This document shows, piece after piece, positions 1 through 64,000 of a stretch of DNA of 64,000 bases (position 1 is its first letter; each line of letters starts with the position of its first letter). Both the position numbers and the translations under genes were made by a program. Origin of the DNA: Acidimicrobiia bacterium (GTDB lineage Bacteria > Actinomycetota > Acidimicrobiia > Acidimicrobiales > Aldehydirespiratoraceae); NCBI GenBank assembly GCA_022819505.1, contig JAJEHD010000015.1:1538-65537 (forward strand), read 5' to 3'. The notes beneath the pieces were generated by a model. That model was given only the letters and a program-made list of their open reading frames with translations, was not told where the DNA came from and made no database searches.

Positions 1-195
1 TCGGAGATGGACGACGAGGCCGTGTCCGAGGTCCAACAGGTCATCGTCGACACAGGGGCGCTGGCCGGCCTGGAAGAAGAGATCGCTGCGCTGCTCGACG
101 AGGCGCTAACGGCGCTAGAGGCGCTGCCGGATGTGCCCGCCGCCCAGGAGGCTCTGGCCACCACCGCCCGCTTCGTCGCTCTCCGCCAAGCATGA
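1..195 (+). CDS. 3' end of a gene truncated by the window edge; the tail resembles the C-terminus of trans-polyprenyl diphosphate synthases
   Basis: The frame is open from base 1 and stops at 193-195. Only ~62 aa are visible. They form an Ala/Leu/Glu-rich helical tail (...ALPDVPAAQEALATTARFVALRQA). Confidence 0.3.
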   Translation, partial: SEMDDEAVSEVQQVIVDTGALAGLEEEIAALLDEALTALEALPDVPAAQEALATTARFVALRQA

Positions 196-245
196 ATTCT
201 CCATCGTCACCTACCGTCGGGTAGAACCGTCCCGGGGGTTAGGCG

Positions 246-1646
246 ATGACGCTGTCAGTGGAGCTTGCCGGCATCGTCGGGGACGGTGGGGTGGAGACCG
301 ACCCTGCCGCGATCGGGGCCCGGCTGCGCGACAACTCGTGGCTGTCGCCGGTGCTGTCGGGCCACATCGACGCCATGGCCGGGGCATCCGCGGGCGGCTC
401 GCTCGGCGTGGAGGCCGTCGTCGGGCCGGCCGACCTCGACCAGCTCAGGGCGTGCGTGGCCGCCGCCTACCGCCACGACGCGCCGATCACCATGCTGGGT
501 GCGGGGACATCCAACTTCGGCCAGTCCATCCCGATGCGGGGCGGGATCGTGATCGAGTTGAGCCGGCTGTGCGAGATGGGCGACCCGGCCGCCGCCGCGG
601 CCGATGGCCGCATCACCGTGGGCGCCGGCGCCCTGCTGGGCCGGGTCGACAGCGAGGTTCGGGCCCACGGCGCCGAGTTGCCGGTGGTGACCACTACCTA
701 CGCCGCCTCCCATGCGGCCGGATGGGTGGCGGGTGGCCATGTGGGGCTGGGCAGCTCGTCGTGGGGGACGATCTGGGACGGCAACATCGTCGGGGCTACC
801 GTGATGACCTGCGAGAGGCACCCCCGCCTGCTGAGGCTCGACGAGGACTCGGTCGAGCCGGTCCTGCACGCCTACGGGACGACCGGGATCATCACCGACG
901 TGACGTTCCGGCTGGTTCCGGCCCGATCCTGGGTGGAGATGGTGGTCGCCTTCCCCCGCTTCGACGGCGCGGCCCGCTTCGTGGTCGACCTCTCGGAGCA
1001 GGCAGAGGGAATACGGGTGGCCGCAGCCCAGGAGCCGATGCTCACCCCGGCCTTCACCGCCCTCGCCGACGACGCAGCCAATGACGAGGCCCTGGTGATG
1101 ACCATCGCCGCGGCGGAGGACACCGACGGCGTGTGTGCCCTGGCCGCGGCCCGCGGTGGGCGAGTGATCCCGTGGCACGGTCTGGGCGCGGACCGCCGGC
1201 CCACCCTGGCCTACATGGTCTACGGCCACCGCATGCTGTGGGTGAAGAAGCTGTTCGCCTCGGCCGCCTTCCTGCACTGCTACCTGCCGGAGGCGCGGCC
1301 CGTCGATCAGCTGCTCGCCATAAAGGCACGGTTCGGCGACCGGTGCCTGGTGGAGCTGAAGTACATCCGGTCGCGCTGGCTGCGCGAGCGTTGGGGGCAG
1401 TCGGGCGACGGGGTGATCTTCGCGCCGCTGGTGGGCATGGTGAACGGCCGCGACGACCTCGACGACCTGCTCGCCTTCTGCGACGACATCGGCGTGGCCT
1501 ACCAGAACCCCCACACCTTCTACCTGGACGAGCAGGGCTTGTTCGCCGATCCGGGCCTGCTGCACCGGTTCAAGCGGGAGGTCGACCCCAAGGGCCTGCT
1601 GAATCCGGGCAAGCTGAGCGACGGCGAGGTGCGAGTGAGAGGGTGA
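246..1646 (+). CDS. FAD-binding (PCMH-type) oxidase/dehydrogenase, GlcD-like
   Basis: ATG at 246. Contains a GAGTSNFGQSIP FAD-binding loop and the C-terminal DPKGLLNPGKL motif typical of FAD-linked oxidases. Confidence 0.85.
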   Translation: MTLSVELAGIVGDGGVETDPAAIGARLRDNSWLSPVLSGHIDAMAGASAGGSLGVEAVVGPADLDQLRACVAAAYRHDAPITMLGAGTSNFGQSIPMRGGIVIELSRLCEMGDPAAAAADGRITVGAGALLGRVDSEVRAHGAELPVVTTTYAASHAAGWVAGGHVGLGSSSWGTIWDGNIVGATVMTCERHPRLLRLDEDSVEPVLHAYGTTGIITDVTFRLVPARSWVEMVVAFPRFDGAARFVVDLSEQAEGIRVAAAQEPMLTPAFTALADDAANDEALVMTIAAAEDTDGVCALAAARGGRVIPWHGLGADRRPTLAYMVYGHRMLWVKKLFASAAFLHCYLPEARPVDQLLAIKARFGDRCLVELKYIRSRWLRERWGQSGDGVIFAPLVGMVNGRDDLDDLLAFCDDIGVAYQNPHTFYLDEQGLFADPGLLHRFKREVDPKGLLNPGKLSDGEVRVRG

Positions 1647-1650
1647 GGAC

Positions 1651-2055
1651 GTGAAGTTCGACCATGTGGCCATCGAGGTGAACGATTTCGACAGTCGGGT
1701 CGATGCCCTCGTCAACGATGTTGGCCTGACCCTCGTCCGCCACGGCGTCAGGTACAGCACAGGTCAGAGGATCGCCATGCTCGGGGACGAGACCGGCGTG
1801 AAGATCGAGTTGATCGAGTCCGACGCCGGACGGCCCACACTCGCCCATGTCGCCTTCCGGGCCGATAAGGCCGCTGCGGTCGATGAGGCCGAGGCCGGGC
1901 TGGTCGAGGCCGGCTGGTCGACGGTCAACCCGGTCCACGACCTGGCCGCGGCCAGGGCCCGAACGACGCTCGTCGCGGATCGCGGCGGGCTTCACGTCCA
2001 GGTCATCGCCTACGAGCCCGACAGCCCCGACCTCGGTGCGACGGGAGACGGCTGA
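1651..2055 (+). CDS. VOC/glyoxalase-bleomycin-resistance family protein
   Basis: GTG lies 5 nt after the upstream stop, preceded by a GAGGGTGAGG Shine-Dalgarno (SD) sequence. The N-terminus is MKFDHVAIEVNDF and a later HVAF strand is present, both typical of the VOC fold. Confidence 0.7.
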   Translation: MKFDHVAIEVNDFDSRVDALVNDVGLTLVRHGVRYSTGQRIAMLGDETGVKIELIESDAGRPTLAHVAFRADKAAAVDEAEAGLVEAGWSTVNPVHDLAAARARTTLVADRGGLHVQVIAYEPDSPDLGATGDG

Positions 2056-2127
2056 CAGGGGTTGGGCGGCATTCGATGGGGCTCGGGGCGAGCCCAGCAA
2101 CACAATCTCAGGAGATGGAGCGAACCG

Positions 2128-2430
2128 ATGGACTTCCTAGTGCGGATGAGAGCGATCGAGCCCATCCCCCTGCCGATGGAGGAACTAGGCCGACTAGCCA
2201 AGGCCCAGATCGACTACTGGGAGCGGCTCATGGCAGCAGGCAAGGTCGTCTACACGGCGCCGTTCGTAGGCCGGAGGGCCCGCGTGGCCATCTACCGGGT
2301 TGAGTCCAACGACGAACTCTTCACCCTCATCAACGAGGACCCGCTCTTTCGTTACCTCGAGCGCGAGGTCACCCCACTGGCGACCAACGAGCAGCTCAAG
2401 GAGCTCTACCAGACGTTTATCGGGTCGTGA
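2128..2430 (+). CDS. muconolactone delta-isomerase-like small alpha/beta protein
   Basis: The internal ATG at 2128 is preceded by GGAGATGGAG. The ~100-aa product starts MDFLVRM and has DPLFRYLEREVTPL, matching the LPLFPYMDIEV region of MIase. The upstream part of ORF 2062..2430 looks non-coding. Confidence 0.55.
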   Translation: MDFLVRMRAIEPIPLPMEELGRLAKAQIDYWERLMAAGKVVYTAPFVGRRARVAIYRVESNDELFTLINEDPLFRYLEREVTPLATNEQLKELYQTFIGS

Positions 2431-2521
2431 TGATGGGCGACGGAACCGGCAACAAGCCGCCTCTGGTTGACGACGGCCCTAACACTCTCGACCAGGAATC
2501 GAACGAAGGCGGATAGCGACG

Positions 2522-3313
2522 ATGGATCTTGGACTGGTGGGCCGGGAGGCCCTGGTAGTAGGCGGCTCGGCCGGCATCGGTCTGGCCACCGCCCGGCTGC
2601 TGGCGGCCGAGGGCGCCTCGGTCACGATCGCGTCCCGGGACGCGGCCAGGCTGCGGGAAGCCGCGGCCGGCATCGGCCGGACGGCTCAGCCGGCCGAGGT
2701 GGCGTGGTTCCCGGTGGACGTGACCGCGGACGACGCCGAGGCCCGGCTGACCGCGCACTACGGCGACGGCCAGGGCCTCGACATCCTGGTCGTCACCGTC
2801 GGCGGCAGCATCCGGGGCCGGTTCGACTCGTTCGGCGACGACGCCTGGCACGACAACTACAACACGAACGTCATCGGGCCGGTCCGGACCGTGCGAGCCC
2901 TGCTGCCGAGCCTGGAGCGGGGCCGGTCGCCGTCGATCGTGCTGCTGGGAGCGGCCGGGGCCAAGATGCCGTATGTGAGCCAAGTGGTGTCGAACGTTCA
3001 CAAGGCCGGGCTTCTGGCCCTGGTGAAGACCCTGTCGCACGAACTGGCCCCCAAGGGCGTCCGGGTCAACGCCATCAGCCCCGGCCGTACCCTCACCCGG
3101 CTGTGGCTGGACCGGGCCGAGAGGCTGGCGGCTGAGCAGGGCACCACTCCCGGCGAGGTGATCGAGGAGTTCGCAGCCGAGATCCCGCTGGGGCGCTTCG
3201 CCGAGCCCGACGAGATAGCCCAGGCGGTGGTGTTCGTGGCCTCCGACCGGGCCAGCTACATCACCGGGCAGTCCATCTCGGTGGACGGCGGGATCGGACG
3301 GGGCCTGCTGTGA
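2522..3313 (+). CDS. SDR family oxidoreductase
   Basis: Contains the GGSAGIGLATARLLAAEGASV Rossmann motif and a Y-x3-K-like region, with a typical ITGQSISVDGG C-terminus. Confidence 0.9.
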   Translation: MDLGLVGREALVVGGSAGIGLATARLLAAEGASVTIASRDAARLREAAAGIGRTAQPAEVAWFPVDVTADDAEARLTAHYGDGQGLDILVVTVGGSIRGRFDSFGDDAWHDNYNTNVIGPVRTVRALLPSLERGRSPSIVLLGAAGAKMPYVSQVVSNVHKAGLLALVKTLSHELAPKGVRVNAISPGRTLTRLWLDRAERLAAEQGTTPGEVIEEFAAEIPLGRFAEPDEIAQAVVFVASDRASYITGQSISVDGGIGRGLL

Positions 3314-5118
3314 GCAAGTCGCTGATGACCCGCCGGCATGAGGCCGTGCAGTCCGCGCTGGACGAGATCCGGCGGCTGCGGGACACGCTGGGCCCTTCAG
3401 AGGAACTCCTGGCGGCCGTCAACCCCGTGCTGACCAGCCTGGCCCTGCAGGAGGACCTATTCGACACCGACGCGTTCGCGGTGGATGTCGGCGCGCTGAT
3501 GACCATCTACGAGCTGAGCGTGGACATCGACGGGAGACTCGGCCTGTACGCCTCGGCCGGGATGCCCGGCAAGCAGCAGCCACCTCACGATCATCGCACC
3601 TGGTCGGTGATCGCGGGAGTGCGGGGCGCGGAGCACAACCAGTACTTCGAGCGCGTCGACGACGGCCGCGACCCGCAGCAGGGACGGCTGGAGCCCAGGG
3701 GCAAGCGGACGCTGAGGCGGGGCGATGCCAACGGCATGATGGGAGACGGCTTCCACACGATCAGGGTCCTCGACGAGGGCCCTGCCATGCATCTGCACCT
3801 CTACGGCTATCCGCTCGACCGGCTGGCCGGGCGCATCTACTTCGACAGCGTCGAGGGCGGGGTCGAGCGTCCCTTCATGGGTCGGCCCGACCTGCGGACC
3901 ACCAAGGTGAGTGCCGCCGAGCTGGCCGCAATGCGAGATGACGGCGAGGAGTTGGCCGTCCTCGACACCCGAGACGTCGGCGTCCACTCGAGCGGGCATA
4001 TTCCCGAGTCGTGCCCGGTGCCGGCCTCCGAGCTGGAATGGCGGCTGGCCGGCCTGCTGCCCCGGCGGGCCGTGCGGGTGGTGGTGATCGGCGAGGACGA
4101 CCTGGCCGCGCATCGAGCTGCTCATATGGTCCGCCGCCGAGGCTTCACCAACGTGGCCATGCTGGCCGGGGGTGTCGAGCTCTGGGCTGAGGACGGTTAT
4201 GACGTCCACGACGGGATCCACACCATGTCGAAGGCCTTCGGCGAGCATGTCGCCCACGTCCGGGACACCCCGATGATCTCCGCCGACGAGTTGTGCGGCC
4301 GGCGCGAGCAAGGGCAGGCGGTGACTCTGGTGGACTGCCGCCCGGCGGCCGAGTTCGAAGCCCTGCACGTACCGGGCGCGGTCAACGCCCCCGGTACCGA
4401 GCTGCTGACCCGGGTCCTGGGCATGGGCCTCGAACCGGGCACTCCGGTCGCGGTGAGCTGCGCCGGGCGGACCCGCTCGATCATCGGCGCCCAGACCCTG
4501 ATCGACGTTGGAGTCGACAACCCGGTGCTGGCCCTCGAGAACGGCACCATGGGATGGAAGCTGGCCGGCGAAGAACTCGCCAAGGGAGCCGACGATGAGG
4601 CGGCCGCGTTCCCCTCCCCCAGCGCCCTGCGGGATGCTGCCGCCCGGGCCCGGCGCCTGGCCGACACCCACCGCGTTCCCGTCATCGGCGAAGCCGATCT
4701 AGCCGGCTGGCTCGCCGACGACTCCCGCACCACGTACGTGTTCGATGTGAGCACCCCCGCCGGCTACGCAGCCGGTCACCGCCCCGGCTTCGCCTCGGCC
4801 CCCGGCGGCCAGCTGATCCAGGAACTAACCGTCCGCACCGCGGTGCCGTTAGCTCGCATCGTGGTGGCCGACTCCGACGGCGTGCAGTCGCTGTTGACGG
4901 CATATTGGCTGCGGCTGATGGGCCGCGAGGCGTACGCGCTGCCCGACGCCAACCGGGGCCGGTGGCTGGAGACCAACTCGGGCATTGAAGCTGAGCCGGC
5001 TCGGCCGGCCAAGCCCTATGAGCGCTCGGTGGACGCGTTGCAGTCCATGCGCGACTACATCGAATGGGAGCTCGACCTGCTCGACCGTGTGGACGCGGCG
5101 GCGTTCAGACTGGACTAG
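3310..5118 (+). CDS. fusion protein: CDO-like cupin (3-His metal site) plus three rhodanese domains, of which only the middle one has a catalytic Cys
   Basis: GTG overlaps the SDR stop (GTGA). N-terminal motifs are PPHDHRTWSV and GFHTIRV...HLHLYG. Rhodanese loop 2 is CAGRTRS. Loops 1 (IGEDDLAA) and 3 (VADSDGVQ) lack Cys. Confidence 0.75.
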   Translation: MSKSLMTRRHEAVQSALDEIRRLRDTLGPSEELLAAVNPVLTSLALQEDLFDTDAFAVDVGALMTIYELSVDIDGRLGLYASAGMPGKQQPPHDHRTWSVIAGVRGAEHNQYFERVDDGRDPQQGRLEPRGKRTLRRGDANGMMGDGFHTIRVLDEGPAMHLHLYGYPLDRLAGRIYFDSVEGGVERPFMGRPDLRTTKVSAAELAAMRDDGEELAVLDTRDVGVHSSGHIPESCPVPASELEWRLAGLLPRRAVRVVVIGEDDLAAHRAAHMVRRRGFTNVAMLAGGVELWAEDGYDVHDGIHTMSKAFGEHVAHVRDTPMISADELCGRREQGQAVTLVDCRPAAEFEALHVPGAVNAPGTELLTRVLGMGLEPGTPVAVSCAGRTRSIIGAQTLIDVGVDNPVLALENGTMGWKLAGEELAKGADDEAAAFPSPSALRDAAARARRLADTHRVPVIGEADLAGWLADDSRTTYVFDVSTPAGYAAGHRPGFASAPGGQLIQELTVRTAVPLARIVVADSDGVQSLLTAYWLRLMGREAYALPDANRGRWLETNSGIEAEPARPAKPYERSVDALQSMRDYIEWELDLLDRVDAAAFRLD

Positions 5119-5209
5119 CGACCGTGCGTCCAGAATCTTGGTGCGACTTGTCCGCATCCAGTCCACACAACCAACCCGAGATTCTGGGGACGGGGTCAAC
5201 GGTGAGGCC

Positions 5210-6232
5210 ATGAGCCCGGCGGTCGGGATCTATGTCAACAACCGGGCGGCGGTGTTCGGGGGCGACCGCTTCGGCCTCGACGACCTGCTATCGCTGGCCC
5301 GCAGGGCCGAGGAGTGTGGCTTCGCGTTCGTGTCGGTGGGCGACAGCGTCCTGGCCAAGCCCCGCTGGTCGCCCATCGTCACCCTGGCCGCGGTAGCCGA
5401 GGCCACCGAGACGATCGGGCTGGCTACCGGCATCCTGCAGCCCCATCTGCGCCATCCGGTGACGGTGGCCCAAGAATGGGCCACCCTCGATGCCCTCAGC
5501 GGCGGGCGCACCGCGCTGGGCGTGGGCCTCGGGACCGGGCCACCCGAGCTGGTGGACGCCGAGTTGGCCCTGGTCGGCCTGGACCGCATGCGGAGAGCCC
5601 GGGCCTTCACCGAGGCAATCGAAGTGATCAAGGCGCTGTGGGCCGGCGACGGGGTGGACTACGACGGACGCGTCTACCAACTCCAGAAGGCCTCGATCGG
5701 CCTGCGACCCGTCCAGCAACCCGCACCGCCGGTGCTGATCGCGGCCGGCGTGTTCGTGGCGTCGCAGCGAGGCTTCGGCCCCAACGACGTCTTCGACGAG
5801 GCCCGGGCATCCACGTTCGTGGGCCGCTGGGACCGGGTGGGCCGTCTAGGCGACGGCTGGATCACCGGCATGGCCACTCCTGGCGAGCTGCAGGCGGGCC
5901 GGGAGGCGATCGCGGCCGCGGCCGAGGCCGCCGGTCGAACGCTGCCCGAGCCGTTCGATGTGCGGGTCAACCTGTTCCTGCTGGTCGGCGACGACCCGGC
6001 CGAGGCCAGAGCCGAGGGGGCGGCCTTCATGGCCGACTATCACCGCCGCCCCATGGACGACGCCAGCATCGACCGCTGGCTGGTCTGGGGCCCGGCCGAG
6101 ACGTGCGCCGAGCGGCTGGCGGCCTACGTCGAGGCGGGCGCCACCTCGTTCCAGTGCGTGCTGGCCTCCGTCGACCAGCAGCCTCAGATGGAGCGAGTCG
6201 CCACCGAACTGTTGCCTCTCCTAAAGAACTGA
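5210..6232 (+). CDS. LLM-class (luciferase-like) flavin/F420-dependent oxidoreductase
   Basis: ATG at 5210 follows GGTGAGG. The product starts MSPAVGIYVNN...GFAFVSVGDS and has LGVGLG and TSFQ regions typical of the LLM family. The upstream 75 codons of ORF 4985..6232 overlap the previous gene and the intergenic region. Confidence 0.8.
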   Translation: MSPAVGIYVNNRAAVFGGDRFGLDDLLSLARRAEECGFAFVSVGDSVLAKPRWSPIVTLAAVAEATETIGLATGILQPHLRHPVTVAQEWATLDALSGGRTALGVGLGTGPPELVDAELALVGLDRMRRARAFTEAIEVIKALWAGDGVDYDGRVYQLQKASIGLRPVQQPAPPVLIAAGVFVASQRGFGPNDVFDEARASTFVGRWDRVGRLGDGWITGMATPGELQAGREAIAAAAEAAGRTLPEPFDVRVNLFLLVGDDPAEARAEGAAFMADYHRRPMDDASIDRWLVWGPAETCAERLAAYVEAGATSFQCVLASVDQQPQMERVATELLPLLKN

Positions 6233-6243
6233 ATTCGCCGGTC

Positions 6244-6612
6244 CTAGCGCATGCCTCCCTTTCGGCGTGCCCGGTTCTCGTGCAGGCGGGCACGGGCGAT
6301 CCGGTGGATCAGCTTCCTGGGCAGTGGCGTGTCCGGGGTGAAGCGGATCGTGCTGGCTCCGCCCACCTTGTAGCCGGCCAGTTCGTCACCCATGGAAGTC
6401 ACCAGGTCGGGGCTCATCGTGTAGAGCGCAAGGTGCCTGGCTTGGGCGGCGAGGCCGACGAGGTCGCCGTCGGCCGCGAAGACCGGGATCTTGTAGGAGA
6501 TCCTCTCGGTGGCTTCGGGAACGGCGTCCAAGATGACCCGGCGCACGCGCTCCAAGGCTTCGCGTCGATCGTCGGGTAGCGCGGCCAAGTACTCGTCCAC
6601 GGTGTCAACCAT
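6244..6612 (-). CDS. DUF1801 (YdhG-like) domain protein
   Basis: VDEYLAALPDDRREALERVRRVI...ISYKIPVF is characteristic of the DUF1801 family. Confidence 0.65.
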   Translation of the reverse strand: MVDTVDEYLAALPDDRREALERVRRVILDAVPEATERISYKIPVFAADGDLVGLAAQARHLALYTMSPDLVTSMGDELAGYKVGGASTIRFTPDTPLPRKLIHRIARARLHENRARRKGGMR

Positions 6613-6725
6613 GTCCGCAGCTTGCCACTGGCCGCAGCCTCCCTCAACGCGACGGGCGGGCGCGGTCCCGACTGCGCGGCCCTGGGCGCCGGTCGGTAGG
6701 TTGCGCGTCGATAGGGGGGAGAGCT

Positions 6726-7808
6726 GTGAGCACTGCTAGAGGGGCGACGCTGCTGGGGCCCGAGCGCCTGGAGATCCGGGAGTACCCGGTGCCCGAGGTG
6801 GCTGACGACGGGGCCCTTCTGCGAATCGGTCTGGGCGGGGTGTGCGGCACCGACGTGAAGTACTTCCACGGCCGCATCGACATGCCCTACCCGGTGATCC
6901 TGGGCCACGAGATCTTCGGCCGGGTCGAGCGGCTGGGACGGGCGGCGGCCCGGATCCACGGCGTGGCCGAGGGCGACCGGGTGATCCTCAAGGGCTCCCG
7001 GGGATGCGGTCACTGCCGGGACTGCCGCGACGGCGCCCCCCGGTTCTGCCCGCAGCGCACCCTCTACGGAAGCGCCACCACCGCCGCCGACCCGCCGCAC
7101 CTGTTCGGCGGGTTGGCCGACTACCTCTACGTGAACCCGGACGCCGAGCTGTTCAGGGTGGGCGACGCCATGAGCGACGAGGCCGCGGTGCTGTGCGGGT
7201 CGGTGATGGCCAACGGCTACCAGTGGGCCATCCTGCACGGCGGCGTGACCTTCGGCGACACCGTGCTCATCCAGGGGCCGGGCCAGCAGGGCCTGGCCTG
7301 CACCTGGGCGGCGCGGGCCGCGGGGGCGGCCCGCATCATCGTGACCGGCACCGCGGCCGACGCCGACCGGCTTGCGCTGGCCCGGCAATGGGGCGCCGAC
7401 CGCACCGTCGAGGCCGACATCACCGACATCGTGGAGGTTACGGCCGACGAAACGGGCGGGGCCATGGCCGATGTCGTGGTTGACGTCAGCGGCAGCCCGG
7501 CCGCGGTGGAACCGTCGATCGCCGCGCTGCGCAAGCGGGGCACGCTCGTGCTGGCCGGGCTCAGCGGGGGGCAGCAGGTTCCGGTGGGTGTCGACGCCCT
7601 CGTCTGGAAGGAGATCAAGGTGCAGGGGGCGTTCACCGCTGGCAGCCCGGCGCTGAGGGCCACCATGGAGCTGATCGAGTCCACGGGGTTCAAGCCCGAG
7701 GAGATGATCAGCCACACCTTCGGCCTCGACGACACCGAGATGTGCATCCGGGCCATCGCCAACGAGATCGACGGCATATACCCCACCAAGGCGGTGATCC
7801 GACCGTGA
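6726..7808 (+). CDS. zinc-dependent alcohol dehydrogenase (MDR) family oxidoreductase
   Basis: Contains GVCGTDVKYFHG and GHEIFG, a structural-Zn Cys cluster (CGHCRDCRDGAPRFC) and the GPGQQG Rossmann motif. Confidence 0.9.
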   Translation: MSTARGATLLGPERLEIREYPVPEVADDGALLRIGLGGVCGTDVKYFHGRIDMPYPVILGHEIFGRVERLGRAAARIHGVAEGDRVILKGSRGCGHCRDCRDGAPRFCPQRTLYGSATTAADPPHLFGGLADYLYVNPDAELFRVGDAMSDEAAVLCGSVMANGYQWAILHGGVTFGDTVLIQGPGQQGLACTWAARAAGAARIIVTGTAADADRLALARQWGADRTVEADITDIVEVTADETGGAMADVVVDVSGSPAAVEPSIAALRKRGTLVLAGLSGGQQVPVGVDALVWKEIKVQGAFTAGSPALRATMELIESTGFKPEEMISHTFGLDDTEMCIRAIANEIDGIYPTKAVIRP

Positions 7809-7944
7809 ACGCCTCCCCGTCCAGGCTGCTAGCGCAGATCGTGGATCCGGTCCGCCGGCTCTGCGCCGAAGCAATGCCCGAGCCCGAGCGCTGGAGCGAC
7901 GACGTTCCGCCGCTGGGCCCCGTTGCCTCGAATCGGTGAGCCCG

Positions 7945-7962
7945 AAAACAGTGTGCTAAATT
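7945..7962. promoter_or_regulatory. AT-rich palindromic operator/promoter box, site 1 of 10 (AAAACAGTGTGCTAAATT)
   Basis: It is the only AT-rich patch in the 215-bp intergenic region upstream of the binding-protein gene. It matches the other nine sites listed below. Confidence 0.55.
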
Positions 7963-8022
7963 CCGGCGCCACGGAATCTGTGGGTGAAACCCGCCCACCG
8001 ACCCACATGGATGGGAGGAGAC

Positions 8023-9519
8023 ATGGTGGAGTCGAGAGCGCATCGCAGACGAATCTGGAGGTGGGTGGCCATCATGCTGGCCTTCGCCATCGTCGCATCC
8101 GCCTGCGGCGACGACGATGAGGAGCCGGCAAGCCAACCTGAGGCGCCCGCCGAGCCCGCGGTCGATCCCGACCCCGAGCCCGAAGCCCCGGCTGAAGAGC
8201 CTGAGGCGCCCGCCGAGGAGCCCGAACCCGAACCCGAGGCGCCGGCTGAGGAGCCCGAAGCGCCCGCGGAGGAGCCCGAGCCAGAACCTGAAGAGCCGGC
8301 CGAGGAGCCCGAGCCCGAACCCGAACCACCGGCGCTGACGGCCAGTTACCGGGGCGTGACCGAGGACTCGATCAGGGTCGGCGTGCTGTTGATCGACAAG
8401 GACCTGCTGTTCGAGGTGGCCAACGTCCTGCTCAACTGGGGCGACAACGTGGCCCAGTACCAGGAGGCCATCGACGCCATCAACGAAGCGGGCGGCGTCA
8501 ACGGCCGTCTTATCGAGCCGGTCTTCGAGCTAGTCAACCCGCTGAGCCCGACCGCTTACGACGAGTCGTGCGTGAAGCTCACCCAGGACGAGCAGATCTT
8601 CGCGGCAATCGGCTTCGTGCGGCCCTCCGACGCGGCGCTGTGCTATGCGGAGATCAACGACACCCCGTTCGTCGGGTACCTGTCCGACGTCACCAGCCAG
8701 GTGACCGACCGCTCTGTGCTGCCCATCATCACCAGCAACGCCCTGCCCGAGCGCATGGACGGCGCGCTGGCGACCACCGTCGCAGCCACCGGCGCGCTGG
8801 ACGGCAAGACCATCGCGGTGCTGGGCAACTCGGACGCCCGCAACGAACTGGTCGTCTCGGCTCTGGCCGGCCTCGGCTACGACGTGGCCTCGACCACGGT
8901 CACCGCCGTGCCGACCGAGGACGAGGCCGCCGACGCCGCCGAGTTGGACATCGTCATCCAGCGCTGGATCGCCGACGGGATCGACTTCGTATTCGACACC
9001 GCCGGGCTCGACCGCCCGCTGGCAGCCGCCAACCGGGCCGGATTCGAGGCCGACTGGGCCACCAACCGCACGACCGTCCTTTCGGCGTCGAGGTTCGACT
9101 CGGGCGCCACCGAGGCCGAGATCGCGAGGACCATGGTGGTGGCGGTGCCGTCCGTCGAGCTGATCTACGAGCAGGGCCACGGACCCACGGTGGCCTGCGT
9201 CGACCGCTGGAACCAGAACCATCCCGACGAGCAGGCCGTCTTCTACCCGGGAGAGGACGATCTGGACAATCTCCAGCGCATCGTCCGTTCGTGCCAGCAG
9301 GTCGGCACCTTCGCCAGGATCGCCGAGCTGGCCGGGCCCGACCTGACCACCGAAGGCTTCGCGGCTGCGGTGGCCCAGGTGGGTTCCTACGAGATCCCCG
9401 AGCTGCCGTTCGCGTCGCTGGGCGCCGACAAGTGGGACGCCAACGACGTCGTCACCCTCTTCCACTGGGACTCCGAGCTAGGGGACTTCGTAGCGGGCGA
9501 CTTCGTCGACATTGGCTGA
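8023..9519 (+). CDS. ABC transporter substrate-binding lipoprotein, PBP1 / Leu-Ile-Val-binding-like
   Basis: ATG at 8023 follows GGGAGGAG. It has a signal peptide ending ...AIVASAC-GDDD, a Pro/Glu-rich linker, and IRVGVL...INEAGGVNGRLIEPV typical of Peripla_BP_6. Confidence 0.85.
   Translation: MVESRAHRRRIWRWVAIMLAFAIVASACGDDDEEPASQPEAPAEPAVDPDPEPEAPAEEPEAPAEEPEPEPEAPAEEPEAPAEEPEPEPEEPAEEPEPEPEPPALTASYRGVTEDSIRVGVLLIDKDLLFEVANVLLNWGDNVAQYQEAIDAINEAGGVNGRLIEPVFELVNPLSPTAYDESCVKLTQDEQIFAAIGFVRPSDAALCYAEINDTPFVGYLSDVTSQVTDRSVLPIITSNALPERMDGALATTVAATGALDGKTIAVLGNSDARNELVVSALAGLGYDVASTTVTAVPTEDEAADAAELDIVIQRWIADGIDFVFDTAGLDRPLAAANRAGFEADWATNRTTVLSASRFDSGATEAEIARTMVVAVPSVELIYEQGHGPTVACVDRWNQNHPDEQAVFYPGEDDLDNLQRIVRSCQQVGTFARIAELAGPDLTTEGFAAAVAQVGSYEIPELPFASLGADKWDANDVVTLFHWDSELGDFVAGDFVDIG
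8182..8289 (+). repeat. imperfect 54-bp tandem duplication inside the lipoprotein linker (encodes EAPAEEPEAPAEEPEPEP twice)
   Basis: Units 8182..8235 and 8236..8289 align codon for codon with synonymous or near-synonymous changes. Confidence 0.7.
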
Positions 9520-9531
9520 CTCTCCGGCATC

Positions 9532-9572
9532 GCTTGCGGCTGCGGTCCTCGAGGGTGACCGCAGCCGCAAGC
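9532..9572 (+). promoter_or_regulatory. perfect 16-bp-stem / 9-nt-loop hairpin immediately after the binding-protein stop codon
   Basis: GCTTGCGGCTGCGGTC (9532-9547) is the exact reverse complement of GACCGCAGCCGCAAGC (9557-9572). No U-tract follows. Confidence 0.75.
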
Positions 9573-9616
9573 AGCCTGCGCCTGCCGAGCCCGTAGCGGA
9601 CGACCTCCTCCCCGGG

Positions 9617-11680
9617 GTGGGAGGGGCCGATCAGACGAGCCTGCGGGAGGGGCTCAGAACGGCCGGGCCGTTCACCTTCGTCGTGCTGTTGCTGCTCAAC
9701 AGCCTCGACGAACTCGAGAGCGAGATCATCACCGTGCTGGCCCCCGACATCCGGGACACGTTCGGGGTCAGCGACGGGACGATCGTGTTCATCACCTCGG
9801 CTTCCGCGGCCTTCTTCGTGCTGGGAGCGGTCCCGATGGGCTACCTCGCCGACCGCTTCAACCGGTCGCGCCTGGTGGGCTTCGCGTCGCTGGCCTTCAG
9901 CGCCATGGTGTTCCTGTCGGGGCTGGCGGTCAGCGCGTTCATGCTGTTCTGGACACGCTTCGTCGCCGGCATCTCCAAGGCCAACACCCTGCCGGTGCAC
10001 GGCTCGATCATCGCCGACGCCTACCCGATCTCGGTGCGGGGACGGATCGCGGCCACAAACTCGATGGTGGGCAAGACGCTGGCCGCCATCAGCCCGATCG
10101 CCGCGGGCTGGATCGGCCACACCTACGGATGGCGGACGCCCTTCTTCATCCTGGGGGTGCCGGTTGCGATCATGGGGCTGCTGGCGTTCAGGATCCCCGA
10201 GCCGGCCCGGGGCCAGTGGGAGAAAAGAGACGTCCTCGACGAGGTCTTCGTCGACCCCGAATCGGCCCCGGTGTCGCTGGAGGCCGCATTCGCACGGCTG
10301 ATGAAGATCCGCACCCTGAAGATGATGGTGGTGGGGTTCGCCGCGCTCGGGTTCAGCCTGTTCACGGTCCCGGCCCTGGCCAGCCTGTTCATGGAGGAGC
10401 AGTACGGGGCCAACGCCTTCCAGCGAGGAGTGGTCGTCTCCATCGGCGGATTCGCCGGCATCGCCGTGCTCCCCTTCCTCGGGCGCTACTACGACCGCGC
10501 CTATAGGGCCGACCCGTCGAGCTCGCTGCGCATGATCGGCAGGTGCATCGTGCCGATGGCGGTGGTGACCCCGGTCCAGTTCCTGATGCCCGGCATGGCC
10601 TCCTTCGCGGCGGTGGGCGTGGTCCACAGCCTGCTGGCCGTGGGCGCGTTCAGCATGGTCATCCCCCTGATCCAGGGCATCGTGCCGTACCGGCTGCGAG
10701 GCATGGGACTGGCCCTGATCACCCTGTACATCTTCCTCATCGGAGCCATAGGAGGCTCGCTGCTCTCGGCCTGGCTCACCAACGACTTCAGCAACCGCAC
10801 CGCCGTGTTCGTGCTGGCCATCCCGGCCAACATCATCGGCGGGACGGCCCTGTACCGGGGCAGCCGCTTCATCCGGGGCGACCTGGCCCTGGCCGCCTCC
10901 GACCTGCGGGAGGAGATGGCCGAGCACCGCCGGCTCACCTCCGACCCGGCGTCGGTGCCCGCCCTTCAGGTGCGAGGGGTGGACTTCAGCTACGGGAACG
11001 TGCAGATCCTCTTCGACACCTCCTTCGAGGTGCGTCAGGGCGAGACGCTGGCCCTGCTCGGCACCAACGGCGCGGGCAAGTCCACCATCCTCAAGGTGAT
11101 CACCGGGCTGGTGACGCCCGAGCGCGGCGTCGTCCGCCTCGGGGGACGGACCATCACGTTCGCGACGCCCGAGCAACGGGCCCGGCTCGGCATCGAGATG
11201 CTGCCGGGAGGCACGGGGGTGTTCGGATCGTTGACGGTCCGCGACAACCTCGTCGTTGGCGCATACCGGTACCGCAAGGACCCGGCCGACGTGGACAGGC
11301 GCATCGAACGGGTGATGGAGCTGTTCCCGCAGCTGGCCGACCGCTCCAGCGTCCGGGCCAGCAGCCTCTCGGGCGGCCAGCAGCAGATGCTGGCCCTGGC
11401 CCGGGTGATGCTGCACGAGCCCAGGATCCTGGCCATCGACGAGCTGTCGCTGGGGCTGGCCCCGGCCGCGGTGCAATCCCTGCTGGAGACCATCGACACG
11501 CTCCGGGCCGCCGGGCAGACCATGATCATCGTCGAGCAGTCGCTCAACGTCGCGCTGGCAGTGGCCGACCGGGCCGTGTTCCTCGAGAAGGGCCGGGTGC
11601 GCTTCGACGGCCCGGCCTCGGAACTGGCCGACCGGCCCGACCTCGCCCGGGCCGTGTTCTTGGGTTCAGACGAGGCGTAG
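9617..11680 (+). CDS. fusion protein: 12-TM MFS transporter domain plus C-terminal LivF-like ABC ATPase
   Basis: MFS motif A is GYLADRFNRSR. From about 10960 the ATPase shows Walker A GTNGAGKST, signature LSGGQQQM and Walker B ILAIDELS. The start is uncertain. I prefer GTG 9617 because the longest-ORF TTG at 9512 would place the hairpin inside the CDS. Confidence 0.8.
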   Translation: MGGADQTSLREGLRTAGPFTFVVLLLLNSLDELESEIITVLAPDIRDTFGVSDGTIVFITSASAAFFVLGAVPMGYLADRFNRSRLVGFASLAFSAMVFLSGLAVSAFMLFWTRFVAGISKANTLPVHGSIIADAYPISVRGRIAATNSMVGKTLAAISPIAAGWIGHTYGWRTPFFILGVPVAIMGLLAFRIPEPARGQWEKRDVLDEVFVDPESAPVSLEAAFARLMKIRTLKMMVVGFAALGFSLFTVPALASLFMEEQYGANAFQRGVVVSIGGFAGIAVLPFLGRYYDRAYRADPSSSLRMIGRCIVPMAVVTPVQFLMPGMASFAAVGVVHSLLAVGAFSMVIPLIQGIVPYRLRGMGLALITLYIFLIGAIGGSLLSAWLTNDFSNRTAVFVLAIPANIIGGTALYRGSRFIRGDLALAASDLREEMAEHRRLTSDPASVPALQVRGVDFSYGNVQILFDTSFEVRQGETLALLGTNGAGKSTILKVITGLVTPERGVVRLGGRTITFATPEQRARLGIEMLPGGTGVFGSLTVRDNLVVGAYRYRKDPADVDRRIERVMELFPQLADRSSVRASSLSGGQQQMLALARVMLHEPRILAIDELSLGLAPAAVQSLLETIDTLRAAGQTMIIVEQSLNVALAVADRAVFLEKGRVRFDGPASELADRPDLARAVFLGSDEA

Positions 11681-11710
11681 ACGCAGCGGGACCGAGCGGA
11701 GACGCAGGGG

Positions 11711-14560
11711 ATGCTTGCCGCCTGGCTCACATCGCAGCTGGTGTTCAACGGCCTGGTCAACGGGCTGGTCACCGGGCTGCTGGCCATGGGCCTGGTCCTG
11801 GTGTACCGGTCCACCCGGGTGGTGAACCTGGCCGTCGGCAACATGGGGCTGGTGGGCGCGTCGCTGCTGGCACTCCTGGTGCTCAACTACCACTTCCCGT
11901 TCTGGCTGGCGCTGGCGCTCAGCCTGGCCACCGGCACCCTGTTCGGCGCGGTCGTCGACCTGGTGGTGGTGCGCCGGCTGTTCAGCTCACCCAGGGTGAT
12001 AGTGCTGATGGCCACGGTGGGCGTGGCCCAACTGGCGTCCGGGATCAGCGGCTCCTACCCCGACCTCAACATGAGGGGCAACAAATACCCCACCGCCCTG
12101 TCCGGAGTGTTCGACGATGTCCTGGGGCTGCGGATCACCGGACCGCAGCTCAGCATCCTGATCGTGGTACCCGCAGCCGCGGTCGGCCTGGCGTGGCTGC
12201 TGCGACGCACCACCTTCGGCCGCGCCGTGGAGGCCTCGGCCGACAATCCACCGCTGTCGCGGCTGTCCACCGTCAACCCCAAGATGGTCTCGACGTTCGT
12301 GTGGACCATCGCCGGGCTCCTGTCCACCGTCTCGATCATGCTGCTGTCGGCCCAGATCGGGAACCCCGCCGGCCTGGACAACCTCGGGATGCTGACCATG
12401 GCCCGGGCGATGCTCGCGTTCGTGCTGGCCGGCCAGCGGTCGTTCGCCCGAGCGGTGGCATTCGGTGCGCTGATCGGGGTGGCCGAAGCGGTGCTCAGGT
12501 TCAACCTGCTGACCGAGCCCGGGCTGTTCGACTTCGCCGCGCTGGTGCTGGTGGTGGCCATCGTCTACCAGCAGAGCCGCTCGAGCCCGGACGACACCAC
12601 CTTCGCCTTCGCGCCGAAGGCACGCCGCCCACCCGAGCGGGCTCAGGAGATCTGGTGGATCCGCAGGATGCCGCACCTGGCTGCGACGCTGATCATGGTG
12701 GCGGCGGTGCTGCTGCCCATCGTTGTGACCCGGCCCAGTCGCCACCTGCTCTACGCCTCCATTGCCTGCTACGCGATCTGCGCCCTGTCGCTCACCGTCA
12801 TCACCGGCTGGGCCGGACAGCTGTCGCTGGCCCAGATGGCCTTCGCCGGCCTGGGGGCCCTGCTGGCCGCCGCGCTCAACCGGGGCTTCGAGATGGACGT
12901 CTGGCTGCTCGACTTCCAGGCTCCGCCGCTCCCGTACCTGGCCGCCATCGCGGTCGCCGCGGTGGTGATGGCTGGCGTGGCCGCGCTGGTCGGCCTGGGC
13001 GCGCTCCGCGTGCGCGGACTGCAACTGGCCGTGATCACCTTCATGCTCGCGGTCGCAGCCGAGCAGTACATCTATCGCTGGCCGGTGCTCAGCGACGGCA
13101 ACGCCAATTCGGTGTCGTTCCGCCGGGGCACGGTCCTCGGCGTCGACGTCAGCAGCCAGCGGGCCTACTACTACTTCTGTGTGGCCGTGCTGGTGGTGGT
13201 GTTCGTGCTGGTGGCCCGGCTGCGCAACAGCGGGATCGGCCGGTCCACGATCGCGGTGCGCGACAACCCCGAAGCGGCCTCGGCCTACACCATCAGTCCG
13301 AGCCGATCGAAGCTGGCCGCGTTCGCGATGGCCGGAGGCATCGCCGCCCTCGGCGGGGCGATGCTGGGCGGCCTGTTCCAGAACATTCCCTTCGGGGAGC
13401 GCTACTACCTGATCGACGACTCGCTGCAGCTGGTGGCCATGGTCGTGATCGGCGGGCTCGGAGCGTTGACCGGACCGCTCGTCGGCGCCCTGTGGGTGAT
13501 AGGTCTGCCTGCGTTCTTCGGGGACAACGAGCTGGTGCCGCTGTTCACCTCCAGCGTCGGGCTGCTCATCATCCTGATGTACTTCCCCGGAGGGTTCGCG
13601 CAGATCGGGTACGCCACCCGCAAGTTGCTGTACGACTGGGCTCTGCGGCGGCTCCCGCCCGGCGAGCCGGAGCCCCCGGCCAAACCGGTGGCCGTTCCAG
13701 CCGGCGGCGGGGACCGAGCCCGTCCGGCGCCGGCGGGCGTGAGCGAGGGCGACGCCGTGCTCCGGGCCCGGGGAGTGTCGGTGAGCTTCGGGGGGCTCCA
13801 GGCGGTGTCCGGCGTCGACCTCGACGTCACTGGTAGCGAGATCGTTGGACTCATCGGCACCAACGGTGCCGGCAAGACGACGTTCGTGAACGCGGTCGGA
13901 GGCCACGTCGGCTCGCTGGGCACCGTCGAGTTGCTCGGCCACGACGTGTCGAGGCTGAGCGTGGAGGCTCGGGCCCGCCACGGGCTGGGCCGCACCTTCC
14001 AGACCGCCCGGCTGTTCGGCGAGCTGACGGTGCGGGAGACGGTTCAGGTGGCGCTCGAGGCCCGGGGCCGCACCCCCTTCGTGAGCACCGCGCTGGGCCT
14101 GCCCCCGGCCCGGCGGCTGGCCCGGCAGCGACGGGCCGAGGCGGACGAGCTGATCGGGTTCTTCGGACTCGGCGGCTACGCCGAGGAGTTCATCGTCGAC
14201 CTGTCGACCGGCACCCGCCGCATCGTCGAGCTGACCAACCTCATGGCCCTGGACGCCAAGTTCCTCTGTCTCGACGAGCCGACCGCGGGCCTAGCCCAGC
14301 GCGAGAGCGAGGCCTTCGGGGTGCTGCTGGTGGAAGTGCGGCGCGAGTTGGCGGTGTCGATGCTGGTGATCGAGCACGACATGCCTCTCATCATGTCCAT
14401 AAGCGACCGCGTGTACTGCCTCGAAGCTGGTCAGGTGATCTCCGAGGGAGCGCCGGCCGACGTCAGATCCGACCCCAGGGTGATCGACAGCTACCTCGGC
14501 ACCGACGAGCGGGCCATCCTGCGCAGCGACGCTTCGACACAACCCGAAAGGAGACCCTGA
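11711..14560 (+). CDS. triple fusion LivH-like permease + LivM-like permease + LivG-like ABC ATPase
   Basis: The N-terminus GLLAMGLVLVYRSTRVVNLAVGNMG is LivH-like. The mid region ITGWAGQLSLAQMAFAGLGA is LivM-like. From about 13750, VSFGGLQAVSGVDL...GLIGTNGAGKTT, LSTGTRR and FLCLDEPTAGL are LivG-like. Confidence 0.85.
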   Translation: MLAAWLTSQLVFNGLVNGLVTGLLAMGLVLVYRSTRVVNLAVGNMGLVGASLLALLVLNYHFPFWLALALSLATGTLFGAVVDLVVVRRLFSSPRVIVLMATVGVAQLASGISGSYPDLNMRGNKYPTALSGVFDDVLGLRITGPQLSILIVVPAAAVGLAWLLRRTTFGRAVEASADNPPLSRLSTVNPKMVSTFVWTIAGLLSTVSIMLLSAQIGNPAGLDNLGMLTMARAMLAFVLAGQRSFARAVAFGALIGVAEAVLRFNLLTEPGLFDFAALVLVVAIVYQQSRSSPDDTTFAFAPKARRPPERAQEIWWIRRMPHLAATLIMVAAVLLPIVVTRPSRHLLYASIACYAICALSLTVITGWAGQLSLAQMAFAGLGALLAAALNRGFEMDVWLLDFQAPPLPYLAAIAVAAVVMAGVAALVGLGALRVRGLQLAVITFMLAVAAEQYIYRWPVLSDGNANSVSFRRGTVLGVDVSSQRAYYYFCVAVLVVVFVLVARLRNSGIGRSTIAVRDNPEAASAYTISPSRSKLAAFAMAGGIAALGGAMLGGLFQNIPFGERYYLIDDSLQLVAMVVIGGLGALTGPLVGALWVIGLPAFFGDNELVPLFTSSVGLLIILMYFPGGFAQIGYATRKLLYDWALRRLPPGEPEPPAKPVAVPAGGGDRARPAPAGVSEGDAVLRARGVSVSFGGLQAVSGVDLDVTGSEIVGLIGTNGAGKTTFVNAVGGHVGSLGTVELLGHDVSRLSVEARARHGLGRTFQTARLFGELTVRETVQVALEARGRTPFVSTALGLPPARRLARQRRAEADELIGFFGLGGYAEEFIVDLSTGTRRIVELTNLMALDAKFLCLDEPTAGLAQRESEAFGVLLVEVRRELAVSMLVIEHDMPLIMSISDRVYCLEAGQVISEGAPADVRSDPRVIDSYLGTDERAILRSDASTQPERRP

Positions 14561-16287
14561 TGGCCGTCTATGACCTGGTCGTCCGCAACGGTGCCGTCGT
14601 GGACGGCAGCGGCATGCCGGCCCGTCCCGCCGACGTGGCGGTGTCGGGCCGCAAGATCGTCGCGGTCGGCGCGGTGGAGGGCCGCGGCAGCCGCGAGATC
14701 GACGCCTCCGACCACATCGTCACGCCGGGATTCATCGACGGCCACACCCACATGGACGCCCAGTTCTTCTGGGATCCCCTGGGCACGTCCTCGTGCTGGC
14801 ACGGGGTCACCACGGTGGTGGTCGGCAACTGCGGCTTCACCCTGGCCCCGTGCCGGTCGGGCCAGGAGCAGCTCGTGATCGACAACCTCGAGAAGGCCGA
14901 GGACATCCCGGCCGCAGCGCTGGCCGCCGGCGTGCACTTCGAGTGGGAGACCTTCGCCCAGTACCTCGACGCGTTGGACCGACTGCCCAAGGGGATCAAC
15001 CTCGGCTCCTACCTGGGGCACTCTGCCCTGCGGACATACGCTATGGGCGAACGGGCCTTCGAGGCGGAGGCGACCGAGGACGACCTCGAAGCCATGGAAC
15101 GAGAGCTGCGGGCCGGGCTGGCCGCCGGCGCGCTGGGCTTCACCACGTCCAGGAGCCACCACCACATGACGCCCTCGGGCCGCCCGGTGGCGTCGCGGGT
15201 GGCGCCCTGGGGCGAGGTGGAGCGCCTGGTGGCCGCCATGGCGGGGGCCGGAGGCGGAATGTTCGAGCTGGCCAACGAGTCGGTGATGGCATCCACGGAC
15301 CCCGAGGGCCGGGCTGAGGCCATGGCCCGGCTGCGCCGCCTCGCGGTCGGCAACCGGGTGCCGGTCAGCTTCGGGATCTCCACCTTCGGCGATCCCAACC
15401 GCTGGCTGGAGCTGCTGCGGCTCCTCGACGACGCGGCCCGCGACGGTGCCCAGATGTGGGGCCAGAGCAGCTGCATGCCATCGGGCGCGCTGTTCAACTT
15501 CAAGACCTGGCTGCCCTTCGACAAGGTGCCCACCTGGTCCGAGCTGCGAGCCCGGCCCCTCGACGAGCAGGCCGTCAAGCTGCGCGACCCGGACGTGCGG
15601 GCCAGTCTGATCGAGTCCCTCAGCGGCATGGACTTCTCGCTGGGCAAGGAAGTGGCCCGCAAGCCGCTGTTCGAGCGGATAGTGGTGATGCAGCGCGACC
15701 GGGCCACCTCCCCCACCTTGGCCAGCGTGGCTGCCGAACGCGGCGTGCACCCGGCGGAGGCCATGATCGAGCTGGGCCTTGAGTCGGACTTCGACACGTT
15801 CTTCCTGCAGGTCACCAGCAACGACGAGCCTGACGACGTGCTGACGATGCTGCGCCACCCCCGCACGGTCATGACCTTCTCCGACGCGGGCGCCCACGTA
15901 AGTCAGATCATCAGCGCGTCGCTGCAGACCTACCTGCTCAGCCACTGGGTGCGGGAGGCCGGCGAGTTCTCCATCGAGGAGGCGGTGCGCATGATCACCC
16001 TGGTGCCTTCGAGCATCTGGGGCATGGCCGACCGGGGTCTGGTGCGTGAGGGCTTCGAGGCCGACCTGAACATCATCGACCTGGAGCGCCTAGAGCCGTG
16101 CGTGCCCGAGGTCGTCCACGACCTGCCCGCAGGCGCCACCAGGCTGACCCAGCGGGCCGAGGGCATCACGGCCACCATCGTGGGAGGCGAGGTGCTCCTA
16201 GCGAACGGCGAGCACACCGGCGCCCTCCCCGGCCGCCTCATACGTCGCCCGGACGCGCTCAACCGGGCGAGGCGACGGAGCGAGTGA
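14560..16287 (+). CDS. N-acyl-D-amino-acid deacylase (D-aminoacylase) family amidohydrolase
   Basis: The ATG overlaps the upstream TGA. It contains YDLVVRNGAVVDGSG...VTPGFIDGHTHMD and VVVGNCG, typical of the family. Confidence 0.8.
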   Translation: MAVYDLVVRNGAVVDGSGMPARPADVAVSGRKIVAVGAVEGRGSREIDASDHIVTPGFIDGHTHMDAQFFWDPLGTSSCWHGVTTVVVGNCGFTLAPCRSGQEQLVIDNLEKAEDIPAAALAAGVHFEWETFAQYLDALDRLPKGINLGSYLGHSALRTYAMGERAFEAEATEDDLEAMERELRAGLAAGALGFTTSRSHHHMTPSGRPVASRVAPWGEVERLVAAMAGAGGGMFELANESVMASTDPEGRAEAMARLRRLAVGNRVPVSFGISTFGDPNRWLELLRLLDDAARDGAQMWGQSSCMPSGALFNFKTWLPFDKVPTWSELRARPLDEQAVKLRDPDVRASLIESLSGMDFSLGKEVARKPLFERIVVMQRDRATSPTLASVAAERGVHPAEAMIELGLESDFDTFFLQVTSNDEPDDVLTMLRHPRTVMTFSDAGAHVSQIISASLQTYLLSHWVREAGEFSIEEAVRMITLVPSSIWGMADRGLVREGFEADLNIIDLERLEPCVPEVVHDLPAGATRLTQRAEGITATIVGGEVLLANGEHTGALPGRLIRRPDALNRARRRSE

Positions 16288-17408
16288 TGGCGCATTGCAT
16301 CGTGGTAGCCAGCGAGGGCGAGGCAGCCCTGGTCGGCGGTCTTGCCGTCGGCGGCTCTGATGCTCCCTGGTCGCACTGCCTGCCCCAGGACGCGCCCGCC
16401 GGCCTGGCCGCCTCAGCCCAGCCGTGCGTGGTCATCGCTGTCGGCGCTGCCGGGTCGGCCGCGCTGCGGGCGGCCGCCGATGACGGCTCGGTGTGTGGCG
16501 TCGTGCTGTGGGACACACCACTAGACGGTGGCGATCTGGAACTGCTGGGTGAATGGCCCGAGATGGCCGTGCTGGGCGTGGCCCACGCCTCGGACCGGCA
16601 CTCGCTGCGATCAGTGGCCGACGCCTTCCTGAAGTCGGCCCATCCCGACTCGGATCTGGTGGTGGCCGGCGTGGGCGATCCCGCCATCGATGACGCTGCG
16701 ACCGCTCGCGTGCGTTCATGGATCGCTAGCCGCTCGAATGTGTCGGCCTCAGCGGAGGAGGTGACGTTCGCCGGCGCCGACGGCTGGGAGTTGCACGGCA
16801 CCCGATGGCTTCCCCAGCGCGATGGTCCGGTCCCCGGGGTGGTGCTGCTCCACACCGGCCGCAGCGACCGGGCCGCCTACAGCCGCCTGCAGCGCCTGCT
16901 GGCCGAAGCCGGCCTGGCCGTGCTGAATCTCGACTGGCGGGGCCGCGGCGAGAGCATCAACCAGGGCTCCTACTTCGATCTGGCTCCCGAGACCCGCGAC
17001 CTGGCGTGGCAGGACGCGCTGGCGGCGCTCGATCATCTAGCCGGCCTGGAAGCTGTCGACGAGACCCGGCTGGCCACGGTGGGCACGGTGCACGGCGCCG
17101 AGTACGCGGTACGGGCGGCCTGCCGGGATCGCCGGGTGGTGGCCGTGGTTCTGCTCACCGGCTACCGGCCCCAGGACCAGAGCGAGGCGACCCACCTGAC
17201 CGGTGGCGCGGTCGACACGCTCTACATCACCTGCACGGGACACGGGATCACCACCAAGGCCATGCGCGAGCTGCATTCAGCCGCTCCACCGGGCCGATCC
17301 CAGTACCTCGAGTACCCGGGGTCGGCGCTGGGCTACCAGTTGTTCGAACTCGATCACGACCTTGAGCCCCGGGTGGTCGGCTGGCTGGCCGAGGTGCTGG
17401 ACCGATGA
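16287..17408 (+). CDS. two-module alpha/beta-hydrolase-like protein without a recognisable GxSxG nucleophile
   Basis: ATG at 16287 overlaps the upstream TGA. The second module resembles dienelactone-hydrolase-type folds (VVLLHTGRSDR...LDWRGRGES), but the nucleophile elbow reads VGTVHGA. Confidence 0.6.
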   Translation: MAHCIVVASEGEAALVGGLAVGGSDAPWSHCLPQDAPAGLAASAQPCVVIAVGAAGSAALRAAADDGSVCGVVLWDTPLDGGDLELLGEWPEMAVLGVAHASDRHSLRSVADAFLKSAHPDSDLVVAGVGDPAIDDAATARVRSWIASRSNVSASAEEVTFAGADGWELHGTRWLPQRDGPVPGVVLLHTGRSDRAAYSRLQRLLAEAGLAVLNLDWRGRGESINQGSYFDLAPETRDLAWQDALAALDHLAGLEAVDETRLATVGTVHGAEYAVRAACRDRRVVAVVLLTGYRPQDQSEATHLTGGAVDTLYITCTGHGITTKAMRELHSAAPPGRSQYLEYPGSALGYQLFELDHDLEPRVVGWLAEVLDR

Positions 17409-18076
17409 ATCGCGAACTGACGTTCAGCGCGGCCGACGGTTGGCCGCTCGGCGCGGTGTTGCACCGACCCGCCTCGGAAGCGGACGTGCCCGCGGTGGTG
17501 ACGGTGGCCGGCTCCCGCCATGAGCGCGACGCCTGGAAGCGCACCTCGGAGTTCCTGGCTCAGCAGGGTGTAGCCACCCTGATGCTGGACATCAGGGGCC
17601 GGGGCGCCAGCCGGGGAGACTGCACCTACGCCCGAATGGGCCCGACGCAGCGTCGCCGGGTGCGTCTCGACGTGGCCAGGGCGTTGGAGGTGGTCGCCGA
17701 TCAGCCCGGAGTGGACCTGGACCGCCTGGGCGTGCTGGCCGAGCAGGACACCGCAGCCGAAGCGGTGGAGGCAGCCGCCGGATGCGTCGGCGTACTCGCC
17801 GTGTGCCTGGTGTCGCCCCGCCACGCCGGCCGCATCGCGGCGGCCCTGGATGCACGGCCGGTGAGCGTCCTCGCAATGGCGTCCACCGAGGATCGCGAGG
17901 GCGTGCGGGCCGCGGTCGACGCCTACCTCGCGTCGGCTCCCGGGGGAAGTGATCTGGCTGTCTTCCACGGCCTAGGCATCGGTATCACGATGGCCTCGGT
18001 GCTCCAGTTCGAACAGCCAGAGGCCGAGCCGCTTGAGGACCGCATCGCCAGCTGGCTCGCCGACCGCCTGGCGTGA
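17405..18076 (+). CDS. alpha/beta-hydrolase-like protein, a paralogous module to the previous gene, nucleophile position substituted
   Basis: ATGA overlap with the upstream gene. It has VVTVAGSRHERD...LDIRGRGAS. The elbow reads LGVLAEQDTA where G-x-S-x-G is expected. Confidence 0.6.
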   Translation: MNRELTFSAADGWPLGAVLHRPASEADVPAVVTVAGSRHERDAWKRTSEFLAQQGVATLMLDIRGRGASRGDCTYARMGPTQRRRVRLDVARALEVVADQPGVDLDRLGVLAEQDTAAEAVEAAAGCVGVLAVCLVSPRHAGRIAAALDARPVSVLAMASTEDREGVRAAVDAYLASAPGGSDLAVFHGLGIGITMASVLQFEQPEAEPLEDRIASWLADRLA

Positions 18077-18092
18077 CGATGGACGGGCCGGT

Positions 18093-18983
18093 TCACGCCG
18101 GCTGATCGGGGATCTGGTACACCCGGTAGGCGGTGCCGGCCAGGATCGCCTGCCGTTCGGCGGCGTCCAGCACCGACAGCACGTCGCGGTAGGCGTCGAT
18201 GAGCCTCCTGTAGGAGCCGTAGCGCCTATCGACGGGCCAGTTCGAACCGAGCATGCAGCGATCGGGGCCGAAGGCTTCCACCGCGGCCAGGATCCAGGAC
18301 CGGATGCTGGCGGTGGTCCAGTCGGGATCGCCCCGGCCCGCTACCGCCGAGATCTTGCACACCACCGACTGGGTCAGGTCCGCCAGTTCACCAAGGGCCG
18401 CCGACCACCCGGCCAGGCTCGCGGCGTTCCGCGAGGACGGCAAGCAGGCGTGGCTCAACACGACGACGACCTCGGGCCAGCGGCGGGCGATATCGACCAC
18501 CACACCGAGTTGGTCGTGGGGGCGCCTCACTTCGACGGAAATGCCCAACCTGCTCGCGGCGTCCAGCGCCCCAGACGCACGGTCCGCGGCGAGGCTCTCG
18601 TAGGCGGTCAGATCCCTCACGCTCCGGAACCGCCGGTGGCGACGATGGCGCTCCAGCAAGTCGGCCGTGTCGGATCGATCGAGCTCGCAGCGGCCCACGG
18701 TGACATCGGGCAGGCCGTAGCGGTCTGCGACCCGCTCGAGCCAGGCGGTCTCAACCTCCGGGTCGGGGATCGGCTCGGCGCAGTGCACGCCGACCACGCC
18801 GACCAGGCCGGTGCCGTCAGCCTCGGCCATCAGGTCCGGGGGCAGGTAACTCGCCGTGCCGTAACCGTCGCCGCTGTCGAACCGGTAACCCGAGAACCCG
18901 GAGTCGAGCCACACCCACTGAAGCTCGCCCGCCGAGCGATCCCAGAAGTGCACGTGCGCATCGACGAACGGCTCGTCGGTCAC
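18093..18983 (-). CDS. amidohydrolase_2 family metal-dependent hydrolase (lactonase/decarboxylase-type TIM barrel)
   Basis: The start FVDAHVHFWD is the HxH metal motif. The GTG start overlaps the stop of the upstream MFS gene. Confidence 0.8.
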   Translation of the reverse strand: MTDEPFVDAHVHFWDRSAGELQWVWLDSGFSGYRFDSGDGYGTASYLPPDLMAEADGTGLVGVVGVHCAEPIPDPEVETAWLERVADRYGLPDVTVGRCELDRSDTADLLERHRRHRRFRSVRDLTAYESLAADRASGALDAASRLGISVEVRRPHDQLGVVVDIARRWPEVVVVLSHACLPSSRNAASLAGWSAALGELADLTQSVVCKISAVAGRGDPDWTTASIRSWILAAVEAFGPDRCMLGSNWPVDRRYGSYRRLIDAYRDVLSVLDAAERQAILAGTAYRVYQIPDQPA

Positions 18984-20413
18984 GGCAGTTTCATCTGCTC
19001 ATCCTCGTCCTCGCTCGGGCGGCGGTTGGTCAGGCCCAGCGACATCACCACTCCGGCCGCCATGATGGCGGTGGCCACCAGGAACCCGTTGTTGTAGGCA
19101 TCCTGCGCCCTCGCCAGCACCTCCGGTTCGCGGCCCATGTCGGTGAGGCTCCCCACATCGCTCACGATGACGGTGGCGATCACCGCCGTTCCCAGCGCGC
19201 CGGCCACCCGGCCGGTGAGGTTCCTCACCGCGGACGCCTGGGTCCGCAGCCGGCGCACCACCGCGCTCAGGCTCAGCAGTGTGGTCGGCATAGCCACCAT
19301 GGCTACCCCGATGCCGGACCCGGCAATGTAGACCACGACCAGCCAGAGCGGCGTCGTTGGGTCGGTGGTCGACAGAAGGCCGGTGGCGACTGCAGCCAGG
19401 GCCATCCCGGTGACGATGGCCGGCTTCGGTCCGAAGCGGTCGGTGACCCGGCCGGCCAGGGGCATGGTGGCTGCGGCCAGGAGGGCGCTGGGAGTGAGCA
19501 CCGCGCCGGCACCGACAGGGCTCAGGCCCCGTACCGCTTGCATTTCGAGGGGTACGAAGACCTGGCGGGAGAACTGGGCCATGGCCAGAGTACCCACGAC
19601 GACCATGCACAGCGTGAAGTCCCGGGAGCTGTAGAGCTTGGGATCGATCAGGGGGTGGGGCGTGCGGGACGCCCGCAGCCAGAAGGCGCTGGCGATCAGC
19701 AGCGACGCCACCATGGTGGCGATGAAGACGGGCGACGACAGTCCCCAGTCGGAGGCGTAGGAGGACGCCGTCAGGAATCCCACCAACGACACCGTGAACA
19801 ACCCGGTGCCGAGCAGGTCCATCGGACGTCGCTCCCCTGGCGACTCGGCCGGAACGAAACGCAAGGCGGCGAGGAGCAGCAGCCCGCAGACCGGAGTGAA
19901 GCCGAGGAACAGCCACCGCCAGCTGGTGACGGTGACCACCCAGCCGCCCAGCAGGGGCCCCAGCGCGGGGGCGATCATGAAGAGTCCGCCGCTGTAGCCG
20001 ATGACCCGGCCCCGAGTCTCCGGCGGGGTCATCTCGTAGATGAGAAGAGTCCCGACGACGAGCGTGGCGCCGCTGCAGAGACCCTGCCCGATGCGGGCCA
20101 CCACCAGCGTCACCAGGTTGGGGGAAGCCGCCGCCAGGACCGCGAAGGCCGCGAACCCGCCCAACGCCAGCAGGAAGACCGGGCGGAGCCCCCACCGGTC
20201 GGCCAGCCACCCCGTCGGTGCCTGGGTCACGCCGAGCGCCAGCAGGTGAGCGGTGACGACCCACTCGATCCCGGTGTTTGCATCGAGGCCGGCGGCGATC
20301 GAAGGGAGGGCGACATTCACCACGTTGGAGTCGAGGAATCCGACCAGCGTCCCGGACAGCACGAGAGCCAGGCTCAGGCGCTTGCCCGCTCGGCCTCTTG
20401 GTCGGTTCGTCAA
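18980..20413 (-). CDS. MFS transporter, DHA2 (14-TM, EmrB/QacA-like) type
   Basis: The N-terminus is LVGFLDSNVVNVALPSI, followed by GWLADRWGLRP (motif A). It is long and hydrophobic throughout. Confidence 0.85.
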   Translation of the reverse strand: MTNRPRGRAGKRLSLALVLSGTLVGFLDSNVVNVALPSIAAGLDANTGIEWVVTAHLLALGVTQAPTGWLADRWGLRPVFLLALGGFAAFAVLAAASPNLVTLVVARIGQGLCSGATLVVGTLLIYEMTPPETRGRVIGYSGGLFMIAPALGPLLGGWVVTVTSWRWLFLGFTPVCGLLLLAALRFVPAESPGERRPMDLLGTGLFTVSLVGFLTASSYASDWGLSSPVFIATMVASLLIASAFWLRASRTPHPLIDPKLYSSRDFTLCMVVVGTLAMAQFSRQVFVPLEMQAVRGLSPVGAGAVLTPSALLAAATMPLAGRVTDRFGPKPAIVTGMALAAVATGLLSTTDPTTPLWLVVVYIAGSGIGVAMVAMPTTLLSLSAVVRRLRTQASAVRNLTGRVAGALGTAVIATVIVSDVGSLTDMGREPEVLARAQDAYNNGFLVATAIMAAGVVMSLGLTNRRPSEDEDEQMKLP

Positions 20414-21249
20414 GGCGAGCCACCGGAGGGCACGTCAACCCGGGCGGCGACGATACGACCGACCGGCGGGCCGGTGGGATCCAGGGAGGCGGCCTCCGAA
20501 TAGGTGCACACGAACAGGGTCCGACCGTCGTCGCCGCCCAGTGTGCAGGCGAACGCCCCCTCGGCGCCGGTCGAGATCCTGTCGAGCACCCGTCCCCCGT
20601 CGGCCACCCGCACCACCTCACAACCGAGCGGGTCGGCGAACCACACCGCTCCCTCGGCATCGAGGCAGATGCCGTCGGCCACCCCACCGCCGAGATCGGC
20701 GAACACCCGCCGGCTGTCAAGGCTCCCGTCGTCGGTGATGCTGAACGCGGTCAGCCGTCCGGCCGAGGACTCGGCCACGATCAACTCGGTGGCGCCGGCG
20801 GTGACCACCGACCCGTTGGGGAAGCCGAGGTCGTCGGCCACGACCCGGGCCGCTCCGGAGGGTTCTACCAGCACGATGTGCCCCCCAGCGGGCTGCTCAC
20901 CGCTGGCGAGGTCGTAGCCGAAGTCGCCCACATAGGCCCGTCCCGCCGGATCGACGACCATGTCGTTGCACTTGCCTCGGGTGAGAGGCTCCAGGTCGGC
21001 GACCTCGCTGAGCCGGCCGGGGCCGGCCCGCAGGAGGCGCCGGTCCCCCATCGAGACCACGAGAAGGTCACCCTCCGGCGACCAGCCCAAGCCTCCCGGA
21101 TCGGCCGCGACCGCTGCCACGGGAACCGGACCGTCGGGGTCGAGACGAACGACCCGCCCGGCACGCTTCTCGGAGAACCAGAGGCGACCCTCGCGCCACC
21201 GGGGGCTCTCCGGGAACCGGAGCCCGCCCAACACCTCCTCGAGGATCAC
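20410..21249 (-). CDS. SMP-30/gluconolactonase/LRE-like beta-propeller protein
   Basis: Contains LRFPESPRWREGRLWFSE and repeated DP.G....D/G...NG blocks. The stop overlaps the next start (TTGA). Confidence 0.8.
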   Translation of the reverse strand: MILEEVLGGLRFPESPRWREGRLWFSEKRAGRVVRLDPDGPVPVAAVAADPGGLGWSPEGDLLVVSMGDRRLLRAGPGRLSEVADLEPLTRGKCNDMVVDPAGRAYVGDFGYDLASGEQPAGGHIVLVEPSGAARVVADDLGFPNGSVVTAGATELIVAESSAGRLTAFSITDDGSLDSRRVFADLGGGVADGICLDAEGAVWFADPLGCEVVRVADGGRVLDRISTGAEGAFACTLGGDDGRTLFVCTYSEAASLDPTGPPVGRIVAARVDVPSGGSP

Positions 21250-21323
21250 CGGCGTTCTCCTACCAACCGTCCTGCCAACCCCCCAAGACGGTCGCGCCTC
21301 ACGGGCATGTTCCTGGGCGGCGA

Positions 21324-22979
21324 TCAGCCATAGGCGGCTCTCCGGACCGTTCCGTAACGGATGATCGGTGTCGCCTCGGGTGAGACGGGGATCTCGACCA
21401 CCGACGGTCCCGGGGTCTCGAGCGCTTCGGAGATGGTCGAGGCGATGGACTGGCCGCCGTCGATCCGGCGGCCGTCAGCCCCCATCGCCCGGGCTGTAGC
21501 CGCGAAGTCGACGGGGCTGAAGTCTGTGTTGTAGGGCATGTTCATCCGGGACTCGACGTGGCGGATCCAGGCCAGGGAGGAGTTGTTGAGCACCACCGTG
21601 GTGAGGTCGAGCCCGTACCGGACCGCGGTCTCGGTCTCGCAGAGTCCGTAGCCCCACCCGCCGTCGCCGGTGAGGGCGACCACCCTGCCCTCGGGGCGGG
21701 CCACCCGAGCCCCGAGCGTGGCTCCGGGAGCCCAGCCGAGCCCGGCCAGGCCACGGGGTGCCAGCATTCCCGGACCGGCCCGCTTGACCCGGAAGTAACG
21801 GGCTCCCCATCCCGACGACAGCGACGCCTCGCACACCAGCATGTCGTCAGGGCCGAGCAGGTCGTCGAGGGCAGCCACCACCTCCTCGGGGCGCACGGCC
21901 CCGTCACCGCCAGCGGGATCCTCATCAGGCCGGATGCCGTCGATCCATCCGGTGGGCGAACCGGACCATCCGTCAAGCGCCTCGGCCAGCGCCATGAGGA
22001 ACGACCGTGCGTCGGCGACTGCTCCGGTGTGGGCGGGAATGGCCCGCCCGATCTCGGTGGCGTCGATGTCCACTTGCACGACGGTCTGGCCGGCCGCGGG
22101 GAGGCGCCATCCGTGAGTGCCCAGCTGGGAGTGCTTGGTGCCGACCGCGACGATCAGATCGGCGGCCTGCACGACCAGGTTCCCTCGCTGGGAGCCGAAA
22201 CCCCCGACGACGCCGGCCGACAACCGATGGCGCTCATCGATGGCGCCCTTGCCGTTGAGCGAGGTCGCCACCGGGAGCGAGCATCCCTCCGCCAGGGCGG
22301 ACAGGGCGGGCGCGGCCCCGCTGAACACCACCCCGCCCCCGGCCAGAACCACCGGTCGCTCGGCCTCCCGGATCATCCCGGCGACCGTCTCGACTAGCTC
22401 CGGCTCCGGGTGGGGCCGGTGCCGGGGAAACCGGCGGTCCGCGCCGGTGATGGGCCGGCGCCGGGACCCGTCGGCCGCACCCAGGAAGATGTCCTCGGGG
22501 ATCGACACCACAACCGGCCCGGGACGGCCGGCCGTGGCCACCCGCAGCGCCTGGTCGACCACCTCGTCGAGCGCGGCCGGCTCGTGGACCCTTCCGACCC
22601 ACTTGGTGACCGCGGCCAGGGTCTCGGACTGCTCGAAGGACTGCGAGGCCACCGAGTAGCGCCTCAGATGCTCGGCGTCGCGCCGGGTGTCGGCCACCAC
22701 CGCCACCACCGGGATCGAGGAGGCCTGCGCCTCGGCCAGACCCGACACGAGGTTGGTGGCCCCCGGTCCCACGGTGGCGTCGCAGACGCCCACGATGCCG
22801 GTAAGGCGGGCGTAGGCGTCGGCCGCGGTCACCGCGTTGCGTTCGTCGCGCACCACCAGGTGCCGGACATCCGCGCCACTCGAAGCGGCGTACAGCGGAA
22901 GGGTCTGCCCGCCGGGAACACCGAAGAGCGCCCCGTCGACGTCGGCTACCAGGCCCAGTAGGCGCTCCCCGACGGTCAT
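21324..22979 (-). CDS. thiamine-diphosphate-dependent enzyme, acetolactate-synthase-like fold
   Basis: The start is taken at ATG 22979 (MTVGERLLGLV...VPGG). It has GPGATNL and a GDGGWGY...VLNNSS ThDP motif. The 54 upstream codons of the long ORF run through the AT-rich promoter region. Confidence 0.85.
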   Translation of the reverse strand: MTVGERLLGLVADVDGALFGVPGGQTLPLYAASSGADVRHLVVRDERNAVTAADAYARLTGIVGVCDATVGPGATNLVSGLAEAQASSIPVVAVVADTRRDAEHLRRYSVASQSFEQSETLAAVTKWVGRVHEPAALDEVVDQALRVATAGRPGPVVVSIPEDIFLGAADGSRRRPITGADRRFPRHRPHPEPELVETVAGMIREAERPVVLAGGGVVFSGAAPALSALAEGCSLPVATSLNGKGAIDERHRLSAGVVGGFGSQRGNLVVQAADLIVAVGTKHSQLGTHGWRLPAAGQTVVQVDIDATEIGRAIPAHTGAVADARSFLMALAEALDGWSGSPTGWIDGIRPDEDPAGGDGAVRPEEVVAALDDLLGPDDMLVCEASLSSGWGARYFRVKRAGPGMLAPRGLAGLGWAPGATLGARVARPEGRVVALTGDGGWGYGLCETETAVRYGLDLTTVVLNNSSLAWIRHVESRMNMPYNTDFSPVDFAATARAMGADGRRIDGGQSIASTISEALETPGPSVVEIPVSPEATPIIRYGTVRRAAYG

Positions 22980-22992
22980 GTCACCCACAGCG

Positions 22993-23010
22993 AGTTTAGT
23001 ATACTGTTTG
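22993..23010. promoter_or_regulatory. AT-rich palindromic box, site 2 of 10 (AGTTTAGTATACTGTTTG), in a divergent promoter region
   Basis: It lies between the minus-strand ThDP operon (start 22979) and the plus-strand transporter operon (start 23056). The core AGTATACT is a perfect palindrome. Confidence 0.6.
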
Positions 23011-23055
23011 TGGCTTTGGGATGCGCTGGCAAACGGGCCTGAACGGGAGCGGACA

Positions 23056-25287
23056 ATGGTGCTGACACCGGCCGCGACTGAGCGCATCTCGTCCCTGACG
23101 CCGACGCTCACCCCGCGTCCCAAGTTCCACGTCACCCGCAAGCTGGTGGGTGTCTGGAAGTGGCCGCTGGTGCTGCTGACGGCCGTCTACACGATCAACG
23201 TGAGCGACCAGTTCCTGCTGTCGTCCATGTTCCCGCTGCTAAAGCGCGAGTTCGGGCTGTCCGACACCGCTCTGGGAATCCTCAGCGGCTCCTACCTGAT
23301 CAGCGTCACGCTCGGCACGGTGCCGTTCGGCGCGCTGGCCGACCGCTACAGCCGCACCAGGATCATCGCCTGGGGGACGGCCGCCTGGGGTGTCACCATG
23401 ATCTTCACCGGGCTGGCCAGCGGCTTCGTCATGCTGCTGCTGGGACGGATGGTGCTCGGTCTCTGGGATCCGTGCGACAACCCGACCTCGCAGTCGCTGC
23501 TGGCCGACTACTACCCGGTGAACCAGCGCTCCAAGGTGATGGGCATCTACCAGATGGGGCAGCTCACGGGCTTCTTCCTGTTGCCCATCGGGGGGCTGAT
23601 GGGCCAGGCCTGGGGCTGGCGGGCCACCTTCTTCTTCTTCGCGCTGCCCGCCTTCGTGGTGGCCCTGCTTAGCTGGCGCCTGCCCGAGCCGGTGCGGGGC
23701 GTCCAGGAGCGTCGCCACCAGCGCCTCGAGTCCGACGAGAGGGCGGTCATCCCATCCAGGTTCCAGAGCATCCCGGTGGTGGATGCCTACCGGCACATAC
23801 TGCGGTGCCGCTCCTACACCGCCAGCCTGGTGTCGTCCGCGGTCGGGAGCCTGTTCTTCGGCGGCATCGGCGTGTGGACGCCCACGTTCCTGATCCGCTA
23901 CCACGACCTCGACATCGCCGAGGCCACCACCGCGCTGAGCGTGGTGGCCGTGGGCGGCCTCGTGGGTGTGCTCACCGCGGGAAACCTCGCCGACTTCCTG
24001 ACCCATGCGGGCTACACGTCGGCCCGTATCGGCGTGGCCGGCATCGCCCGCCTGATCTCCGCGCCTCTGTTCATGGCCGCCTTCCTGGTGGGCTACACGC
24101 CGCTGATGCTGGTCCTGCTCTCATTCGGCGCCCTGTTCCTGGTGGCCGCGATCCCCCCGCTCAACGCAGCCCGGGTCGACGTGCTGCATCCTGATCTGCG
24201 CGGCCGGGGCACCTCTCTCGACGCGGTGACCCAGAGCCTGGCCTCGGCCGCCTCGCCGGTGATCTACGGCATGATCGCCGATGCCGCCGACCTGCGGACG
24301 GCCTACATGGTGCTGATCCCGCTGGCGGCGCTGGCCGGGCTGATCCTGATGACCTTCGCGCTGGCCAGCTACCGGCGCGACGAGCAGGCCGTCCAGGCGA
24401 TGGTCCGCCAGGAGCACGCCGAGCACGTTGCCGGCCTGACCAGGAGCGCCGAACCGCCTGCCGAGACCGCCGAGGCCGTCGAGGCGCCAACGCCCGCAGG
24501 GCCGCGAGCGGAGGCTGACCCGGCCGGTGCGGACGAGTCCGGGAGCGAGGTCCGGGACGCCGCCCGGGGTGACCCCCTGCTTCACATCGAGGGCCTGGAC
24601 TTCTCCTACGGGCCGATCCAGGTGCTATTCGGCATCGACATGACGCTGCCGGAGGGCGGTTGCCATGCGTTGGTGGGCCGCAACGGGGTGGGCAAGACCA
24701 CCCTGCTGGCCAACATCGGCGGGCTCCTGCACGCCCAGTCGGGCCGGATGTTCTTCCGGAACCAGGACCTGGTCGGCATACCTCCCGAGCAACGGGCCAA
24801 GCTGGGCATCACCCTGATGGCCGCGGGTCAATCGATCTTCGGATCGTTGAGCGTGCGCGACAACCTCTGGTTCGGCGCCTACCCGTTCGCCGGCAGCAGC
24901 AGCCTGGTGGGAAGCCGCCTCGAGGAGGTGCTCGACGTGTTCCCCGCACTCGGCAGCCGCCTCGATCAGCGGGCCGGCACCCTCTCGGGCGGTGAGCAGC
25001 AGATGGTCGCCCTCGGCCGGGCGCTGGTGGCCGGGCCGGACCTGCTGCTGATCGACGAGTTGAGCCTGGGCCTGGCCCCGACCGTCACCGCGGAGCTCCT
25101 CAAGGTGGTGGAGCGCATCGCCGCGCTGGGAACCACGATCCTGCTGGTCGAGCAGTCGATCGGGGTGGCGCTCTCGGTGGCGGACTCCGTGTTCTTCATG
25201 GACCGGGGCCGGGTGAGCGAACTGGGTCCGGCGACGGCCCTCGATGCCGACGAACTGGCCCACCGGCTCCTGGAGAGCCAGCAATGA
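23056..25287 (+). CDS. fusion protein: MFS domain plus C-terminal LivF-like ABC ATPase (paralog of 9617..11680)
   Basis: ATG at 23056 follows GGGAGCGG. MFS motif A is GALADRYSRTR. An Ala/Glu/Pro linker spans ~24370-24575. The ATPase then shows GRNGVGKTT, LSGGEQQM and LLLIDELS. Confidence 0.85.
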   Translation: MVLTPAATERISSLTPTLTPRPKFHVTRKLVGVWKWPLVLLTAVYTINVSDQFLLSSMFPLLKREFGLSDTALGILSGSYLISVTLGTVPFGALADRYSRTRIIAWGTAAWGVTMIFTGLASGFVMLLLGRMVLGLWDPCDNPTSQSLLADYYPVNQRSKVMGIYQMGQLTGFFLLPIGGLMGQAWGWRATFFFFALPAFVVALLSWRLPEPVRGVQERRHQRLESDERAVIPSRFQSIPVVDAYRHILRCRSYTASLVSSAVGSLFFGGIGVWTPTFLIRYHDLDIAEATTALSVVAVGGLVGVLTAGNLADFLTHAGYTSARIGVAGIARLISAPLFMAAFLVGYTPLMLVLLSFGALFLVAAIPPLNAARVDVLHPDLRGRGTSLDAVTQSLASAASPVIYGMIADAADLRTAYMVLIPLAALAGLILMTFALASYRRDEQAVQAMVRQEHAEHVAGLTRSAEPPAETAEAVEAPTPAGPRAEADPAGADESGSEVRDAARGDPLLHIEGLDFSYGPIQVLFGIDMTLPEGGCHALVGRNGVGKTTLLANIGGLLHAQSGRMFFRNQDLVGIPPEQRAKLGITLMAAGQSIFGSLSVRDNLWFGAYPFAGSSSLVGSRLEEVLDVFPALGSRLDQRAGTLSGGEQQMVALGRALVAGPDLLLIDELSLGLAPTVTAELLKVVERIAALGTTILLVEQSIGVALSVADSVFFMDRGRVSELGPATALDADELAHRLLESQQ

Positions 25288-25748
25288 CCTCGTCGCCGGA
25301 CCTGCTGGAACGCAGCGCCCGAACGGCGACGCGGCTGCTGGGACCGTGGTGGAACGAGCGGACCCGGCGAGTGCTGTTCGCGGTGGTGATCACCGCCGGC
25401 TTCGTGGTCGGACTGGTGCTCGGCCTGCTCCAGGTGTACGACCGGGAGGTCCTCGACGTGGGCGAGCCGCGGGTCCGGGTGGAGGGGCTGACCGCGACGG
25501 TGCAGGTGACGGTGCGCAACACGTCCGAGGACGTCGCCTACTGCCCGGTCGTGGCGGTCGCCGCTCTCGACCGGGACGGCCTCGACCTGGCCAAGGCCAC
25601 CGCCGCCCCCGACTTGGGCGACGCCCGGCTGGCCCCCAAGGCCAGCACCAACTTCGTGGGGGTGCTGACCGGAATCAGCCGGCAGGACTTCGATGAGCAG
25701 CTCAGCGAGTACGCCGCCTTCGTCGAGCAGGAGAACCCCTGCCCATGA
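25284..25748 (+). CDS. small single-pass membrane protein with a ~100-aa extracytoplasmic domain, function unknown
   Basis: ATGA overlaps occur at both ends. It has one TM helix (VLFAVVITAGFVVGLVLGLL), then beta-rich VRVEGLTATVQVTVRNTS..., and coding-like composition. Confidence 0.6.
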   Translation: MTSSPDLLERSARTATRLLGPWWNERTRRVLFAVVITAGFVVGLVLGLLQVYDREVLDVGEPRVRVEGLTATVQVTVRNTSEDVAYCPVVAVAALDRDGLDLAKATAAPDLGDARLAPKASTNFVGVLTGISRQDFDEQLSEYAAFVEQENPCP

Positions 25749-28582
25749 CGCTGCCCCTCGTCGGCTTCGAGGTCCCCCAGAACGTCGTCATCCTCGGTGT
25801 GATCACCGGTCTCACCTACTCGCTGCTGGGGCTGGGCATCACCCTCGTCTACCGGTCGTCGCGGGTCATCAACTTCGCCCACGGCGAGATGGGCGCGCTG
25901 GCTGCGCTGATGATCCCGATATTCGCCCTGAACCTCGGCTGGCCCTACGCCCTCGCGCTGGTCATCGCCCTGCTGGTGGCCGCGGCCACCGGCGGGCTGT
26001 TCGAGTTCCTGGTGATCCGGCCCCTGCGCTCGGCGTCGCGCCTCACCGTGCTGGTGGCCACCATCGGCGCCTCGCAACTGCTGTTCTTCGGCGGCGCGCT
26101 GCTGCCCAAGGGCGGCGACATCGTGGGCAAGATCTACCCGACACCCTTCGACTGGCGCATCACCGTCGGCACGCTCCTTCTCGGGCCCGGTCAGCTGACC
26201 ATCCTGGTGGCCGTACCGATCCTGACCGTCGCCCTGGCCCTGTTTCTCGGGCGCAGCCGGCTGGGCAAGGCCAGCCGGGCCGCGGCCGAGAACACCGACG
26301 CCGCCCGGCTGGCCGGGGTCCCGATCGACAAGGTGTCGTTCGCGGTGTGGACCGCGGCCGGGCTGCTGGCCGGTGTGTCGGCCATCCTCATCGGACCGAC
26401 CCGACCCCTGGCGCTGTCCCAGGCTCTCGGACCCCAGCTGATGCTGAAGGCGCTGGCCGCCGCGATGCTCGGCGGGCTCACCCGCCTCTCGTCGGTGTTC
26501 GTCGCCGGCATCGCCATCGGTGTGCTCGAGGCGCTCGTGCTGTGGAACTACCCGATCGGCGGCGCGCTGGACCTGGTGCTGCTGGCCGCGATCGCAGGCA
26601 GCTTCCTGATGCAGAAGCGGCTGGGCTCCGTGCTCCGGGGCTCCGAGCAGAGCTCCTGGACGCTGGCCGCCGCCATCGCGCCTCTCAAACCCGCCCTGGC
26701 CACCAACCTCAGGGTTCGATTCACCAAGATCGCCCTGCTGACGGCCGCGCTGGCAGTGGCCGCCTACCTGCCGGCCCGCATGACCTCGTCGGAGCAGTTC
26801 TTCATGGGAGCGGTCGCGCTGTTCGCGGTACTGGGTCTGTCGCTGGTGGTGCTGACCGGTTTCGCGGGCCAGGTGTCGATGGGGCAGTTCGCGTTCGTGG
26901 CCGTCGGCGCGGCCCTGGGCGGGCGCCTGTACCAGATGGGCCTTCCCCACGGGCCGGCGCTCGTGGCCGCCACCGCCGCCGGCGGGCTCGTGGCGCTGCT
27001 GATCGGACTGCCGGCGCTGCGTATCCGGGGTCTGTTCCTGGCCGTAATTACGCTCGCCTTCTCGGTGGCGGCCAGCGGTTGGCTGCTGGAGCAGGACTGG
27101 CTCAACCATCGGGGCAGCGACGGCGGCACCTCGATGTCGATCCCCCGGCCCACCTTCGCCGGGGTCGGCTTCGACCACGAGATCCGCTACTACTGGGTCT
27201 GCCTGGGCGCTCTGCTGATCACCATGTTCGTGGTCCACCGCCTGAGGCTCAGCGGCCTCGGCCGCAGGATGGTGGCCGTGAGGGACAACGAGCCGTCGGC
27301 GTCGAGCGTGGCCGTGTCGCCCCGCACGACGAAGCTGTCGGCCTTCGTGATCTCGGGGATGATCGCCTCCTTCGGCGGCTTCCTCTACGGCGGGCTGCTG
27401 GTGACGTTCTCCGGGGACATCGGCGGGACCTTCGGCCCCGGCGAGTCGCTGTCACTGGTGGTGATGACCATCTTCGGCGGGGTGACCACCATCACCGGGG
27501 CGGTGCTGGGAGCCTTCTGGGTTCAGGGCATCCCCCGGATCCTGGGCGAGGACTGGGGCCTGCTGTCGTCGGGGATGGGCGTGCTGGCGGTGCTGCTGCT
27601 GCTGCCGGGCGGGCTGGCGTCGCTGGTGTTCGCCACCCGCGACAAGCTGGTGGAGGCGGCCATCGACCGGGGGCTGCTACCGGCGGGCGAGACAGCCGGC
27701 CCTCCCGACCGGGAACCGGCCGGAGCAGCGCCCGCCGCGCCCGCTCCCCATGCCGGCGGGCCGGACGCGCCGCCCGGCGACGGGATCGAGATACTGGTGG
27801 CCTCCGGGATCTCGGTGTCCTACGGGGGCGTCCATGCGGTGCGCGATGTCTCCATAGGCGTGAAGCGCCACGAGATCGTCGGGGTGATGGGGCCCAACGG
27901 CGCCGGCAAGACCACGCTGTTCGACGCTCTCTCCGGCCACCGGCGTCCCGACTCGGGGAAGGTGCTGCTGGACGGGCGTGACATCAGCTCACTTCCCGCG
28001 CACCGCCGGGCACGACTTGGACTGGGCCGATCGTTCCAGCAGGCCCGGCTGTTCGAGGACATGATGCTGGTGGACGCGGTGAGCCTCGCGCTCGAGCGCC
28101 GGCACCCGACCCGGCTGGGCCCGGCACTGCTGGGGACGCCGCGGGCCCGCCGCCAGGAGCGGGAGCGCCAACGGATCGCGCTCGGGGTGCTCACCGACCT
28201 CGGTCTCCGGGGGCATGCCCACACCCAGATCGCCAACCTCTCGACCGGCACCCGGCGCCTGGCCGAGCTGGCCTGCGCCTCCGCGCTCGGGGCCCACGTC
28301 GTGCTGCTCGATGAGCCCACCGCAGGGCTGAGCCATCGTGAGGTCAGCGACTTCGTGCGGGTCATCTCGGAGTTGCGGTCCCGGGCCGGCATGACCTTCG
28401 TGGTGATCGACCACGACGTGGCCATGATGCGGTCGCTGGTGGACCGCCTGTACGTCCTCGAAGCCGGCGAGGAGATCGCGGCGGGCCCGCCCGAGATTCT
28501 CGACACGGACCCCAGGGTGATCGAGGCCTACATGGGCACCCAAACCGACGCCGGCCCACCGGCGCGAGGGATCACGACATGA
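25745..28582 (+). CDS. triple fusion LivH-like + LivM-like permeases + LivG-like ABC ATPase (paralog of 11711..14560)
   Basis: LGLGITLVYRSSRVINFAHGEMG is LivH-like. LTGFAGQVSMGQFAFVAVGA is LivM-like. From about 27790, VSYGGVHAVRDVS...GVMGPNGAGKTT, LSTGTRR and VLLDEPTAGL are LivG-like. Confidence 0.85.
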   Translation: MTLPLVGFEVPQNVVILGVITGLTYSLLGLGITLVYRSSRVINFAHGEMGALAALMIPIFALNLGWPYALALVIALLVAAATGGLFEFLVIRPLRSASRLTVLVATIGASQLLFFGGALLPKGGDIVGKIYPTPFDWRITVGTLLLGPGQLTILVAVPILTVALALFLGRSRLGKASRAAAENTDAARLAGVPIDKVSFAVWTAAGLLAGVSAILIGPTRPLALSQALGPQLMLKALAAAMLGGLTRLSSVFVAGIAIGVLEALVLWNYPIGGALDLVLLAAIAGSFLMQKRLGSVLRGSEQSSWTLAAAIAPLKPALATNLRVRFTKIALLTAALAVAAYLPARMTSSEQFFMGAVALFAVLGLSLVVLTGFAGQVSMGQFAFVAVGAALGGRLYQMGLPHGPALVAATAAGGLVALLIGLPALRIRGLFLAVITLAFSVAASGWLLEQDWLNHRGSDGGTSMSIPRPTFAGVGFDHEIRYYWVCLGALLITMFVVHRLRLSGLGRRMVAVRDNEPSASSVAVSPRTTKLSAFVISGMIASFGGFLYGGLLVTFSGDIGGTFGPGESLSLVVMTIFGGVTTITGAVLGAFWVQGIPRILGEDWGLLSSGMGVLAVLLLLPGGLASLVFATRDKLVEAAIDRGLLPAGETAGPPDREPAGAAPAAPAPHAGGPDAPPGDGIEILVASGISVSYGGVHAVRDVSIGVKRHEIVGVMGPNGAGKTTLFDALSGHRRPDSGKVLLDGRDISSLPAHRRARLGLGRSFQQARLFEDMMLVDAVSLALERRHPTRLGPALLGTPRARRQERERQRIALGVLTDLGLRGHAHTQIANLSTGTRRLAELACASALGAHVVLLDEPTAGLSHREVSDFVRVISELRSRAGMTFVVIDHDVAMMRSLVDRLYVLEAGEEIAAGPPEILDTDPRVIEAYMGTQTDAGPPARGITT

Positions 28583-29478
28583 CCGAGTTCGTCGACACCC
28601 ACGTGCATTTCTGGGACCACCGGGTCGAGGGCCTCCACTGGCGCTATCTCGACCCAAAGTTCGAGCATCCCCGCCTCAAGGGAATGCACCGCCTCGATGC
28701 CCCGCAGTTCACCGCGGCCGAACTGCGGGCCCAGGCAGGCGACCACGCTCCCGACCGGATCGTGCACATCCAGTCCTGTGTGGAGAGGGTCGCCGGACTG
28801 GAGACGGCCTGGCTGCAGTCGATGGCCGACGAGCAGGGGACCCCTGATGCCATCATCGCGCAGGCCCATCCCGCCGACGCCGACATCGCGTCGGTGATCG
28901 AGGCCAATACCGGCCACCGGCTGCTGCGCGGCTTCAGGGACATGCTGTCGCCCGGCACCATCGACAGCGGCGCCTTTGTCGAGGGCTTCGACCTGATAGC
29001 CGACGCCGGGCTGAGCCTCGAGGTGCTGGTCCCCTACCCCAAGTTCGACGCGGTCTGCGCCCTGGCCGACCGCCGGCCTGACGCCACGCTGATTCTGGGG
29101 CACGCCGGCCAGCCTGTGCAGCGCGACCGCGACTACTTCAAGGAGTGGTCGCACGGCATCAACCTGGTGGCATCCCGTCCCAATGTCGTGGTGAAGATCT
29201 CGGCCCTGGCCAGCGGCGCCGACCCGGACTGGAGCATCGACAGCATCAGAGGATGGGCCCAGCACTGCATCGAGGCCTTCGGCCCCGACCGGGCCATGTT
29301 CGGCACCAACTGGCCCATCGACCGCCTCTACGGCAGCTACGCCGCCCTCGTCGAGGCCTACCTGGAGATCACCTCGACGCTGACCGCCGCCGAGCGCCGA
29401 GACCTGTTCTCAGCCACCGCCAGCCGCGTCTACCGCCTCGATGATCCGGCGCTTGATACCCTCGAATCCCGCCCATGA
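28579..29478 (+). CDS. amidohydrolase_2 family hydrolase (paralog of 18093..18983)
   Basis: It starts FVDTHVHFWDH and has an ATGA overlap with the upstream gene. Confidence 0.8.
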   Translation: MTEFVDTHVHFWDHRVEGLHWRYLDPKFEHPRLKGMHRLDAPQFTAAELRAQAGDHAPDRIVHIQSCVERVAGLETAWLQSMADEQGTPDAIIAQAHPADADIASVIEANTGHRLLRGFRDMLSPGTIDSGAFVEGFDLIADAGLSLEVLVPYPKFDAVCALADRRPDATLILGHAGQPVQRDRDYFKEWSHGINLVASRPNVVVKISALASGADPDWSIDSIRGWAQHCIEAFGPDRAMFGTNWPIDRLYGSYAALVEAYLEITSTLTAAERRDLFSATASRVYRLDDPALDTLESRP

Positions 29479-30314
29479 CGAACGAGACGATCCGCCTGCA
29501 GCCGCTCACGGGTTCCGTCGGTGTGAGCCTCAGCGGCATCGACCTGACCACCGACTTCACCGAGGCCGAGGCGGACGCGCTCCGATCGGCCCTCTACAAC
29601 CACTGCGTGCTCATCCTGCGAGACCAGTTCCTGTCCCCGGACGACCACATGCGGCTGGCCGCGGTTTTCGGCGAGCCCTTCCTGCCCTGGTACTACGCCA
29701 AGAACTCGCTCGACGACTACCCGAAGATCGCCATCGTGCCCAACTTCGGCAAGGCCAAGGCCCCGGCCGAGTCGTGGCACACCGACTGGTCACACATGCC
29801 CACCCCGCCGACGGTGTCGGTCGCCCTGGCCCACGTCCTGCCCGAGACCGGCGGCGACACGATGTTCTCCAACCAGTACGTGGCCTACGACCGCCTGTCG
29901 GAGGGCATGAAGCAGCTCATCGCCGGCCGGCGGGGCAAGTTCGTGGGATCGCGGCCCAAGCGAGTCCAGAAGATGCACGGCAGGCCGGACACGCTTCCCT
30001 CCACCGAACGCGAACCGGTGGACAACTACCACCCAATCGCCCGGGTCCACCCGGAAACGGGCCGGACCGCCCTCTACCTCAACCGGCCCGGCAAGTCGAT
30101 GGTCGCCATCGAGGGCCTCACCGAGGCCGAGAGCCTCCCCATCCTCCAGTTCCTGTACGACCAGTCCTCGACCCCCGACAACGTCTACCGCCATCAGTGG
30201 CGACCCGGCGACGTCGTCTGCTGGGACAACCAGTGCGCCATGCACTACGGGGTCCACGACTACGGCGACGCCGAGCGCACCCTCCACCGGATAACCGTGG
30301 GCGGGGCGGAGTGA
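29475..30314 (+). CDS. TauD/TfdA family Fe(II)/2-oxoglutarate dioxygenase
   Basis: Contains the WHTDWSH (HxD) motif, GGDTMFSNQ and the distal His in CAMHYGVHDY. Confidence 0.85.
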   Translation: MTNETIRLQPLTGSVGVSLSGIDLTTDFTEAEADALRSALYNHCVLILRDQFLSPDDHMRLAAVFGEPFLPWYYAKNSLDDYPKIAIVPNFGKAKAPAESWHTDWSHMPTPPTVSVALAHVLPETGGDTMFSNQYVAYDRLSEGMKQLIAGRRGKFVGSRPKRVQKMHGRPDTLPSTEREPVDNYHPIARVHPETGRTALYLNRPGKSMVAIEGLTEAESLPILQFLYDQSSTPDNVYRHQWRPGDVVCWDNQCAMHYGVHDYGDAERTLHRITVGGAE

Positions 30315-30330
30315 GGATCCTCGGCCGGGT

Positions 30331-31377
30331 GTGACCACCATGGCGAGCGCTGCTGGCACCCAGCCCGACAGTCGCTCCGGCTCCGGTCACGTCCTGTTCT
30401 GCACGGACACCTTCCTCCGCGACCATGGAGCGAGGCTGCGAGCCGCCGCGCCCCTCATCGACGTGGTCACGCTCGACCGGGACGACACGATCGCTAGTGG
30501 CGACATCGAGCAGGCGACGATCGCGTTCATGTCCCCGGACACCTGGCCGGACCGGGCCCGCCCCTTCTTCGACGGCGTCGCCGCGGCCGCGAGCCTCGAC
30601 TGGTTCCACAGCATGTTCGCCGGTGTCGACGGTCCGATCTTCAAGGCGCTGGCGGCCCGCGGCGTCCGGGTCTCCCGATCGGCGGGCGCATCGGCCAACG
30701 CCATCGCCGAGACCGTCTTCATGTTCCTCCACGGACTCGGGCGCAACCTTCACCACGCACGCCGCGACTACGCCGAACGCCGCTTTCAGTGGCACCTCTG
30801 GCGCGCGCTCGAGCATCGCCGCATCGCCGTGCTCGGCTACGGACCGGTCGGCCAGCGAATCGTTCATCTCGCGCTGGCCTACGGCATGCGCCCGACGATC
30901 CTTCGCCGGCACGCCCGCGGCGATGAGCCCTGCCCGACGCGACGGTTGGACGAGCTCGGCGACGTGGTCTCCGACCAGGACGTGATCGTCACCGCCCTGC
31001 CGCTGACCGATGACACCCGCAACATCGTCTCCGCCGACGTCATCGCAGCCATGGGCCCGGACACCGTGTTCATCAACGTGGCCCGGGGCGCGCTCGTGGA
31101 CCAGGCTGCGCTCACCGGCGCGCTTAGGGCCGGAAAGATCGCTGGAGCAGGCCTCGACGTCTTCGCATCCGAGCCGCTCCCCGCCGACGACCCGCTCTGG
31201 GATTCGCCGAACGTGCTGATCACGCCGCACAACGCCGGCTCGAGCCACGGGAGCCGGCTGCAGATCGTCGACGGCTTCTTCGAGAACCTCGACCTGTACC
31301 TCGCCGGCCGGCCGATACGGCACGAAGTACTCGCCGAGCGCCAAAAGGCTCCGCCACCCGGCTCTGTCTCCCAGTAG
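30331..31377 (+). CDS. D-isomer-specific 2-hydroxyacid dehydrogenase family, NAD-binding
   Basis: Contains VLGYGPVGQ, INVARGALVD and GLDVFASEPLP...ITPHNAG. The start is GTG 30331 or ATG 30340. Confidence 0.85.
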   Translation: MTTMASAAGTQPDSRSGSGHVLFCTDTFLRDHGARLRAAAPLIDVVTLDRDDTIASGDIEQATIAFMSPDTWPDRARPFFDGVAAAASLDWFHSMFAGVDGPIFKALAARGVRVSRSAGASANAIAETVFMFLHGLGRNLHHARRDYAERRFQWHLWRALEHRRIAVLGYGPVGQRIVHLALAYGMRPTILRRHARGDEPCPTRRLDELGDVVSDQDVIVTALPLTDDTRNIVSADVIAAMGPDTVFINVARGALVDQAALTGALRAGKIAGAGLDVFASEPLPADDPLWDSPNVLITPHNAGSSHGSRLQIVDGFFENLDLYLAGRPIRHEVLAERQKAPPPGSVSQ

Positions 31378-31382
31378 TCCGA

Positions 31383-31400
31383 AAAAGAGTATCCTGAATA
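31383..31400. promoter_or_regulatory. AT-rich box, site 3 of 10 (AAAAGAGTATCCTGAATA)
   Basis: It fills most of the 26-nt gap between 31377 and 31404. TATCCT ends 8 nt before the ATG. Confidence 0.55.
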
Positions 31401-31403
31401 GCC

Positions 31404-33053
31404 ATGGCCGCTTCGCAGCACAACGACGGCCTCTCGGGAGGCCCGCCCCGGTACTTCTCGATCGCCGAGCCCGAGCCGGGGATCGTCCTGGTAGGGACCT
31501 GCGTTCGGGGTATCGCTCGCTCCGCCGACAACGCCACGACCTGGAAGCCGGTGGACGGCCTCGACCACATCAGCATCAACGCCTTCGCCGCCACCGCAGG
31601 CGGCGGCATCCTGGCGGCCACCTCCGGAGGCCTCTGGCGCTCCAATGACCAGGGTCGGAGCTGGGATCAACTCGACGACGAGCCGATCTACGCGACCACC
31701 CCGTCCGGTCCCGGCCGGCCCGAGAGGGTCACCACCTTCCGGCTCATGCAGCTTCGAGACGGGCGCACGCTCGCCGGCACCGACGGAACCGGCATCTGGG
31801 CCCGCGACGGCCACAGCTCGTGGGCTCGGTTCGGCGCCGGTGGGTTGACCGTCCACAGTCTCGCCGAGACGCCGACCGGTTCAGTCCTGGCCGGTACCCA
31901 CGGCGACGGTGTGGTCCGATCCGGCGACGGCGGCGCTACCTGGGACACGTCGTCGGAAGGCCTCCCCGACTCCTCGGTCCATGCGCTCACCGTCCTCGAC
32001 GACGGCTCGATCCTCGCAGGAACGGGCCAGGGTCTCGCCCGCTCGCTCGACGACGGCCGGACTTGGCAGCGGATCGCCGCCGAACTCGACAGCCACCGCA
32101 TCTTCTCGGTTCATCAACTGGACGACGGGCGCCTCATGGCCGGAAGCTACGCCCACCTCTGGATCGGCGAAGGTGACACGTGGCGCCTCGTCGACCCCGG
32201 CCTGACCCCCGACGAGACCTGGTCGATCTGCTTCTCCGGCGACGACATCTACGCCGGCGCCAAGGCCGGCCTCCTGCGGTCGCAGGACCGGGGCAGGACC
32301 TTCGTGAACATCGCTCCCGAGTCGGTCGTCTTCGGCTTCGACCGGACCGCGACCGGCCACGTACTCGCCGGCGGTGACTGGGGCGTGCGCGCCAGCGCGG
32401 ACTGGGTTCCAGTGGGCGAGTTGGGCCCGAGGGCTTTCGCCGTCCTTGAAGTAGGGGCCGGACACCTCCTCGCAGGAACGCTCAGCGAGGGCCTCGTGGA
32501 GTACCTCGACGGGGTCTGGAGGCCGGTCGCCGGCGGCCCGCCCCATCGGCAGGTGTACCAGTTCCATCGCGCCGCCGGTGGACGGCTGTTGGCATGCACC
32601 GGGGACGTGATCGACGGGACCAAGGTCGGCGGTGTCTTCGCCTCCGACGACGGCGGCAGAACATGGGCCGAGACCCTCTCCGGTCGCAGCTACTACAGCC
32701 TCACGCAGACATCCGACGGCACGATCTACGCCGGCGGCCGCCGCTGCTACATCTCCGCGTCCACCGACAACGGCGACACCTGGGACCCCCGGCCCCTGCC
32801 CCTGGGCCGCGAAGCCAAGATGTACTCCCTGTACGCCGACAGCCGGGACCGGCTCTTCCTCGGCGCCGGGGGGCAACTGCTGCGCAGCGACGACGGCGCC
32901 CGCACCTGGACCGTCCTCGACGACGGGATCGACGGGGTGAGCTTCTACGACCTCCGGGAAGGCCCCGGCCCGATCCTGGCGGGAGCCACCAACAGCGGGG
33001 TGTACACCAGCGCCGACGGCGGCGAGACGTGGCAAGCCGGCAGTCTTGGCTGA
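31404..33053 (+). CDS. BNR/Asp-box repeat beta-propeller protein, no signal peptide
   Basis: Nine S-x-D-x-G-x-T-W/F boxes are present (SADNATTW, SNDQGRSW, SGDGGATW, SLDDGRTW, SQDRGRTF, SDDGGRTW, STDNGDTW, SDDGARTW, SADGGETW). Confidence 0.85.
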   Translation: MAASQHNDGLSGGPPRYFSIAEPEPGIVLVGTCVRGIARSADNATTWKPVDGLDHISINAFAATAGGGILAATSGGLWRSNDQGRSWDQLDDEPIYATTPSGPGRPERVTTFRLMQLRDGRTLAGTDGTGIWARDGHSSWARFGAGGLTVHSLAETPTGSVLAGTHGDGVVRSGDGGATWDTSSEGLPDSSVHALTVLDDGSILAGTGQGLARSLDDGRTWQRIAAELDSHRIFSVHQLDDGRLMAGSYAHLWIGEGDTWRLVDPGLTPDETWSICFSGDDIYAGAKAGLLRSQDRGRTFVNIAPESVVFGFDRTATGHVLAGGDWGVRASADWVPVGELGPRAFAVLEVGAGHLLAGTLSEGLVEYLDGVWRPVAGGPPHRQVYQFHRAAGGRLLACTGDVIDGTKVGGVFASDDGGRTWAETLSGRSYYSLTQTSDGTIYAGGRRCYISASTDNGDTWDPRPLPLGREAKMYSLYADSRDRLFLGAGGQLLRSDDGARTWTVLDDGIDGVSFYDLREGPGPILAGATNSGVYTSADGGETWQAGSLG

Positions 33054-33078
33054 ACGGGAACCCCGTCGAAGCGCGGCA

Positions 33079-33096
33079 AATTGAGTATCCTGATAT
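33079..33096. promoter_or_regulatory. AT-rich box, site 4 of 10 (AATTGAGTATCCTGATAT)
   Basis: It lies in the 41-nt gap before the P450 gene and overlaps its first ATG. Confidence 0.55.
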
Positions 33097-34306
33097 GTTG
33101 AACGCCGTGGATGCGGAGGTCGACTTCGATCACCATTCGGAGGAGTTCGTCGCTGATCCGTGGTCGCAACTGGCTCGGCTGCGCTCTGAGTGCCCGGTGG
33201 CCCGGACCGGCAGCCACGGCGGGTTCTGGGTGCTGACCGGCTACGAGGAGATCCGCCAGGTGGCCACCGACGACGAGACGTTCTCCTCCGCGGAGACCCT
33301 GGTGATCCCGCCCAAGAAGAACGTCGGGCAGAAGTCGATCCCCGCGGAGATGGACGCGCCCGAGTTCCTGGCGTTCCGGAAGGTCCTGCACCCGATGCTG
33401 TCGCCCGCGGCCGTGGACCGCATGACGCCGGTGATCGAGCGGTTCGTGCACGCCGCCATCGACGACTTCATCGAGGAAGGATCCTGCGACTTCGTCCACG
33501 ACTTCGCCGACCCGGTGCCCGCCATGACCACCCTCTACAAGCTCGGCCTGCCCGTGGAGCTGTGGAAGGACTTCTCGGTTCCGCTGCACCAGGTGGTGTT
33601 CCTGCGCCAGGACAGCCCCCGTCGGATCAATGTGCCCGAGGGGCTCCAGTTCGTGGCCCAGACGATCAAGGACACGATCGCCGCCCGGCGCAAGGCCCCG
33701 CGCGACGACATGATCTCCTACCTGCTCAACGCCACCGTCGACGGTCGACCGGTCACCGACCACGAGGTCAAGGAGATGGCCACCCTCATCGTCCAGGGCG
33801 GCTTCGACACCACCGGCTCAGCCATCTCCAACGCGCTCATACAGATGGACCATGACCGCGACCTGAGGCGCCGCCTCATCGAGGATCCGGCCCTGATGAC
33901 CTCTGCCGTCGAGGAGTTCCTGCGCTTCGAAGCGCCCCAGATGGCCATGGCCCGCACGGCCACCAGAGATGTGGTCATCGGCGACCGCCACATCTCGGCG
34001 GGGGACCTGGTGCTGATGGTGTGGGCTTCGGCCAACCGTGACGACTCCGTCTTCGAGGACCCCGACAGCATCGTCCCCGACCGGTTCCCGAACCGGCACG
34101 TGACCTTCGGCCTCGGCGCCCACCGGTGCCTGGGATCCAACCTGGCCCGGCGCCAGATCCAGGTCGCGCTGCAAGGCGTGCTGCGCCGGCTACCCGACTA
34201 CGCCATCGACCATGACAACGCCGTGAGGGCCGAGACGGTCGGCATCGTCTACGGCATGTTCTCGCTGCCCGCGCTCTTCCCGGCCGGCGAACGATGGTTC
34301 CCGTAA
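33095..34306 (+). CDS. cytochrome P450
   Basis: Contains the heme loop FGLGAHRCLGSNLA, the ExxR motif (EEFLRFE) and the I-helix GGFDTTGS. The start may be ATG 33095 or the adjacent TTG 33098 / GTG 33107. The upstream 167 codons of the long ORF overlap the BNR gene. Confidence 0.85.
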   Translation: MLNAVDAEVDFDHHSEEFVADPWSQLARLRSECPVARTGSHGGFWVLTGYEEIRQVATDDETFSSAETLVIPPKKNVGQKSIPAEMDAPEFLAFRKVLHPMLSPAAVDRMTPVIERFVHAAIDDFIEEGSCDFVHDFADPVPAMTTLYKLGLPVELWKDFSVPLHQVVFLRQDSPRRINVPEGLQFVAQTIKDTIAARRKAPRDDMISYLLNATVDGRPVTDHEVKEMATLIVQGGFDTTGSAISNALIQMDHDRDLRRRLIEDPALMTSAVEEFLRFEAPQMAMARTATRDVVIGDRHISAGDLVLMVWASANRDDSVFEDPDSIVPDRFPNRHVTFGLGAHRCLGSNLARRQIQVALQGVLRRLPDYAIDHDNAVRAETVGIVYGMFSLPALFPAGERWFP

Positions 34307-34337
34307 CCCAGCCCGACTGACAGGAGCGCACCGCACC

Positions 34338-35498
34338 ATGAGAGAAGGCTTCGAGTTCATCGACACCGACCACCACGTCGGCCCGAACATGGAGACGCTG
34401 CACAAGTACGCCAGCCCCGCGCTGCTCGACCGCTGGGACGAACTGCTCCCCTACTACATGAAGGTCACCGAGGGGCATCACCTGAGCGTGGCGCCCATCC
34501 CCTACCGGCGCGACCTGTACACCGGCACCGACGACCAGCAGACGGCAGTGGGCCAGCGCGGCGCCCAGGGCCCCCTCGGAAGCGCGGTCAAGCTCAACTT
34601 CGACGTCAAGCCGGTCCCCGAGGTCAACAACGAGAACAACCGCGGGCGCCTCGACGACATGGACGCCGAGGGAGTCGACATCGCGCTGATCTTCCCGTCG
34701 ACGTTCTCCACCGCGTCCACCGCGCTCGACGCCGGCATCCAAACCGAGCTGTACGCCGCCTACCACCGCTACCTCGGCGACTACTGCGGCATCGACACCG
34801 ACCGGCTGAAGGCCGCGCTGGTGCTCAACGCCCGCGACCCGGAATGGTCGGTGGCCGAACTGGAGTCGCTGGCCGGCGAGCCGTGGGTGGCCGCCGTCTC
34901 GGTGATGCTGCCCGAAGGCCTGCCCGTCGACGACCCCTCGCTCGACGGGATCTGGGCCCTGATGAACGACGCCGACCTGCCGCTGGTGCACCACTCGTTC
35001 TTCTACGAGCCGCCCTATTTTCCCGGTTACCGCGACATCTGGGGCAACCTGGCCATCGCCCGCATGGCCGCCCACCCCTGGGGGGCCCAGCGCCTGGTGG
35101 CCTACGTGACCCTGAGCGGGATGTTCGACCGCTACCCCAACCTGCGGATCGGTTTCGCCGAGTGCTCCGGCGGTTGGGTCGGCCCCTGGCTGAACCGCAT
35201 GACCTACCAGGCCGACTACCTGGCCTCGAAGCTCCCCCGCATCGAAAAGACGCCCATCGAGTACGCGCTGGACGGCCACATCTTCTGCGGCATCGAGCTC
35301 GACGAGGGCCCCGACGCGGTGAAGGCGGTGTCGGCCGTGGTGGGCGACGGGATCCTGATGTACTCGTCGGACTATCCCCACGGCGGCTGCCGGTTCCCAA
35401 ACTCAGTCGATATCGCTCTGAAGTGGCGCGACGACCTCGGCGACGAGACCTTCCGCAAGATCGCCAGCGAGAACGCCCGCCGCTTCCTGCGTATGTGA
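34338..35498 (+). CDS. amidohydrolase_2 family protein (ACMSD-like decarboxylase/hydratase type)
   Basis: Contains FIDTDHHVGPN and MYSSDYPHGG. CAGGAGCG lies upstream of the ATG. Confidence 0.8.
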   Translation: MREGFEFIDTDHHVGPNMETLHKYASPALLDRWDELLPYYMKVTEGHHLSVAPIPYRRDLYTGTDDQQTAVGQRGAQGPLGSAVKLNFDVKPVPEVNNENNRGRLDDMDAEGVDIALIFPSTFSTASTALDAGIQTELYAAYHRYLGDYCGIDTDRLKAALVLNARDPEWSVAELESLAGEPWVAAVSVMLPEGLPVDDPSLDGIWALMNDADLPLVHHSFFYEPPYFPGYRDIWGNLAIARMAAHPWGAQRLVAYVTLSGMFDRYPNLRIGFAECSGGWVGPWLNRMTYQADYLASKLPRIEKTPIEYALDGHIFCGIELDEGPDAVKAVSAVVGDGILMYSSDYPHGGCRFPNSVDIALKWRDDLGDETFRKIASENARRFLRM

Positions 35499-35517
35499 GA
35501 TCGATCCTGTAGGGGCC

Positions 35518-36261
35518 ATGACTTCCGGCTCGCCTCCATGGGCTGTCACCCGCATCGCCAATGCCTGCGTGCTGCTGGAGATCGCCGACGCGGTCGTGCT
35601 CACCGACCCGTGGTTCGTCAAGAGCTGGGCCTTCAACGAGCACGCCACCGTGGCGGTCGAGGATCTGCCGCCGCTGACGGCCATCATCGGCAGCCATTGG
35701 GTGCGCGACCACTGGGGGATGGCCGAGCTTGCGACCTACCCCCACCGGGCCACCACGCCGGTCTACGTGGCCGGCGAGAACATGGTGGAGCGGGCCACGG
35801 AGGCCGGGTTCACCAATGTGCAGGTGCTGGAGTGGGGCCAGACCCGCCGGCTCACCGATCAGGTGACTCTCGAAGCCATCGCGGACCATGATCGCGATGG
35901 GCTCATAACCACCAACTACGCCCTCACCTCACCCGAGGCTCGGATCTTCTACGGTGGCGAGACCCTCGAACTCGCCGCGCTGGAGCGCTACCGCGAGTCC
36001 GGCGACGCCTTCGACGCGGCCATCGGCCCGATCAACGGCATGAGACTCCTGGGCCGTCAGTTGGTGGTGACCGCCGCTCAGATGATGGAGGCCACCCGGA
36101 TTCTGGAAGCCCCGGTGCTGGTTCCCATCCACTACGCGCACCGGTCCATCTGGCCGTTCGTCAAGGTGGGAAGCTCATTGACGGACCTGCGGGAGGCCCG
36201 GGACGGGGACATCCGCATCGTCGAACTGCAGGCCGGAGAGCGCTACGCCGCAAGCCTCTGA
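35518..36261 (+). CDS. MBL-fold (UlaG-like) metallo-hydrolase family protein
   Basis: It starts RIANACVLLEIADAVVLTDPWF and has HWVRDHW and PIHY motifs. Confidence 0.6.
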   Translation: MTSGSPPWAVTRIANACVLLEIADAVVLTDPWFVKSWAFNEHATVAVEDLPPLTAIIGSHWVRDHWGMAELATYPHRATTPVYVAGENMVERATEAGFTNVQVLEWGQTRRLTDQVTLEAIADHDRDGLITTNYALTSPEARIFYGGETLELAALERYRESGDAFDAAIGPINGMRLLGRQLVVTAAQMMEATRILEAPVLVPIHYAHRSIWPFVKVGSSLTDLREARDGDIRIVELQAGERYAASL

Positions 36262-36316
36262 CATCACCCCTAACAACCCCATCCGAACCACACCGACACC
36301 TCCAAGGGAGACCCAA

Positions 36317-36625
36317 GTGCAACTCATCTACTTCGAGACGATCCGTGATTCCCACGACAACGACGACCTGCACGCCACCGCGGTGGCGGACATGCGAGTC
36401 CTGGCCGAGGAGACCGACGGGTTCGTGCAGTGGCGCGACCGCGACGAGGGCCTCACCTACTGGGGTGTGGTGATCTTCGAGAACGAGGAGGCCGCGGTGC
36501 GCTGGTCGACGCACCCCGACCACGCCCGGATCCACAACCTGGCCGAGGGCGGCCTCTACGCGACGATCAGGACGATCGCGTTCGACAGCGTCCGCGACAA
36601 GAGCTACCGCGACGGCGGCGACTGA
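36317..36625 (+). CDS. ABM (antibiotic-biosynthesis-monooxygenase-like) dimeric alpha/beta-barrel protein
   Basis: The GTG start follows AAGGGAG. VIFENEEAAVRWSTHPDH is typical of ABM domains. Confidence 0.6.
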   Translation: MQLIYFETIRDSHDNDDLHATAVADMRVLAEETDGFVQWRDRDEGLTYWGVVIFENEEAAVRWSTHPDHARIHNLAEGGLYATIRTIAFDSVRDKSYRDGGD

Positions 36626-37519
36626 TCAGAGGGCTCCGTCGACGGTGATACGGACGAGGGTGCGCTCGACGTCGCCGTAGTCGTGCACGCCGTAGTGCAT
36701 GGTGCAGCGGTTGTCCCATGCCACTAGATCACCCGGAGTCCACTGGTGGCGGTAGACGTTGTCGGGGGTCACCGACTGCGCGTGCAGGAACTTGAGGATC
36801 GGCAGGCTCTCGGCCTCCGTCATGCCCTCGAACTGGGTCATCGCCTCACCCGGACGGTTCATGTAGAGCGCCTTGCGGCCGGTGGCGGGATGGGTCGGCG
36901 CGATGAGGTGGTAGTGGGCCACCTCCTCCTTCTGGTCGTCGGGCAGAAGGTCGGAGATCCGGTCCATGTGCCTGGTGGCACCGACGGGCCTGGTGCCCGC
37001 GAACCGGGCCCGGCGGCCCTCGAGGAACTCCTTCATGCCGTCGGAGAGACGGTCGTAGGCGTTGTACTGGTTGGAGAACATGGTGTCGCCGCCGACGGCC
37101 GGGATCGTCCGGCCCACCGCGACCGACACCGTGGGCGGGACCCGGAAGTGCGACCCGTCCACGTGCCAGCCCTCCGACGGAGTCTTCTCCTTCCCGAAGT
37201 TGGGGATCACCGCGATGTGGGGATAACCCTCCACCGAGTTGGCCTGGTAGTAGTGGGGCAGGAACGGCTCGCCCCAGAGCCGGGCAACCCGCATATGGGC
37301 GTCGGGGATGAGGAACTGGCCCCGCACGACGAGCACGCAGTTCTCATGGAGCGCCTCGCGGATGATCGCTCCCGTCGCCTCGTCGAAGTCCTCGTTGAGG
37401 TCGACTCCGCTGACGATCGCGCCCACCGAGCCGGTGGCCTTCCGAACCTTGACCCCGCCAGAGGTGTCGTCCTGTCCAGCGAGAGCATCGGTCGAGTCGA
37501 TGGTGCTGGTCATTGACAT
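36626..37519 (-). CDS. TauD/TfdA family Fe(II)/2-oxoglutarate dioxygenase (paralog of 29475..30314)
   Basis: Contains WHVDGSH, GGDTMFSNQ and CTMHYGVHDY. Its stop directly abuts the convergent ABM gene stop. Confidence 0.85.
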   Translation of the reverse strand: MSMTSTIDSTDALAGQDDTSGGVKVRKATGSVGAIVSGVDLNEDFDEATGAIIREALHENCVLVVRGQFLIPDAHMRVARLWGEPFLPHYYQANSVEGYPHIAVIPNFGKEKTPSEGWHVDGSHFRVPPTVSVAVGRTIPAVGGDTMFSNQYNAYDRLSDGMKEFLEGRRARFAGTRPVGATRHMDRISDLLPDDQKEEVAHYHLIAPTHPATGRKALYMNRPGEAMTQFEGMTEAESLPILKFLHAQSVTPDNVYRHQWTPGDLVAWDNRCTMHYGVHDYGDVERTLVRITVDGAL

Positions 37520-37548
37520 CCTCCCCCGGATTCCCCCACGGCCCGAGG

Positions 37549-37566
37549 TATAGAGTACACCGTATT
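37549..37566. promoter_or_regulatory. AT-rich box, site 5 of 10 (TATAGAGTACACCGTATT), in a divergent promoter region
   Basis: It lies between TauD (start 37519, minus strand) and the binding-protein gene (start 37606, plus strand). Confidence 0.55.
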
Positions 37567-37605
37567 CTCAGGGCACGTCCGTCGAGATTCCCGAGGAGCC
37601 GGCCG

Positions 37606-39093
37606 ATGAGCAAGACCGCACGCATACTCCTGGGGCGGGGTGCGGCACTGGCTGCCGTGCTCTCCCTGATGGCGGCCGCCTGCGGCGCCGACAGCAGCGA
37701 GCCCGTCGCCGAACCGGCCTCGCAGCCCGCCCAGCAGCAGGAGACTCAGGTCACGAGCTCCCCGGAGGAGGCTGAGCAGCCGGCGACATCGGCAGACGAA
37801 GCCGCCCCCGGCGCCGACGCCCCGGCCAGCGCGCCCGACGACACGGCCACGGACGAAGCGTCGGCCACCGCCGCGGCACCGGCCGATACCGACGCCGCGG
37901 TCGACGAGGCGCCCACCACCACTGTTCCCTCCCGGATCGTGCGCATCGGCGTCGCCTTCCCCGACCTGGCGGCCTTCGCGGTCCTCAACCCCGAGTTCGG
38001 CATCGGCGATCCCGAGGCGCAGGCTCTGGCCGTGGTCGACCAGTGGATACGGGAGGGGCTGCTGCCTGCCGGCATCGGCGTGGAGCTCGTCTTCGGCAAG
38101 TACAACATCATCAGCGATTCGGCGAAGCTCGGTGTCTGCACCGCCTTCGCGCAGGACTCCGACGTCTTCGCCGCGGTGTCCAGCGTCAGTTTCACCGTCG
38201 GCGCCGAGTGCCTCGCCACCCGGTTCGAGATCCCGATCATCGACACCGACGGTGCTCCCCCGTCGCTGTACCAGCGGGGCGCGCCCTGGTTCTTCACCCT
38301 GCGCGCCGATCACGGCACACACCTGCGCAGCTATGCCCAGTGGGCCATCGACAGCGGCCTGTTCGCCGGGAGCGTAGGGATGTACTACGAGACCCGCCTC
38401 GACGAGGGCGTGGAGCAACTGCGCGACCAGGTCGCGGCGGCCGGCTTGGAGATCGCCTCGGAGACGGCCACATCGGGAGAGGGAGTGGGCAGTCCCGAGG
38501 ACCCCGTCGCGGTGCAGCGCTTCATCGTCGACGGCGTCGACGTGGTGCTGCCGCTGGTGGGCGGTTCGAGCCTTGCCGGTGTGCTGGGCTTCGCCGAGAG
38601 CCAGGGCTACCGACCGGTCTACCTGTCCACCGACTATGGAGAGCAGACCGCGGACGTGTCGGGAAAGACCCTTCCCGCCGAGCAGTACGACGGGACCCTG
38701 GCCATGACCATGAAGCGGTCCGGCGAGATCGCGGCCGGGATGGTCAACGAGGAGGCCGAGGCCTGCCTGTCCAACTACGAGCGGTACTCCGGCACTGACA
38801 TTGAGAGACGGGCCCCCGAGACGGGGGAGTTCGCCAGCATCCTGAGGACATGCGACCTCCTGTCGCTCGTGCTTGCCGGCTTACACGGCGCGGCCGATGA
38901 CCTGACCAGAGAGAACTTCGTGGAGGCGCTCGAGAATGCCGGTGAGGTCGCGCCGGCCGGCGTGGCCCCCGGCTCCTTCGGTCCCGACGACCACTCGCTG
39001 GTGGACCACTACCGAGCGATCCGGTGGGACGCCGGCTGCCCGTGCTGGGTGGCGGTGTCGGACTTCATCCCCATGGCCGCTCGCGACAGCTAG
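37606..39093 (+). CDS. orphan PBP1-type ABC substrate-binding lipoprotein
   Basis: ATG follows GAGGAG. The signal peptide ends ...LMAAAC-GADS and an acidic/Pro-Ala linker follows. The mature domain is clearly homologous to 61154..62659 (GIGDPEAQA...KLGVCTAFAQDSDVFAAVS). Confidence 0.8.
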   Translation: MSKTARILLGRGAALAAVLSLMAAACGADSSEPVAEPASQPAQQQETQVTSSPEEAEQPATSADEAAPGADAPASAPDDTATDEASATAAAPADTDAAVDEAPTTTVPSRIVRIGVAFPDLAAFAVLNPEFGIGDPEAQALAVVDQWIREGLLPAGIGVELVFGKYNIISDSAKLGVCTAFAQDSDVFAAVSSVSFTVGAECLATRFEIPIIDTDGAPPSLYQRGAPWFFTLRADHGTHLRSYAQWAIDSGLFAGSVGMYYETRLDEGVEQLRDQVAAAGLEIASETATSGEGVGSPEDPVAVQRFIVDGVDVVLPLVGGSSLAGVLGFAESQGYRPVYLSTDYGEQTADVSGKTLPAEQYDGTLAMTMKRSGEIAAGMVNEEAEACLSNYERYSGTDIERRAPETGEFASILRTCDLLSLVLAGLHGAADDLTRENFVEALENAGEVAPAGVAPGSFGPDDHSLVDHYRAIRWDAGCPCWVAVSDFIPMAARDS

Positions 39094-39130
39094 AGGCCGA
39101 GCGAGGCCCGCTCCCGGCAGCCCTCCACGG

Positions 39131-39148
39131 AATTGGGTATACTGAGTT
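39131..39148. promoter_or_regulatory. AT-rich box, site 6 of 10 (AATTGGGTATACTGAGTT)
   Basis: It lies in the 111-nt gap upstream of lipoprotein gene 39205. Confidence 0.55.
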
Positions 39149-39204
39149 TTGATCTCGGGCCGGCACGTCCGCCGGTCCTTCGACATCCCAGAGGGAGGGC
39201 ACCC

Positions 39205-39807
39205 GTGTCGAGAACATGGAGACTCGCATTGGTAGCGGCGGCCGCTGTCTTGCTGGCCGCCAGTTGTGGCGACGACGCCGAGGATGCGGCGCCTGCACCG
39301 GCGGTAGAGGAGCCGGCTGCACCCGAGCCCGCACCGGACCCCGAGCCCGAGCCGGCACCTGAGCCTGAGCCTGAGCCCGAGCCGGCACCTGAGCCCGAGC
39401 CTGAGCCCGAGCCGGTCGACGAGTTCGATGCGGAGGCGGCGGCTGCGGAGGTGACCGCCAACGTGTCGCTGTTCTTCGACAACCTGGCGCTGGTGGGCAC
39501 CGCCGAAGGCGACGCGCAGCAGGGCTACATCGACGAGATGATCGCGGTGCTGGAGGGCTCCGATCCCGCCACCGGCGAGATCTTCAAGATGCTGGGAACC
39601 CTGGCCGCGGGCTTGACCATCGACATGCGCGACGTGGTGGTGGCCGACGAGGCCAACGCCAGCTTCACCTTCGACCTGCTCATCAACGGCAACCCGACCC
39701 AGGTCACCGACGCCACCGGCACCGCCCTGTTCGAGGACGGCGTCTGGAAGCTCACCCAGCAGACCTGGGGCGCCCTGGCAGCCCTCGCCGACACCGGCGA
39801 CAGCTAG
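39205..39807 (+). CDS. small lipoprotein with a Pro-Glu repeat linker and a ~130-aa globular domain, function unknown
   Basis: The GTG start follows GAGGGAGGG. The signal peptide ends LLAASC-GDD, followed by a PEPEPAPEPEPEPEP linker. Confidence 0.65.
   Translation: MSRTWRLALVAAAAVLLAASCGDDAEDAAPAPAVEEPAAPEPAPDPEPEPAPEPEPEPEPAPEPEPEPEPVDEFDAEAAAAEVTANVSLFFDNLALVGTAEGDAQQGYIDEMIAVLEGSDPATGEIFKMLGTLAAGLTIDMRDVVVADEANASFTFDLLINGNPTQVTDATGTALFEDGVWKLTQQTWGALAALADTGDS
39343..39417 (+). repeat. 30-bp tandem repeat, ~2.5 copies (GAGCCCGAGCCGGCACCTGAGCCYGAGCCT), encoding the (EPEPAPEPEP)n linker
   Basis: Units 39343-39372 and 39373-39402 differ at one base. A partial third unit spans 39403-39417. 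Confidence 0.85.
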
Positions 39808-39919
39808 ACCGCCCCCGGCAGCGCCTGTCCCTTTATCGCAGGGTCGGCCGGATCAGCACCGGTCCGGCTGACCGGCAGCACCAGTTTCGCGAGCGTCGTG
39901 CGCCTGTAATCCTCTGGCG

Positions 39920-42214
39920 ATGGTCGTAGCACCGCTCACCGGCCTCCGCGTCCTGCAGCTCAGCGGCGGGATCGAGGTGGCCTACTGCACCAAGATCCTG
40001 GCCGACGCGGGCGCGGACGTGGCGTTCGTCGAGCCGGCGAGCGGTCACGAGTTGCGCCATCGCAGCATCACAGGGGCTGATCTGGGCGGGCGATCGAGTC
40101 CGCTGTTCGAGTACCTGCACTGCTCCAAGCGAGGTCTGGAGGATCCCGGCGAGGATCGGCGGGCCCTCTACGAGCTCAGCGACGTCGTGGTGGCCGACCA
40201 TCTCGACGACTCGTGGGAGCGGCTGCATGAGCGCTTCCCCCATCTCAGCGCGGTAGTCGTCTCGCCGTTCGGGATGGAGGGTCCCTGGTCGTCGCGGCCC
40301 GCGTCGGACCTCACGTTGCAGGCCGCTTCCGGAGGCATGGCGCCGCGCGGCGCTCCCGGCCGGGCTCCCCTGATGGTCGGTGGGGAACCCAGCTACTGGT
40401 TCGCGGGCTCGGTTGCGGCCGTGAGCCTGCTCGGAGCGCTCAACCGGACGCGCTCGACCGGCGTCGGCGAGTTGATCGACGTCTCGATGCTGGAAACCAC
40501 CCACCTCGAGCACGGCATGTACCCGGTGACGTTCCACTCGATGGCGGGCCGGCCCTTCCAGACCAGCCGTGGCGTGCCGGTCCCCGGCATCGAGCCCACC
40601 CATGACGGGTGGGTGGGCTTCTTCGTCATCACCGGCCAGCAGTGGCTCGACTTCTGCGCGCTGATCGGCAGACCCGAATGGCAGCAGGACGAGTCGCTGT
40701 TCATCGCGGTCGAGCGCAGGCTGCGGGCCGAACAGCTCCAGGGCCCCATCCGCGACTGGACCCGGGAGCGTACGACGGACGAGATCGTGGAGACCGCGTC
40801 GCTGATGAGGATCCCGGTCGCCCCGATCGGCTCGGGCGAGACCGTCACGGGCATCGACCACTTCGTGGCCGAGGAGTGGTTCGTGCGCCATCCCGATGGC
40901 TTCACCCAGCCCCGGCGCCCGTATCGCTTCGGCCGCGAGCCCATCGCTGCGCCGGTGCCGGCCCGAAGCTTGAGCGACGCAGAGCATCTCGGCTGGCAGC
41001 CGCGGCCCCGCCGGCCCGGGACCGGAGGAGCCTCAGGGGACCTTCCCCTTGAAGGCATACGGGTCGCCGACTTCACCGGCTTCTGGGCGGGACCGATGGC
41101 CAGCGCGATCCTCGCCGGGCTGGGCGCCGACGTCATCCACCTGGAGGGCCCCAAACGCCCCGACGGAATCCGGATGAACACGCTTCGCTTGATGAGCGAG
41201 CCGCAGTGGTGGGAGTGGTCGCCGCTGTTCTGCGGCGCTAACACCAACAAGCGTGGCCTGTGCATCGACCTGTCGACCCCCGAGGGGCACGGGGCGGCCT
41301 TACGGCTGCTCGGCACGTGCGACGTGATGTTCGAGAACTTCAGCCCCCGTGTGGTGGAGCAGCTCGGGCTGGCGCCGGACGCGGTGCTGGGCGCCAACCC
41401 ACGGATCGTGATCGTGCGCATGCCGGCGTTCGGGCTGGGAGGACCGTGGCGGGACCGGGTGGGGTTCGCTCAGACGATCGAGCAGTCCTGCGGTCTCGCC
41501 TTCCTGACCGGCTACGAGGGCGAAGCCCCTCTCATTCCCAACGGCATGTGCGATCCGCTGGCCGGCGTGCACGGCGCGATCGCAGCCCTGGTGGCGCTGG
41601 TCGAGCGGGCCCGCAGCGGTGCCGGACAGGTGGTGGAGGCACCCATGGTTGGTGCAGGTCTGGCGGTAGCCGCCGAACAGGTCCTGGAGTACTCGGCCTT
41701 CGGGAACCTGCAACGCTCGATGGGCAACTCGTCGCCCCTGATGTCCCAGCAGGTCTTGCGCGGCGCCGGAGAGGACGAGTGGATCGCCGTCAGCCTGCCC
41801 GATCAGCAAGCCGTGCGGGCCGCCCTCGCGGTCTCCGGAGGCGATGACCTCGCCGATCTTGAGCGCTGGTGCGCCACCCGCCCGGCCGAGGACGCTGCGG
41901 AGGTGCTGCTGGCCCAGGGTGTGCCTGCGGCCAGGGTGCAGTGGGCTCAGGAGGTCGTCGACAGTCCGCAGCTCCATCATCGGGGGTTCTTCGAGCAGCT
42001 CGACCATCCGCTGTGCGGCCGCCACACCTACATCTCGTGGCCGGCCCGATTCAGCGCGGGACCGCAGGCATGGAACCGGGTCGCATCGCCCACCATGGGG
42101 CAGCACAACCACGAGATCCTGGCCGAACTGGGCTATGACGAAGCCGCCATCGACCGCCTGCGGAGCCAGGGTGTGATCTCGGAGGGCGTGCTCACCGACC
42201 AGCACGGCTGGTGA
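39920..42214 (+). CDS. tandem double family-III (CaiB/BaiF) CoA-transferase
   Basis: There are two copies of the family N-terminal signature: LTGLRVLQLSGGIEVAYCTKILADAGADV and, ~375 aa later, LEGIRVADFTGFWAGPMASAILAGLGADV. Total length is 764 aa. Confidence 0.8.
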   Translation: MVVAPLTGLRVLQLSGGIEVAYCTKILADAGADVAFVEPASGHELRHRSITGADLGGRSSPLFEYLHCSKRGLEDPGEDRRALYELSDVVVADHLDDSWERLHERFPHLSAVVVSPFGMEGPWSSRPASDLTLQAASGGMAPRGAPGRAPLMVGGEPSYWFAGSVAAVSLLGALNRTRSTGVGELIDVSMLETTHLEHGMYPVTFHSMAGRPFQTSRGVPVPGIEPTHDGWVGFFVITGQQWLDFCALIGRPEWQQDESLFIAVERRLRAEQLQGPIRDWTRERTTDEIVETASLMRIPVAPIGSGETVTGIDHFVAEEWFVRHPDGFTQPRRPYRFGREPIAAPVPARSLSDAEHLGWQPRPRRPGTGGASGDLPLEGIRVADFTGFWAGPMASAILAGLGADVIHLEGPKRPDGIRMNTLRLMSEPQWWEWSPLFCGANTNKRGLCIDLSTPEGHGAALRLLGTCDVMFENFSPRVVEQLGLAPDAVLGANPRIVIVRMPAFGLGGPWRDRVGFAQTIEQSCGLAFLTGYEGEAPLIPNGMCDPLAGVHGAIAALVALVERARSGAGQVVEAPMVGAGLAVAAEQVLEYSAFGNLQRSMGNSSPLMSQQVLRGAGEDEWIAVSLPDQQAVRAALAVSGGDDLADLERWCATRPAEDAAEVLLAQGVPAARVQWAQEVVDSPQLHHRGFFEQLDHPLCGRHTYISWPARFSAGPQAWNRVASPTMGQHNHEILAELGYDEAAIDRLRSQGVISEGVLTDQHGW

Positions 42215-42254
42215 AGGCCGAACACCGGGACCGCCCGGAGGCGGCATCTCCAGC

Positions 42255-42272
42255 GATTCAGTACACTAAAAT
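42255..42272. promoter_or_regulatory. AT-rich box, site 7 of 10 (GATTCAGTACACTAAAAT)
   Basis: It lies in the 87-nt gap upstream of the acyl-CoA dehydrogenase operon. Confidence 0.55.
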
Positions 42273-42301
42273 GGCTGGAGCACCGATTCTGGGGGCCGTC
42301 A

Positions 42302-43444
42302 ATGGAGTTCGACTGGACCGAGGAGGATCTGTCCTACCGGTCGGAGCTTCAGGACTTCCTCGCGGAGGAGCTGCCGGGACGATGGGAGGGCGCCACCGCC
42401 GTGCTCGGCTCGGCCGACAATGCCGAGTACTCCCGACGCTTCGCCGGGCTGCTCGCCGAGAAGGGATGGTTGACACCCCACTGGCCGACTGAGTGGGGCG
42501 GGACGGCGGCCACACCCTGGATGCTGGCCGTGCTGGGCGAGGAGTTGTGGTCCCGGGGTGAGCCCCGCGGCCCCCAGTACATGAACGTCAACTGGATCGG
42601 CCCGTCGATAATGGCCCACGGCACGCCCGAGCAGTGCCAGCGGTACCTGCCTCCCATCGCGGCCGGGGACGTGATCTGGTGCCAGGGGTTCTCCGAGCCC
42701 GAGGCTGGGACCGACCTGGCGTCGCTGCGGACCCGGGCGGTGCTTGACGGCGACGACTACGTGGTCAACGGGTCAAAGATCTGGACCTCCTACGGCGACA
42801 TCGCCGATCACTGCTACCTGCTGGTGCGCACCGACGCCCAGGCCGAGCGCCACCGTGGCATCTCCGTGCTGCTCATGGCCATGGACTCACCCGGCCTGGT
42901 CGTGCGCCCCATACCGGGGATGGTGGGCGAGCACTCCTTCACCGAGTTGTTCCTCACCGATGTGCGGGTCCCGGTCGCCAACCGGCTCGGACCGGAGAAC
43001 GAGGGGTGGAGCGTGGTGCGCGAGGCGCTGTCGTTCGAGCGGGTGGGGGCGCCCCGCTGGGCCCGGGCCGCTTACGTGCTCGATGAGACGGTACGGGGGG
43101 CGTTGGAGCAGGGCCGGTCGATCGATCCGGTGGCTGTCGAGGCAGTGGGCGTGGCCAAGACCGCCTGCGAGGCGGCCCGCATGCTGTGCTACCGCGTTAT
43201 CGATGAGCGGGCCCGCGACCTCCCACCCTCGCCCCACGCCAACGTCGCCCGGGTGGCGATGGTGCAAGCCGAGAGGCTGGTGGCCGACGCCTGCGCGGCC
43301 CTCGAGGGCAACGAGATCATGCGATACGGATCCGACTCCGACCTCCAGATGCGCAAGTCGCTGGCCGCGGGTGTCGCCGCCGGGACCTACGAGGTGCAGC
43401 TCAACCTGGTGTCGCGCCGCCACCTGCGCCTGCCCAAGAACTGA
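42302..43444 (+). CDS. acyl-CoA dehydrogenase family protein (full length, FAD-binding motif present)
   Basis: Contains CQGFSEPEAGTDLASLRT and KIWTS. The C-terminus reads AAGTYEVQLNLV. Confidence 0.85.
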   Translation: MEFDWTEEDLSYRSELQDFLAEELPGRWEGATAVLGSADNAEYSRRFAGLLAEKGWLTPHWPTEWGGTAATPWMLAVLGEELWSRGEPRGPQYMNVNWIGPSIMAHGTPEQCQRYLPPIAAGDVIWCQGFSEPEAGTDLASLRTRAVLDGDDYVVNGSKIWTSYGDIADHCYLLVRTDAQAERHRGISVLLMAMDSPGLVVRPIPGMVGEHSFTELFLTDVRVPVANRLGPENEGWSVVREALSFERVGAPRWARAAYVLDETVRGALEQGRSIDPVAVEAVGVAKTACEAARMLCYRVIDERARDLPPSPHANVARVAMVQAERLVADACAALEGNEIMRYGSDSDLQMRKSLAAGVAAGTYEVQLNLVSRRHLRLPKN

Positions 43445-43446
43445 CC

Positions 43447-44364
43447 ATGGACTTCACGCTCGACTCCCACCAGGAAGCAGTGCTCGAGGCGGTGGGGACG
43501 CTGCTGTCCCGCCATTCCGGCCCCGCCCGGCTGCATGACCTCGGCGGCGACGAGCCCGGCTACGACCACGACCTCGACAAGCGGCTGGCCGAGGCGGGCT
43601 TCCTGGACGTCGCGGAGCCCCTCAGTACCTGCCGGCTGGACGCGGCCCTGGTGCTCGAGGCGCTCTCGGGTTCTCTCGCGTCCTCCGCCGCCGGTTGGCG
43701 GCTGCTGGTGCTGCCGACCCTGGACGTCGATGTCGAGGGGCCCGTCGCGGTGGTGACCGAGAGCCACTCTGGACCGGCCCGCTTCGCGGCCGACGCCGAC
43801 GCCCTCGTCGTGATCGGCGATGACCGGGTGCGCCTGGTGCGACCGGACCGTCCCATCCCCAGGGTCCGCTCCCGGCTGGGATGGCCTGTCGGCGAGGTGA
43901 CCGGACTGTCTGAGGGCGGTGCTCTCGATGGGGCGCCAGCGGCTGCGGTCCGGTCCTGGGCGCGGGTCGCGGTGGCCACCGAGATGGTGGGGGCGATGCA
44001 GTTCGCCCTCGACATCACGGTCCGGCACGTGAGCGACCGGCGCCAGTTCGACCGGGCGATCGGCTCGTTCCAAGCGGTCCAGCACGGCCTGGCCGAGTGC
44101 TCGGTCGCGGTCGACGGAGCCCGCTGGCTCGCCCTGGAGGCAGCCTTCACCGGCTCGGCCAGTACCGCGGCCGCGGCGCTCACCCAGGCATCGGAGGCCT
44201 CCAAGCTGATCTTCAGGAGGACCCACCAGTATCACGGAGCCATGGGCTTCACCAGGGAGTACGACCTGCACCTGGCCACCCTGAGGCTGCTGGCGCTGCG
44301 CAGCGAGGCCGAGAGCTTCGGACGGCCGGCGGCCGCCTGCGCTCACGAGCATTGGGGCATCTGA
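43447..44364 (+). CDS. short acyl-CoA-dehydrogenase-like protein lacking the SEPxAGSD FAD motif (candidate non-catalytic beta subunit)
   Basis: The product is 305 aa. The C-terminal ACAD helices are recognisable (RRQFDRAIGSFQAVQH, HQYHGAMGFTREYDLHL). No middle-domain motif is present. Confidence 0.7.
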   Translation: MDFTLDSHQEAVLEAVGTLLSRHSGPARLHDLGGDEPGYDHDLDKRLAEAGFLDVAEPLSTCRLDAALVLEALSGSLASSAAGWRLLVLPTLDVDVEGPVAVVTESHSGPARFAADADALVVIGDDRVRLVRPDRPIPRVRSRLGWPVGEVTGLSEGGALDGAPAAAVRSWARVAVATEMVGAMQFALDITVRHVSDRRQFDRAIGSFQAVQHGLAECSVAVDGARWLALEAAFTGSASTAAAALTQASEASKLIFRRTHQYHGAMGFTREYDLHLATLRLLALRSEAESFGRPAAACAHEHWGI

Positions 44365-45296
44365 TGAGCCTCGACCTCTCCTACAGCGCCGAACAGTCCG
44401 AACTCGCCCGATCGGTCGACGGGCTGTGCCGTCGTGGTGGCACGGGGGCCGGCTTCACCGACTCCGACCCGCTGCCCGAGCAGTACTGGCGGGGCCTGGC
44501 GGAGCTCGGGGTGCTCGGGCTGGGCACCGCCGCCGGAGGGGGCGGAGCGCTGGAGATCGCCGCGTCCATGGAGCAGCTCGGCGCCCACGGCGCGCCGGGA
44601 CCGCTGGTTGGCACCTTCATAGCCGGCGCTCTGCTCGATCCGTCCGAGATGGAGCCGATCTCAGACGGGCGCCAGCTCGCCAGCGTCGGCCAGCCGCCGC
44701 TGATGCCGTGGGCCACAAGGGCCGGTCTGTTTGTGGAGATCGTCGCCTCAGAGGCCTGGCTAGGCCGGCCCGTCAGTTCCCCGGAACCGGTCGATACCAC
44801 CGCGGGCGAGCCCTGGGGGCGCGCCGAGTTGGAGAGGCTGCGGCCGCTGGGCGACGCCACCACGGCAATCGCGCTGGGCCAGACCGCGGCCGCGGCCTAC
44901 CTGGCCGGGGCGGCGCAGAATCTTGTGGAGATCGCCAGCGAGTACGCCAAGGACAGGGTGCAGTTCAACCGGCCGATTGCCAGCTTCCAGGCCATCTCCC
45001 ATCCTCTGGCTTCATGCTCGGTGTCGGTGGCGGCGTCACGGATCATGGCCCGGGGCGCGGCCTCGGCCATCGACGACGGCGACCCGGACGCGCCGGACGC
45101 CGCGGCGCGAGCCCGGCTCTCCGCGGTCGCATCCGCCACCGCGGCGGCCTACCAGGCTCACCAGACCTTCGGTGCCATCGGTTTCACCATCGAGGGTCCG
45201 GTAGCCCATGTGAGCCTGCGGATCCGCCAGCTGTCGCTGCAGCCGATCCCGGTGGCGTCGGCTCGCGCCCGCGTCCTGGAGAGTCTCGGAATCTGA
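44364..45296 (+). CDS. second short acyl-CoA-dehydrogenase-like protein lacking the FAD motif
   Basis: ATGA overlap with the upstream gene. The product is 310 aa. It has KDRVQFNRPIASFQAISH and HQTFGAIGFT. Confidence 0.7.
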   Translation: MSLDLSYSAEQSELARSVDGLCRRGGTGAGFTDSDPLPEQYWRGLAELGVLGLGTAAGGGGALEIAASMEQLGAHGAPGPLVGTFIAGALLDPSEMEPISDGRQLASVGQPPLMPWATRAGLFVEIVASEAWLGRPVSSPEPVDTTAGEPWGRAELERLRPLGDATTAIALGQTAAAAYLAGAAQNLVEIASEYAKDRVQFNRPIASFQAISHPLASCSVSVAASRIMARGAASAIDDGDPDAPDAAARARLSAVASATAAAYQAHQTFGAIGFTIEGPVAHVSLRIRQLSLQPIPVASARARVLESLGI

Positions 45297-45327
45297 CCAA
45301 CCATCCGGCAACGAGAGGAGAACGGCA

Positions 45328-46149
45328 ATGTCCGTCGACCTGACCCAACCGCTCGAGGGCCTCATCTACGAGCGGCGCGACCATGTGGCCCATATAACGA
45401 TCAACCGGCCCGAGCGCGGCAACGCGCTGCACGGCTCGATGATCGAACCGGTCAAGGCGATCTGGGCCGAGGTGCGCGAGGACCCGTGGATCCGGTGCGC
45501 CATCGTGACCGCCGCCGGGAGCCGCCACTTCTGCACCGGAGCCGACATGGGCGCAGTGGCGGCCCGGGGCAAGGTCAAGGCGGGCAAGGGCCCGCTTACC
45601 GACGAGGTGTTCTGGTCGCCGCGCCAGAACCGGGTGTGGAAGCCGGTCATCTGCGCGGTCAACGGAACGGTGGCCTCCGCCGGGCTCCACTTCGTCGTCG
45701 ACGCCGACATCGTGGTGTCGTCCAACAAGGCCACGTTCCTGGACACCCACGTCAACGTGGGCATGGTCGGCGCGGTGGAGAACATCGGCCTGGCCAAGCG
45801 CCTGCCTCTCGGCTCCGCCCTGCGGATGACGCTGTGCGGCAAGTCCTACCGCATGTCGGCCGAGCGGGCCTACCAGCTCGGGATGGTGGACGAACTGGCC
45901 GAGCCCGAGGAGCTGATGACCGTGGCGGAGGAGATCGCCCAGCAGATCTGCGCCAACTCGCCGGCGGCGGTGTCGCTGTCCCAGCAGGCCATCTGGAGCT
46001 CTATCGAGATGGGCTACCGCGACAGCCTCGAGTACGGCTGGGCGCTGCTGCGGATGCACTGGGACCACCCCGACATCAAGGAGGGGCCCAAGGCGTTCGT
46101 CGAGAAGCGAGCCCCGGTGTGGTACACGGGCGAGGAGGACGGGGAGTAG
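45328..46149 (+). CDS. enoyl-CoA hydratase/isomerase (crotonase) family
   Basis: Contains VAHITINRPERGNAL, FCTGADM and AVNGTVASAG. A GAGAGGAG SD is present. Confidence 0.9.
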   Translation: MSVDLTQPLEGLIYERRDHVAHITINRPERGNALHGSMIEPVKAIWAEVREDPWIRCAIVTAAGSRHFCTGADMGAVAARGKVKAGKGPLTDEVFWSPRQNRVWKPVICAVNGTVASAGLHFVVDADIVVSSNKATFLDTHVNVGMVGAVENIGLAKRLPLGSALRMTLCGKSYRMSAERAYQLGMVDELAEPEELMTVAEEIAQQICANSPAAVSLSQQAIWSSIEMGYRDSLEYGWALLRMHWDHPDIKEGPKAFVEKRAPVWYTGEEDGE

Positions 46150-46177
46150 CCGCGACTGGCCGCCGCTAGCTGAGGTC

Positions 46178-47302
46178 ATGAACTTCGATCTCGGCCCTGA
46201 GCTGGGGGCGTTCCGGCTGGAGGTGCGGGCCTTCCTCGACGACTTCGGGGACATCGGCGCCTTCTTCCACCACGAGGGCGCCTACGACGACGCCACCCGG
46301 CGCCTGTACCTAGCTCTGGGCGAGCGCAACTGGCTGGCCCTGGCCTGGCCCGAGGAAGTCGGTGGCGAGGGCAAGCACCCGCTGTTCGAGTTCGTGCTGT
46401 GGGACGAGATGGCCCGCAGCCGGGCCGCCCGCCCGCCGCTGGGCTCCGGGATTGTGGCCAAGACCATCATCCGGGCCGGCACGGAGGAGCAGAAGGAGCG
46501 CTTCCTGCCCGGCCTGCGAAGCGGTGAGGTCTTCTTCTCGCTGGGCTACTCCGAGCCGGAGGCCGGATCTGACCTGGCCGGCCTGCGCACCCGGGCCGTG
46601 CGCCGCGGCGACGTCTATCTGGTGACCGGCGAGAAGCGCTGGACCTCGGGCGGTCATCGGGCCGACTACCTGTGGATGCTGTGCCGGACCGGCACTCAGG
46701 AGAGCCGCGGTCGGGGCCTGACCATCCTGATCGTCGACCGGCGTTCGCCCGGGATCACGGTCTCGCCGCTCACCGCCCTCAGCGGCGAGCGCTTCAACGA
46801 GATCTTCTTCGACGAGGTCGAGGTACCGGTCGACAACCGGATCGGCGACGAGAACGGCGGATGGCAACTGATCGGTGAGTCGCTGGCCACCGAGCGCCAC
46901 GTGCAGTTCCAGCCGTCCCGCGTCCGGCGTGACTTCGACGACCTCGTCGAGTGGCTCTCGGCGCGGGGGCTGACCGGCGACCCGGTGGTCCGGTACCGGC
47001 TCAGCGACCTGGCCGTGCGGGTAGCCGAGGTGGAAGCCCTGGCCCTGGCCATGTGCGAGGCGGTGCAGGACGGCCGGGACGCCGCGGTGGAGGCGGCCGC
47101 CAACAAGCTGGCCGGCAGCGAGGTAGCCCAGGAGGTGTCCCGCCTGGCCGGCGACCTCGGCGTCCCGGACTCGGTGGTGGTGGGATCGCAGGTCGAGTAC
47201 CTCTGGCGCCAGTCCATAAGCGAGACCATCGGCGGCGGCACCTCCGAGATCATGCGGGGGCTGATCGCCGGCCGCGGCCTCGGCCTGCCGCTGAAGGGAT
47301 AG
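46178..47302 (+). CDS. acyl-CoA dehydrogenase family protein
   Basis: Contains LGYSEPEAGSDLAGLRT and KRWTS. The C-terminus reads IGGGTSEIMR. Confidence 0.85.
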   Translation: MNFDLGPELGAFRLEVRAFLDDFGDIGAFFHHEGAYDDATRRLYLALGERNWLALAWPEEVGGEGKHPLFEFVLWDEMARSRAARPPLGSGIVAKTIIRAGTEEQKERFLPGLRSGEVFFSLGYSEPEAGSDLAGLRTRAVRRGDVYLVTGEKRWTSGGHRADYLWMLCRTGTQESRGRGLTILIVDRRSPGITVSPLTALSGERFNEIFFDEVEVPVDNRIGDENGGWQLIGESLATERHVQFQPSRVRRDFDDLVEWLSARGLTGDPVVRYRLSDLAVRVAEVEALALAMCEAVQDGRDAAVEAAANKLAGSEVAQEVSRLAGDLGVPDSVVVGSQVEYLWRQSISETIGGGTSEIMRGLIAGRGLGLPLKG

Positions 47303-47332
47303 AACTTCGGGCACGACCGTGGAGGCCTACCG

Positions 47333-48145
47333 TTGAACCACCCATCACCTGACCCTGGAATCGACCCGTCGGCAGCCGCGACACCGGCCGGCTCCGTGGC
47401 CGGACGGACGGTGATCGTCACCGGCGCCGCCCGGGGCCTGGGCCGCGACTACGCCGGCATGTTTGCGGCCGACGGCGCTTCGGTGCTGCTGGCCGACCTG
47501 GACGCGCAGTCTGTCGGGGATGCGGCGGCGGCCATTTTCGAGACCGTGCCCGGCGCCCGGGTGGGATCGGTGGTGGCCGACGTCACCGATCCGGCTCAGA
47601 CGGAGGCCATGGCCGCAGCCGCGCTCGACGCCTTCGGCCGGATCGACGTGCTAGTGAACAACGCCGGGATCTGGGGTGATCTGGAACGCTCCCCGCTGCT
47701 GGAGACCGCGCCGGACTACTGGGATCTGGTGATGGCCGTCAACCTGCGGGGACCGCTGCTCTGCACGCAGGCGGTGGTCGGTGCCATGCGGGAGGTCCGG
47801 TGGGGACGGATCATCAACATCTCCTCGATGGGCGCCTACATGCCCGCCGGGGTCTACGGCGTCAGCAAGCTGGGCCTCAACCAGTTGACCTTCGCGCTGG
47901 CCACCGAACTAGGCCCGAGCGGCATCACCGTCAACGCGGTGGCGCCCGGTCCGATCGACAACGAGGCCACCCGCTTGCAGGTCCCGCCCAAGGGGATCCA
48001 GAAGATGATCGACGGCACCGCCGTCGGGCGGATGGGTACCGCCGCCGACCTCTTCGGCATGATCCGGTTCCTGGCCACCGAAGAAGCCGGCTGGATCACG
48101 GGCCAGACATTCGGCGTCAACGGCGGATTCAGCAGCCGCCTCTAG
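47333..48145 (+). CDS. SDR family oxidoreductase (3-hydroxyacyl-CoA / 3-oxoacyl reductase-like)
   Basis: TTG start lies 8 nt after GGAGG. Contains TGAARGLG, NNAGI, YGVSK and ITGQTFGVNGG. Confidence 0.85.
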   Translation: MNHPSPDPGIDPSAAATPAGSVAGRTVIVTGAARGLGRDYAGMFAADGASVLLADLDAQSVGDAAAAIFETVPGARVGSVVADVTDPAQTEAMAAAALDAFGRIDVLVNNAGIWGDLERSPLLETAPDYWDLVMAVNLRGPLLCTQAVVGAMREVRWGRIINISSMGAYMPAGVYGVSKLGLNQLTFALATELGPSGITVNAVAPGPIDNEATRLQVPPKGIQKMIDGTAVGRMGTAADLFGMIRFLATEEAGWITGQTFGVNGGFSSRL

Positions 48146-48149
48146 CACC

Positions 48150-49361
48150 ATGCCCCCCGACGACGACTTCCGCCGGAGAGTGCGGTCGTTCCTGGCCCAT
48201 CACGGACCCGCCGAGGGATGGCTCCGAGACGAGCACGGTCGGCCCCCACCCGACGACGCCCCCAACGAGGTGCGGGTCGCTCGGGCCCGCCGGTGCCTGA
48301 GCCTGCTGTTCGAAGCGGGTCTCGGCGCGATCTCGTGGCCCCAGCGCTACGGCGGCCAGGGGTTGAGCAACCGTCATCAGGTGATCTTCAACGAGGAGGC
48401 CGCCGGCTACGCGCTGCCGCTGGACATCTTCATCATCGGCGTCGGGATGTGCGCCCCCACCGTTCTGGCCCACGGCACCGAACAGCAGCGGACCCGCCAC
48501 CTGCCGCCCCTGCTGCGCGGCGAGGAGATCTGGTGCCAGCTCTTCTCCGAGCCCCAGGCCGGCTCCGACCTGGCCGGCCTGGGCTGCCGTGCCGAGCCCG
48601 ACGGCGACGGCTGGTCGGTGTCGGGACAGAAGGTCTGGACCTCGGGGGCCCACAACGCCGCCTACGGCATGCTGCTGGCCCGATCCGATCCCGGCAGCTC
48701 ACGCCATGCGGGGATGACCATGTTCATCGTGGACATGTCCCTGCCCGGCGTCGAGATCCGTCCCCTGCGACAGATGAGCGGCGTGTCGAGGTTCAACGAG
48801 GTGTTCTTCGACAGCTGCCGTCTAGACCCGGACGCAGCCCTCGGAGAGGTGGGCCAGGGATGGCGAACCGCCATAACGACGCTGATGAACGAGCGGGTCT
48901 CGATCGGCACCAGCAATCCGGCCGGCTACGGGCACCCCGCGTCGGTGCTGGCTGCGGAGGCCCGCCGCCGGGGCCGCATCGACGATCCGGCCATGACCGA
49001 CAGGATCTCGCAACTGATCATCCGCGAGCGCATCACCGCCCTACTGGGCCAGCGGGTGACCGAGGCGCTGCTCGCCGGGGTGCAGCCCGGTCCGGAGGGT
49101 TCGCTGGCGAAGCTCAGCGGCACGCAGGTGTCCAAGGAGTCGGCCTCTTTGGCCTTGGAGATTCTCGGGTCCGAGGCCGTGGCCTGGGACGCCGCCGACA
49201 GCCTGGCGGCCTCGTGGGCCACCGTGCAGTGCTCGACACCGGGGCTGTCGATCGCAGGCGGAACCGACGAGATCATGCGCAACCTGTTGGCCGAGCGAGT
49301 CCTCGGCCTCCCCCGGGAGCCCAAGACAACGGCCCGCCACGAGTCTGGAGTGAGCCAATGA
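48150..49361 (+). CDS. acyl-CoA dehydrogenase family protein
   Basis: Contains QLFSEPQAGSDLAGL and KVWTSGA. The C-terminus reads IAGGTDEIMRN. Confidence 0.85.
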   Translation: MPPDDDFRRRVRSFLAHHGPAEGWLRDEHGRPPPDDAPNEVRVARARRCLSLLFEAGLGAISWPQRYGGQGLSNRHQVIFNEEAAGYALPLDIFIIGVGMCAPTVLAHGTEQQRTRHLPPLLRGEEIWCQLFSEPQAGSDLAGLGCRAEPDGDGWSVSGQKVWTSGAHNAAYGMLLARSDPGSSRHAGMTMFIVDMSLPGVEIRPLRQMSGVSRFNEVFFDSCRLDPDAALGEVGQGWRTAITTLMNERVSIGTSNPAGYGHPASVLAAEARRRGRIDDPAMTDRISQLIIRERITALLGQRVTEALLAGVQPGPEGSLAKLSGTQVSKESASLALEILGSEAVAWDAADSLAASWATVQCSTPGLSIAGGTDEIMRNLLAERVLGLPREPKTTARHESGVSQ

Positions 49362-50998
49362 CGACCATGACCGGCGGAGAGGCCGCGGTCGCGGCCCTCC
49401 GGGCCCTCGGCGTCGACACCGTCTTCGGGATCGTGAGCGTGCACAACATCCCGATCCTCGACGCCGTCTCGCAGACACCGGGAATAGAGCTGGTCGGCTG
49501 CCGCCACGAGCAGGGCGCCGTCCACGCGGCCGACGGCTTCGCCCGGGCCACGGGCCGTCTCGGAGTGTGCGTCACCAGCACCGGTCCCGGCGCGGCCAAC
49601 GCCATGGGCGGGCTGTATGAGGCGAGCTTCGCCTCGTCACCGGTCCTGATGCTCACCGGTCAGGTGGAGACCTACCAGTACGGCCGGGACCGCAGCGCGC
49701 TGCACCAAGCCGACCAGCAGCTGGACATGCTGCGCACCGTCACCAAGCGCTCCGACCATGTGGCCGACCACGGTGACATCGCTGGAGCCGTGCTGGTCGC
49801 GGCCAGCGAGGCTCTCTCGGGACGACCGGGACCCACCGCGGTGCAGATCCCGATCGACCTGCAGTACGGCCGCGGCGAGGTAGGTGAGCTGGCGGCCGTA
49901 CAGCCCCGACTGGAGACGCCGGAGGCCTCCCTCGTGGACGACGCGGCCGCCCTGCTGGACAACGCAGCCCGGCCGCTGATCATCGCCGGGGGCGGCGTGG
50001 TGCGGGCGGGTGCCGGCCGGCAGCTGACGTCCCTGGCGGAGCGTCTCGCCGCGCCGGTGCTCACCACCGTGGAAGGCCGCGGCTCGATCTCCGAGGACCA
50101 CCGGCTTTGCCTGGGCCCCAACACCGACCTGACGGCCATGGATCCGGTGATCGCCGGCGCCGACGTCGTGCTGGCGGTGGGGACCCGCTTCCAGCAGAAC
50201 AACAACATCCACAAGTGGCTGACCATCCCCGGCCGGCTGGTGCACCTCGACGCCGACGCCGCCATGATCGGCCGGATCCATCCCGCCGAGGTCGGGCTGG
50301 TCGGCGACGCTTGCCTCGGCCTGGAGGCGCTACTGGCGGCCGCGGCCGCGACGGCCCGCGACGGCACATGGGCCGAGGACTGCGGCCGGGTCCGGGACGA
50401 GGCCGTGGTCGCCGGTCGGGAGTCCCTCGGCCCCGACCTGCTGGCGATCATGGACGCCATGGACGAGGTCCTTCCTGAAGGGGCGATTGTGGCCAAGGAC
50501 GCCACCGTGTCGGCCTACCAGTGGGGCAACCGTCTACTCCCCGTGCGCCAGGCCCGTACCGCCATGCGTCCGGTGTCGATGGCCATCGGGCCCGGAGTCC
50601 CTCTCGCGGTCGGCGCCGCGGTCGGCTCAGGACAGCCCACGGTGGTAATCCAGGGCGACGGCGGGCTCATGCTGAGCCTCGGAGAGCTTGCCACTGCGGT
50701 GCAGCAGGACCTGCCGCTGGTCGTGTGCGTGTTCAACGACCGGGGCTACGGGATCCTGCGGTTCATCCAGGACCTGGTGGTCGAGGGCCGCCATACCGGC
50801 GTCGACCTGGCCACACCCCGGTTCGCGCCACTGGCCGAGGCGATGGGGATGCGCTCGGCCGAGGTCTCCGACCCCGACGGGTTCGTCCGGGTCTTCTCCG
50901 AGGCGATCGCAGCCGGCGGCCCGTGGCTGCTCGACATCGACCTCACGGCCATGGCCCCCATGACCATCCTCCCCCAGCGCCGCCCCGAGCGGGCCTGA
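49358..50998 (+). CDS. thiamine-diphosphate-dependent enzyme (acetolactate synthase / 2-hydroxyacyl-CoA lyase-like fold) embedded in an acyl-CoA operon
   Basis: ATGA overlap with the upstream ACAD gene. Contains GGEAAVAALRALGVDTVFG, GPGAANA and a GDGGLML...VFNDRGYG ThDP motif. Confidence 0.85.
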   Translation: MTTMTGGEAAVAALRALGVDTVFGIVSVHNIPILDAVSQTPGIELVGCRHEQGAVHAADGFARATGRLGVCVTSTGPGAANAMGGLYEASFASSPVLMLTGQVETYQYGRDRSALHQADQQLDMLRTVTKRSDHVADHGDIAGAVLVAASEALSGRPGPTAVQIPIDLQYGRGEVGELAAVQPRLETPEASLVDDAAALLDNAARPLIIAGGGVVRAGAGRQLTSLAERLAAPVLTTVEGRGSISEDHRLCLGPNTDLTAMDPVIAGADVVLAVGTRFQQNNNIHKWLTIPGRLVHLDADAAMIGRIHPAEVGLVGDACLGLEALLAAAAATARDGTWAEDCGRVRDEAVVAGRESLGPDLLAIMDAMDEVLPEGAIVAKDATVSAYQWGNRLLPVRQARTAMRPVSMAIGPGVPLAVGAAVGSGQPTVVIQGDGGLMLSLGELATAVQQDLPLVVCVFNDRGYGILRFIQDLVVEGRHTGVDLATPRFAPLAEAMGMRSAEVSDPDGFVRVFSEAIAAGGPWLLDIDLTAMAPMTILPQRRPERA

Positions 50999-51021
50999 TC
51001 GCGAGCGCTGTCTGGGGCGGG

Positions 51022-51612
51022 CTACCGCGTCAGGCGCGAGTACACGGCGAGCGCATCGGTGGCCGCCTCGGAGTCGGCTTCGATGCCGAGACTCTGCAGC
51101 GTCCGGGAGACGCACACATAGAACGAGGTGGTGAGGATCAGCTCGATGCACTCGCCGGCCGAGAAGAAGTCCCGCAGCCTGCCGACTGAGCCGGGCGAGG
51201 CACCACCGTCGAGGACGATCTCACCGGCACAGGCCAGTGCGGCCCGCTCGGCCGCGGAGAACTCAGCGGAACCCTCCCAGTCATCGAGGGCCTCGAGTTG
51301 GGCCTCGGTCACGCCGGCCCGGACCGCGGCCGGCCAGTGGGCCTGCCACTCGAACGACGAGCGGGTCAGCAACGCCGTCCGCATGATCAGAAGCTCTCGC
51401 AATCCCCGATCGGTCTCGGGCTCCGAACGCAGAGGCCAAGCCATCTGCACCCAGGCGTCGAGCATGGCGGGAGCGTTTCCGAGCATCCGGTACAGCAGCG
51501 GCACCTCGCGGCCCCGGTCGCGGAACCCGTCGAACACCCGGTTGAGCACCGGATCGTCGATGTCGGCATCGACAGGCTCGATGGGCGATGCATCATGACT
51601 GGGCCGGGTCAC
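51022..51612 (-). CDS. carboxymuconolactone decarboxylase (AhpD-like) family protein
   Basis: Contains LRELLIMRTALLTRSSFEWQAHWPAAVRAGVTEAQLEAL, typical of the CMD family. Confidence 0.7.
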   Translation of the reverse strand: MTRPSHDASPIEPVDADIDDPVLNRVFDGFRDRGREVPLLYRMLGNAPAMLDAWVQMAWPLRSEPETDRGLRELLIMRTALLTRSSFEWQAHWPAAVRAGVTEAQLEALDDWEGSAEFSAAERAALACAGEIVLDGGASPGSVGRLRDFFSAGECIELILTTSFYVCVSRTLQSLGIEADSEAATDALAVYSRLTR

Positions 51613-51619
51613 GGGCCAC

Positions 51620-51637
51620 TATTTAGCACACTGATTA
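51620..51637. promoter_or_regulatory. AT-rich box, site 8 of 10 (TATTTAGCACACTGATTA), in a divergent promoter region
   Basis: It sits in the 35-nt gap between divergent starts 51612 and 51648. It is almost the exact reverse complement of site 1. Confidence 0.6.
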
Positions 51638-51647
51638 GGATGGCCGT

Positions 51648-52358
51648 ATGAGCCTGGAGGGCAGGTCCGTCCTGATTCTCGGGGGGACGTCGGGGATGGG
51701 GTTGGAGACGGCTCTGGCGGCCCGCCGGGTCGGAGCCGACGTGGCCATCGTGGGACGTGACCCGGCCAAGGCCGACAGCGCCCGCCGGGCAGTCGGCGAG
51801 GGCACGGTCTGCGGGGTGCTCGACGCCCGCGACACCGGTGCCCTGTCCACCTTCGCCGACGGGCTCGACGCCATCGACCATGTGGTCTCATTCACCGGTG
51901 ACCAGCCGGCCGCCCCACTCGCCGAGGCGGACCACGACATGTTCTCCTCGGCATTCGACGCCCGGGTCTGGGCCGCCCGCAACGCCTGCGCCATCGCGGC
52001 GCCCCGGATGCCGCCGGACGGCTCTTTCGTGTTCTGCTCGGGCCTGTCGGCGTTGAGGCCACGGCCGGGCCGTTCGGCCGGGGCGGTGGCCACCGCCGCG
52101 CTCGAGTCGTTCTGCCGGGCCATGGCCGTCGAGCTGGCGCCCCTGCGGGTCAACGCGATCTGCCCGGGTGCCTTCGGCACCGACGTCCTCCGGCGAGCCC
52201 TGGGCAGCGAGGCGGCCGTCGAGCGGCTGGCCTCAGCCATCCCGCTGGGCCGCATCGGCGATCCCGCCGAGATCGCTCACGCCGTCATGTTCCTGCTGAC
52301 CAACACCTACACCACCGGCACGACGCTCCGGGTCGATGGCGGCTTCGCCCTCACGTGA
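51648..52358 (+). CDS. SDR family oxidoreductase
   Basis: Contains LGGTSGMGLETA and TTGTTLRVDGG. The ATG lies 6 nt after a TAGGAT -10-like hexamer and no SD is present. Confidence 0.85.
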   Translation: MSLEGRSVLILGGTSGMGLETALAARRVGADVAIVGRDPAKADSARRAVGEGTVCGVLDARDTGALSTFADGLDAIDHVVSFTGDQPAAPLAEADHDMFSSAFDARVWAARNACAIAAPRMPPDGSFVFCSGLSALRPRPGRSAGAVATAALESFCRAMAVELAPLRVNAICPGAFGTDVLRRALGSEAAVERLASAIPLGRIGDPAEIAHAVMFLLTNTYTTGTTLRVDGGFALT

Positions 52359-53839
52359 CCATGCCGACCTCCGGACACGACCTCCTGAAGACGGTTCCCA
52401 GCGGGGATCTCCTCGTCGGTGATGAGCGGGTCCACGACACCACCGCCGGCTCCCGCGAGCAGCTCGATCCCTCCACCGGCCGCCGGCTGGCCACCGTCGC
52501 GCTGGCGGGGCCCTCCGAGATCGACACGGCAGTCCAATCCGCCCGGGACGCGCAACAGGAGTGGCTCGACCTGTCCCCGGCCCAGCGCCGGGACGTGATC
52601 CTGCGGTTCGCGCAACTCCTGGACGAAAACCACGAAGAGATGTCGATCCTGCGGTCACTCGAGTTGGGCGCGCCCATGAAGAAACGGCCCGGCGCCAACA
52701 TGGCCGTGGAGTACATGCGCTACTTCGCGGGCTGGGTCGACAAAATTGAGGGCTCCACCATCCCGGTACACCCGGGCCGAGCGCTGGACTACACGGTGCC
52801 TGAGCCCTACGGAACGGTCGCCGCCATCACGCCATGGAACGGAGGCGTCGTCTCGGCCGCCATGAAGGCCATCCCGGCTCTGGTGGCCGGCAACACCGTG
52901 GTGATTAAGCCCTCGGAGCTGGCCGTGCTGTCGCTCCTGCGCTTCGGGGAGCTGGGCCTGGCTGCGGGCCTACCCGCCGGTGCACTGAACGTGGTACCGG
53001 GACCAGCCGCGGCCGGCTCGGCCCTAGTGGCCCATCCCGGCATCGACAAGATCAGCTTCACCGGCGGGGGCGCCACCGCCCGCGAGGTACTGCGGGGCGC
53101 GGCGACCAACCTCACACCGGTCATCCTGGAGCTGGGGGGCAAGTCGGCCAGCATCGTCTTCGAGGACGCCGATCTCGACACCGCAGTAGCCACCACGGTC
53201 GGCCTGGCGCTAGCCGGCATGAGCGGTCAGGGTTGCGTGCTGCCGACCCGGCTGGTCGCACACGACACGGTCTACGAAGCGGTAGAGCAACGGGTCGTCG
53301 AAGCCGCCGCGTCGCTGAGGGTGGGCCGTCCCTTCGACGAGGGCGTGCAGACCGGACCGGTGATCACCGAGGCCGCCTGCGAGCGCATCATCGGCGAGGT
53401 GGAGGCGGCTGCGTCCCGGGGCGACGGACGGCTGCTCACCGGGGGCGCACGACTGGGAGGCGACCTGGCCGATGGGTTCTTCGTGGCGCCGACCGTGTTC
53501 GGGAACGTCGACAACTCCTCGCCCATCGCCCGCACCGAGATCTTCGGCCCCGTGCTGAGCCTGATCCGCTTCGGAGACGAGGCCGAGGCCCTGAGCATCG
53601 CCAACGACAGCCCCTACGGCCTTGGTGGCCTGGTGTTCACCCGCGACGTCGCCCGGGCCCACCGGGTGGCCGGACGGCTCCAGGCCGGGTCGGTCGGTGT
53701 CAACGCCTTCGCCCCGATGCCGCCCAGCGCTCCGTTCGGAGGCGTCAAGCAGAGCGGTTACGGGCGCGAGGGCGGGCTGGCCGGCGTGGAGGAGTTCCTG
53801 AGGCCCAAGAACGTCTACGTAGACCTGAGCGGACCGTGA
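52355..53839 (+). CDS. NAD(P)-dependent aldehyde dehydrogenase
   Basis: Contains ITPWNGG, the VILELGGKSA (catalytic Glu) region, GQGCVLPTR (catalytic Cys) and EIFGPV. Confidence 0.9.
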   Translation: MTMPTSGHDLLKTVPSGDLLVGDERVHDTTAGSREQLDPSTGRRLATVALAGPSEIDTAVQSARDAQQEWLDLSPAQRRDVILRFAQLLDENHEEMSILRSLELGAPMKKRPGANMAVEYMRYFAGWVDKIEGSTIPVHPGRALDYTVPEPYGTVAAITPWNGGVVSAAMKAIPALVAGNTVVIKPSELAVLSLLRFGELGLAAGLPAGALNVVPGPAAAGSALVAHPGIDKISFTGGGATAREVLRGAATNLTPVILELGGKSASIVFEDADLDTAVATTVGLALAGMSGQGCVLPTRLVAHDTVYEAVEQRVVEAAASLRVGRPFDEGVQTGPVITEAACERIIGEVEAAASRGDGRLLTGGARLGGDLADGFFVAPTVFGNVDNSSPIARTEIFGPVLSLIRFGDEAEALSIANDSPYGLGGLVFTRDVARAHRVAGRLQAGSVGVNAFAPMPPSAPFGGVKQSGYGREGGLAGVEEFLRPKNVYVDLSGP

Positions 53840-53860
53840 GCGCCACAGGAGCGGGCGGCG

Positions 53861-55108
53861 GTGAGTGATCTGCTGAGCGGCGTGCGGGTGCTCGAGTCCG
53901 CGGTGCTGCTCAACGGCGACACCCTGGGCATGCTGCTCGGCGACCTGGGGGCCGACGTGATCAAGGTCGAGGCGCCGCCGGCAGGCGACTATCTACGCGA
54001 CATCCTCGGGCAGATCGAGCCGCGGCACAGCCCGGCCCACCTGCAGGCCAACAAGAACAAGCGCAGCATCGCGCTCGACCTCGGCAGCGCCGGGGGCCGG
54101 GAGGTGCTGTGGGACCTCCTCGAGGGGGCCGATGTGTTCGTCGACGGCTTCACCGCGGGGGCCGCCGACCGGCTGGGCATCGGCTACGAGCAGCAGCGCA
54201 GCCGCAAGCCCGGCATCGTCTACTGCCAGTACACCGGCTTCGGCTCCGTCGGCCCCTACGCCCGGATGCCTGCCCACGGCCAGATGATGAACGCCGGCGC
54301 GGCCGCGGTGACGCTCGCCGTTGGGGACGACGGCTTCGTGCGGCCGGCCGAGAACCGCGAGCTGATGTGGGGCACCTCCATCGGAGGCGACGGCACCGCG
54401 GCCGGCGCCGTCCACGCCGCACTCCGGGTGGCTGCCGCGCTGTACCGGCGCCAGGTCACCGGCGAGGGATGCTTCCTGGACGTCTCCGCAGCCGACGCGG
54501 TGGTGGCCCAAGGCTGGATCGGCGCGGTCTACGGCCTCAACTACGACCGGATCACCGACCACACCGGTCTCAAGGACCCCGGCGCGGAGCCGCTGACCGG
54601 AGCCAAGTACCAGTACTACCGCACATCCGACGAGCGGTTCGTGCTGTTCTGCTGCATCGAGCCCAAGTTCTGGGAGCGCTTCTGCCGGCTGGTGGGACGC
54701 GACGATCTCATCGTCGCGCAGCTGGAGCCGGGCCCTGTCGACTTCGCCCGGGACGCCGACGAGCTGCGCCGTGAGCTGCAATCCGTCTTCGAGACCCGCA
54801 CCCAGCGCGAGTGGGTGGACATGGCCATCCGCGAGCGGGTTCCGATCGGCCCGGCCCACCAGGGGGTGGCCAGCCTCAGGGACGACCCCCAGTTGGCGGC
54901 CCGGCAGATCCTGGTTGAGGGCCGTCATCCGATCGCGGGACCCTTCACCTACGTCGGCGAACCGGCGATCGTCGATGAGCAGCCCTACGCGCTGCGCCGT
55001 CCCGCCCCCGGGTTCGGTGCCCACACCACCGAGATCCTCACGGAGATCGGTTACGACGAGTCCCGTATAGCAGAGCTGTTCGCCGGCGGCATCATCGCCG
55101 GCGACTGA
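53861..55108 (+). CDS. family-III (CaiB/BaiF) CoA-transferase
   Basis: Contains LSGVRVLESAVLLNGDTLGMLLGDLGADVIKVE and ANKNKRSIALDL. Confidence 0.85.
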   Translation: MSDLLSGVRVLESAVLLNGDTLGMLLGDLGADVIKVEAPPAGDYLRDILGQIEPRHSPAHLQANKNKRSIALDLGSAGGREVLWDLLEGADVFVDGFTAGAADRLGIGYEQQRSRKPGIVYCQYTGFGSVGPYARMPAHGQMMNAGAAAVTLAVGDDGFVRPAENRELMWGTSIGGDGTAAGAVHAALRVAAALYRRQVTGEGCFLDVSAADAVVAQGWIGAVYGLNYDRITDHTGLKDPGAEPLTGAKYQYYRTSDERFVLFCCIEPKFWERFCRLVGRDDLIVAQLEPGPVDFARDADELRRELQSVFETRTQREWVDMAIRERVPIGPAHQGVASLRDDPQLAARQILVEGRHPIAGPFTYVGEPAIVDEQPYALRRPAPGFGAHTTEILTEIGYDESRIAELFAGGIIAGD

Positions 55109-55139
55109 CAGCGCCGGCCGCCGCCCGACGCGGGGGTCT

Positions 55140-56549
55140 TCAGTCCAGCACGGTGGCCGAGCCGCCCCTGCGGGCGTCTGCCGCCGCTTCCAAGCGGCCC
55201 TGGTGCCATCCCACAATCTGCGCGGCCCCGAACCCCTCCGGGCCGGGCGAGCGGGACAGCGCAGCCGGATGCACCCCGGCGAGCTCATGACCGGTTTCCA
55301 GGGCCAGGTCGCCTCCGAAGCACACCTTGAAGCGGGGCCGGTCGACCGCCGCCTGGGGTCCCAGCCCCTCCAGGACCATGCGGACGATGAGCTGCACCTG
55401 GGCCTGGGGCTGCATGATCCCGCCGGCCACGCCCAGCACGCAGCCAAGGCGGCCGTCGCGGGTCACCAGCCCGGGGATGGTGGTGTGGGGCGGTTTCGCT
55501 CCCGGCTGCGGCTCCAGGCTCAGCATCCGCAAGGTGGTGGCCCGGTTGTGGATGGGTCCGCCGATCTCGTCCACGCCCAGGTGCGCGCCGAAGTCGCCGA
55601 ACACGGAGGTGATCAGCGACACGGCCGTCCCGTCGTGGTCGACCATAGCCAGGAAGGTCGTGTCGCCGGTGGCCCGCTTGGGCCGACCCACGACGATGGC
55701 GGCCGGATCGAACCCGGCAGCTTGCATCCCTTCGGAGGTCGCCGCCAGCACGGCCTCCCAGTCCACGGGTGCAACAGCCTCAAGACATTCCAGCGCGCCG
55801 AGCACGCTCGGTCCCTGCGTCGGTGAGGGCATCTGCCACACCGTGTGCCCCGCGAAGTCGACCATGCCGGGCTCCACCGCCATCGTCCGGTGCCGGGCCA
55901 TGTCAGCCTCCGACAGGAAGCCCCCGTCCCGGCGAACCCGCTCCACGATGGCTGCTCCGATCGGGCCGCCGAGCACGGCCTGGCTGCCTTCGGACGCGAT
56001 CACGTCGAGGCACTCGGCCAGCCGCGGGTTGCGGACCAGAGCGCCCTCGGCAATCGGCGTGCCCTCGGGTACGTAGAGAGGGCCTAGCACGGGGTCGGAT
56101 GCCAACGACCCCCCGCTGCGGGCCGCGGTGGAGGCAAGGGTTGGGCGCACCTCGAAGCCGGAGGCCGCGTACTGCCGGGCCGGCCCGACCGCGTCGGCCA
56201 GGCTGATGGTGCCGTGCTCCGCCAGCGCCGTCTCCAGCAGTGCCACCGCGCCTGGAGGCGTGACCGAGGCGCCGCCCCGGGCCGGTACGGCGTCGTGGCC
56301 CGATTGCCGCAGCCCTTCAGTGGTCAATTCCAACGGGACGGCGCCGGAGCCGTCGAGGGCGGCCGGTGCCCCCTCGCCGTCGTGCACGAACATGAACCCG
56401 TCCCCGCCGACTCCGCAGGACTGGGGCTCGACGACGTAGAGCACGAAGCAGGCGGTTACCGCAGCGTCCACGGCGTGGCCGCCGTCGGAGAGCACCTCTA
56501 CGGCCGCCGCCGTCGCCCGTGGATCGGAGGTGGCCACCGCCGCGGTCAT
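55140..56549 (-). CDS. gamma-glutamyltranspeptidase-family Ntn hydrolase, no signal peptide
   Basis: Contains GGHAVDAAVTACFVLYVVEPQSCGVGGDGF and the processing-site-like GDTTFLAMVD. Confidence 0.8.
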   Translation of the reverse strand: MTAAVATSDPRATAAAVEVLSDGGHAVDAAVTACFVLYVVEPQSCGVGGDGFMFVHDGEGAPAALDGSGAVPLELTTEGLRQSGHDAVPARGGASVTPPGAVALLETALAEHGTISLADAVGPARQYAASGFEVRPTLASTAARSGGSLASDPVLGPLYVPEGTPIAEGALVRNPRLAECLDVIASEGSQAVLGGPIGAAIVERVRRDGGFLSEADMARHRTMAVEPGMVDFAGHTVWQMPSPTQGPSVLGALECLEAVAPVDWEAVLAATSEGMQAAGFDPAAIVVGRPKRATGDTTFLAMVDHDGTAVSLITSVFGDFGAHLGVDEIGGPIHNRATTLRMLSLEPQPGAKPPHTTIPGLVTRDGRLGCVLGVAGGIMQPQAQVQLIVRMVLEGLGPQAAVDRPRFKVCFGGDLALETGHELAGVHPAALSRSPGPEGFGAAQIVGWHQGRLEAAADARRGGSATVLD

Positions 56550-56585
56550 CGGCGGGATCCGCTCAGTTACAGGTCTCGGCGGCGG

Positions 56586-57740
56586 TCACAGCCGCAGGTA
56601 CCGCTCGGCGTTGGTGGACATCAGCTTGGTCATGACGTCGCGGCCGAGACGGTCCTCCCACTCGAGCGCGATGTCGGGCGAGCGGGGGAACTCGGCCTGG
56701 TTGTGCGGATAGTCCGACGAGAACATCAACACGCCGTCGCCGAGGATCTCGTTGATGCTGGCGGCCAGCGCGGCACCCTCGTACAGTTCGATGCCGCAGT
56801 AGATGTGACCCGCCCGGGCGTACTCCACCGGCGTCATCTTGCACTCGGGCAGTGCGTTGGCCATGTAGTCGGCCTGGCCCTGCAGCCGGATCAGCCAGGC
56901 CGGCAGCCAGCCGGCGCTGCACTCCGAAAACCCGATGCGCAGCCTCGGGAAGCGGTCGAACATGCCGCTGAGCGTCATGTAGCCGAGCAGCCGGGCCGCA
57001 CCCCAGGGATGGGCTGCCGCCCGGGCCACCACCACGTTGCCCCAGATGTCGCGGTACCCGGGGAAGTAGGGAGGCTCGTAGAAGAAGGAGTGGTGCAGCA
57101 GGGGCAGGTCGTGCTCGTCGAGCGCGGCCCAGATCGGGTCCAGCTCCGGGTCGTCGACCGGCACCTCCTCGGGGAGGATGGCGCTGGCGGCGCCGACCCA
57201 CGGCTCGGGGCCGAGCCTGGCCACGATCTCGGCTGAGGCCTGCGGGTCGCGGGCCGGCAGCAGGATGGTGGCCTTGAGCCGGTCGGTGTCGACCGAGCAG
57301 TACTCGGCCACGTAACGGTGATAGGCCTCGTAGAGCTCGGTGGCCAGCTCCGCGTCCAGGGCGGTGGCCGCGTTGGCGAACGTGCCGGGAATGATGACAT
57401 GGACGTCGACCCCCTCGATGTCCATGTCCGACAGCCGTCCGGCGCTGTTGAGGTTGCTCACGTCGGGCGCCGGAGGCGTCTTGAAGGTCTTGCTGACGCT
57501 TCGCTTCAGCGGGCTCTCGCCGCCCTTGGTGGCCTCCTCGCCCCGATGCGGCGTGCCCAGGGCCCGGTCGTACTTCATGGGACTGATGCTCAGGAAGTGG
57601 CCGCCCAGCGTGACCGGCTGCTTGTACTGGTCGAGCTCGCCCCAGCGCTCGCGCAGGCGGGCCGACGCGTAAATCTCCAGGGTTTCGAGGTTGGGACCGA
57701 CGTGGGTGTCGGTGTCGATGATCCGGTAGCCGTTCTTCAC
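56586..57740 (-). CDS. amidohydrolase_2 family protein (paralog of 34338..35498)
   Basis: Contains IIDTDTHVGPN and MFSSDYPHNQ. The GTG start follows GGAGAGGAAG. Confidence 0.8.
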   Translation of the reverse strand: MKNGYRIIDTDTHVGPNLETLEIYASARLRERWGELDQYKQPVTLGGHFLSISPMKYDRALGTPHRGEEATKGGESPLKRSVSKTFKTPPAPDVSNLNSAGRLSDMDIEGVDVHVIIPGTFANAATALDAELATELYEAYHRYVAEYCSVDTDRLKATILLPARDPQASAEIVARLGPEPWVGAASAILPEEVPVDDPELDPIWAALDEHDLPLLHHSFFYEPPYFPGYRDIWGNVVVARAAAHPWGAARLLGYMTLSGMFDRFPRLRIGFSECSAGWLPAWLIRLQGQADYMANALPECKMTPVEYARAGHIYCGIELYEGAALAASINEILGDGVLMFSSDYPHNQAEFPRSPDIALEWEDRLGRDVMTKLMSTNAERYLRL

Positions 57741-57776
57741 CAGGCTTCCTCTCCGTCTCGGGAGCCAGCGACTCGA

Positions 57777-57794
57777 TATAGAGTATACTCATTG
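57777..57794. promoter_or_regulatory. AT-rich box, site 9 of 10 (TATAGAGTATACTCATTG), in a divergent promoter region
   Basis: It has the perfect AGTATACT core and lies between starts 57740 (minus strand) and 57862 (plus strand). Confidence 0.6.
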
Positions 57795-57796
57795 CG

Positions 57797-57825
57797 TTGA
57801 CGGAGGGTCGGGCCGGGATTAGCGT
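57797..57825 (+). promoter_or_regulatory. possible sigma-70-type promoter TTGACG-N17-TAGCGT for 57862..58805
   Basis: The -35 TTGACG is at 57797-57802 and the -10 TAGCGT (TANNNT) is at 57820-57825. It lies ~36 nt upstream of the ATG. Confidence 0.3.
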
Positions 57826-57861
57826 CTTGCCCGTTCCGTTCGCCCGATCCGGAGGGCCCTG

Positions 57862-58314
57862 ATGGAGAACGTTGTTCGGGTCCAGCACCATGTGACCTAC
57901 GAGGCGGCCGCCGAGTCGCTCGCCGCTGGCATCGCTAAGGCCCGTGAGCTGGGCGTGCGCGCCGGCATAGTCGTGGTCGACTCCTTCGGCGAGATCGTCG
58001 CCGCGGCCAAACTCGACGGGGCCAATCCCAAGGCCTGGCGGGGCGGCCTGGGCAAGGCCCTGTTCGCCTCGGGCCTAGGTGTTCCCACCGAGGACTTCAT
58101 CGAGAAGCGCCTCAAGTCCGACGACGTGCTGTACCGGGCCCTGTCGTCCAATCCCGACACGTTCATCGTGCCCGGGGGGTTTCCCCTGCGGTACGACGGC
58201 AAGCCGGTCGGCGGTGTGGGCGTCAGTGGCGGGCACTACACCGACGACTCGAAGGTGGCCAAGGCGGTCGCCGACCGCTACGCGGAACTGGTGGCCCAGG
58301 CCGGGGGAGGGTGA
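57862..58314 (+). CDS. GlcG/HbpS-like (DUF336) heme-binding family protein
   Basis: Contains GGFPLRYDGKPVGGVGVSGG. A GGAGGG SD is present. Confidence 0.75.
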   Translation: MENVVRVQHHVTYEAAAESLAAGIAKARELGVRAGIVVVDSFGEIVAAAKLDGANPKAWRGGLGKALFASGLGVPTEDFIEKRLKSDDVLYRALSSNPDTFIVPGGFPLRYDGKPVGGVGVSGGHYTDDSKVAKAVADRYAELVAQAGGG

Positions 58315-58805
58315 CCATGGCCGAGGACTCCTTGGTCGACTGGGACGAGCGGGCCGCCGCCGCCGGCATCGTCATTCCCGAGCCGCTGCCGGCCCAGCCG
58401 CTGTTCCCGGGGGCGGTCATCGACGGATCGACCGCCTACACCTCGGGGATCGTGGCCGTGGAGGGCCCCCCGTGGAAGATGGTCTACGCGGGCTCGGTCG
58501 GCGACGACATCAGCGTCGAGGATGCCCAGAAGTCGGCGGCCCTGGCCATGGTCTGCACCCTCGCCAACCTCAAGGGCACGCTGGGCGGCAGCCTCAACCG
58601 GGTCGACCGGTTCGTGAAGCTGATGGGCTTCGTGCGCTGCCGCACCGACTTCATGCAGGCACCGACCGTCATCAACGGCGCCTCAGAGGTGCTGCTCAAC
58701 ATCTTCGGCCAGGACCGCTTGCCGGCCCGGTCGGCCATCGGTGTCGCCGCTCTGCCGGGCGGGGCCAGCGTCGAGATCGACGCGGTGGTGCGCCTGCGCG
58801 ACTAG
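58311..58805 (+). CDS. RidA/YjgF-like family protein
   Basis: The C-terminal ARSAIGVAALPGGASVEIDAVV is typical. The start is GTG 58311 (overlapping the upstream stop) or ATG 58317. Confidence 0.7.
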   Translation: MTMAEDSLVDWDERAAAAGIVIPEPLPAQPLFPGAVIDGSTAYTSGIVAVEGPPWKMVYAGSVGDDISVEDAQKSAALAMVCTLANLKGTLGGSLNRVDRFVKLMGFVRCRTDFMQAPTVINGASEVLLNIFGQDRLPARSAIGVAALPGGASVEIDAVVRLRD

Positions 58806-58822
58806 TCGTCTACGGCGGCGGC

Positions 58823-59017
58823 TCAGTCCTCTATGACGATGGCTCGCTCGGGGCAGCCGATCTCAGCTCGTCGCACCGCATCCTGCTGGTGTTCGGGGAC
58901 CTCTTCGGACTCGACGTAGGAGTGGCCGTCCTCCTCGCGGAGCTTGAAGACCTCCGGGGCGGCCATGGCACACAAGGTGTGGCCCTGGCAGACATCGTCC
59001 AGCACCTTGACCCTCAT
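58823..59017 (-). CDS. small single-cluster ferredoxin (CxxHxxC...CP, 3Fe-4S type, P450 redox-partner class)
   Basis: ATG at 59017 follows GAGGAG. Contains MRVKVLDDVCQGHTLC...IGCPERAI. Confidence 0.75.
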   Translation of the reverse strand: MRVKVLDDVCQGHTLCAMAAPEVFKLREEDGHSYVESEEVPEHQQDAVRRAEIGCPERAIVIED

Positions 59018-59068
59018 AGCGGCTCCTCGTTGCGCCCGGCAGGCCGGCCCCAAGCGAGACCGACCGGC

Positions 59069-59086
59069 AATTCAGTATGCTATATG
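59069..59086. promoter_or_regulatory. AT-rich box, site 10 of 10 (AATTCAGTATGCTATATG), in a divergent promoter region
   Basis: It lies between the ferredoxin gene (minus strand) and the amidohydrolase-GntR operon (plus strand). Confidence 0.55.
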
Positions 59087-59142
59087 AGCGTCACCCGATG
59101 TCGTTCGCCCCAGCGCCACGACCTGACACGACAGGGACACCA

Positions 59143-60324
59143 ATGACGGCGACAACGACGGCGCCCGCACCGACCCGACTGGACTACGACCTGTTCAGCG
59201 TCGATGACCACATCATCGAGCCCCCCGGAGTCTGGGTCGACAGGATCCCCGCGAAGTACCAGGACGCCTGCCCCCGGGTGGTGGCCCGCGACGACGGCAC
59301 CGAGGCCTGGCAGTACGAGGGCGAGCAACTGGCCACCATGGGCCTGAACGCGGTGGCGGGAAAGCCCCACAAGGACTTCGCCATGGACCCCGCCAGCTAC
59401 TCCGACATGATCGAGGGCTGCTACAACCCGCGCGTCCGGGCCGCGGACCTGCTGCGCGACGGGGTCCGGGGCAGCGTGTGCTTCCCGACGTTCCCCCGCT
59501 TCGCGGGCCAGCGCTTCCTCACCGCCAAGGACAAGGAGCTGGCCGACCTGTGCGTGAAGGCCTACAACGACTGGATGCTCGAAGAATGGTGCGACGCGGT
59601 TCCCGGCATGTACGTGCCGATGATGATCGGGCAACTGTGGGACCCGCAGTTGATGGCTGCTGAGGTGCGGCGATGCGCCGCGCTGGGTGTGCGCGCCGTC
59701 ACCTTCCCCGAGAGCATGGCCCCCTTCGGGGAGCCGTCGTTCCACACCACCCACTGGGACCCGGTGTGGAACGCGGTCACCGAGGCCGACATGGTGATCT
59801 GCATTCACATCGGCACCAGCGGCCGCACCCACATGCCCTCCGAGGACGCCTCATTCTCGGTGGCGGTGGCCCTCGGCCCGGTGAACGCCCAGATCACCTT
59901 CATGGATCTGCTGCTGTGCGGGATACCCCAGCGCTTCCCCACCATCAAGATCGCCCTGTCGGAGGGCGGGATCGGCTGGGTCCCGTTCGCCCTCGAACGC
60001 GTCGACCGCACCTGGGAGCGCCACCGATACTGGGCGAAGCTGGACGACACGCCGCCCTCGGAGCTGTTCCGCCGCAACTTCTGGGTGTGCTTCATCGACG
60101 AGACCGCCGGCATCGAGGCCCGCCACCACATCGGGGTGGACAAGATCATGTGGGAGTGCGACTACCCGCACGCCGACACGCCCTGGCCCCAGAGCCAGCA
60201 GGACGTGCACCGGTCCCTGGCGGGCGTCCCGGCCGACGAGGTTGCCGCCATGACCCACGGCAACGCCGAGAAGCTGTTCCGCTGGTCGCAGCGCCCCGAC
60301 GTCGCCTCGGTTCTGAGCAACTAG
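59143..60324 (+). CDS. amidohydrolase_2 family protein
   Basis: Contains LFSVDDHIIEPP and MWECDYPHADTPW. The start is uncertain: ATG 59143 follows AGGGA, and the alternatives are 59098 and 59077. Confidence 0.75.
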   Translation: MTATTTAPAPTRLDYDLFSVDDHIIEPPGVWVDRIPAKYQDACPRVVARDDGTEAWQYEGEQLATMGLNAVAGKPHKDFAMDPASYSDMIEGCYNPRVRAADLLRDGVRGSVCFPTFPRFAGQRFLTAKDKELADLCVKAYNDWMLEEWCDAVPGMYVPMMIGQLWDPQLMAAEVRRCAALGVRAVTFPESMAPFGEPSFHTTHWDPVWNAVTEADMVICIHIGTSGRTHMPSEDASFSVAVALGPVNAQITFMDLLLCGIPQRFPTIKIALSEGGIGWVPFALERVDRTWERHRYWAKLDDTPPSELFRRNFWVCFIDETAGIEARHHIGVDKIMWECDYPHADTPWPQSQQDVHRSLAGVPADEVAAMTHGNAEKLFRWSQRPDVASVLSN

Positions 60325-61040
60325 TGCCCAACCACCGGCTCCCGGCTGCGCCGGGCCGCAAGCTCGGAGAGGTCCTCGCCGAGACCATCGAGAACGAGAT
60401 CATCGCGTCCGGCTGGAAGGTCGGCGACGTCGTCGGATCGGAGTCCGAGCTGTGCGAGCGCTACGGCGTGAGCCGGGCCGTGTTCCGGGAGGCCATACGC
60501 ATCGTGGGCCATCACGGCGTGGCCGAGATGCGCCGCGGGCCCGGCGGGGGCCTGGTGGTGCTGGCGCCGAGCGTGGACGCCGCGGTCCGCACCGTGTCGC
60601 TGAACCTCGAGTTCCTCGACATCAACGCGGCCCAGATCAACGACGCTCGCCTCGCCCTCGAGCTGAGCTGCGTCGAGAGCGCCGTCGAGAACCTCAACGC
60701 CGACGGCGAGCGCCGGATCAAGGAGTTCCTAGATACCGAGATCGAGCGGATCATCACCGGCCGCGAGGCCGGTCGGGCCAGCGACGACTACGCCAGCAAC
60801 GACTTCCACCTCCTGCTCGCCGAGCTGACCGGCAACCCGGCCATGGAGCTGTTCGTGCAGATACTGAGCCGGGTGACCAGCCGTCACTCCACCAGAGCGG
60901 TCTCTCTGGAGGACACCGCCAAGGAGGTCCACAGGGCGCACGCTCGCATCGCCGAGGCCATCCTGGAGCGGGATACCCAGACCGCGCAGCGGCGCCTGCA
61001 CCGGCACCTCGACCTGGTAGTCGAGTACCTGAACCCCTGA
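60324..61040 (+). CDS. GntR-family transcriptional regulator, FadR subfamily (FCD effector domain)
   Basis: The GTG start overlaps the upstream TAG. The wHTH region reads SESELCERYGVSRAVFREAIRIVGHHGVAEMRRGPGGG. The FCD region has DFHLLLAELTGNPA and HRAHARIAEAILERD. Confidence 0.85.
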   Translation: MPNHRLPAAPGRKLGEVLAETIENEIIASGWKVGDVVGSESELCERYGVSRAVFREAIRIVGHHGVAEMRRGPGGGLVVLAPSVDAAVRTVSLNLEFLDINAAQINDARLALELSCVESAVENLNADGERRIKEFLDTEIERIITGREAGRASDDYASNDFHLLLAELTGNPAMELFVQILSRVTSRHSTRAVSLEDTAKEVHRAHARIAEAILERDTQTAQRRLHRHLDLVVEYLNP

Positions 61041-61153
61041 AACTCGTCGCGCCGCGGCGTGGTGATTCCCGCTCTTGTTCGCTGCGCTCACGGGCCGCTC
61101 GGGCCACGGCCTCGCCCGTATGCGCCCGGTTCGCTCGCCTATTGGCTCGGCCT

Positions 61154-62659
61154 CTAGCCGCTGAAGTCGACCATGTCGGTGCGAGCCGTCCAGCACAGGC
61201 AGTCGGCGCTCCACTCGACGGTACGGAACTGCTGCACGCCCGCATGGTCGCCGGGCCCGAAGGTCAGGTCGCCCCAGGCGGCCAGCGGGAACCCCTCGAG
61301 GCTCTCCAGCGAGGCAACCAGCGATTCGCGGGTGAGGTCGTCGCCGGCCCCCTGCAGGCCCGCCAGCAGCACCGACATCAGGTCGCAGGTGTAGAGGATC
61401 TGGGCCCATTCGGCGGTCTCGGGTGACGACCGTGGGATGTCGGTGCCCGAGAAGCGCTCATAGTTCGACACGCAGGCCTCGGCCTCGGCGCCGACGGGCA
61501 GGCCCGCCGCGATCTCGCCCACCCGGCTGACGGTCATGGCCAGCGTCCCGTCGTACTGCTCCTGGGGCAGCGACCCGGAAGCGACATCGCCGATGTGGCT
61601 GGCCCACTCCATGCTGCGGTACGCGGGCCGGTAGTTCTGGGACTCCGCGAAGTGCATGAAGTTCGACACGCTGCTGGTGCCCACGAGGAGCACGGCCGTG
61701 TCGACGCCCGCGGCCAGGAACCGCTCCACCGAGATCTGGTCCTGGGGGCTGCCGATCCCCTCGCCGTCGGAGGCGACCTCGACCGCGATCGAGTGACCGG
61801 CCGCGGCCATGGCCTCCTTGAAGGCGTCGACGGCCTCCTCGGAGCGGGTGTCCCAGAAGATGCCGACGGTGGCGCCGTCGAAGAGGCCCTCGCCGTCGGC
61901 CCACTGGACGTAGGCCCGCAGCACCTCGGCCTCGCTCGGGCGGATGGTGAACAGGCGCGGCGCCCGGTCGTAGACGCTGGGCGAAGCCCCCATCAGGTCG
62001 ATGGTCGGGATGTCGAACCGGCTGGCGAGGCACTCCGACCCGACCGTGAAGTCCCGCCCCGAGACGACCGCAAACACGTCGTCGTCCTGGGCGAAGCCGG
62101 TACACACGCCGAGCTTGTCGCTCGTGTTGATGATGGCGTACTTGCGGAACACCAACTCGATGTCGGTGCCGTTGACCGGCAGCAGGCCATCCCGCCGCCA
62201 CCCGTCGAGGACCGCGGCGGCCTGCTGCTCCGGGTCGCCGATGCTGAACTTCTTGTTGAGGGTGGCGAAGGCCGACACGTCGGGATAGGCCAGACCGACC
62301 GTGATGGTCCGCTCGACAACAGCCGGAGCCGGCTCCGGCTCGTCCTCGACTACAGCCGTCTCGCCTTCAGCCGCCCCAGGCTCCGCCGCGGGCGCTTCGT
62401 CCTCGTCGGAGCGGATTGCCTCCTCCGTCGCGGCCTGAGCCTCGGACTGTTCGTCATCGGCCGGAGCCGCGACGTCGCGTGCCGCTTCGTCCTGACTGTC
62501 GGGCACCGAAGTGACGGCCGCAGCCGGCTCTACTGCCGCCCCCGAGCTGTCCCCGTCGCCATCACCGCACGCCGCGGCCAGCATCGCCGCGGCGACCATG
62601 CACCCGACGGCAAGGTTCACCGGCTTCGCCGTCGTCCATCTGATCGAACCCTTGGCCAT
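61154..62659 (-). CDS. orphan PBP1-type ABC substrate-binding lipoprotein (paralog of 37606..39093)
   Basis: The signal peptide ends MLAAAC-GDGD and is followed by an acidic linker. Contains SIGDPEQQA...KLGVCTGFAQDDDVFAVVS. Confidence 0.8.
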   Translation of the reverse strand: MAKGSIRWTTAKPVNLAVGCMVAAAMLAAACGDGDGDSSGAAVEPAAAVTSVPDSQDEAARDVAAPADDEQSEAQAATEEAIRSDEDEAPAAEPGAAEGETAVVEDEPEPAPAVVERTITVGLAYPDVSAFATLNKKFSIGDPEQQAAAVLDGWRRDGLLPVNGTDIELVFRKYAIINTSDKLGVCTGFAQDDDVFAVVSGRDFTVGSECLASRFDIPTIDLMGASPSVYDRAPRLFTIRPSEAEVLRAYVQWADGEGLFDGATVGIFWDTRSEEAVDAFKEAMAAAGHSIAVEVASDGEGIGSPQDQISVERFLAAGVDTAVLLVGTSSVSNFMHFAESQNYRPAYRSMEWASHIGDVASGSLPQEQYDGTLAMTVSRVGEIAAGLPVGAEAEACVSNYERFSGTDIPRSSPETAEWAQILYTCDLMSVLLAGLQGAGDDLTRESLVASLESLEGFPLAAWGDLTFGPGDHAGVQQFRTVEWSADCLCWTARTDMVDFSG

Positions 62660-62681
62660 AAGCCCCGAACCCTAGTTGGCC

Positions 62682-62714
62682 AGGTCCAGGACGGCGGGGC
62701 CCTCGGTGTGGCGG
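62682..62714. repeat. 33-bp direct repeat, copy 1 (partner at 63952..63984, 30/33 identical)
   Basis: AGGTCCAGGACGGCGGGGCCCTCGGTGTGGCGG aligns with AGGTCTCGGACGGCGGGGCCTTCGGTGTGGCGG. Each copy is preceded by CCTAGT. Confidence 0.7.
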
Positions 62715-62744
62715 GGCGGGCAGGTATCGGGAAGGTCGGACCCC

Positions 62745-63872
62745 CTACGGCGTGGGCCGGTGGTAGACGTGGGAGCGGCGGCGGCTACGGGTGAACACGA
62801 TCTGCCAGAGCTGCAGGGCCCGGGCCCGGAACGACCCGGCCGAGCTGAGCAGGTAATAGTCCCACGTGCGGCGGAAGCGCTCGTCGTAGGCGGGCAGATC
62901 GTCCCAGGCCGCGGTCACGTTGCGGTGCCAGGCCATGAGCGTGCGGTCGTAGTAGGGGCCGAAGTTGTGCACGTCCTCGATCACCCAGTCCTTCTCGGTG
63001 ACCGACGAGATCTGGGCCAGCGACGGAACGACCCCTCCGGGGAATATGTACTTGTCGAACCATGGGTCGGTGTGGTTCTTCGACACCAGCGAGCCGATGG
63101 TGTGGTGCAGCATCATCCCGTCGGCGGCCAAGAGATCGTTGCACCGCCGGAAGAACGTCTTCAGGTTGCGGGGACCGACGTGCTCCATCATCCCGATCGA
63201 CACGATGCGGTCGAAACGGCCCCCCACGTCCCGGTAGTCGCACTCGCGGATGTCGACGGGCAGTCCGGCGCAGATCTGGCGGGCCAGCCGAGCCTGCTCG
63301 TGCGCCGGCGTCACACCGGTGACCCGCGCGCCGTGCTCGGCCGCCGCGTGCCGGGCGAAGCCGCCCCAGCCGCAGCCGATGTCAAGCAGCCTCATACCAG
63401 GCTCAAGGTGCAGCTTGCGGCAGATCAGCTCCAGCTTGTGCTCCTGGGCCTCGTCGAGGTCGGCGGCACGGTGCCAGTAGCCGCACGAGTAGATCATGCG
63501 CTTGTCGAGCATTCGCTCGTACAGGTCGTTGCCGATGTCGTAGTGGGCCCGCGCGTTGCGGCGAGCCCGCCGCACCGTCTGGCGGTTGCGGGCCCGAGCC
63601 TTGAGGATGCGCAGCGTGAGTGCGGGTCTGGGCCGGATCAGCGACTGCAGATCGAGGGTCTGCACCTCAGCGATGAACTCGTCCAGTTGGTTGGCGTCCC
63701 ACCAGCCCTCCTGGTACGACTCGCCCAGTCCGAGCTCGCGGTCGGACAGAACCCGGGCCCAGAAGCGGTCGTCATGCACGGCGATGTCGCGGGGCCGGTC
63801 ACCGCCGACCTCGATCCCGGCCGTGCGCAGCATCTCAAGTCCCAGGTCTCTGGCTTCGTCGATGTCGGCCAC
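62745..63872 (-). CDS. cyclopropane-fatty-acyl-phospholipid synthase-family SAM-dependent methyltransferase
   Basis: Contains the LLDIGCGWGGFARHAA SAM motif, IVSIGMMEHVG and YYLLSSAGSFR. The start is GTG. Confidence 0.85.
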   Translation of the reverse strand: MADIDEARDLGLEMLRTAGIEVGGDRPRDIAVHDDRFWARVLSDRELGLGESYQEGWWDANQLDEFIAEVQTLDLQSLIRPRPALTLRILKARARNRQTVRRARRNARAHYDIGNDLYERMLDKRMIYSCGYWHRAADLDEAQEHKLELICRKLHLEPGMRLLDIGCGWGGFARHAAAEHGARVTGVTPAHEQARLARQICAGLPVDIRECDYRDVGGRFDRIVSIGMMEHVGPRNLKTFFRRCNDLLAADGMMLHHTIGSLVSKNHTDPWFDKYIFPGGVVPSLAQISSVTEKDWVIEDVHNFGPYYDRTLMAWHRNVTAAWDDLPAYDERFRRTWDYYLLSSAGSFRARALQLWQIVFTRSRRRSHVYHRPTP

Positions 63873-63951
63873 GGCGTGTCACGTCTCCTTAACCAGATCG
63901 TCCAGCAAGGACGGTACTTGGTGCAGGAGGGTTACCTAGTCCGATCCGGCG

Positions 63952-63984
63952 AGGTCTCGGACGGCGGGGCCTTCGGTGTGGCGG
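63952..63984. repeat. 33-bp direct repeat, copy 2
   Basis: See copy 1. On the minus strand it encodes ...RHTEGPAVRDLAGSD-stop. This is apparently the 3' end of a gene that runs off the window. Confidence 0.7.
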
Positions 63985-64000
63985 AGTTGGTGCTTGTTGA

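Follow-up and report, generated by a model that had tools for sequence, protein, structure and literature searches.

Ten copies of an 18-bp palindrome lead the transcription units of an actinobacterial catabolic gene island and are probable operators of its FadR-type GntR regulator

The window analyzed was a stretch of 64,000 nucleotides from an Acidimicrobiia bacterium (GCA_022819505.1, JAJEHD010000015.1:1538-65537). It holds a 53-kb catabolic gene island (~70% GC) of an uncultured actinobacterium, which was annotated by gene calls and Pfam (Table 1). The start of the Mtb12_C-type gene in unit 8 was uncertain (39133 or 39205). The first ACAD of unit 9 was closest to the steroid-type ACADs 4x28 and Tcur3483. 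The product of 59143..60324 matched DitZ (PDB 8uyr) with an E-value of 3.5e-79 and PtmU3 with 2.4e-40. Amidohydrolase-related dinuclear oxygenases of the DitZ/PtmU3 type have an N-terminal D-x-H and a C-terminal D-x-P-H-x-D/E motif (PMC13154177), and this product carried DDH at residue 21 and the signature motif DYPHAD at residue 340. The C-terminal D-x-P-H-x-D/E motif was absent from the other four Amidohydro_2 proteins of the island.

Table 1. Transcription units, regulator gene, and 18-bp box copies (putative operators) of the island
Feature	Position	Strand	Sequence	PWM score (bits)	Site	Content or context
Box copy 1	7945..7962		AAAACAGTGTGCTAAATT	26.6		60 nt upstream of the solute-binding-protein gene heading unit 1
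Unit 1	8023..18076	+			7945	Solute-binding protein, two fused ABC permease/ATPase, Amidohydro_3, two FrsA-like
Unit 2	18093..22979	-			22993	ThDP enzyme, SGL lactonase-like, MFS transporter, Amidohydro_2
Box copy 2	22993..23010		AGTTTAGTATACTGTTTG	25.3		Between divergent ThDP-enzyme gene (-, start 22979; 13 nt to start) and ABC transporter gene (+, start 23056)
Unit 3	23056..31377	+			22993	Second ABC transporter set, Amidohydro_2, TauD, 2-hydroxyacid dehydrogenase
Box copy 3	31383..31400		AAAAGAGTATCCTGAATA	27.2		3 nt upstream of BNR-like gene start (31404)
Unit 4	31404..33053	+			31383	BNR-like 549-aa protein
Box copy 4	33079..33096		AATTGAGTATCCTGATAT	26.2		Overlaps called P450 start codon (33095)
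Unit 5	33095..36625	+			33079	P450, Amidohydro_2, metallo-beta-lactamase fold protein, 102-aa unknown protein
Unit 6	36626..37513	-			37549	TauD-family dioxygenase
Box copy 5	37549..37566		TATAGAGTACACCGTATT	24.0		Between divergent TauD gene (-, start 37513) and unknown 495-aa gene (+, start 37606)
Unit 7	37606..39093	+			37549	495-aa protein, no Pfam match
Box copy 6	39131..39148		AATTGGGTATACTGAGTT	25.5		Upstream of Pro-rich Mtb12_C and double CoA-transferase genes
Unit 8	39205..42214	+			39131	Pro-rich Mtb12_C-type protein, 764-aa double CoA_transf_3 protein
Box copy 7	42255..42272		GATTCAGTACACTAAAAT	24.7		29 nt upstream of eight-gene ACAD/ECH/SDR/ThDP operon
Unit 9	42302..50998	+			42255	ACAD, two half-size ACADs, enoyl-CoA hydratase, ACAD, SDR, ACAD, ThDP enzyme
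Unit 10	51022..51612	-			51620	CMD-family protein
Box copy 8	51620..51637		TATTTAGCACACTGATTA	25.2		Fills 35-nt gap between divergent CMD gene (-, start 51612) and SDR gene (+, start 51648), 7 and 10 nt from the two start codons
Unit 11	51648..55108	+			51620	SDR, aldehyde dehydrogenase, CoA-transferase III
Unit 12	55140..57740	-			57777	Amidohydro_2, gamma-glutamyltranspeptidase-family protein
Box copy 9	57777..57794		TATAGAGTATACTCATTG	27.6		Between divergent Amidohydro_2/GGT and HbpS-like/YjgF units
Unit 13	57862..58805	+			57777	HbpS-like, YjgF/RidA-like proteins
Unit 14	58823..59017	-			59069	64-aa ferredoxin
Box copy 10	59069..59086		AATTCAGTATGCTATATG	27.8		Between divergent ferredoxin gene and DitZ-like hydroxylase + regulator operon
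DitZ/PtmU3-like amidohydrolase-related diiron oxygenase	59143..60324	+				Co-transcribed with regulator
GntR-family, FadR-subfamily (FCD) regulator	60324..61040	+				238 aa; Pfam PF00392 and PF07729

The searches for regulators and sites covered the window and ~13 kb of flanks (~77 kb of the 575-kb scaffold), and no second recognizable transcription factor was found there, in line with the initial annotation, which had named the gene at 60324-61040 as the only regulator. It had also placed this gene last in the unit behind site 59069, where it is indeed found, co-transcribed with the DitZ-like hydroxylase gene. The start of that operon, earlier set at 59077, was relocated to 59143; the site therefore does not coincide with the start codon but precedes it by 56 nt. 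A GntR-type winged helix-turn-helix (PF00392) was present at the N-terminus of the regulator and in its homologues, and the protein aligned along its full length with NanR, LldR, and PdhR. In the C-terminal FCD domain (PF07729), the canonical FCD histidines H162, H206, and H228 were invariant in 20 homologues and aligned with conserved histidines of NanR, LldR, and PdhR; the metal site is putative. Assignment to a named FadR-subfamily orthologue (NanR, LldR, GlcC, UxuR, ExuR, or PdhR) was rejected, as the NCBIfam scores were far below every equivalog or subfamily cutoff (NanR 76 bits, cutoff 260; LldR 56, 311; GlcC 47, 301; PdhR 39, 330).

The presence of ten related 18-mers in the window was confirmed, each by an exact string match. 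A palindromised PWM was built from them; the ten sites scored 24.0–27.8 bits and the runner-up among the ~64,000 positions of the 64-kb window 9.1 bits. When sites were left out one at a time, each held-out site scored 21.3–26.5 bits and the best non-site at most 10.6 bits. Markov-1 simulations of the window (n = 200, 12.8 Mb) yielded five matches that reached 15 bits, the strongest of them scoring no more than 18.2 bits. The core AGTAYRCT was observed six times in the window (0.92 expected). All ten sites were intergenic, as first described, and the chance of such placement is ~6e-15, because intergenic DNA makes up just 3.8% of the window. The PWM scan of the window likewise bore out the claim that coding regions hold no copy, and the remaining intergenic gaps contained none, not even a weak one (top score −1.2 bits). 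The gene map agreed with five sites (22993, 37549, 51620, 57777, and 59069) being located between divergent genes, and site 51620, previously called nearly the reverse complement of site 7945, matched it in that orientation at 15 of 18 positions. Together the sites lead every transcription unit from 7945 to 61040 (15 units with 44 genes), one or two units per site, at a variable distance of 3 to 67 nt from the start codon.

The logo drawn from 10 + 164 sites gave the consensus AAWWSAGTATACTSWWTT, with GT-N2-AC spacing and near-invariant G7 and C12. The dyad proposed initially, AWTTnAGTAYRCTnAAWT, was retained as a dyad and refined in its consensus. The arms were W-rich, and their mutual complementarity was no higher than column composition predicts. 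Information content reached background exactly at ±9 bp, and base frequencies were at background beyond the 18 bp. Operators of the FadR subfamily are A/T-rich palindromes with a GT/AC core and a spacing of 2 or 3 (PMC4494728), and the box satisfied this rule with a single deviation, A and not K preceding GT. The suggested likeness to PdhR/LldR boxes held for the AT-rich AATT-type arms around a GT/AC core, but not for the spacing (2, not 3) or the half-site (SAGTA, not TGGT). These two regulators belong to the same subfamily and their operator is TGGT-N3-ACCA, with G before GT where the box has A; their similarity to the regulator was weak (PDB E-values from 1e-6 to 4e-7).

Phylogenetic footprinting, which had been put forward as a check, showed the box to be conserved ahead of orthologous operons in Actinomycetota, with examples from Acidimicrobiia as well as Rhodococcus, Amycolatopsis, Streptomyces, and Saccharopolyspora. 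When the loci around 79 regulator homologues (1.5 Mb) were scanned, 178 matches of at least 18 bits were obtained, and the reversed-sequence control of the same loci gave 0. A site was found upstream of the first ACAD gene of unit 9 in 16/16 orthologues from five actinobacterial lineages, of the DitZ-like hydroxylase + regulator operon in 14/14 (including every Acidimicrobiia orthologue examined), of the Amidohydro_2 gene behind site 57777 (Amidohydro_2_d) in 13/14, of Amidohydro_2_c in 10/11, of HbpS in 11/15, and of FrsA in 4/4. The ThDP-enzyme gene in locus L018, orthologous to that at site 22993, also had a site, and site 51620 was conserved in loci L012-L015. The site tracked the first gene of the operon, and YjgF had one solely where it leads. 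When the promoter between the ferredoxin and hydroxylase-regulator genes was aligned for nine genomes whose regulators are 59–97% identical, the sole invariant columns, TTCAGTATGCT.TAT, were those of the box. We infer that this regulator clade and this box are in use across Actinomycetota. On plasmid pR1CP1 of R. opacus 1CP, seven sites were located within 20 kb adjoining the homologous regulator R1CP_RS36455, including its divergent promoter; this cluster also holds an IclR gene.

The box core (TATACT, TACACT, TATCCT, or TATGCT) follows the actinobacterial TAnnnT −10 pattern in seven of the ten sites, and 21 of the 22 TAnnnT hexamers on the gene's strand at most 120 nt upstream of start codons were inside or overlapping a box. 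Copy 1 contains the sole such hexamer of its intergenic region, and the central TATCCT of copy 3 ends 8 nt 5' of the ATG. On this evidence the motif could be read as a −10-type promoter element for a housekeeping or alternative sigma factor and not as a repressor site. Such a role is very unlikely, as the box is a dyad of two equivalent half-sites, its invariant G7/C12 are not needed by a −10 box, single copies serve divergent gene pairs, the distance to the start codon has the wide range given above, and the island has no sigma-factor gene. Moreover, the PWM scan that the initial annotation had set against a generic promoter element detected no copy within genes. There was none in the upstream 17.7 kb of housekeeping and other genes (maximum 5.6 bits), and 190 kb of Rhodococcus plasmid DNA used as a control, which contains 239 AT-rich patches, likewise had none. 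With nearly all −10-like hexamers falling within the box, repression is indicated; at sites 40–67 nt from start codons, promoter overlap depends on the transcription start positions.

Of the 12 AT-rich patches in the window (at least 12 of 18 bases A/T), ten were the sites. Lsr2 coats AT-rich DNA in GC-rich actinobacteria, and Lsr2-type proteins favour such DNA. Patches described as the sole AT-rich ones of a 70% GC island might then be preferred sites of a nucleoid-associated silencer of this kind, which is scarcely credible for a defined 18-bp motif that has near-invariant G and C positions, falls to background level precisely at ±9 bp, is preserved at single-base level between genomes whose regulators are 59–97% identical, and is missing from the 239 other AT-rich patches of the control DNA. 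A multi-copy intergenic palindrome also recalls a short dispersed repeat (REP or MITE-remnant kind) without a regulatory role. That origin is extremely improbable: similarity is confined to the 18 bp, the copies precede transcription units with none between convergent genes or in intra-operon gaps, and distant lineages have kept the box before orthologous operons although their gene order has been rearranged.

The gene at 60324-61040 encodes a FadR-subfamily GntR regulator, for which the ten boxes are, with good probability, the operators, and the single-regulon interpretation made initially is supported by each of the computational checks proposed with it. Alternatively, the boxes could be operators of another transcription factor encoded outside the inspected region, a FadR-clade paralogue or an unrelated repressor, with the local GntR controlling something else or just some units. 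The DNA-binding domain was nearly invariant throughout the clade, also in paralogues and at 13 loci that have no site, so sequence alone cannot prove that the local protein, rather than a paralogue elsewhere, binds the boxes. Many actinomycete loci have tandem paralogue pairs of the clade, an IclR gene is present in the R. opacus cluster, and the inspected part of the source genome was ~77 kb, all of which would suit an outside factor. Ser41 of the regulator occupies the position of a G-contacting Arg in NanR/LldR; Streptomyces homologues with Arg at this position have the same box, and protein-DNA covariation is thus not clean. An outside factor is nevertheless unlikely, considering that the ~77 kb held no further transcription factor, that the box is the sole conserved block before the regulator's operon in the Acidimicrobiia orthologues, that the nearest genome-collection relatives had one clade member each among the 80 matches listed, and that the box shape agrees with FadR-subfamily rules.

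With the local regulator as the binding protein, a dimer would bind each 18-bp dyad, each monomer on one SAGTA half-site. Because the box holds almost all −10-like hexamers, sometimes 3–13 nt from the start codon, the bound regulator should block RNA polymerase. All 15 transcription units would be repressed, including the regulator's own operon, where site 59069 is presumed to be autoregulatory (negative autoregulation). A small-molecule effector would free the repressor, by which the whole island would be switched on together; it may bind the putatively metal-containing FCD domain and is plausibly a carboxylic acid or acyl-CoA pathway intermediate. From its DitZ-like diiron hydroxylase, P450 with ferredoxin, heteromeric ACADs of the steroid type, CoA transferases, and uptake systems, the island appears to encode a catabolic pathway that works through CoA thioesters and degrades a polycyclic acid, terpenoid-like or steroid-like. 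This would be a repressor switch of a well-known kind, with a DNA site previously undescribed for this regulator group.

FadR-subfamily regulators with GT-N2-AC operators include GntR, HypR, UxuR, PrpR, MdcY, and HpxS (Suvorova et al. 2015, PMC4494728). Like these, the local regulator combines a wHTH with FCD and is predicted to bind an A/T-rich palindrome centred on GT..AC with a 2-nt spacer; the sites occupy promoters and divergons, the regulator's own promoter among them, and the putative regulon is catabolic and pathway-specific. The half-site is SAGTA here and TKGT in that group, and the local regulon would be unusually large (10 sites, 15 units, 44 genes). The closest solved structure, and best structural homologue, was E. 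coli NanR (6on4, E = 4e-11). It recognizes the hexamer GGTATA, which is similar to one half of the box, (G/A)GTATA, and its FCD histidines align with those of the regulator. NanR binds direct TGGTATAW repeats (PMC4494728), whereas the box is a dyad, and Arg in NanR corresponds to Ser41 here. The genes controlled by NanR are those for sialic acid.

KstR and KstR2 control TetR-family regulons of actinobacterial steroid catabolism. In these, a short palindromic operator precedes numerous operons of a large catabolic cluster in which heteromeric ACADs, hydratases, CoA transferases, and P450s abound, and the single repressor controls its own expression and leaves the operator in response to an intermediate of the pathway. 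The local system would follow the same regulatory logic, by analogy only: the regulators are TetR and GntR/FadR, the motifs differ, and there is no homology. DipR is reported to be a GntR/FadR repressor that serves a single cluster, the one for dipicolinate catabolism (PMC11472048). It differs in organism group and substrate and resembles the local regulator, a predicted repressor, in being FadR-type and dedicated to one catabolic cluster.

The ten 18-bp AT-rich dyads that the initial annotation had proposed as operators (boxes, or sites, each named by its start in the window) were all located where it had placed them. The GC content of the window was 69.8%. When scored with a palindromised position weight matrix trained on them, the sites obtained 24.0-27.8 bits, and the runner-up among ~64,000 positions reached 9.1 bits. 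Since the matrix had been trained on the sites it scored, the scoring was repeated by leave-one-out, which gave 21.3-26.5 bits for the held-out sites, while no non-site exceeded 10.6 bits. In 200 Markov-1 simulations of the window (12.8 Mb), five matches of at least 15 bits were obtained, none of them above 18.2 bits. The 8-bp core AGTAYRCT was observed six times in the window (0.92 expected). The sites had not been cherry-picked: of the 12 patches in the whole window in which A/T made up 12 or more of 18 nt, ten were these sites. The other two patches, one at the end of a luciferase-like monooxygenase gene and one within a CMAS-type methyltransferase gene, did not fit the matrix.

Genes were mapped from the called genes and precomputed Pfam hits of metagenome contigs identical to the window, and the remaining genes were annotated separately. 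All ten sites were intergenic, as had been claimed, although intergenic DNA made up only 3.8% of the window (chance probability ~6e-15). The island contained 44 genes in 15 transcription units, and every unit was headed by a site; the five sites annotated as lying between divergent genes indeed served divergent pairs. In the gaps within operons and outside the island, the best score was -1.2 bits. No sites were detected in window positions 1-7944 and the next 10 kb upstream (AhpC, exonuclease VII, and polyprenyl synthase genes), or in positions 59087-64000 and the following 3 kb. The start of the operon behind site 59069 had to be corrected to 59143; therefore, this site precedes the start codon by 56 nt and does not lie on it.

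Coordinates of features in the window and occurrence of sites upstream of orthologous genes
Feature	Position in window	Loci with a site upstream
Island	7945-61040	
AT-rich patch, monooxygenase gene	6217-6236	
Transporter set 1	9617-14560	
Amidohydro_2 gene	18093-18983	
Transporter set 2	23056-28582	
Amidohydro_2 gene	28579-29478	
Amidohydro_2 gene	34338-35498	
495-aa gene, behind site 37549	37606-39093	
Mtb12_C-type gene, behind site 39131	39133-39807	
Amidohydro_2 gene	56586-57740	
DitZ-like hydroxylase (Amidohydro_2), usually first in the regulator's operon	59143-60324	14/14
Regulator (GntR + FCD)	60324-61040 (+)	
501-aa protein	61154-62659 (-)	
AT-rich patch, methyltransferase gene	63042-63060	
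First ACAD gene		16/16
Amidohydro_2_d		13/14
Amidohydro_2_c		10/11
FrsA-like		4/4

For comparison, 79 loci were collected by a profile of the regulator from contigs of one genome per species. The closest homologues were from sponge-type Acidimicrobiia, namely Acidimicrobiaceae SB0675_bin_25 (95% identity), Ca. Aldehydirespirator (90%), and Ca. Poriferisocius (72%); Ca. Aldehydirespirator was the closest named relative of this sponge-associated lineage. The family Aldehydirespiratoraceae includes a sponge-symbiont lineage (PMC11706023). Farther homologues (40-46% identity) were found in Streptomyces, Amycolatopsis, Nocardia, Rhodococcus, Mycobacterium, and others. With the window's matrix, 178 matches of at least 18 bits were obtained in the 1.5 Mb of the 79 loci vs none in reversed-sequence controls. 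The matches peaked immediately upstream and downstream of the regulator gene, and none were inside it. Conservation of the box upstream of orthologous operons, which the initial annotation had suggested checking, was confirmed (Table); the 16 ACAD cases originated from Acidimicrobiia, Rhodococcus, Amycolatopsis, Streptomyces, and Saccharopolyspora. The site followed operon leadership, not gene identity: YjgF was preceded by a site only in the genomes where it is the first gene. When the intergenic region between the ferredoxin gene and the hydroxylase-regulator operon was aligned from nine genomes (59-97% regulator identity), the single invariant block, TTCAGTATGCT.TAT, was the box. Two contigs of one metagenome-assembled genome (VYCW01000124.1 and VYCW01000041.1, SB0675_bin_25) carried the same 20-kb regulator stretch with identical gene coordinates and identities, which could reflect a true duplication of the island or an artefact of assembly or binning.

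The consensus of 164 unique sites from other genomes was AAWWSAGTATACTSWWTT, with G7 and C12 near-invariant and background composition outside the 18 bp. Mutual complementarity of the two halves was no higher than column frequencies predict, a pattern as expected for a box that would consist of two independent half-sites of a dimer. FadR-subfamily operators are A/T-rich palindromes with TKGT/ACMA boxes, and their spacer is usually 3 (FadR, PdhR, LldR, and others), with a spacer of 2 in GntR, HpxS, HypR, MdcY, PrpR, and UxuR (Suvorova et al., PMC4494728). The box obeys this family rule and belongs to the N2 class, its GT-AC spacer being 2 nt; it differs from most members of the subfamily in having A where those have G or T. 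Thus, the FadR-subfamily assignment made initially could be kept, but not the PdhR/LldR type, for which the spacer is 3. In the sites of the Acidimicrobiia-type loci L016-L031, positions 5 and 14 were complementary less often than expected (0.10 observed vs 0.34), the top strand tending to G...G or C...C. The box may have a slight directional asymmetry, although the signal is perhaps not significant, as the sample includes orthologous copies.

That the box might be a generic promoter element had been named at the outset as the outcome to look for, and control DNA was scanned for it. In Rhodococcus opacus 1CP, plasmid pR1CP1 carried seven sites scoring 15 bits or more within 20 kb beside the homologous FCD regulator, R1CP_RS36455. 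They preceded the same five-gene ACAD/hydratase operon and a gene for an adenylate-forming enzyme, and were also present in the divergent promoter of the regulator itself. The adjoining 20 kb with proline-catabolism genes had none. A further 150 kb of pR1CP1 contained no match of at least 15 bits (maximum 13.0), nor did 40 kb of R. jostii RHA1 pRHL2 around an FCD regulator of 38.9% identity (maximum 11.6 bits). These 190 kb with zero matches included 239 AT-rich patches and several ACAD/SDR/TetR clusters. Matches were also absent from 13 of the 79 regulator-homologue loci. From these controls together, the box is not a feature of promoters in general, and AT-richness does not account for it. 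Readings of the boxes as a promoter element, as Lsr2-type coating sites, or as a dispersed repeat are contradicted by this control DNA, by the positions heading operons, by the dyad symmetry, and by conservation sharply limited to 18 bp. The perfect consensus AAWAGAGTATACTCTWTT had at least 120 matches in metagenomes; those listed were all in AT-rich DNA (GC 0.2-0.5), and among them none had the regulator clade. No RNA family was matched in an Rfam scan of the window, and thus the boxes do not belong to any known RNA element. The pRHL2 case would mark roughly where the shared specificity ends. There (276199-278654), the FCD regulator is divergent from an AibH1H2-like operon of amidohydrolase, Rieske protein, amidohydrolase, and reductase; its operator is probably different, because no copy of the box is present.

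The regulator (238 aa; PF00392, GntR, and PF07729, FCD) was the sole recognisable transcription factor in the window and inspected flanks, in line with the initial annotation. Its nearest solved structure was Escherichia coli NanR (E 4e-11). Orthology to NanR, LldR, GlcC, UxuR, ExuR, or PdhR was ruled out, since the scores were far below every NCBIfam equivalog cutoff. Residues H162, H206, and H228 were invariant across 20 homologues and aligned with conserved FCD histidines of NanR, LldR, and PdhR. The helix-turn-helix (HTH) of the clade was near-invariant (GSExxL..YGVSRAVFREA..MRRGPGGGLVV). A search for protein-DNA covariation gave no discriminating signal: the HTH was almost invariant even in loci without sites, and the Ser41/Arg position did not track the box. 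In the alignment, Ser41 occupies the position of the Arg in the LPSEREL motif of NanR and LldR. This would suit the missing G, but Streptomyces homologues have Arg at this position and the same box, so no conclusion was drawn. The only serious alternative, that the boxes belong to a different regulator encoded elsewhere, keeps some plausibility through the near-invariance of the HTH among paralogues and a genomic view limited to the window and inspected flanks; we consider it improbable. The boxes as operators of the local FadR-type GntR, the reading proposed initially, are the supported one, with binding predicted from sequence. Two adjacent paralogues of the clade (35-44% identity to the query) with nearly the same recognition helix were common in actinomycete loci (L048, L050, L053, L060, L065, L068, L069, L072, L074-L076, L079, L083-L088, and L090, around 9250-11400 in each), some of which had no box at all. 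This arrangement may point to heterodimers or to layered control.

The -10 elements of actinobacteria usually follow the pattern TAnnnT. Of the 22 TAnnnT hexamers on the gene's strand in the 120 nt preceding the start codons that flank the ten sites, 21 were within or overlapped the box, the single exception being TAGCGT upstream of the HbpS-like gene; the CMD gene had no such hexamer. Sites were 3-13 nt from the start codon at the BNR-like, P450, ThDP-enzyme, CMD, and SDR genes, and the divergent CMD/SDR gap of 35 nt was nearly all box. Scanning around the sites for the sigma-70 consensus and terminators gave 0-1 promoter-like matches, the consensus being ill-suited to a GC-rich organism. Repression with effector-induced release would be the favoured mechanism, because a protein bound at the start-proximal boxes would have to occlude the core promoter, and site 59069 would provide negative autoregulation. 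In Amycolatopsis rubida (L051, 10720-10885), the regulator gene was followed by a strong terminator-like inverted repeat and then by a 31.3-bit box ending 1 nt from the ATG of an SDR gene, which is a very clear case of a box overlapping a probably leaderless start.

Co-transcribed with the regulator is a gene whose product is similar to the diterpenoid hydroxylase DitZ (8uyr, E 3.5e-79) and to PtmU3. Among the five Amidohydro_2 proteins of the island, only this one carried D-x-P-H-x-D/E (as DYPHAD), the signature of amidohydrolase-related dinuclear oxygenases (PMC13154177). The other four lack DYPHAD and group into two pairs of 37% and 56% identity; hydrolase, decarboxylase, or hydratase activity is probable for them. 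The first ACAD was nearest to the steroid-type enzymes 4x28 and Tcur3483 and was followed by two half-size ACADs. Further genes encoded a P450 and ferredoxin, CoA transferases, ThDP enzymes, TauD dioxygenases, and two uptake systems. Because the DitZ-like gene, steroid-type ACADs, P450/ferredoxin, CoA transferases, and uptake systems occur together, our best guess is that the island would break down an acid of polycyclic terpenoid-like or steroid-like structure by way of CoA thioesters.

The predicted switch is conventional in kind, a FadR-type repressor with a palindromic operator. What is unusual is its scale, with one local predicted regulator for 10 operators, 15 units, and 44 genes, as well as its wide conservation across Actinomycetota. 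KstR and KstR2 are regulators for steroids. We tentatively propose, as a possibility about which we are rather doubtful, that the box and regulator represent a clade of FadR-type master repressors, new to description and spread across Actinomycetota, with the operator AAWWSAGTATACTSWWTT, which would have a KstR/KstR2-like role for islands degrading polycyclic terpenoid-like or steroid-like acids via CoA thioesters. In such islands, a conserved ACAD-ACAD-ACAD-ECH-ACAD operon would occur together with a DitZ-like diiron hydroxylase and a P450 with ferredoxin; here, one copy would switch on the 53-kb, 44-gene island, the trigger presumably being a host- or diet-derived terpenoid. A literature search for an actinobacterial GntR with a AGTATACT box and for DitZ cluster regulation revealed no described member (the primary DitZ report, a ChemRxiv preprint, was outside the search), and no account of the clade or its box was found. 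If the boxes are rightly assigned to the local regulator, the regulon would delimit an otherwise unannotated catabolic island of an uncultured, apparently sponge-associated actinobacterium, tying its genes, several without a Pfam match, to one pathway and one signal. It would also join the DitZ-like diiron hydroxylase and the widely conserved five-gene ACAD/hydratase operon under a common control circuit. The transferable matrix would find this regulon in cultured members of Rhodococcus, Amycolatopsis, Streptomyces, and Nocardia (e.g., R. opacus 1CP pR1CP1), where pathway and inducer are open to genetic study. The repressor, the 18-bp operator, and a hydrophobic-acid inducer could possibly serve as a compact biosensor part for GC-rich hosts.

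Several other genes of the window were noted. The 501-aa protein had no Pfam match and was outside the box-controlled units in the window; it may be functionally part of the pathway, because its orthologue in L016 and L017 (56-57% identity) is directly behind a box within the cluster. Both transporter sets consist of unusually long genes (687-949 aa), in which a membrane domain (MFS_1 or BPD_transp_2 matches) is fused to an ABC ATPase domain, and a Peripla_BP_6 binding protein was present only in the first set. The 495-aa gene was split into two ORFs (368 and 145 aa) in one metagenome population (L006, 4324-5816), which suggests a frameshift or indel variant. The Pro-rich Mtb12_C-type gene varied in length between otherwise near-identical contigs: compared with about 200-224 aa in the window, its product was shorter in L004 and L006 (114 aa) and longer in L005 and L008 (330 aa). 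The length polymorphism is repeat-driven, and the protein is probably secreted or located on the cell surface.

Follow-up and report, generated by a model that had tools for sequence, protein, structure and literature searches.

A Liv-type ABC transporter in Acidimicrobiia with a LivF ATPase fused to a Spinster-like MFS domain

Introduction

The two largest superfamilies of transporters, ABC transporters and MFS carriers, are taught as mechanistically separate, the former being powered by ATP and the latter by gradients. The stretch of DNA analysed here (64,000 nucleotides from an Acidimicrobiia bacterium; hereafter the window, to which all coordinates refer) raises the question of whether the two can be joined in one machine. 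Its initial annotation proposed a branched-chain-amino-acid-type importer in which the LivF ATPase is fused to an MFS transporter domain while LivH, LivM and LivG form a second chain, found the arrangement twice, and knew of no characterised example of an MFS domain partnered with an ABC ATPase. Here we ask whether the fusion is real, what its parts are, and what an MFS domain could be doing on the ATPase of an ABC importer.

Organisation of the two systems

Each system in the window is a Liv/Urt-type ABC transporter (HAAT family) made of two polypeptides (Table 1). Chain 1 is an MFS domain whose cytoplasmic C-terminus runs through a linker into a LivF ATPase, and chain 2 is LivH-LivM-LivG. 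The 722-aa translation of system 1, which starts with a TTG overlapping the stop codon of the 7984-9519 gene, contains all four of the motifs from which the fusion was first recognised (GYLADRFNRSR, GTNGAGKST, LSGGQQQM and IDELSLGLAP), and Pfam, NCBIfam, PDB sequence search and AlphaFold2/Foldseek agree on the domain assignments and borders. The N-terminal domain is indeed MFS, as MFS_1 aligns almost completely with aa 65-414 (profile 7-346 of 347, E 6e-37, 127.8 bits against a gathering cut-off of 33.4), and ABC_tran matches aa 502-644 (E 3e-29). The system-2 fusion likewise matches MFS_1 (profile 3-347, E 3e-53, 181.3 bits) plus ABC_tran. AlphaFold2 models of the 722-aa and 743-aa proteins (pLDDT 85.5 and 87.0, pTM 0.77 in both) predict 12 transmembrane helices and then an ABC nucleotide-binding fold; in both paralogues the helices form two six-helix halves, and helices 6 and 7 are separated by the helices of a cytoplasmic loop.

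Table 1. Features of the two transporter systems and adjoining genes, in window coordinates.
Feature	Position	Strand	Residues	Basis or remark
Substrate-binding lipoprotein, system 1	7984..9519	+		translation, Pfam Peripla_BP_6
MFS-LivF fusion, system 1	9512..11680	+	722 aa	Pfam, AlphaFold2
Spinster-like MFS domain, system 1	9668..10861	+	aa 53-450	12 transmembrane helices (AlphaFold2)
Linker helix, system 1	10871..10942	+	aa 454-477	AlphaFold2
LivF-type nucleotide-binding domain, system 1	10964..11680	+	aa 485-722	
LivH-LivM-LivG triple fusion, system 1	11711..14560	+	949 aa	Pfam, NCBIfam
LivH part, system 1	11711-12610	+	about aa 1-300	
LivM part, system 1	12668-13630	+	about aa 320-640	Pro-rich linker after LivM
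LivG part, system 1	13751-14560	+	about aa 681-949	
Amidohydro_3 hydrolase	14560..16287	+		Pfam, E 3.6e-35
MFS-LivF fusion, system 2	23056..25287	+	743 aa, counted from ATG at 23056	Pfam
MFS helices, system 2	23161-24450	+	aa 36-465	
Disordered linker, system 2	24481-24564	+	aa 476-503 (28 aa)	
LivF domain, system 2	24580-25287	+	aa 509-743	Q-loop residue Ala
Single-pass membrane protein	25284..25748	+	154 aa	translation
LivH-LivM-LivG triple fusion, system 2	25745..28582	+	945 aa	Pfam
Amidohydro_2	28579-29478	+		Pfam; translationally coupled, 3' of system 2
TauD-family dioxygenase	29475-30314	+		Pfam; translationally coupled, 3' of system 2
Second lipoprotein	37513..39093	+		lipobox AAAC and long acidic linker (translation)

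The reading of chain 2 as a concatenation of three Liv modules also stands. Each LivHMG (949 and 945 aa) has two BPD_transp_2 stretches (E about 1e-52), with matches to UrtB and UrtC, and a LivG part with ABC_tran and BCA_ABC_TP_C, at aa 700-859 and 908-933 of the 949-aa protein. The NCBIfam matches of the latter are LivG, UrtD, UrtB and UrtC, and the top match of the LivG part is LivG itself, at 196-199 bits against an equivalog cut-off of 362. No solved relative of the LivH/LivM part was found by phmmer against the PDB. The system-1 gene has a GGAG ribosome-binding site 9 nt 5' of its ATG. As the initial annotation stated, a binding-protein gene precedes system 1; its product combines a signal peptide with lipobox ASAC, a Pro/Glu-rich linker of ~75 aa and a Peripla_BP_6-type domain, whose match is barely over the cut-off (E 1.5e-7, 31.9 against 31.7 bits). 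The copy of this protein in Embleya matches Peripla_BP_6 with an E of 2e-15.

The claimed recurrence of the arrangement at 23056..28582 holds for the fusion and the triple fusion, but not for the layout as a whole, since an extra gene for a 154-aa protein lies between the two and no binding-protein gene adjoins. The 154-aa protein has an extracytoplasmic domain of ~100 aa with two conserved Cys, is specific to the system-2 subfamily and matches DUF4307 only weakly in Pfam; it is 40 % identical (E 2e-18) to the product of the same-position gene at locus L085, and the gene is also present at L083 and L084. The lipoprotein encoded at 37513-39093, which has no Pfam or NCBIfam match, is an unverified candidate for the binding protein of system 2, by inference only.

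Distribution and authenticity of the fusion

The MFS-LivF fusion is genuine, ancient and widely conserved. That it is genuine follows from two colinear but diverged copies in the window, from its presence in a single open frame at 81 of 82 related loci from other genomes, and from purifying selection on the linker (dN/dS 0.17-0.48). The two MFS-LivF proteins align colinearly from end to end with 31 % identity, and the two LivHMG proteins are 37 % identical, also full-length. The system-1 fusion has at least 120 homologues (58-91 % identity), every one of which has both domains, and full-length homologues number more than 100 for the system-2 fusion and at least 120 for the system-1 LivHMG. A scan of species-representative genomes, using an alignment of 5 MFS sequences as query, yielded 324 loci. 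Among the 82 loci, 65 have the triple-fused LivHMG as a single ORF directly downstream, and a homologous binding-protein gene lies within 8 kb in 64, whereas none is recognisable nearby in 18. Retention of this gene at those 64 loci led us to reject the idea that the MFS domain substitutes for the binding protein. Carriers are mostly Acidimicrobiia, with Ilumatobacter fluminis and Embleya species as cultured carriers, and in marine lineages the gene pair occupies a conserved chromosomal site. In the PLSDB record of the Embleya replicon the locus carries no annotation, and there are no tRNA or Rfam matches in the window.

A frameshift, a misassembly or a miscalled start could have merged two separate genes, and unfused-looking entries do exist in the databases (P0402 and P0404). 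These, however, come from long-read contigs with repeated frame changes in the same gene and are unreliable: the gene at L084 (P0402) changes frame more than once, and that at L083 (P0404) has one shift, inside the linker. The continuous frames, on the other hand, come from independent assemblies that include the isolates Embleya and Ilumatobacter fluminis. With two diverged copies inside the window as well, an argument already made in the initial annotation, and with selection acting on the linker, we regard an artefact as practically ruled out.

Pairing of the two chains

The operons contain no free LivF, and nearly all loci have the two genes immediately next to each other. For these reasons we infer, with good support, that LivF and LivG form an ATPase heterodimer, in a complex with three membrane modules (LivH, LivM and the MFS domain) that is usually served by a lipoprotein. 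The genes could instead specify two independent transporters, namely an (MFS-NBD)2 homodimer and a LivHMG that acts as a homodimer or with another ATPase, in which case their adjacency would reflect shared regulation only. The loci that lack a nearby binding protein are in keeping with this, as is the non-adjacency of the genes in at least one subfamily-2 locus, where LivHMG lies 7 kb off on the opposite strand. However, LivF-type and LivG-type ATPases are distinct paralogues, of which a HAAT system has one each, and the operons here have one LivF and one LivG and none to spare. The genes are moreover adjacent, often overlapping, in about 80 loci, and the partners have diverged in parallel between the two systems of the window, so that we consider independent transporters very improbable. 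Both the LivF-LivG pairing and a contact of the MFS domain with LivH/LivM are inferences with no experiment or multimer model behind them. An internal start yielding free LivF cannot be excluded.

The MFS domain

Judging from its sequence conservation, the MFS domain appears to be functional and no relic, although its function as a carrier is itself inferred. We base this on a dN/dS of 0.06-0.25, on the retention of motifs A, A' and B, and on polar helix residues that are fixed inside each subfamily but differ between subfamilies. In system 1 the motifs lie at G110/D114/R118 (motif A, in the loop of helices 2 and 3), R149/G153 (motif B, RxxxG in helix 4), 230-234 (EPxRG) and G324/D328 (motif A', the equivalent of motif A in the C-terminal half). 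Across 255 fused proteins there is essentially no variation in motifs A, A' and B, nor at D114, R118, R149, G153, D169, Y171, P172, R176, W207, P231, R233, G234, D328 and R396, and in three of five comparisons the dN/dS of the domain does not exceed that of the ATPase. Position 156 is K in 117/117 proteins of subfamily 1 and D in 97/109 of subfamily 2, and position 163 is H in 116/117 and S in 101/109; D66 and E67, both present in 117/117 of subfamily 1, are replaced in subfamily 2 by N (93/109) and V (96/109), respectively. These subfamily-specific residues suggest that the domain may have a ligand site of its own.

A profile of the MFS-domain family finds Spinster structures in the PDB ahead of all other MFS structures (HnSpns 6E8J, E 6e-43; SPNS1, 3e-34; SPNS2, 3e-29), with the EPxRG motif aligned. 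The nearest unfused relative adjoins a divergent TetR regulator, an efflux-like context; the context of the distant unfused relative (P0171) was looked up through its cluster mate P0284. Both observations point to a carrier ancestry of the domain. That the direction of transport is efflux is inferred from nothing more than homology and the surroundings of a single distant relative. Within the window, a stand-alone MFS gene (18980-20413) was rejected as a relative of the fused domain (E 0.003).

A domain of carrier descent need not transport. It could regulate the ATPase by sensing a ligand, as a transceptor, or it could be a mere membrane anchor or assembly scaffold that fixes the stoichiometry of LivF. 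LivH, LivM and LivG are likewise joined by flexible Pro-rich linkers, so that fusion is a trend of the lineage; regulatory domains on the ATPases of ABC importers are well known (MalK, MetN, OpuAA), and the subfamily-specific cavity residues would suit a sensor too. A pure anchor, however, would not keep motifs A, A' and B under such constraint, and 12 helices are a costly way of anchoring. As the retained motifs serve conformational switching, at least a rocker-switch cycle would seem to have been kept. A non-transporting role thus remains possible, but we think it unlikely.

The linker and the fused ATPase

The system-1 LivF domain has intact Walker A, Walker B and LSGGQ motifs, matches PDB 1JI0 with an E of 5e-47, and superimposes on it in Foldseek with a target TM-score of 0.90 and an rmsd of 2.2 A; its top NCBIfam matches are UrtE/LivF, below the equivalog cut-offs. 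It departs from these relatives in the Q-loop, where Glu is replaced by Gly (LPGGTGVF). None of 253 fused LivF domains has Glu or Gln at this position (G in 203, A in 48, S in 1), whereas both 1JI0 and an unfused LivF from the same class (locus L015) have Glu there (PEGR). The sequence IDELSLGLAP (in place of DEPSLGLAP) was rejected as a fusion-specific mark, since the unfused LivF at L015 also has DEL. The linker helix at aa 454-477 has conserved acidic residues (D457, E467/E468 and E471).

The Q-loop change without exception suggests a coupling between the MFS domain and the ATPase, as does the pTM, which in both models exceeds the ceiling of ~0.6 that we estimate from the TM-score formula for two independently placed domains of such sizes. 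The disordered linker of system 2 is more easily reconciled with a loose tether than with a rigid mechanical connection. The pTM argument for domain packing is an indirect one, with no PAE behind it.

Taken further, the LivF-LivG dimer could power or gate the Spinster-like domain as a primary pump, much as ArsA energises the carrier ArsB, with LivH/LivM in a parallel or auxiliary role. The covalent order of membrane domain and ATPase and the conserved linker helix would suit such a pump, as would the defined packing that the pTM suggests in both paralogues and the alteration, in 253/253 fused LivF domains, of the loop that normally reads the membrane domain. MFS carriers, however, lack the coupling helix of the ABC type, the linker of subfamily 2 is long and disordered, and the ATPase dimer already has its canonical client, since LivH and LivM are kept, as in most cases is the binding protein. 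Foldseek with the full-length model gives mainly ATPase matches and no full-length analogue, and the full-length alignments to the ABC exporters IrtAB, ABCB1 and Atm1 are poor (rmsd 21-28 A, query TM-score <=0.28). As modelled, the fused protein is not an ABC exporter half-transporter, because its membrane domain has the MFS fold and there is no six-helix exporter-type domain. We know of no precedent for an ATP-driven MFS carrier, and consider this explanation distinctly unlikely.

Gene neighbourhood and substrate

The genes that adjoin the transporter genes encode Amidohydro_3, Amidohydro_2, Abhydrolase_3 and Peptidase_S15 enzymes, a PaaK-like ligase and acyl-CoA dehydrogenase. The Amidohydro_3 gene of the window is translationally coupled to the system-1 LivHMG, its start overlapping the stop of the latter, and is probably a member of the system-1 operon; it is also found at the closest loci (L003-L008). 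Downstream of system 2, the stop and start coordinates of the Amidohydro_2 and TauD-family genes overlap in the same way. As hydrolases, a CoA ligase and acyl-CoA dehydrogenases adjoin, we favour esters, amides and organic acids; an amphipathic or conjugated compound of one of these kinds is the probable substrate. The description as a branched-chain-amino-acid-type importer is thus apt for the Liv-type components only; specificity for branched-chain amino acids is improbable, although gene context is the only guide here and no substrate is known for any part.

Comparison with known transporters

With LivJ/K-LivHMGF and UrtABCDE (TC 3.A.1.4) the systems share two BPD_transp_2 domains, a LivG with BCA_ABC_TP_C, a LivF/UrtE-type ATPase and a Peripla_BP_6-type protein. 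In those transporters, however, the membrane and ATPase subunits are four separate proteins and not two chains, LivF is a separate soluble subunit without an N-terminal 12-helix MFS domain, and its Q-loop Glu has not become Gly or Ala; the proteins described here moreover miss every NCBIfam equivalog cut-off, and their gene context points to esters, amides and organic acids.

The Spinster carriers (TC 2.A.1.49; HnSpns, human SPNS1 and SPNS2) have in common with the fused domain the 12-helix fold, motif A and EPxRG after helix 6, but they stand alone, whereas here the C-terminus runs into an ABC ATPase. The helix-1 Asp is common to them and subfamily 1 (D66), while subfamily 2 aligns differently. 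In HnSpns it is followed by Arg, and we take this Asp-Arg pair (D41/R42) to be functionally important; subfamily 1 has Glu in place of the Arg.

Secondary-type carriers and ATPases do meet elsewhere. In the ArsAB arsenite pump the carrier ArsB is physically associated with the ATPase ArsA, but this precedent is only conceptual, as ArsA lies outside the ABC ATPases and ArsB outside the MFS, carrier and ATPase are separate polypeptides, and there is no additional complete ABC translocator. Accessory domains on the ATPases of ABC importers can modulate transport, as in MalK, MetN, ModC and OpuAA; these are soluble, C-terminal and small, whereas here the extra domain is an N-terminal, full-size polytopic transporter. 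In ECF transporters, ABC-type ATPases serve a membrane protein without the ABC-transporter fold, but there the S-component is a small protein of six helices that docks on EcfT and is not fused to an ATPase, and there is neither a binding protein nor a LivH/LivM-type domain. MFS proteins also occur in other fusions, LplT-Aas being one. Sensor kinase-MFS fusions are another, listed as TC 2.A.1.34 (PMC3924187). Both of these combine MFS with a non-transport domain, and neither joins an ABC ATPase or enters an ABC transporter.

Possible mechanism and significance

Our best explanation, which we put forward tentatively and would not yet call probable, is an importer that depends on a binding protein and has its ATPase dimer coupled to a second pathway, through the MFS domain; this mechanism is inferred, not shown. 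The binding protein would hand an organic substrate to LivH/LivM for import driven by ATP. The MFS domain would still work as a rocker-switch carrier, with a ligand site of its own, and provide the second pathway, most likely a proton-coupled one by which a related solute (for example surplus substrate or a product of hydrolysis) is exported or exchanged. The activity of the domain would be coupled to the nucleotide state of the LivF-LivG dimer, or feed back on it, through a contact of the MFS domain with the altered LivF. The hydrolases next to the transporter genes count in favour of this explanation; the 18 loci without a nearby binding-protein gene and the subfamily-2 locus with its LivHMG 7 kb away count against it.

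A closer union is not excluded by the evidence, though we find it unlikely: mechanical or allosteric coupling may tie the Spinster-like domain to the LivF-LivG dimer, such that ATP binding and hydrolysis gate or drive the MFS carrier, and the universal Q-loop change may have adapted LivF to reading the MFS domain. If so, a single ABC motor would serve two routes, an ABC pathway that depends on a binding protein and an MFS pathway, and the hybrid would be the first of its kind.

The MFS-LivF plus LivHMG system is apparently undescribed. A search of the full-text literature for MFS-ABC/LivF fusions, for domain architectures and for transporters of Acidimicrobiia gave nothing of relevance, the comparative paper from the Saier laboratory (PMC3924187) has nothing on an MFS-LivF fusion, NCBIfam has no model specific for it, and no PDB entry matches the full-length architecture, all in line with the initial impression that no characterised example exists. 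An MFS carrier obligatorily joined to an ABC motor, the shared complex being inferred, is conserved throughout an entire bacterial class, one common in oceans, soils and sponges. Direct coupling of the ABC and MFS mechanisms becomes a testable question, for which the altered Q-loop and the cavity residues peculiar to each subfamily offer sequence handles, and Embleya scabrispora DSM 41855 and Ilumatobacter fluminis cultured sources. MFS-LivF sequences are already abundant in the databases under the generic names 'MFS transporter' and 'ATP-binding protein', and for thousands of proteins that bear only such a name the annotation can now be corrected; the spurious unfused versions among the database entries stem from frameshifted long-read assemblies.

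Results

The window has a G+C content of 70 %, and the four genes of system 1 (7984-16287) all overlap or almost abut. A Pfam scan bears out the two domains that the initial annotation had assigned to the second of these genes: MFS_1 covers almost its entire profile at aa 65-414 (E 6e-37) and ABC_tran lies at aa 502-644, and the quoted motifs are present in the translation. The next gene, with the ribosome-binding site GGAG, encodes LivH, LivM and LivG as one chain, as had been claimed, with two BPD_transp_2 stretches, ABC_tran and the LivG-specific tail BCA_ABC_TP_C (LivHMG). The Peripla_BP_6 match of the binding lipoprotein is weak, yet over threshold. The arrangement was also said to recur at 23056..28582, where both genes were indeed found (system 2). 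The two MFS-LivF proteins (MFS domain and LivF-type ATPase in one chain) are 31 % identical and colinear across both domains, and the two LivHMG proteins are 37 % identical.

No binding-protein gene was found adjoining system 2. Immediately 3′ of MFS-LivF in the relatives of system 2 (subfamily 2), a gene for a ~150-aa protein is conserved, its start overlapping the MFS-LivF stop (40 % identity over 85 aa between genomes). In the window, the product has one N-terminal transmembrane helix, a ~100-aa extracytoplasmic domain and two conserved Cys; its sole domain match is a weak one to DUF4307. This protein may be an accessory subunit.

Features of the two fusion systems, their surroundings and related loci from other genomes (L numbers)
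Feature	Coordinates	Strand	Remarks
Binding lipoprotein, system 1	7984-9519		upstream of MFS-LivF; long Pro/Glu linker; Peripla_BP_6
MFS-LivF, system 1	9512-11680	+	722 aa; MFS_1 + ABC_tran
LivHMG, system 1	11711-14560		949 aa
Amidohydro_3 hydrolase	14560-16287		downstream of system 1 LivHMG (Pfam)
Stand-alone MFS transporter	18980-20413	-	477 aa; MFS_1 E 3e-63
MFS-LivF, system 2	23056-25287		MFS_1 + ABC_tran
Single-pass membrane protein	25284-25748	+	154 aa; between system 2 MFS-LivF and LivHMG
Counterparts of 25284-25748	L085 10247-10684; L083 10359-10715		
LivHMG, system 2	25745-28582		945 aa
Amidohydro_2 and TauD genes			downstream of system 2
Catabolic island (dense)	28579-53839		three Amidohydro_2, two TauD dioxygenases, P450, 764-aa double CoA-transferase III, four acyl-CoA dehydrogenase-like genes, enoyl-CoA hydratase, two SDRs, aldehyde dehydrogenase
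Second MFS-LivF genes	about 16800-17300		L010, L012, L014, L017, L018, L022, L024-L026

Each fusion paralogue has at least 120 matches among 5.8 billion proteins. For system 1, both Pfam domains are present in every one of the matches listed; for system 2 this is true of the full-length ones, the few MFS-only entries being partial or frameshifted. When the MFS domain by itself was used in an exhaustive HMMER search, 181 representatives matched at E ≤1e-30, and in the full-length ones (698-752 aa) the Walker A motif is present down to 28 % identity. With each species represented by one genome, a genome scan turned up 324 loci. In 81 of the 82 analysed, MFS and LivF share a single frame; LivH-LivM-LivG follows directly downstream as one ORF in 65, and a binding-protein homologue lies within 8 kb in 64. 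Where LivHMG is not a single ORF, the locus mostly lies at a contig end or on a frameshifted long-read contig. Both the domain architecture and its conservation were observed directly. Judged from the sequences, the fusion is genuine and old, and we practically dismiss the idea that it is an artefact.

Homologues are numerous and nearly all from Acidimicrobiia. Sponge-associated bins, 98-99 % identical across the aligned MFS domain, evidently belong to the lineage from which the window comes; further carriers are Ca. Aldehydirespirator, Ca. Poriferisocius, Ilumatobacteraceae and marine lineages, and, in culture, Embleya species, Streptomyces sp. SID3343 and Ilumatobacter fluminis (WP_166657336.1). 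The proteins stand in databases under generic names; our searches, whose scope excludes TCDB and InterPro, found no NCBIfam model, no PDB entry and, in the library searched, no paper describing the fusion.

Candidate unfused homologues, e.g. the two database proteins P0402 and P0404, were rejected: they come from long-read contigs, where one changes frame repeatedly and the other shifts once in the linker. In long-read-only metagenome bins, frameshifts break genes of the family at L084 8001-10700, L083 9300-9700, L063, L070, L072 and L077, yielding database proteins that resemble an unfused MFS or a split LivHMG and can mislead surveys of architecture.

In the Ca. Aldehydirespirator group the first MFS-LivF gene is followed by one or two binding-protein genes and then by a second MFS-LivF gene, which begins ~7 kb further downstream, so the family has expanded tandemly within genomes. 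In three marine acidimicrobial contigs (L087-L089) the MFS-LivF/LivHMG pair holds a conserved position beside an MscS-family channel gene and the dnaB-rplI-rpsR-ssb-rpsF cluster, with no adjacent binding-protein gene found, and this points to a role in the core genome of these lineages.

Discussion

In the AlphaFold2 models of both paralogues (pLDDT 85.5 and 87.0), a linker joins 12 transmembrane helices to an ABC fold. The family MFS-domain profile matches the Spinster carriers HnSpns (6E8J; E 6e-43), SPNS1 (3e-34) and SPNS2 (3e-29) ahead of all other MFS structures, and the fused domains share with them the EPxRG motif after helix 6. The MFS part satisfies the criteria for MFS and groups with Spinster. 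Motif A (D114, R115, R118; system 1 numbering), motif B (R149, G153), D169-x-Y-P, R176, W207-R208, P231/R233/G234, D328 and R396 are essentially invariant in 255 fused proteins, and comparison with close orthologues gives dN/dS values of 0.06-0.25 (MFS domain), 0.12-0.20 (ATPase) and 0.17-0.48 (linker). On this comparative evidence the fused domain is constrained and of Spinster type, and is inferred to be a carrier. Helices 1 and 4 carry polar residues that are constant inside each subfamily but not the same in both (K156 and H163 of subfamily 1, the system 1 relatives, are D and S in subfamily 2; D66-E67 is N-V), the pattern expected for a putative ligand or coupling site. The domain could instead be a sensor or anchor without transport; the conserved switching motifs disfavour the pure-anchor version, and we regard this option as unlikely, if still worth keeping in mind.

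The closest unfused relative, a stand-alone MFS of Umezawaea tangerina (about 31 % identity), adjoins a divergent TetR regulator in an efflux-like context with no liv genes around it. The stand-alone MFS gene between the two fusion systems, which adjoins Amidohydro_2 and SMP-30/gluconolactonase-like genes, was rejected as a relative of the fused domains (E 0.003).

The C-terminal domain is LivF-type (1JI0, E 5e-47; Foldseek target TM-score 0.90), with top NCBIfam matches to UrtE/LivF under equivalog cut-offs; an ABC-exporter half-transporter was ruled out (Foldseek rmsd >20 Å). Each operon has one LivF and one LivG and no free LivF, from which we infer, with good support, that the two pair, placing the MFS domain in the same complex as LivH/LivM. 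Both AlphaFold2 models reach a pTM of 0.77, against an estimated ceiling of ~0.6 if the domains (~58 % and ~32 % of the chain) were placed independently, which, without PAE, hints at a defined packing of ATPase against MFS domain. The alternative of two independent transporters seems very doubtful to us.

Walker A, Walker B and LSGGQ are intact in the fused LivF. In ABC transporters, the Q-loop borders the groove by which the membrane domain is sensed, and it also touches the catalytic metal. Its residue is Glu in E. coli LivF, in 1JI0 (VPEGRRIF) and in an unfused LivF from an Acidimicrobiia locus; in 253 full-length fusions it is Gly (203), Ala (48) or Ser (1), and never Glu or Gln. The MFS-fused subunit therefore carries a family-wide change exactly at this communication element. 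At the level of domains the ABC part fulfils the criteria of the HAAT family (Liv/Urt-type importers), but it departs from them in its subunit organisation and its LivF Q-loop. In both paralogues the LivG signature reads LSTGTRR rather than LSGGQ (13751-14560 and 27800-28582); no comparison was made across canonical LivG, and with that reservation the composite site with the LivF Walker A may be doubly atypical. An MFS domain driven by ATP is distinctly unlikely in our view; direct ATP coupling, if shown, would make the fusion of much greater interest. We tentatively prefer a binding-protein-dependent importer with a second pathway through a working MFS domain, whose transport is itself inferred. 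Most likely, this pathway would export or exchange a related amphipathic solute and would be cross-coupled to the dimer's nucleotide state.

Amidohydro_3 and alpha/beta-hydrolases neighbour system 1, and Amidohydro_2, TauD and a 2-hydroxyacid dehydrogenase neighbour system 2, with CoA-transferase, acyl-CoA dehydrogenases, enoyl-CoA hydratase and P450 further along. In Embleya the operon runs on into Abhydrolase_3 and Peptidase_S15, and in marine lineages it comes after a PaaK-like ligase and an acyl-CoA dehydrogenase. By inference from these hydrolase and acid-catabolic neighbours, esters, amides or organic acids are likelier substrates than branched-chain amino acids. The enzyme families of the catabolic island also flank subfamily-2 fusions in L083 and L084, pointing to a common pathway that handles a lipophilic acid.

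The ORFs 16098-17408 and 17405-18076 (+) follow one another, and each aligns with one and the same N-terminal portion of alpha/beta-hydrolase profiles (FrsA-like, AXE1, Peptidase_S15). Because the former overlaps the Amidohydro_3 gene, where it really starts is uncertain. The 37513-39093 product has no match in Pfam or NCBIfam and looks like a binding protein; the 39133-39807 product matches repeat profiles only (PARP, TonB_N). Both, like the 7984-9519 product, have long acidic Pro/Glu/Ala-rich low-complexity linkers, and the translations of 7984-9519 and 37513-39093 carry lipoprotein signals.
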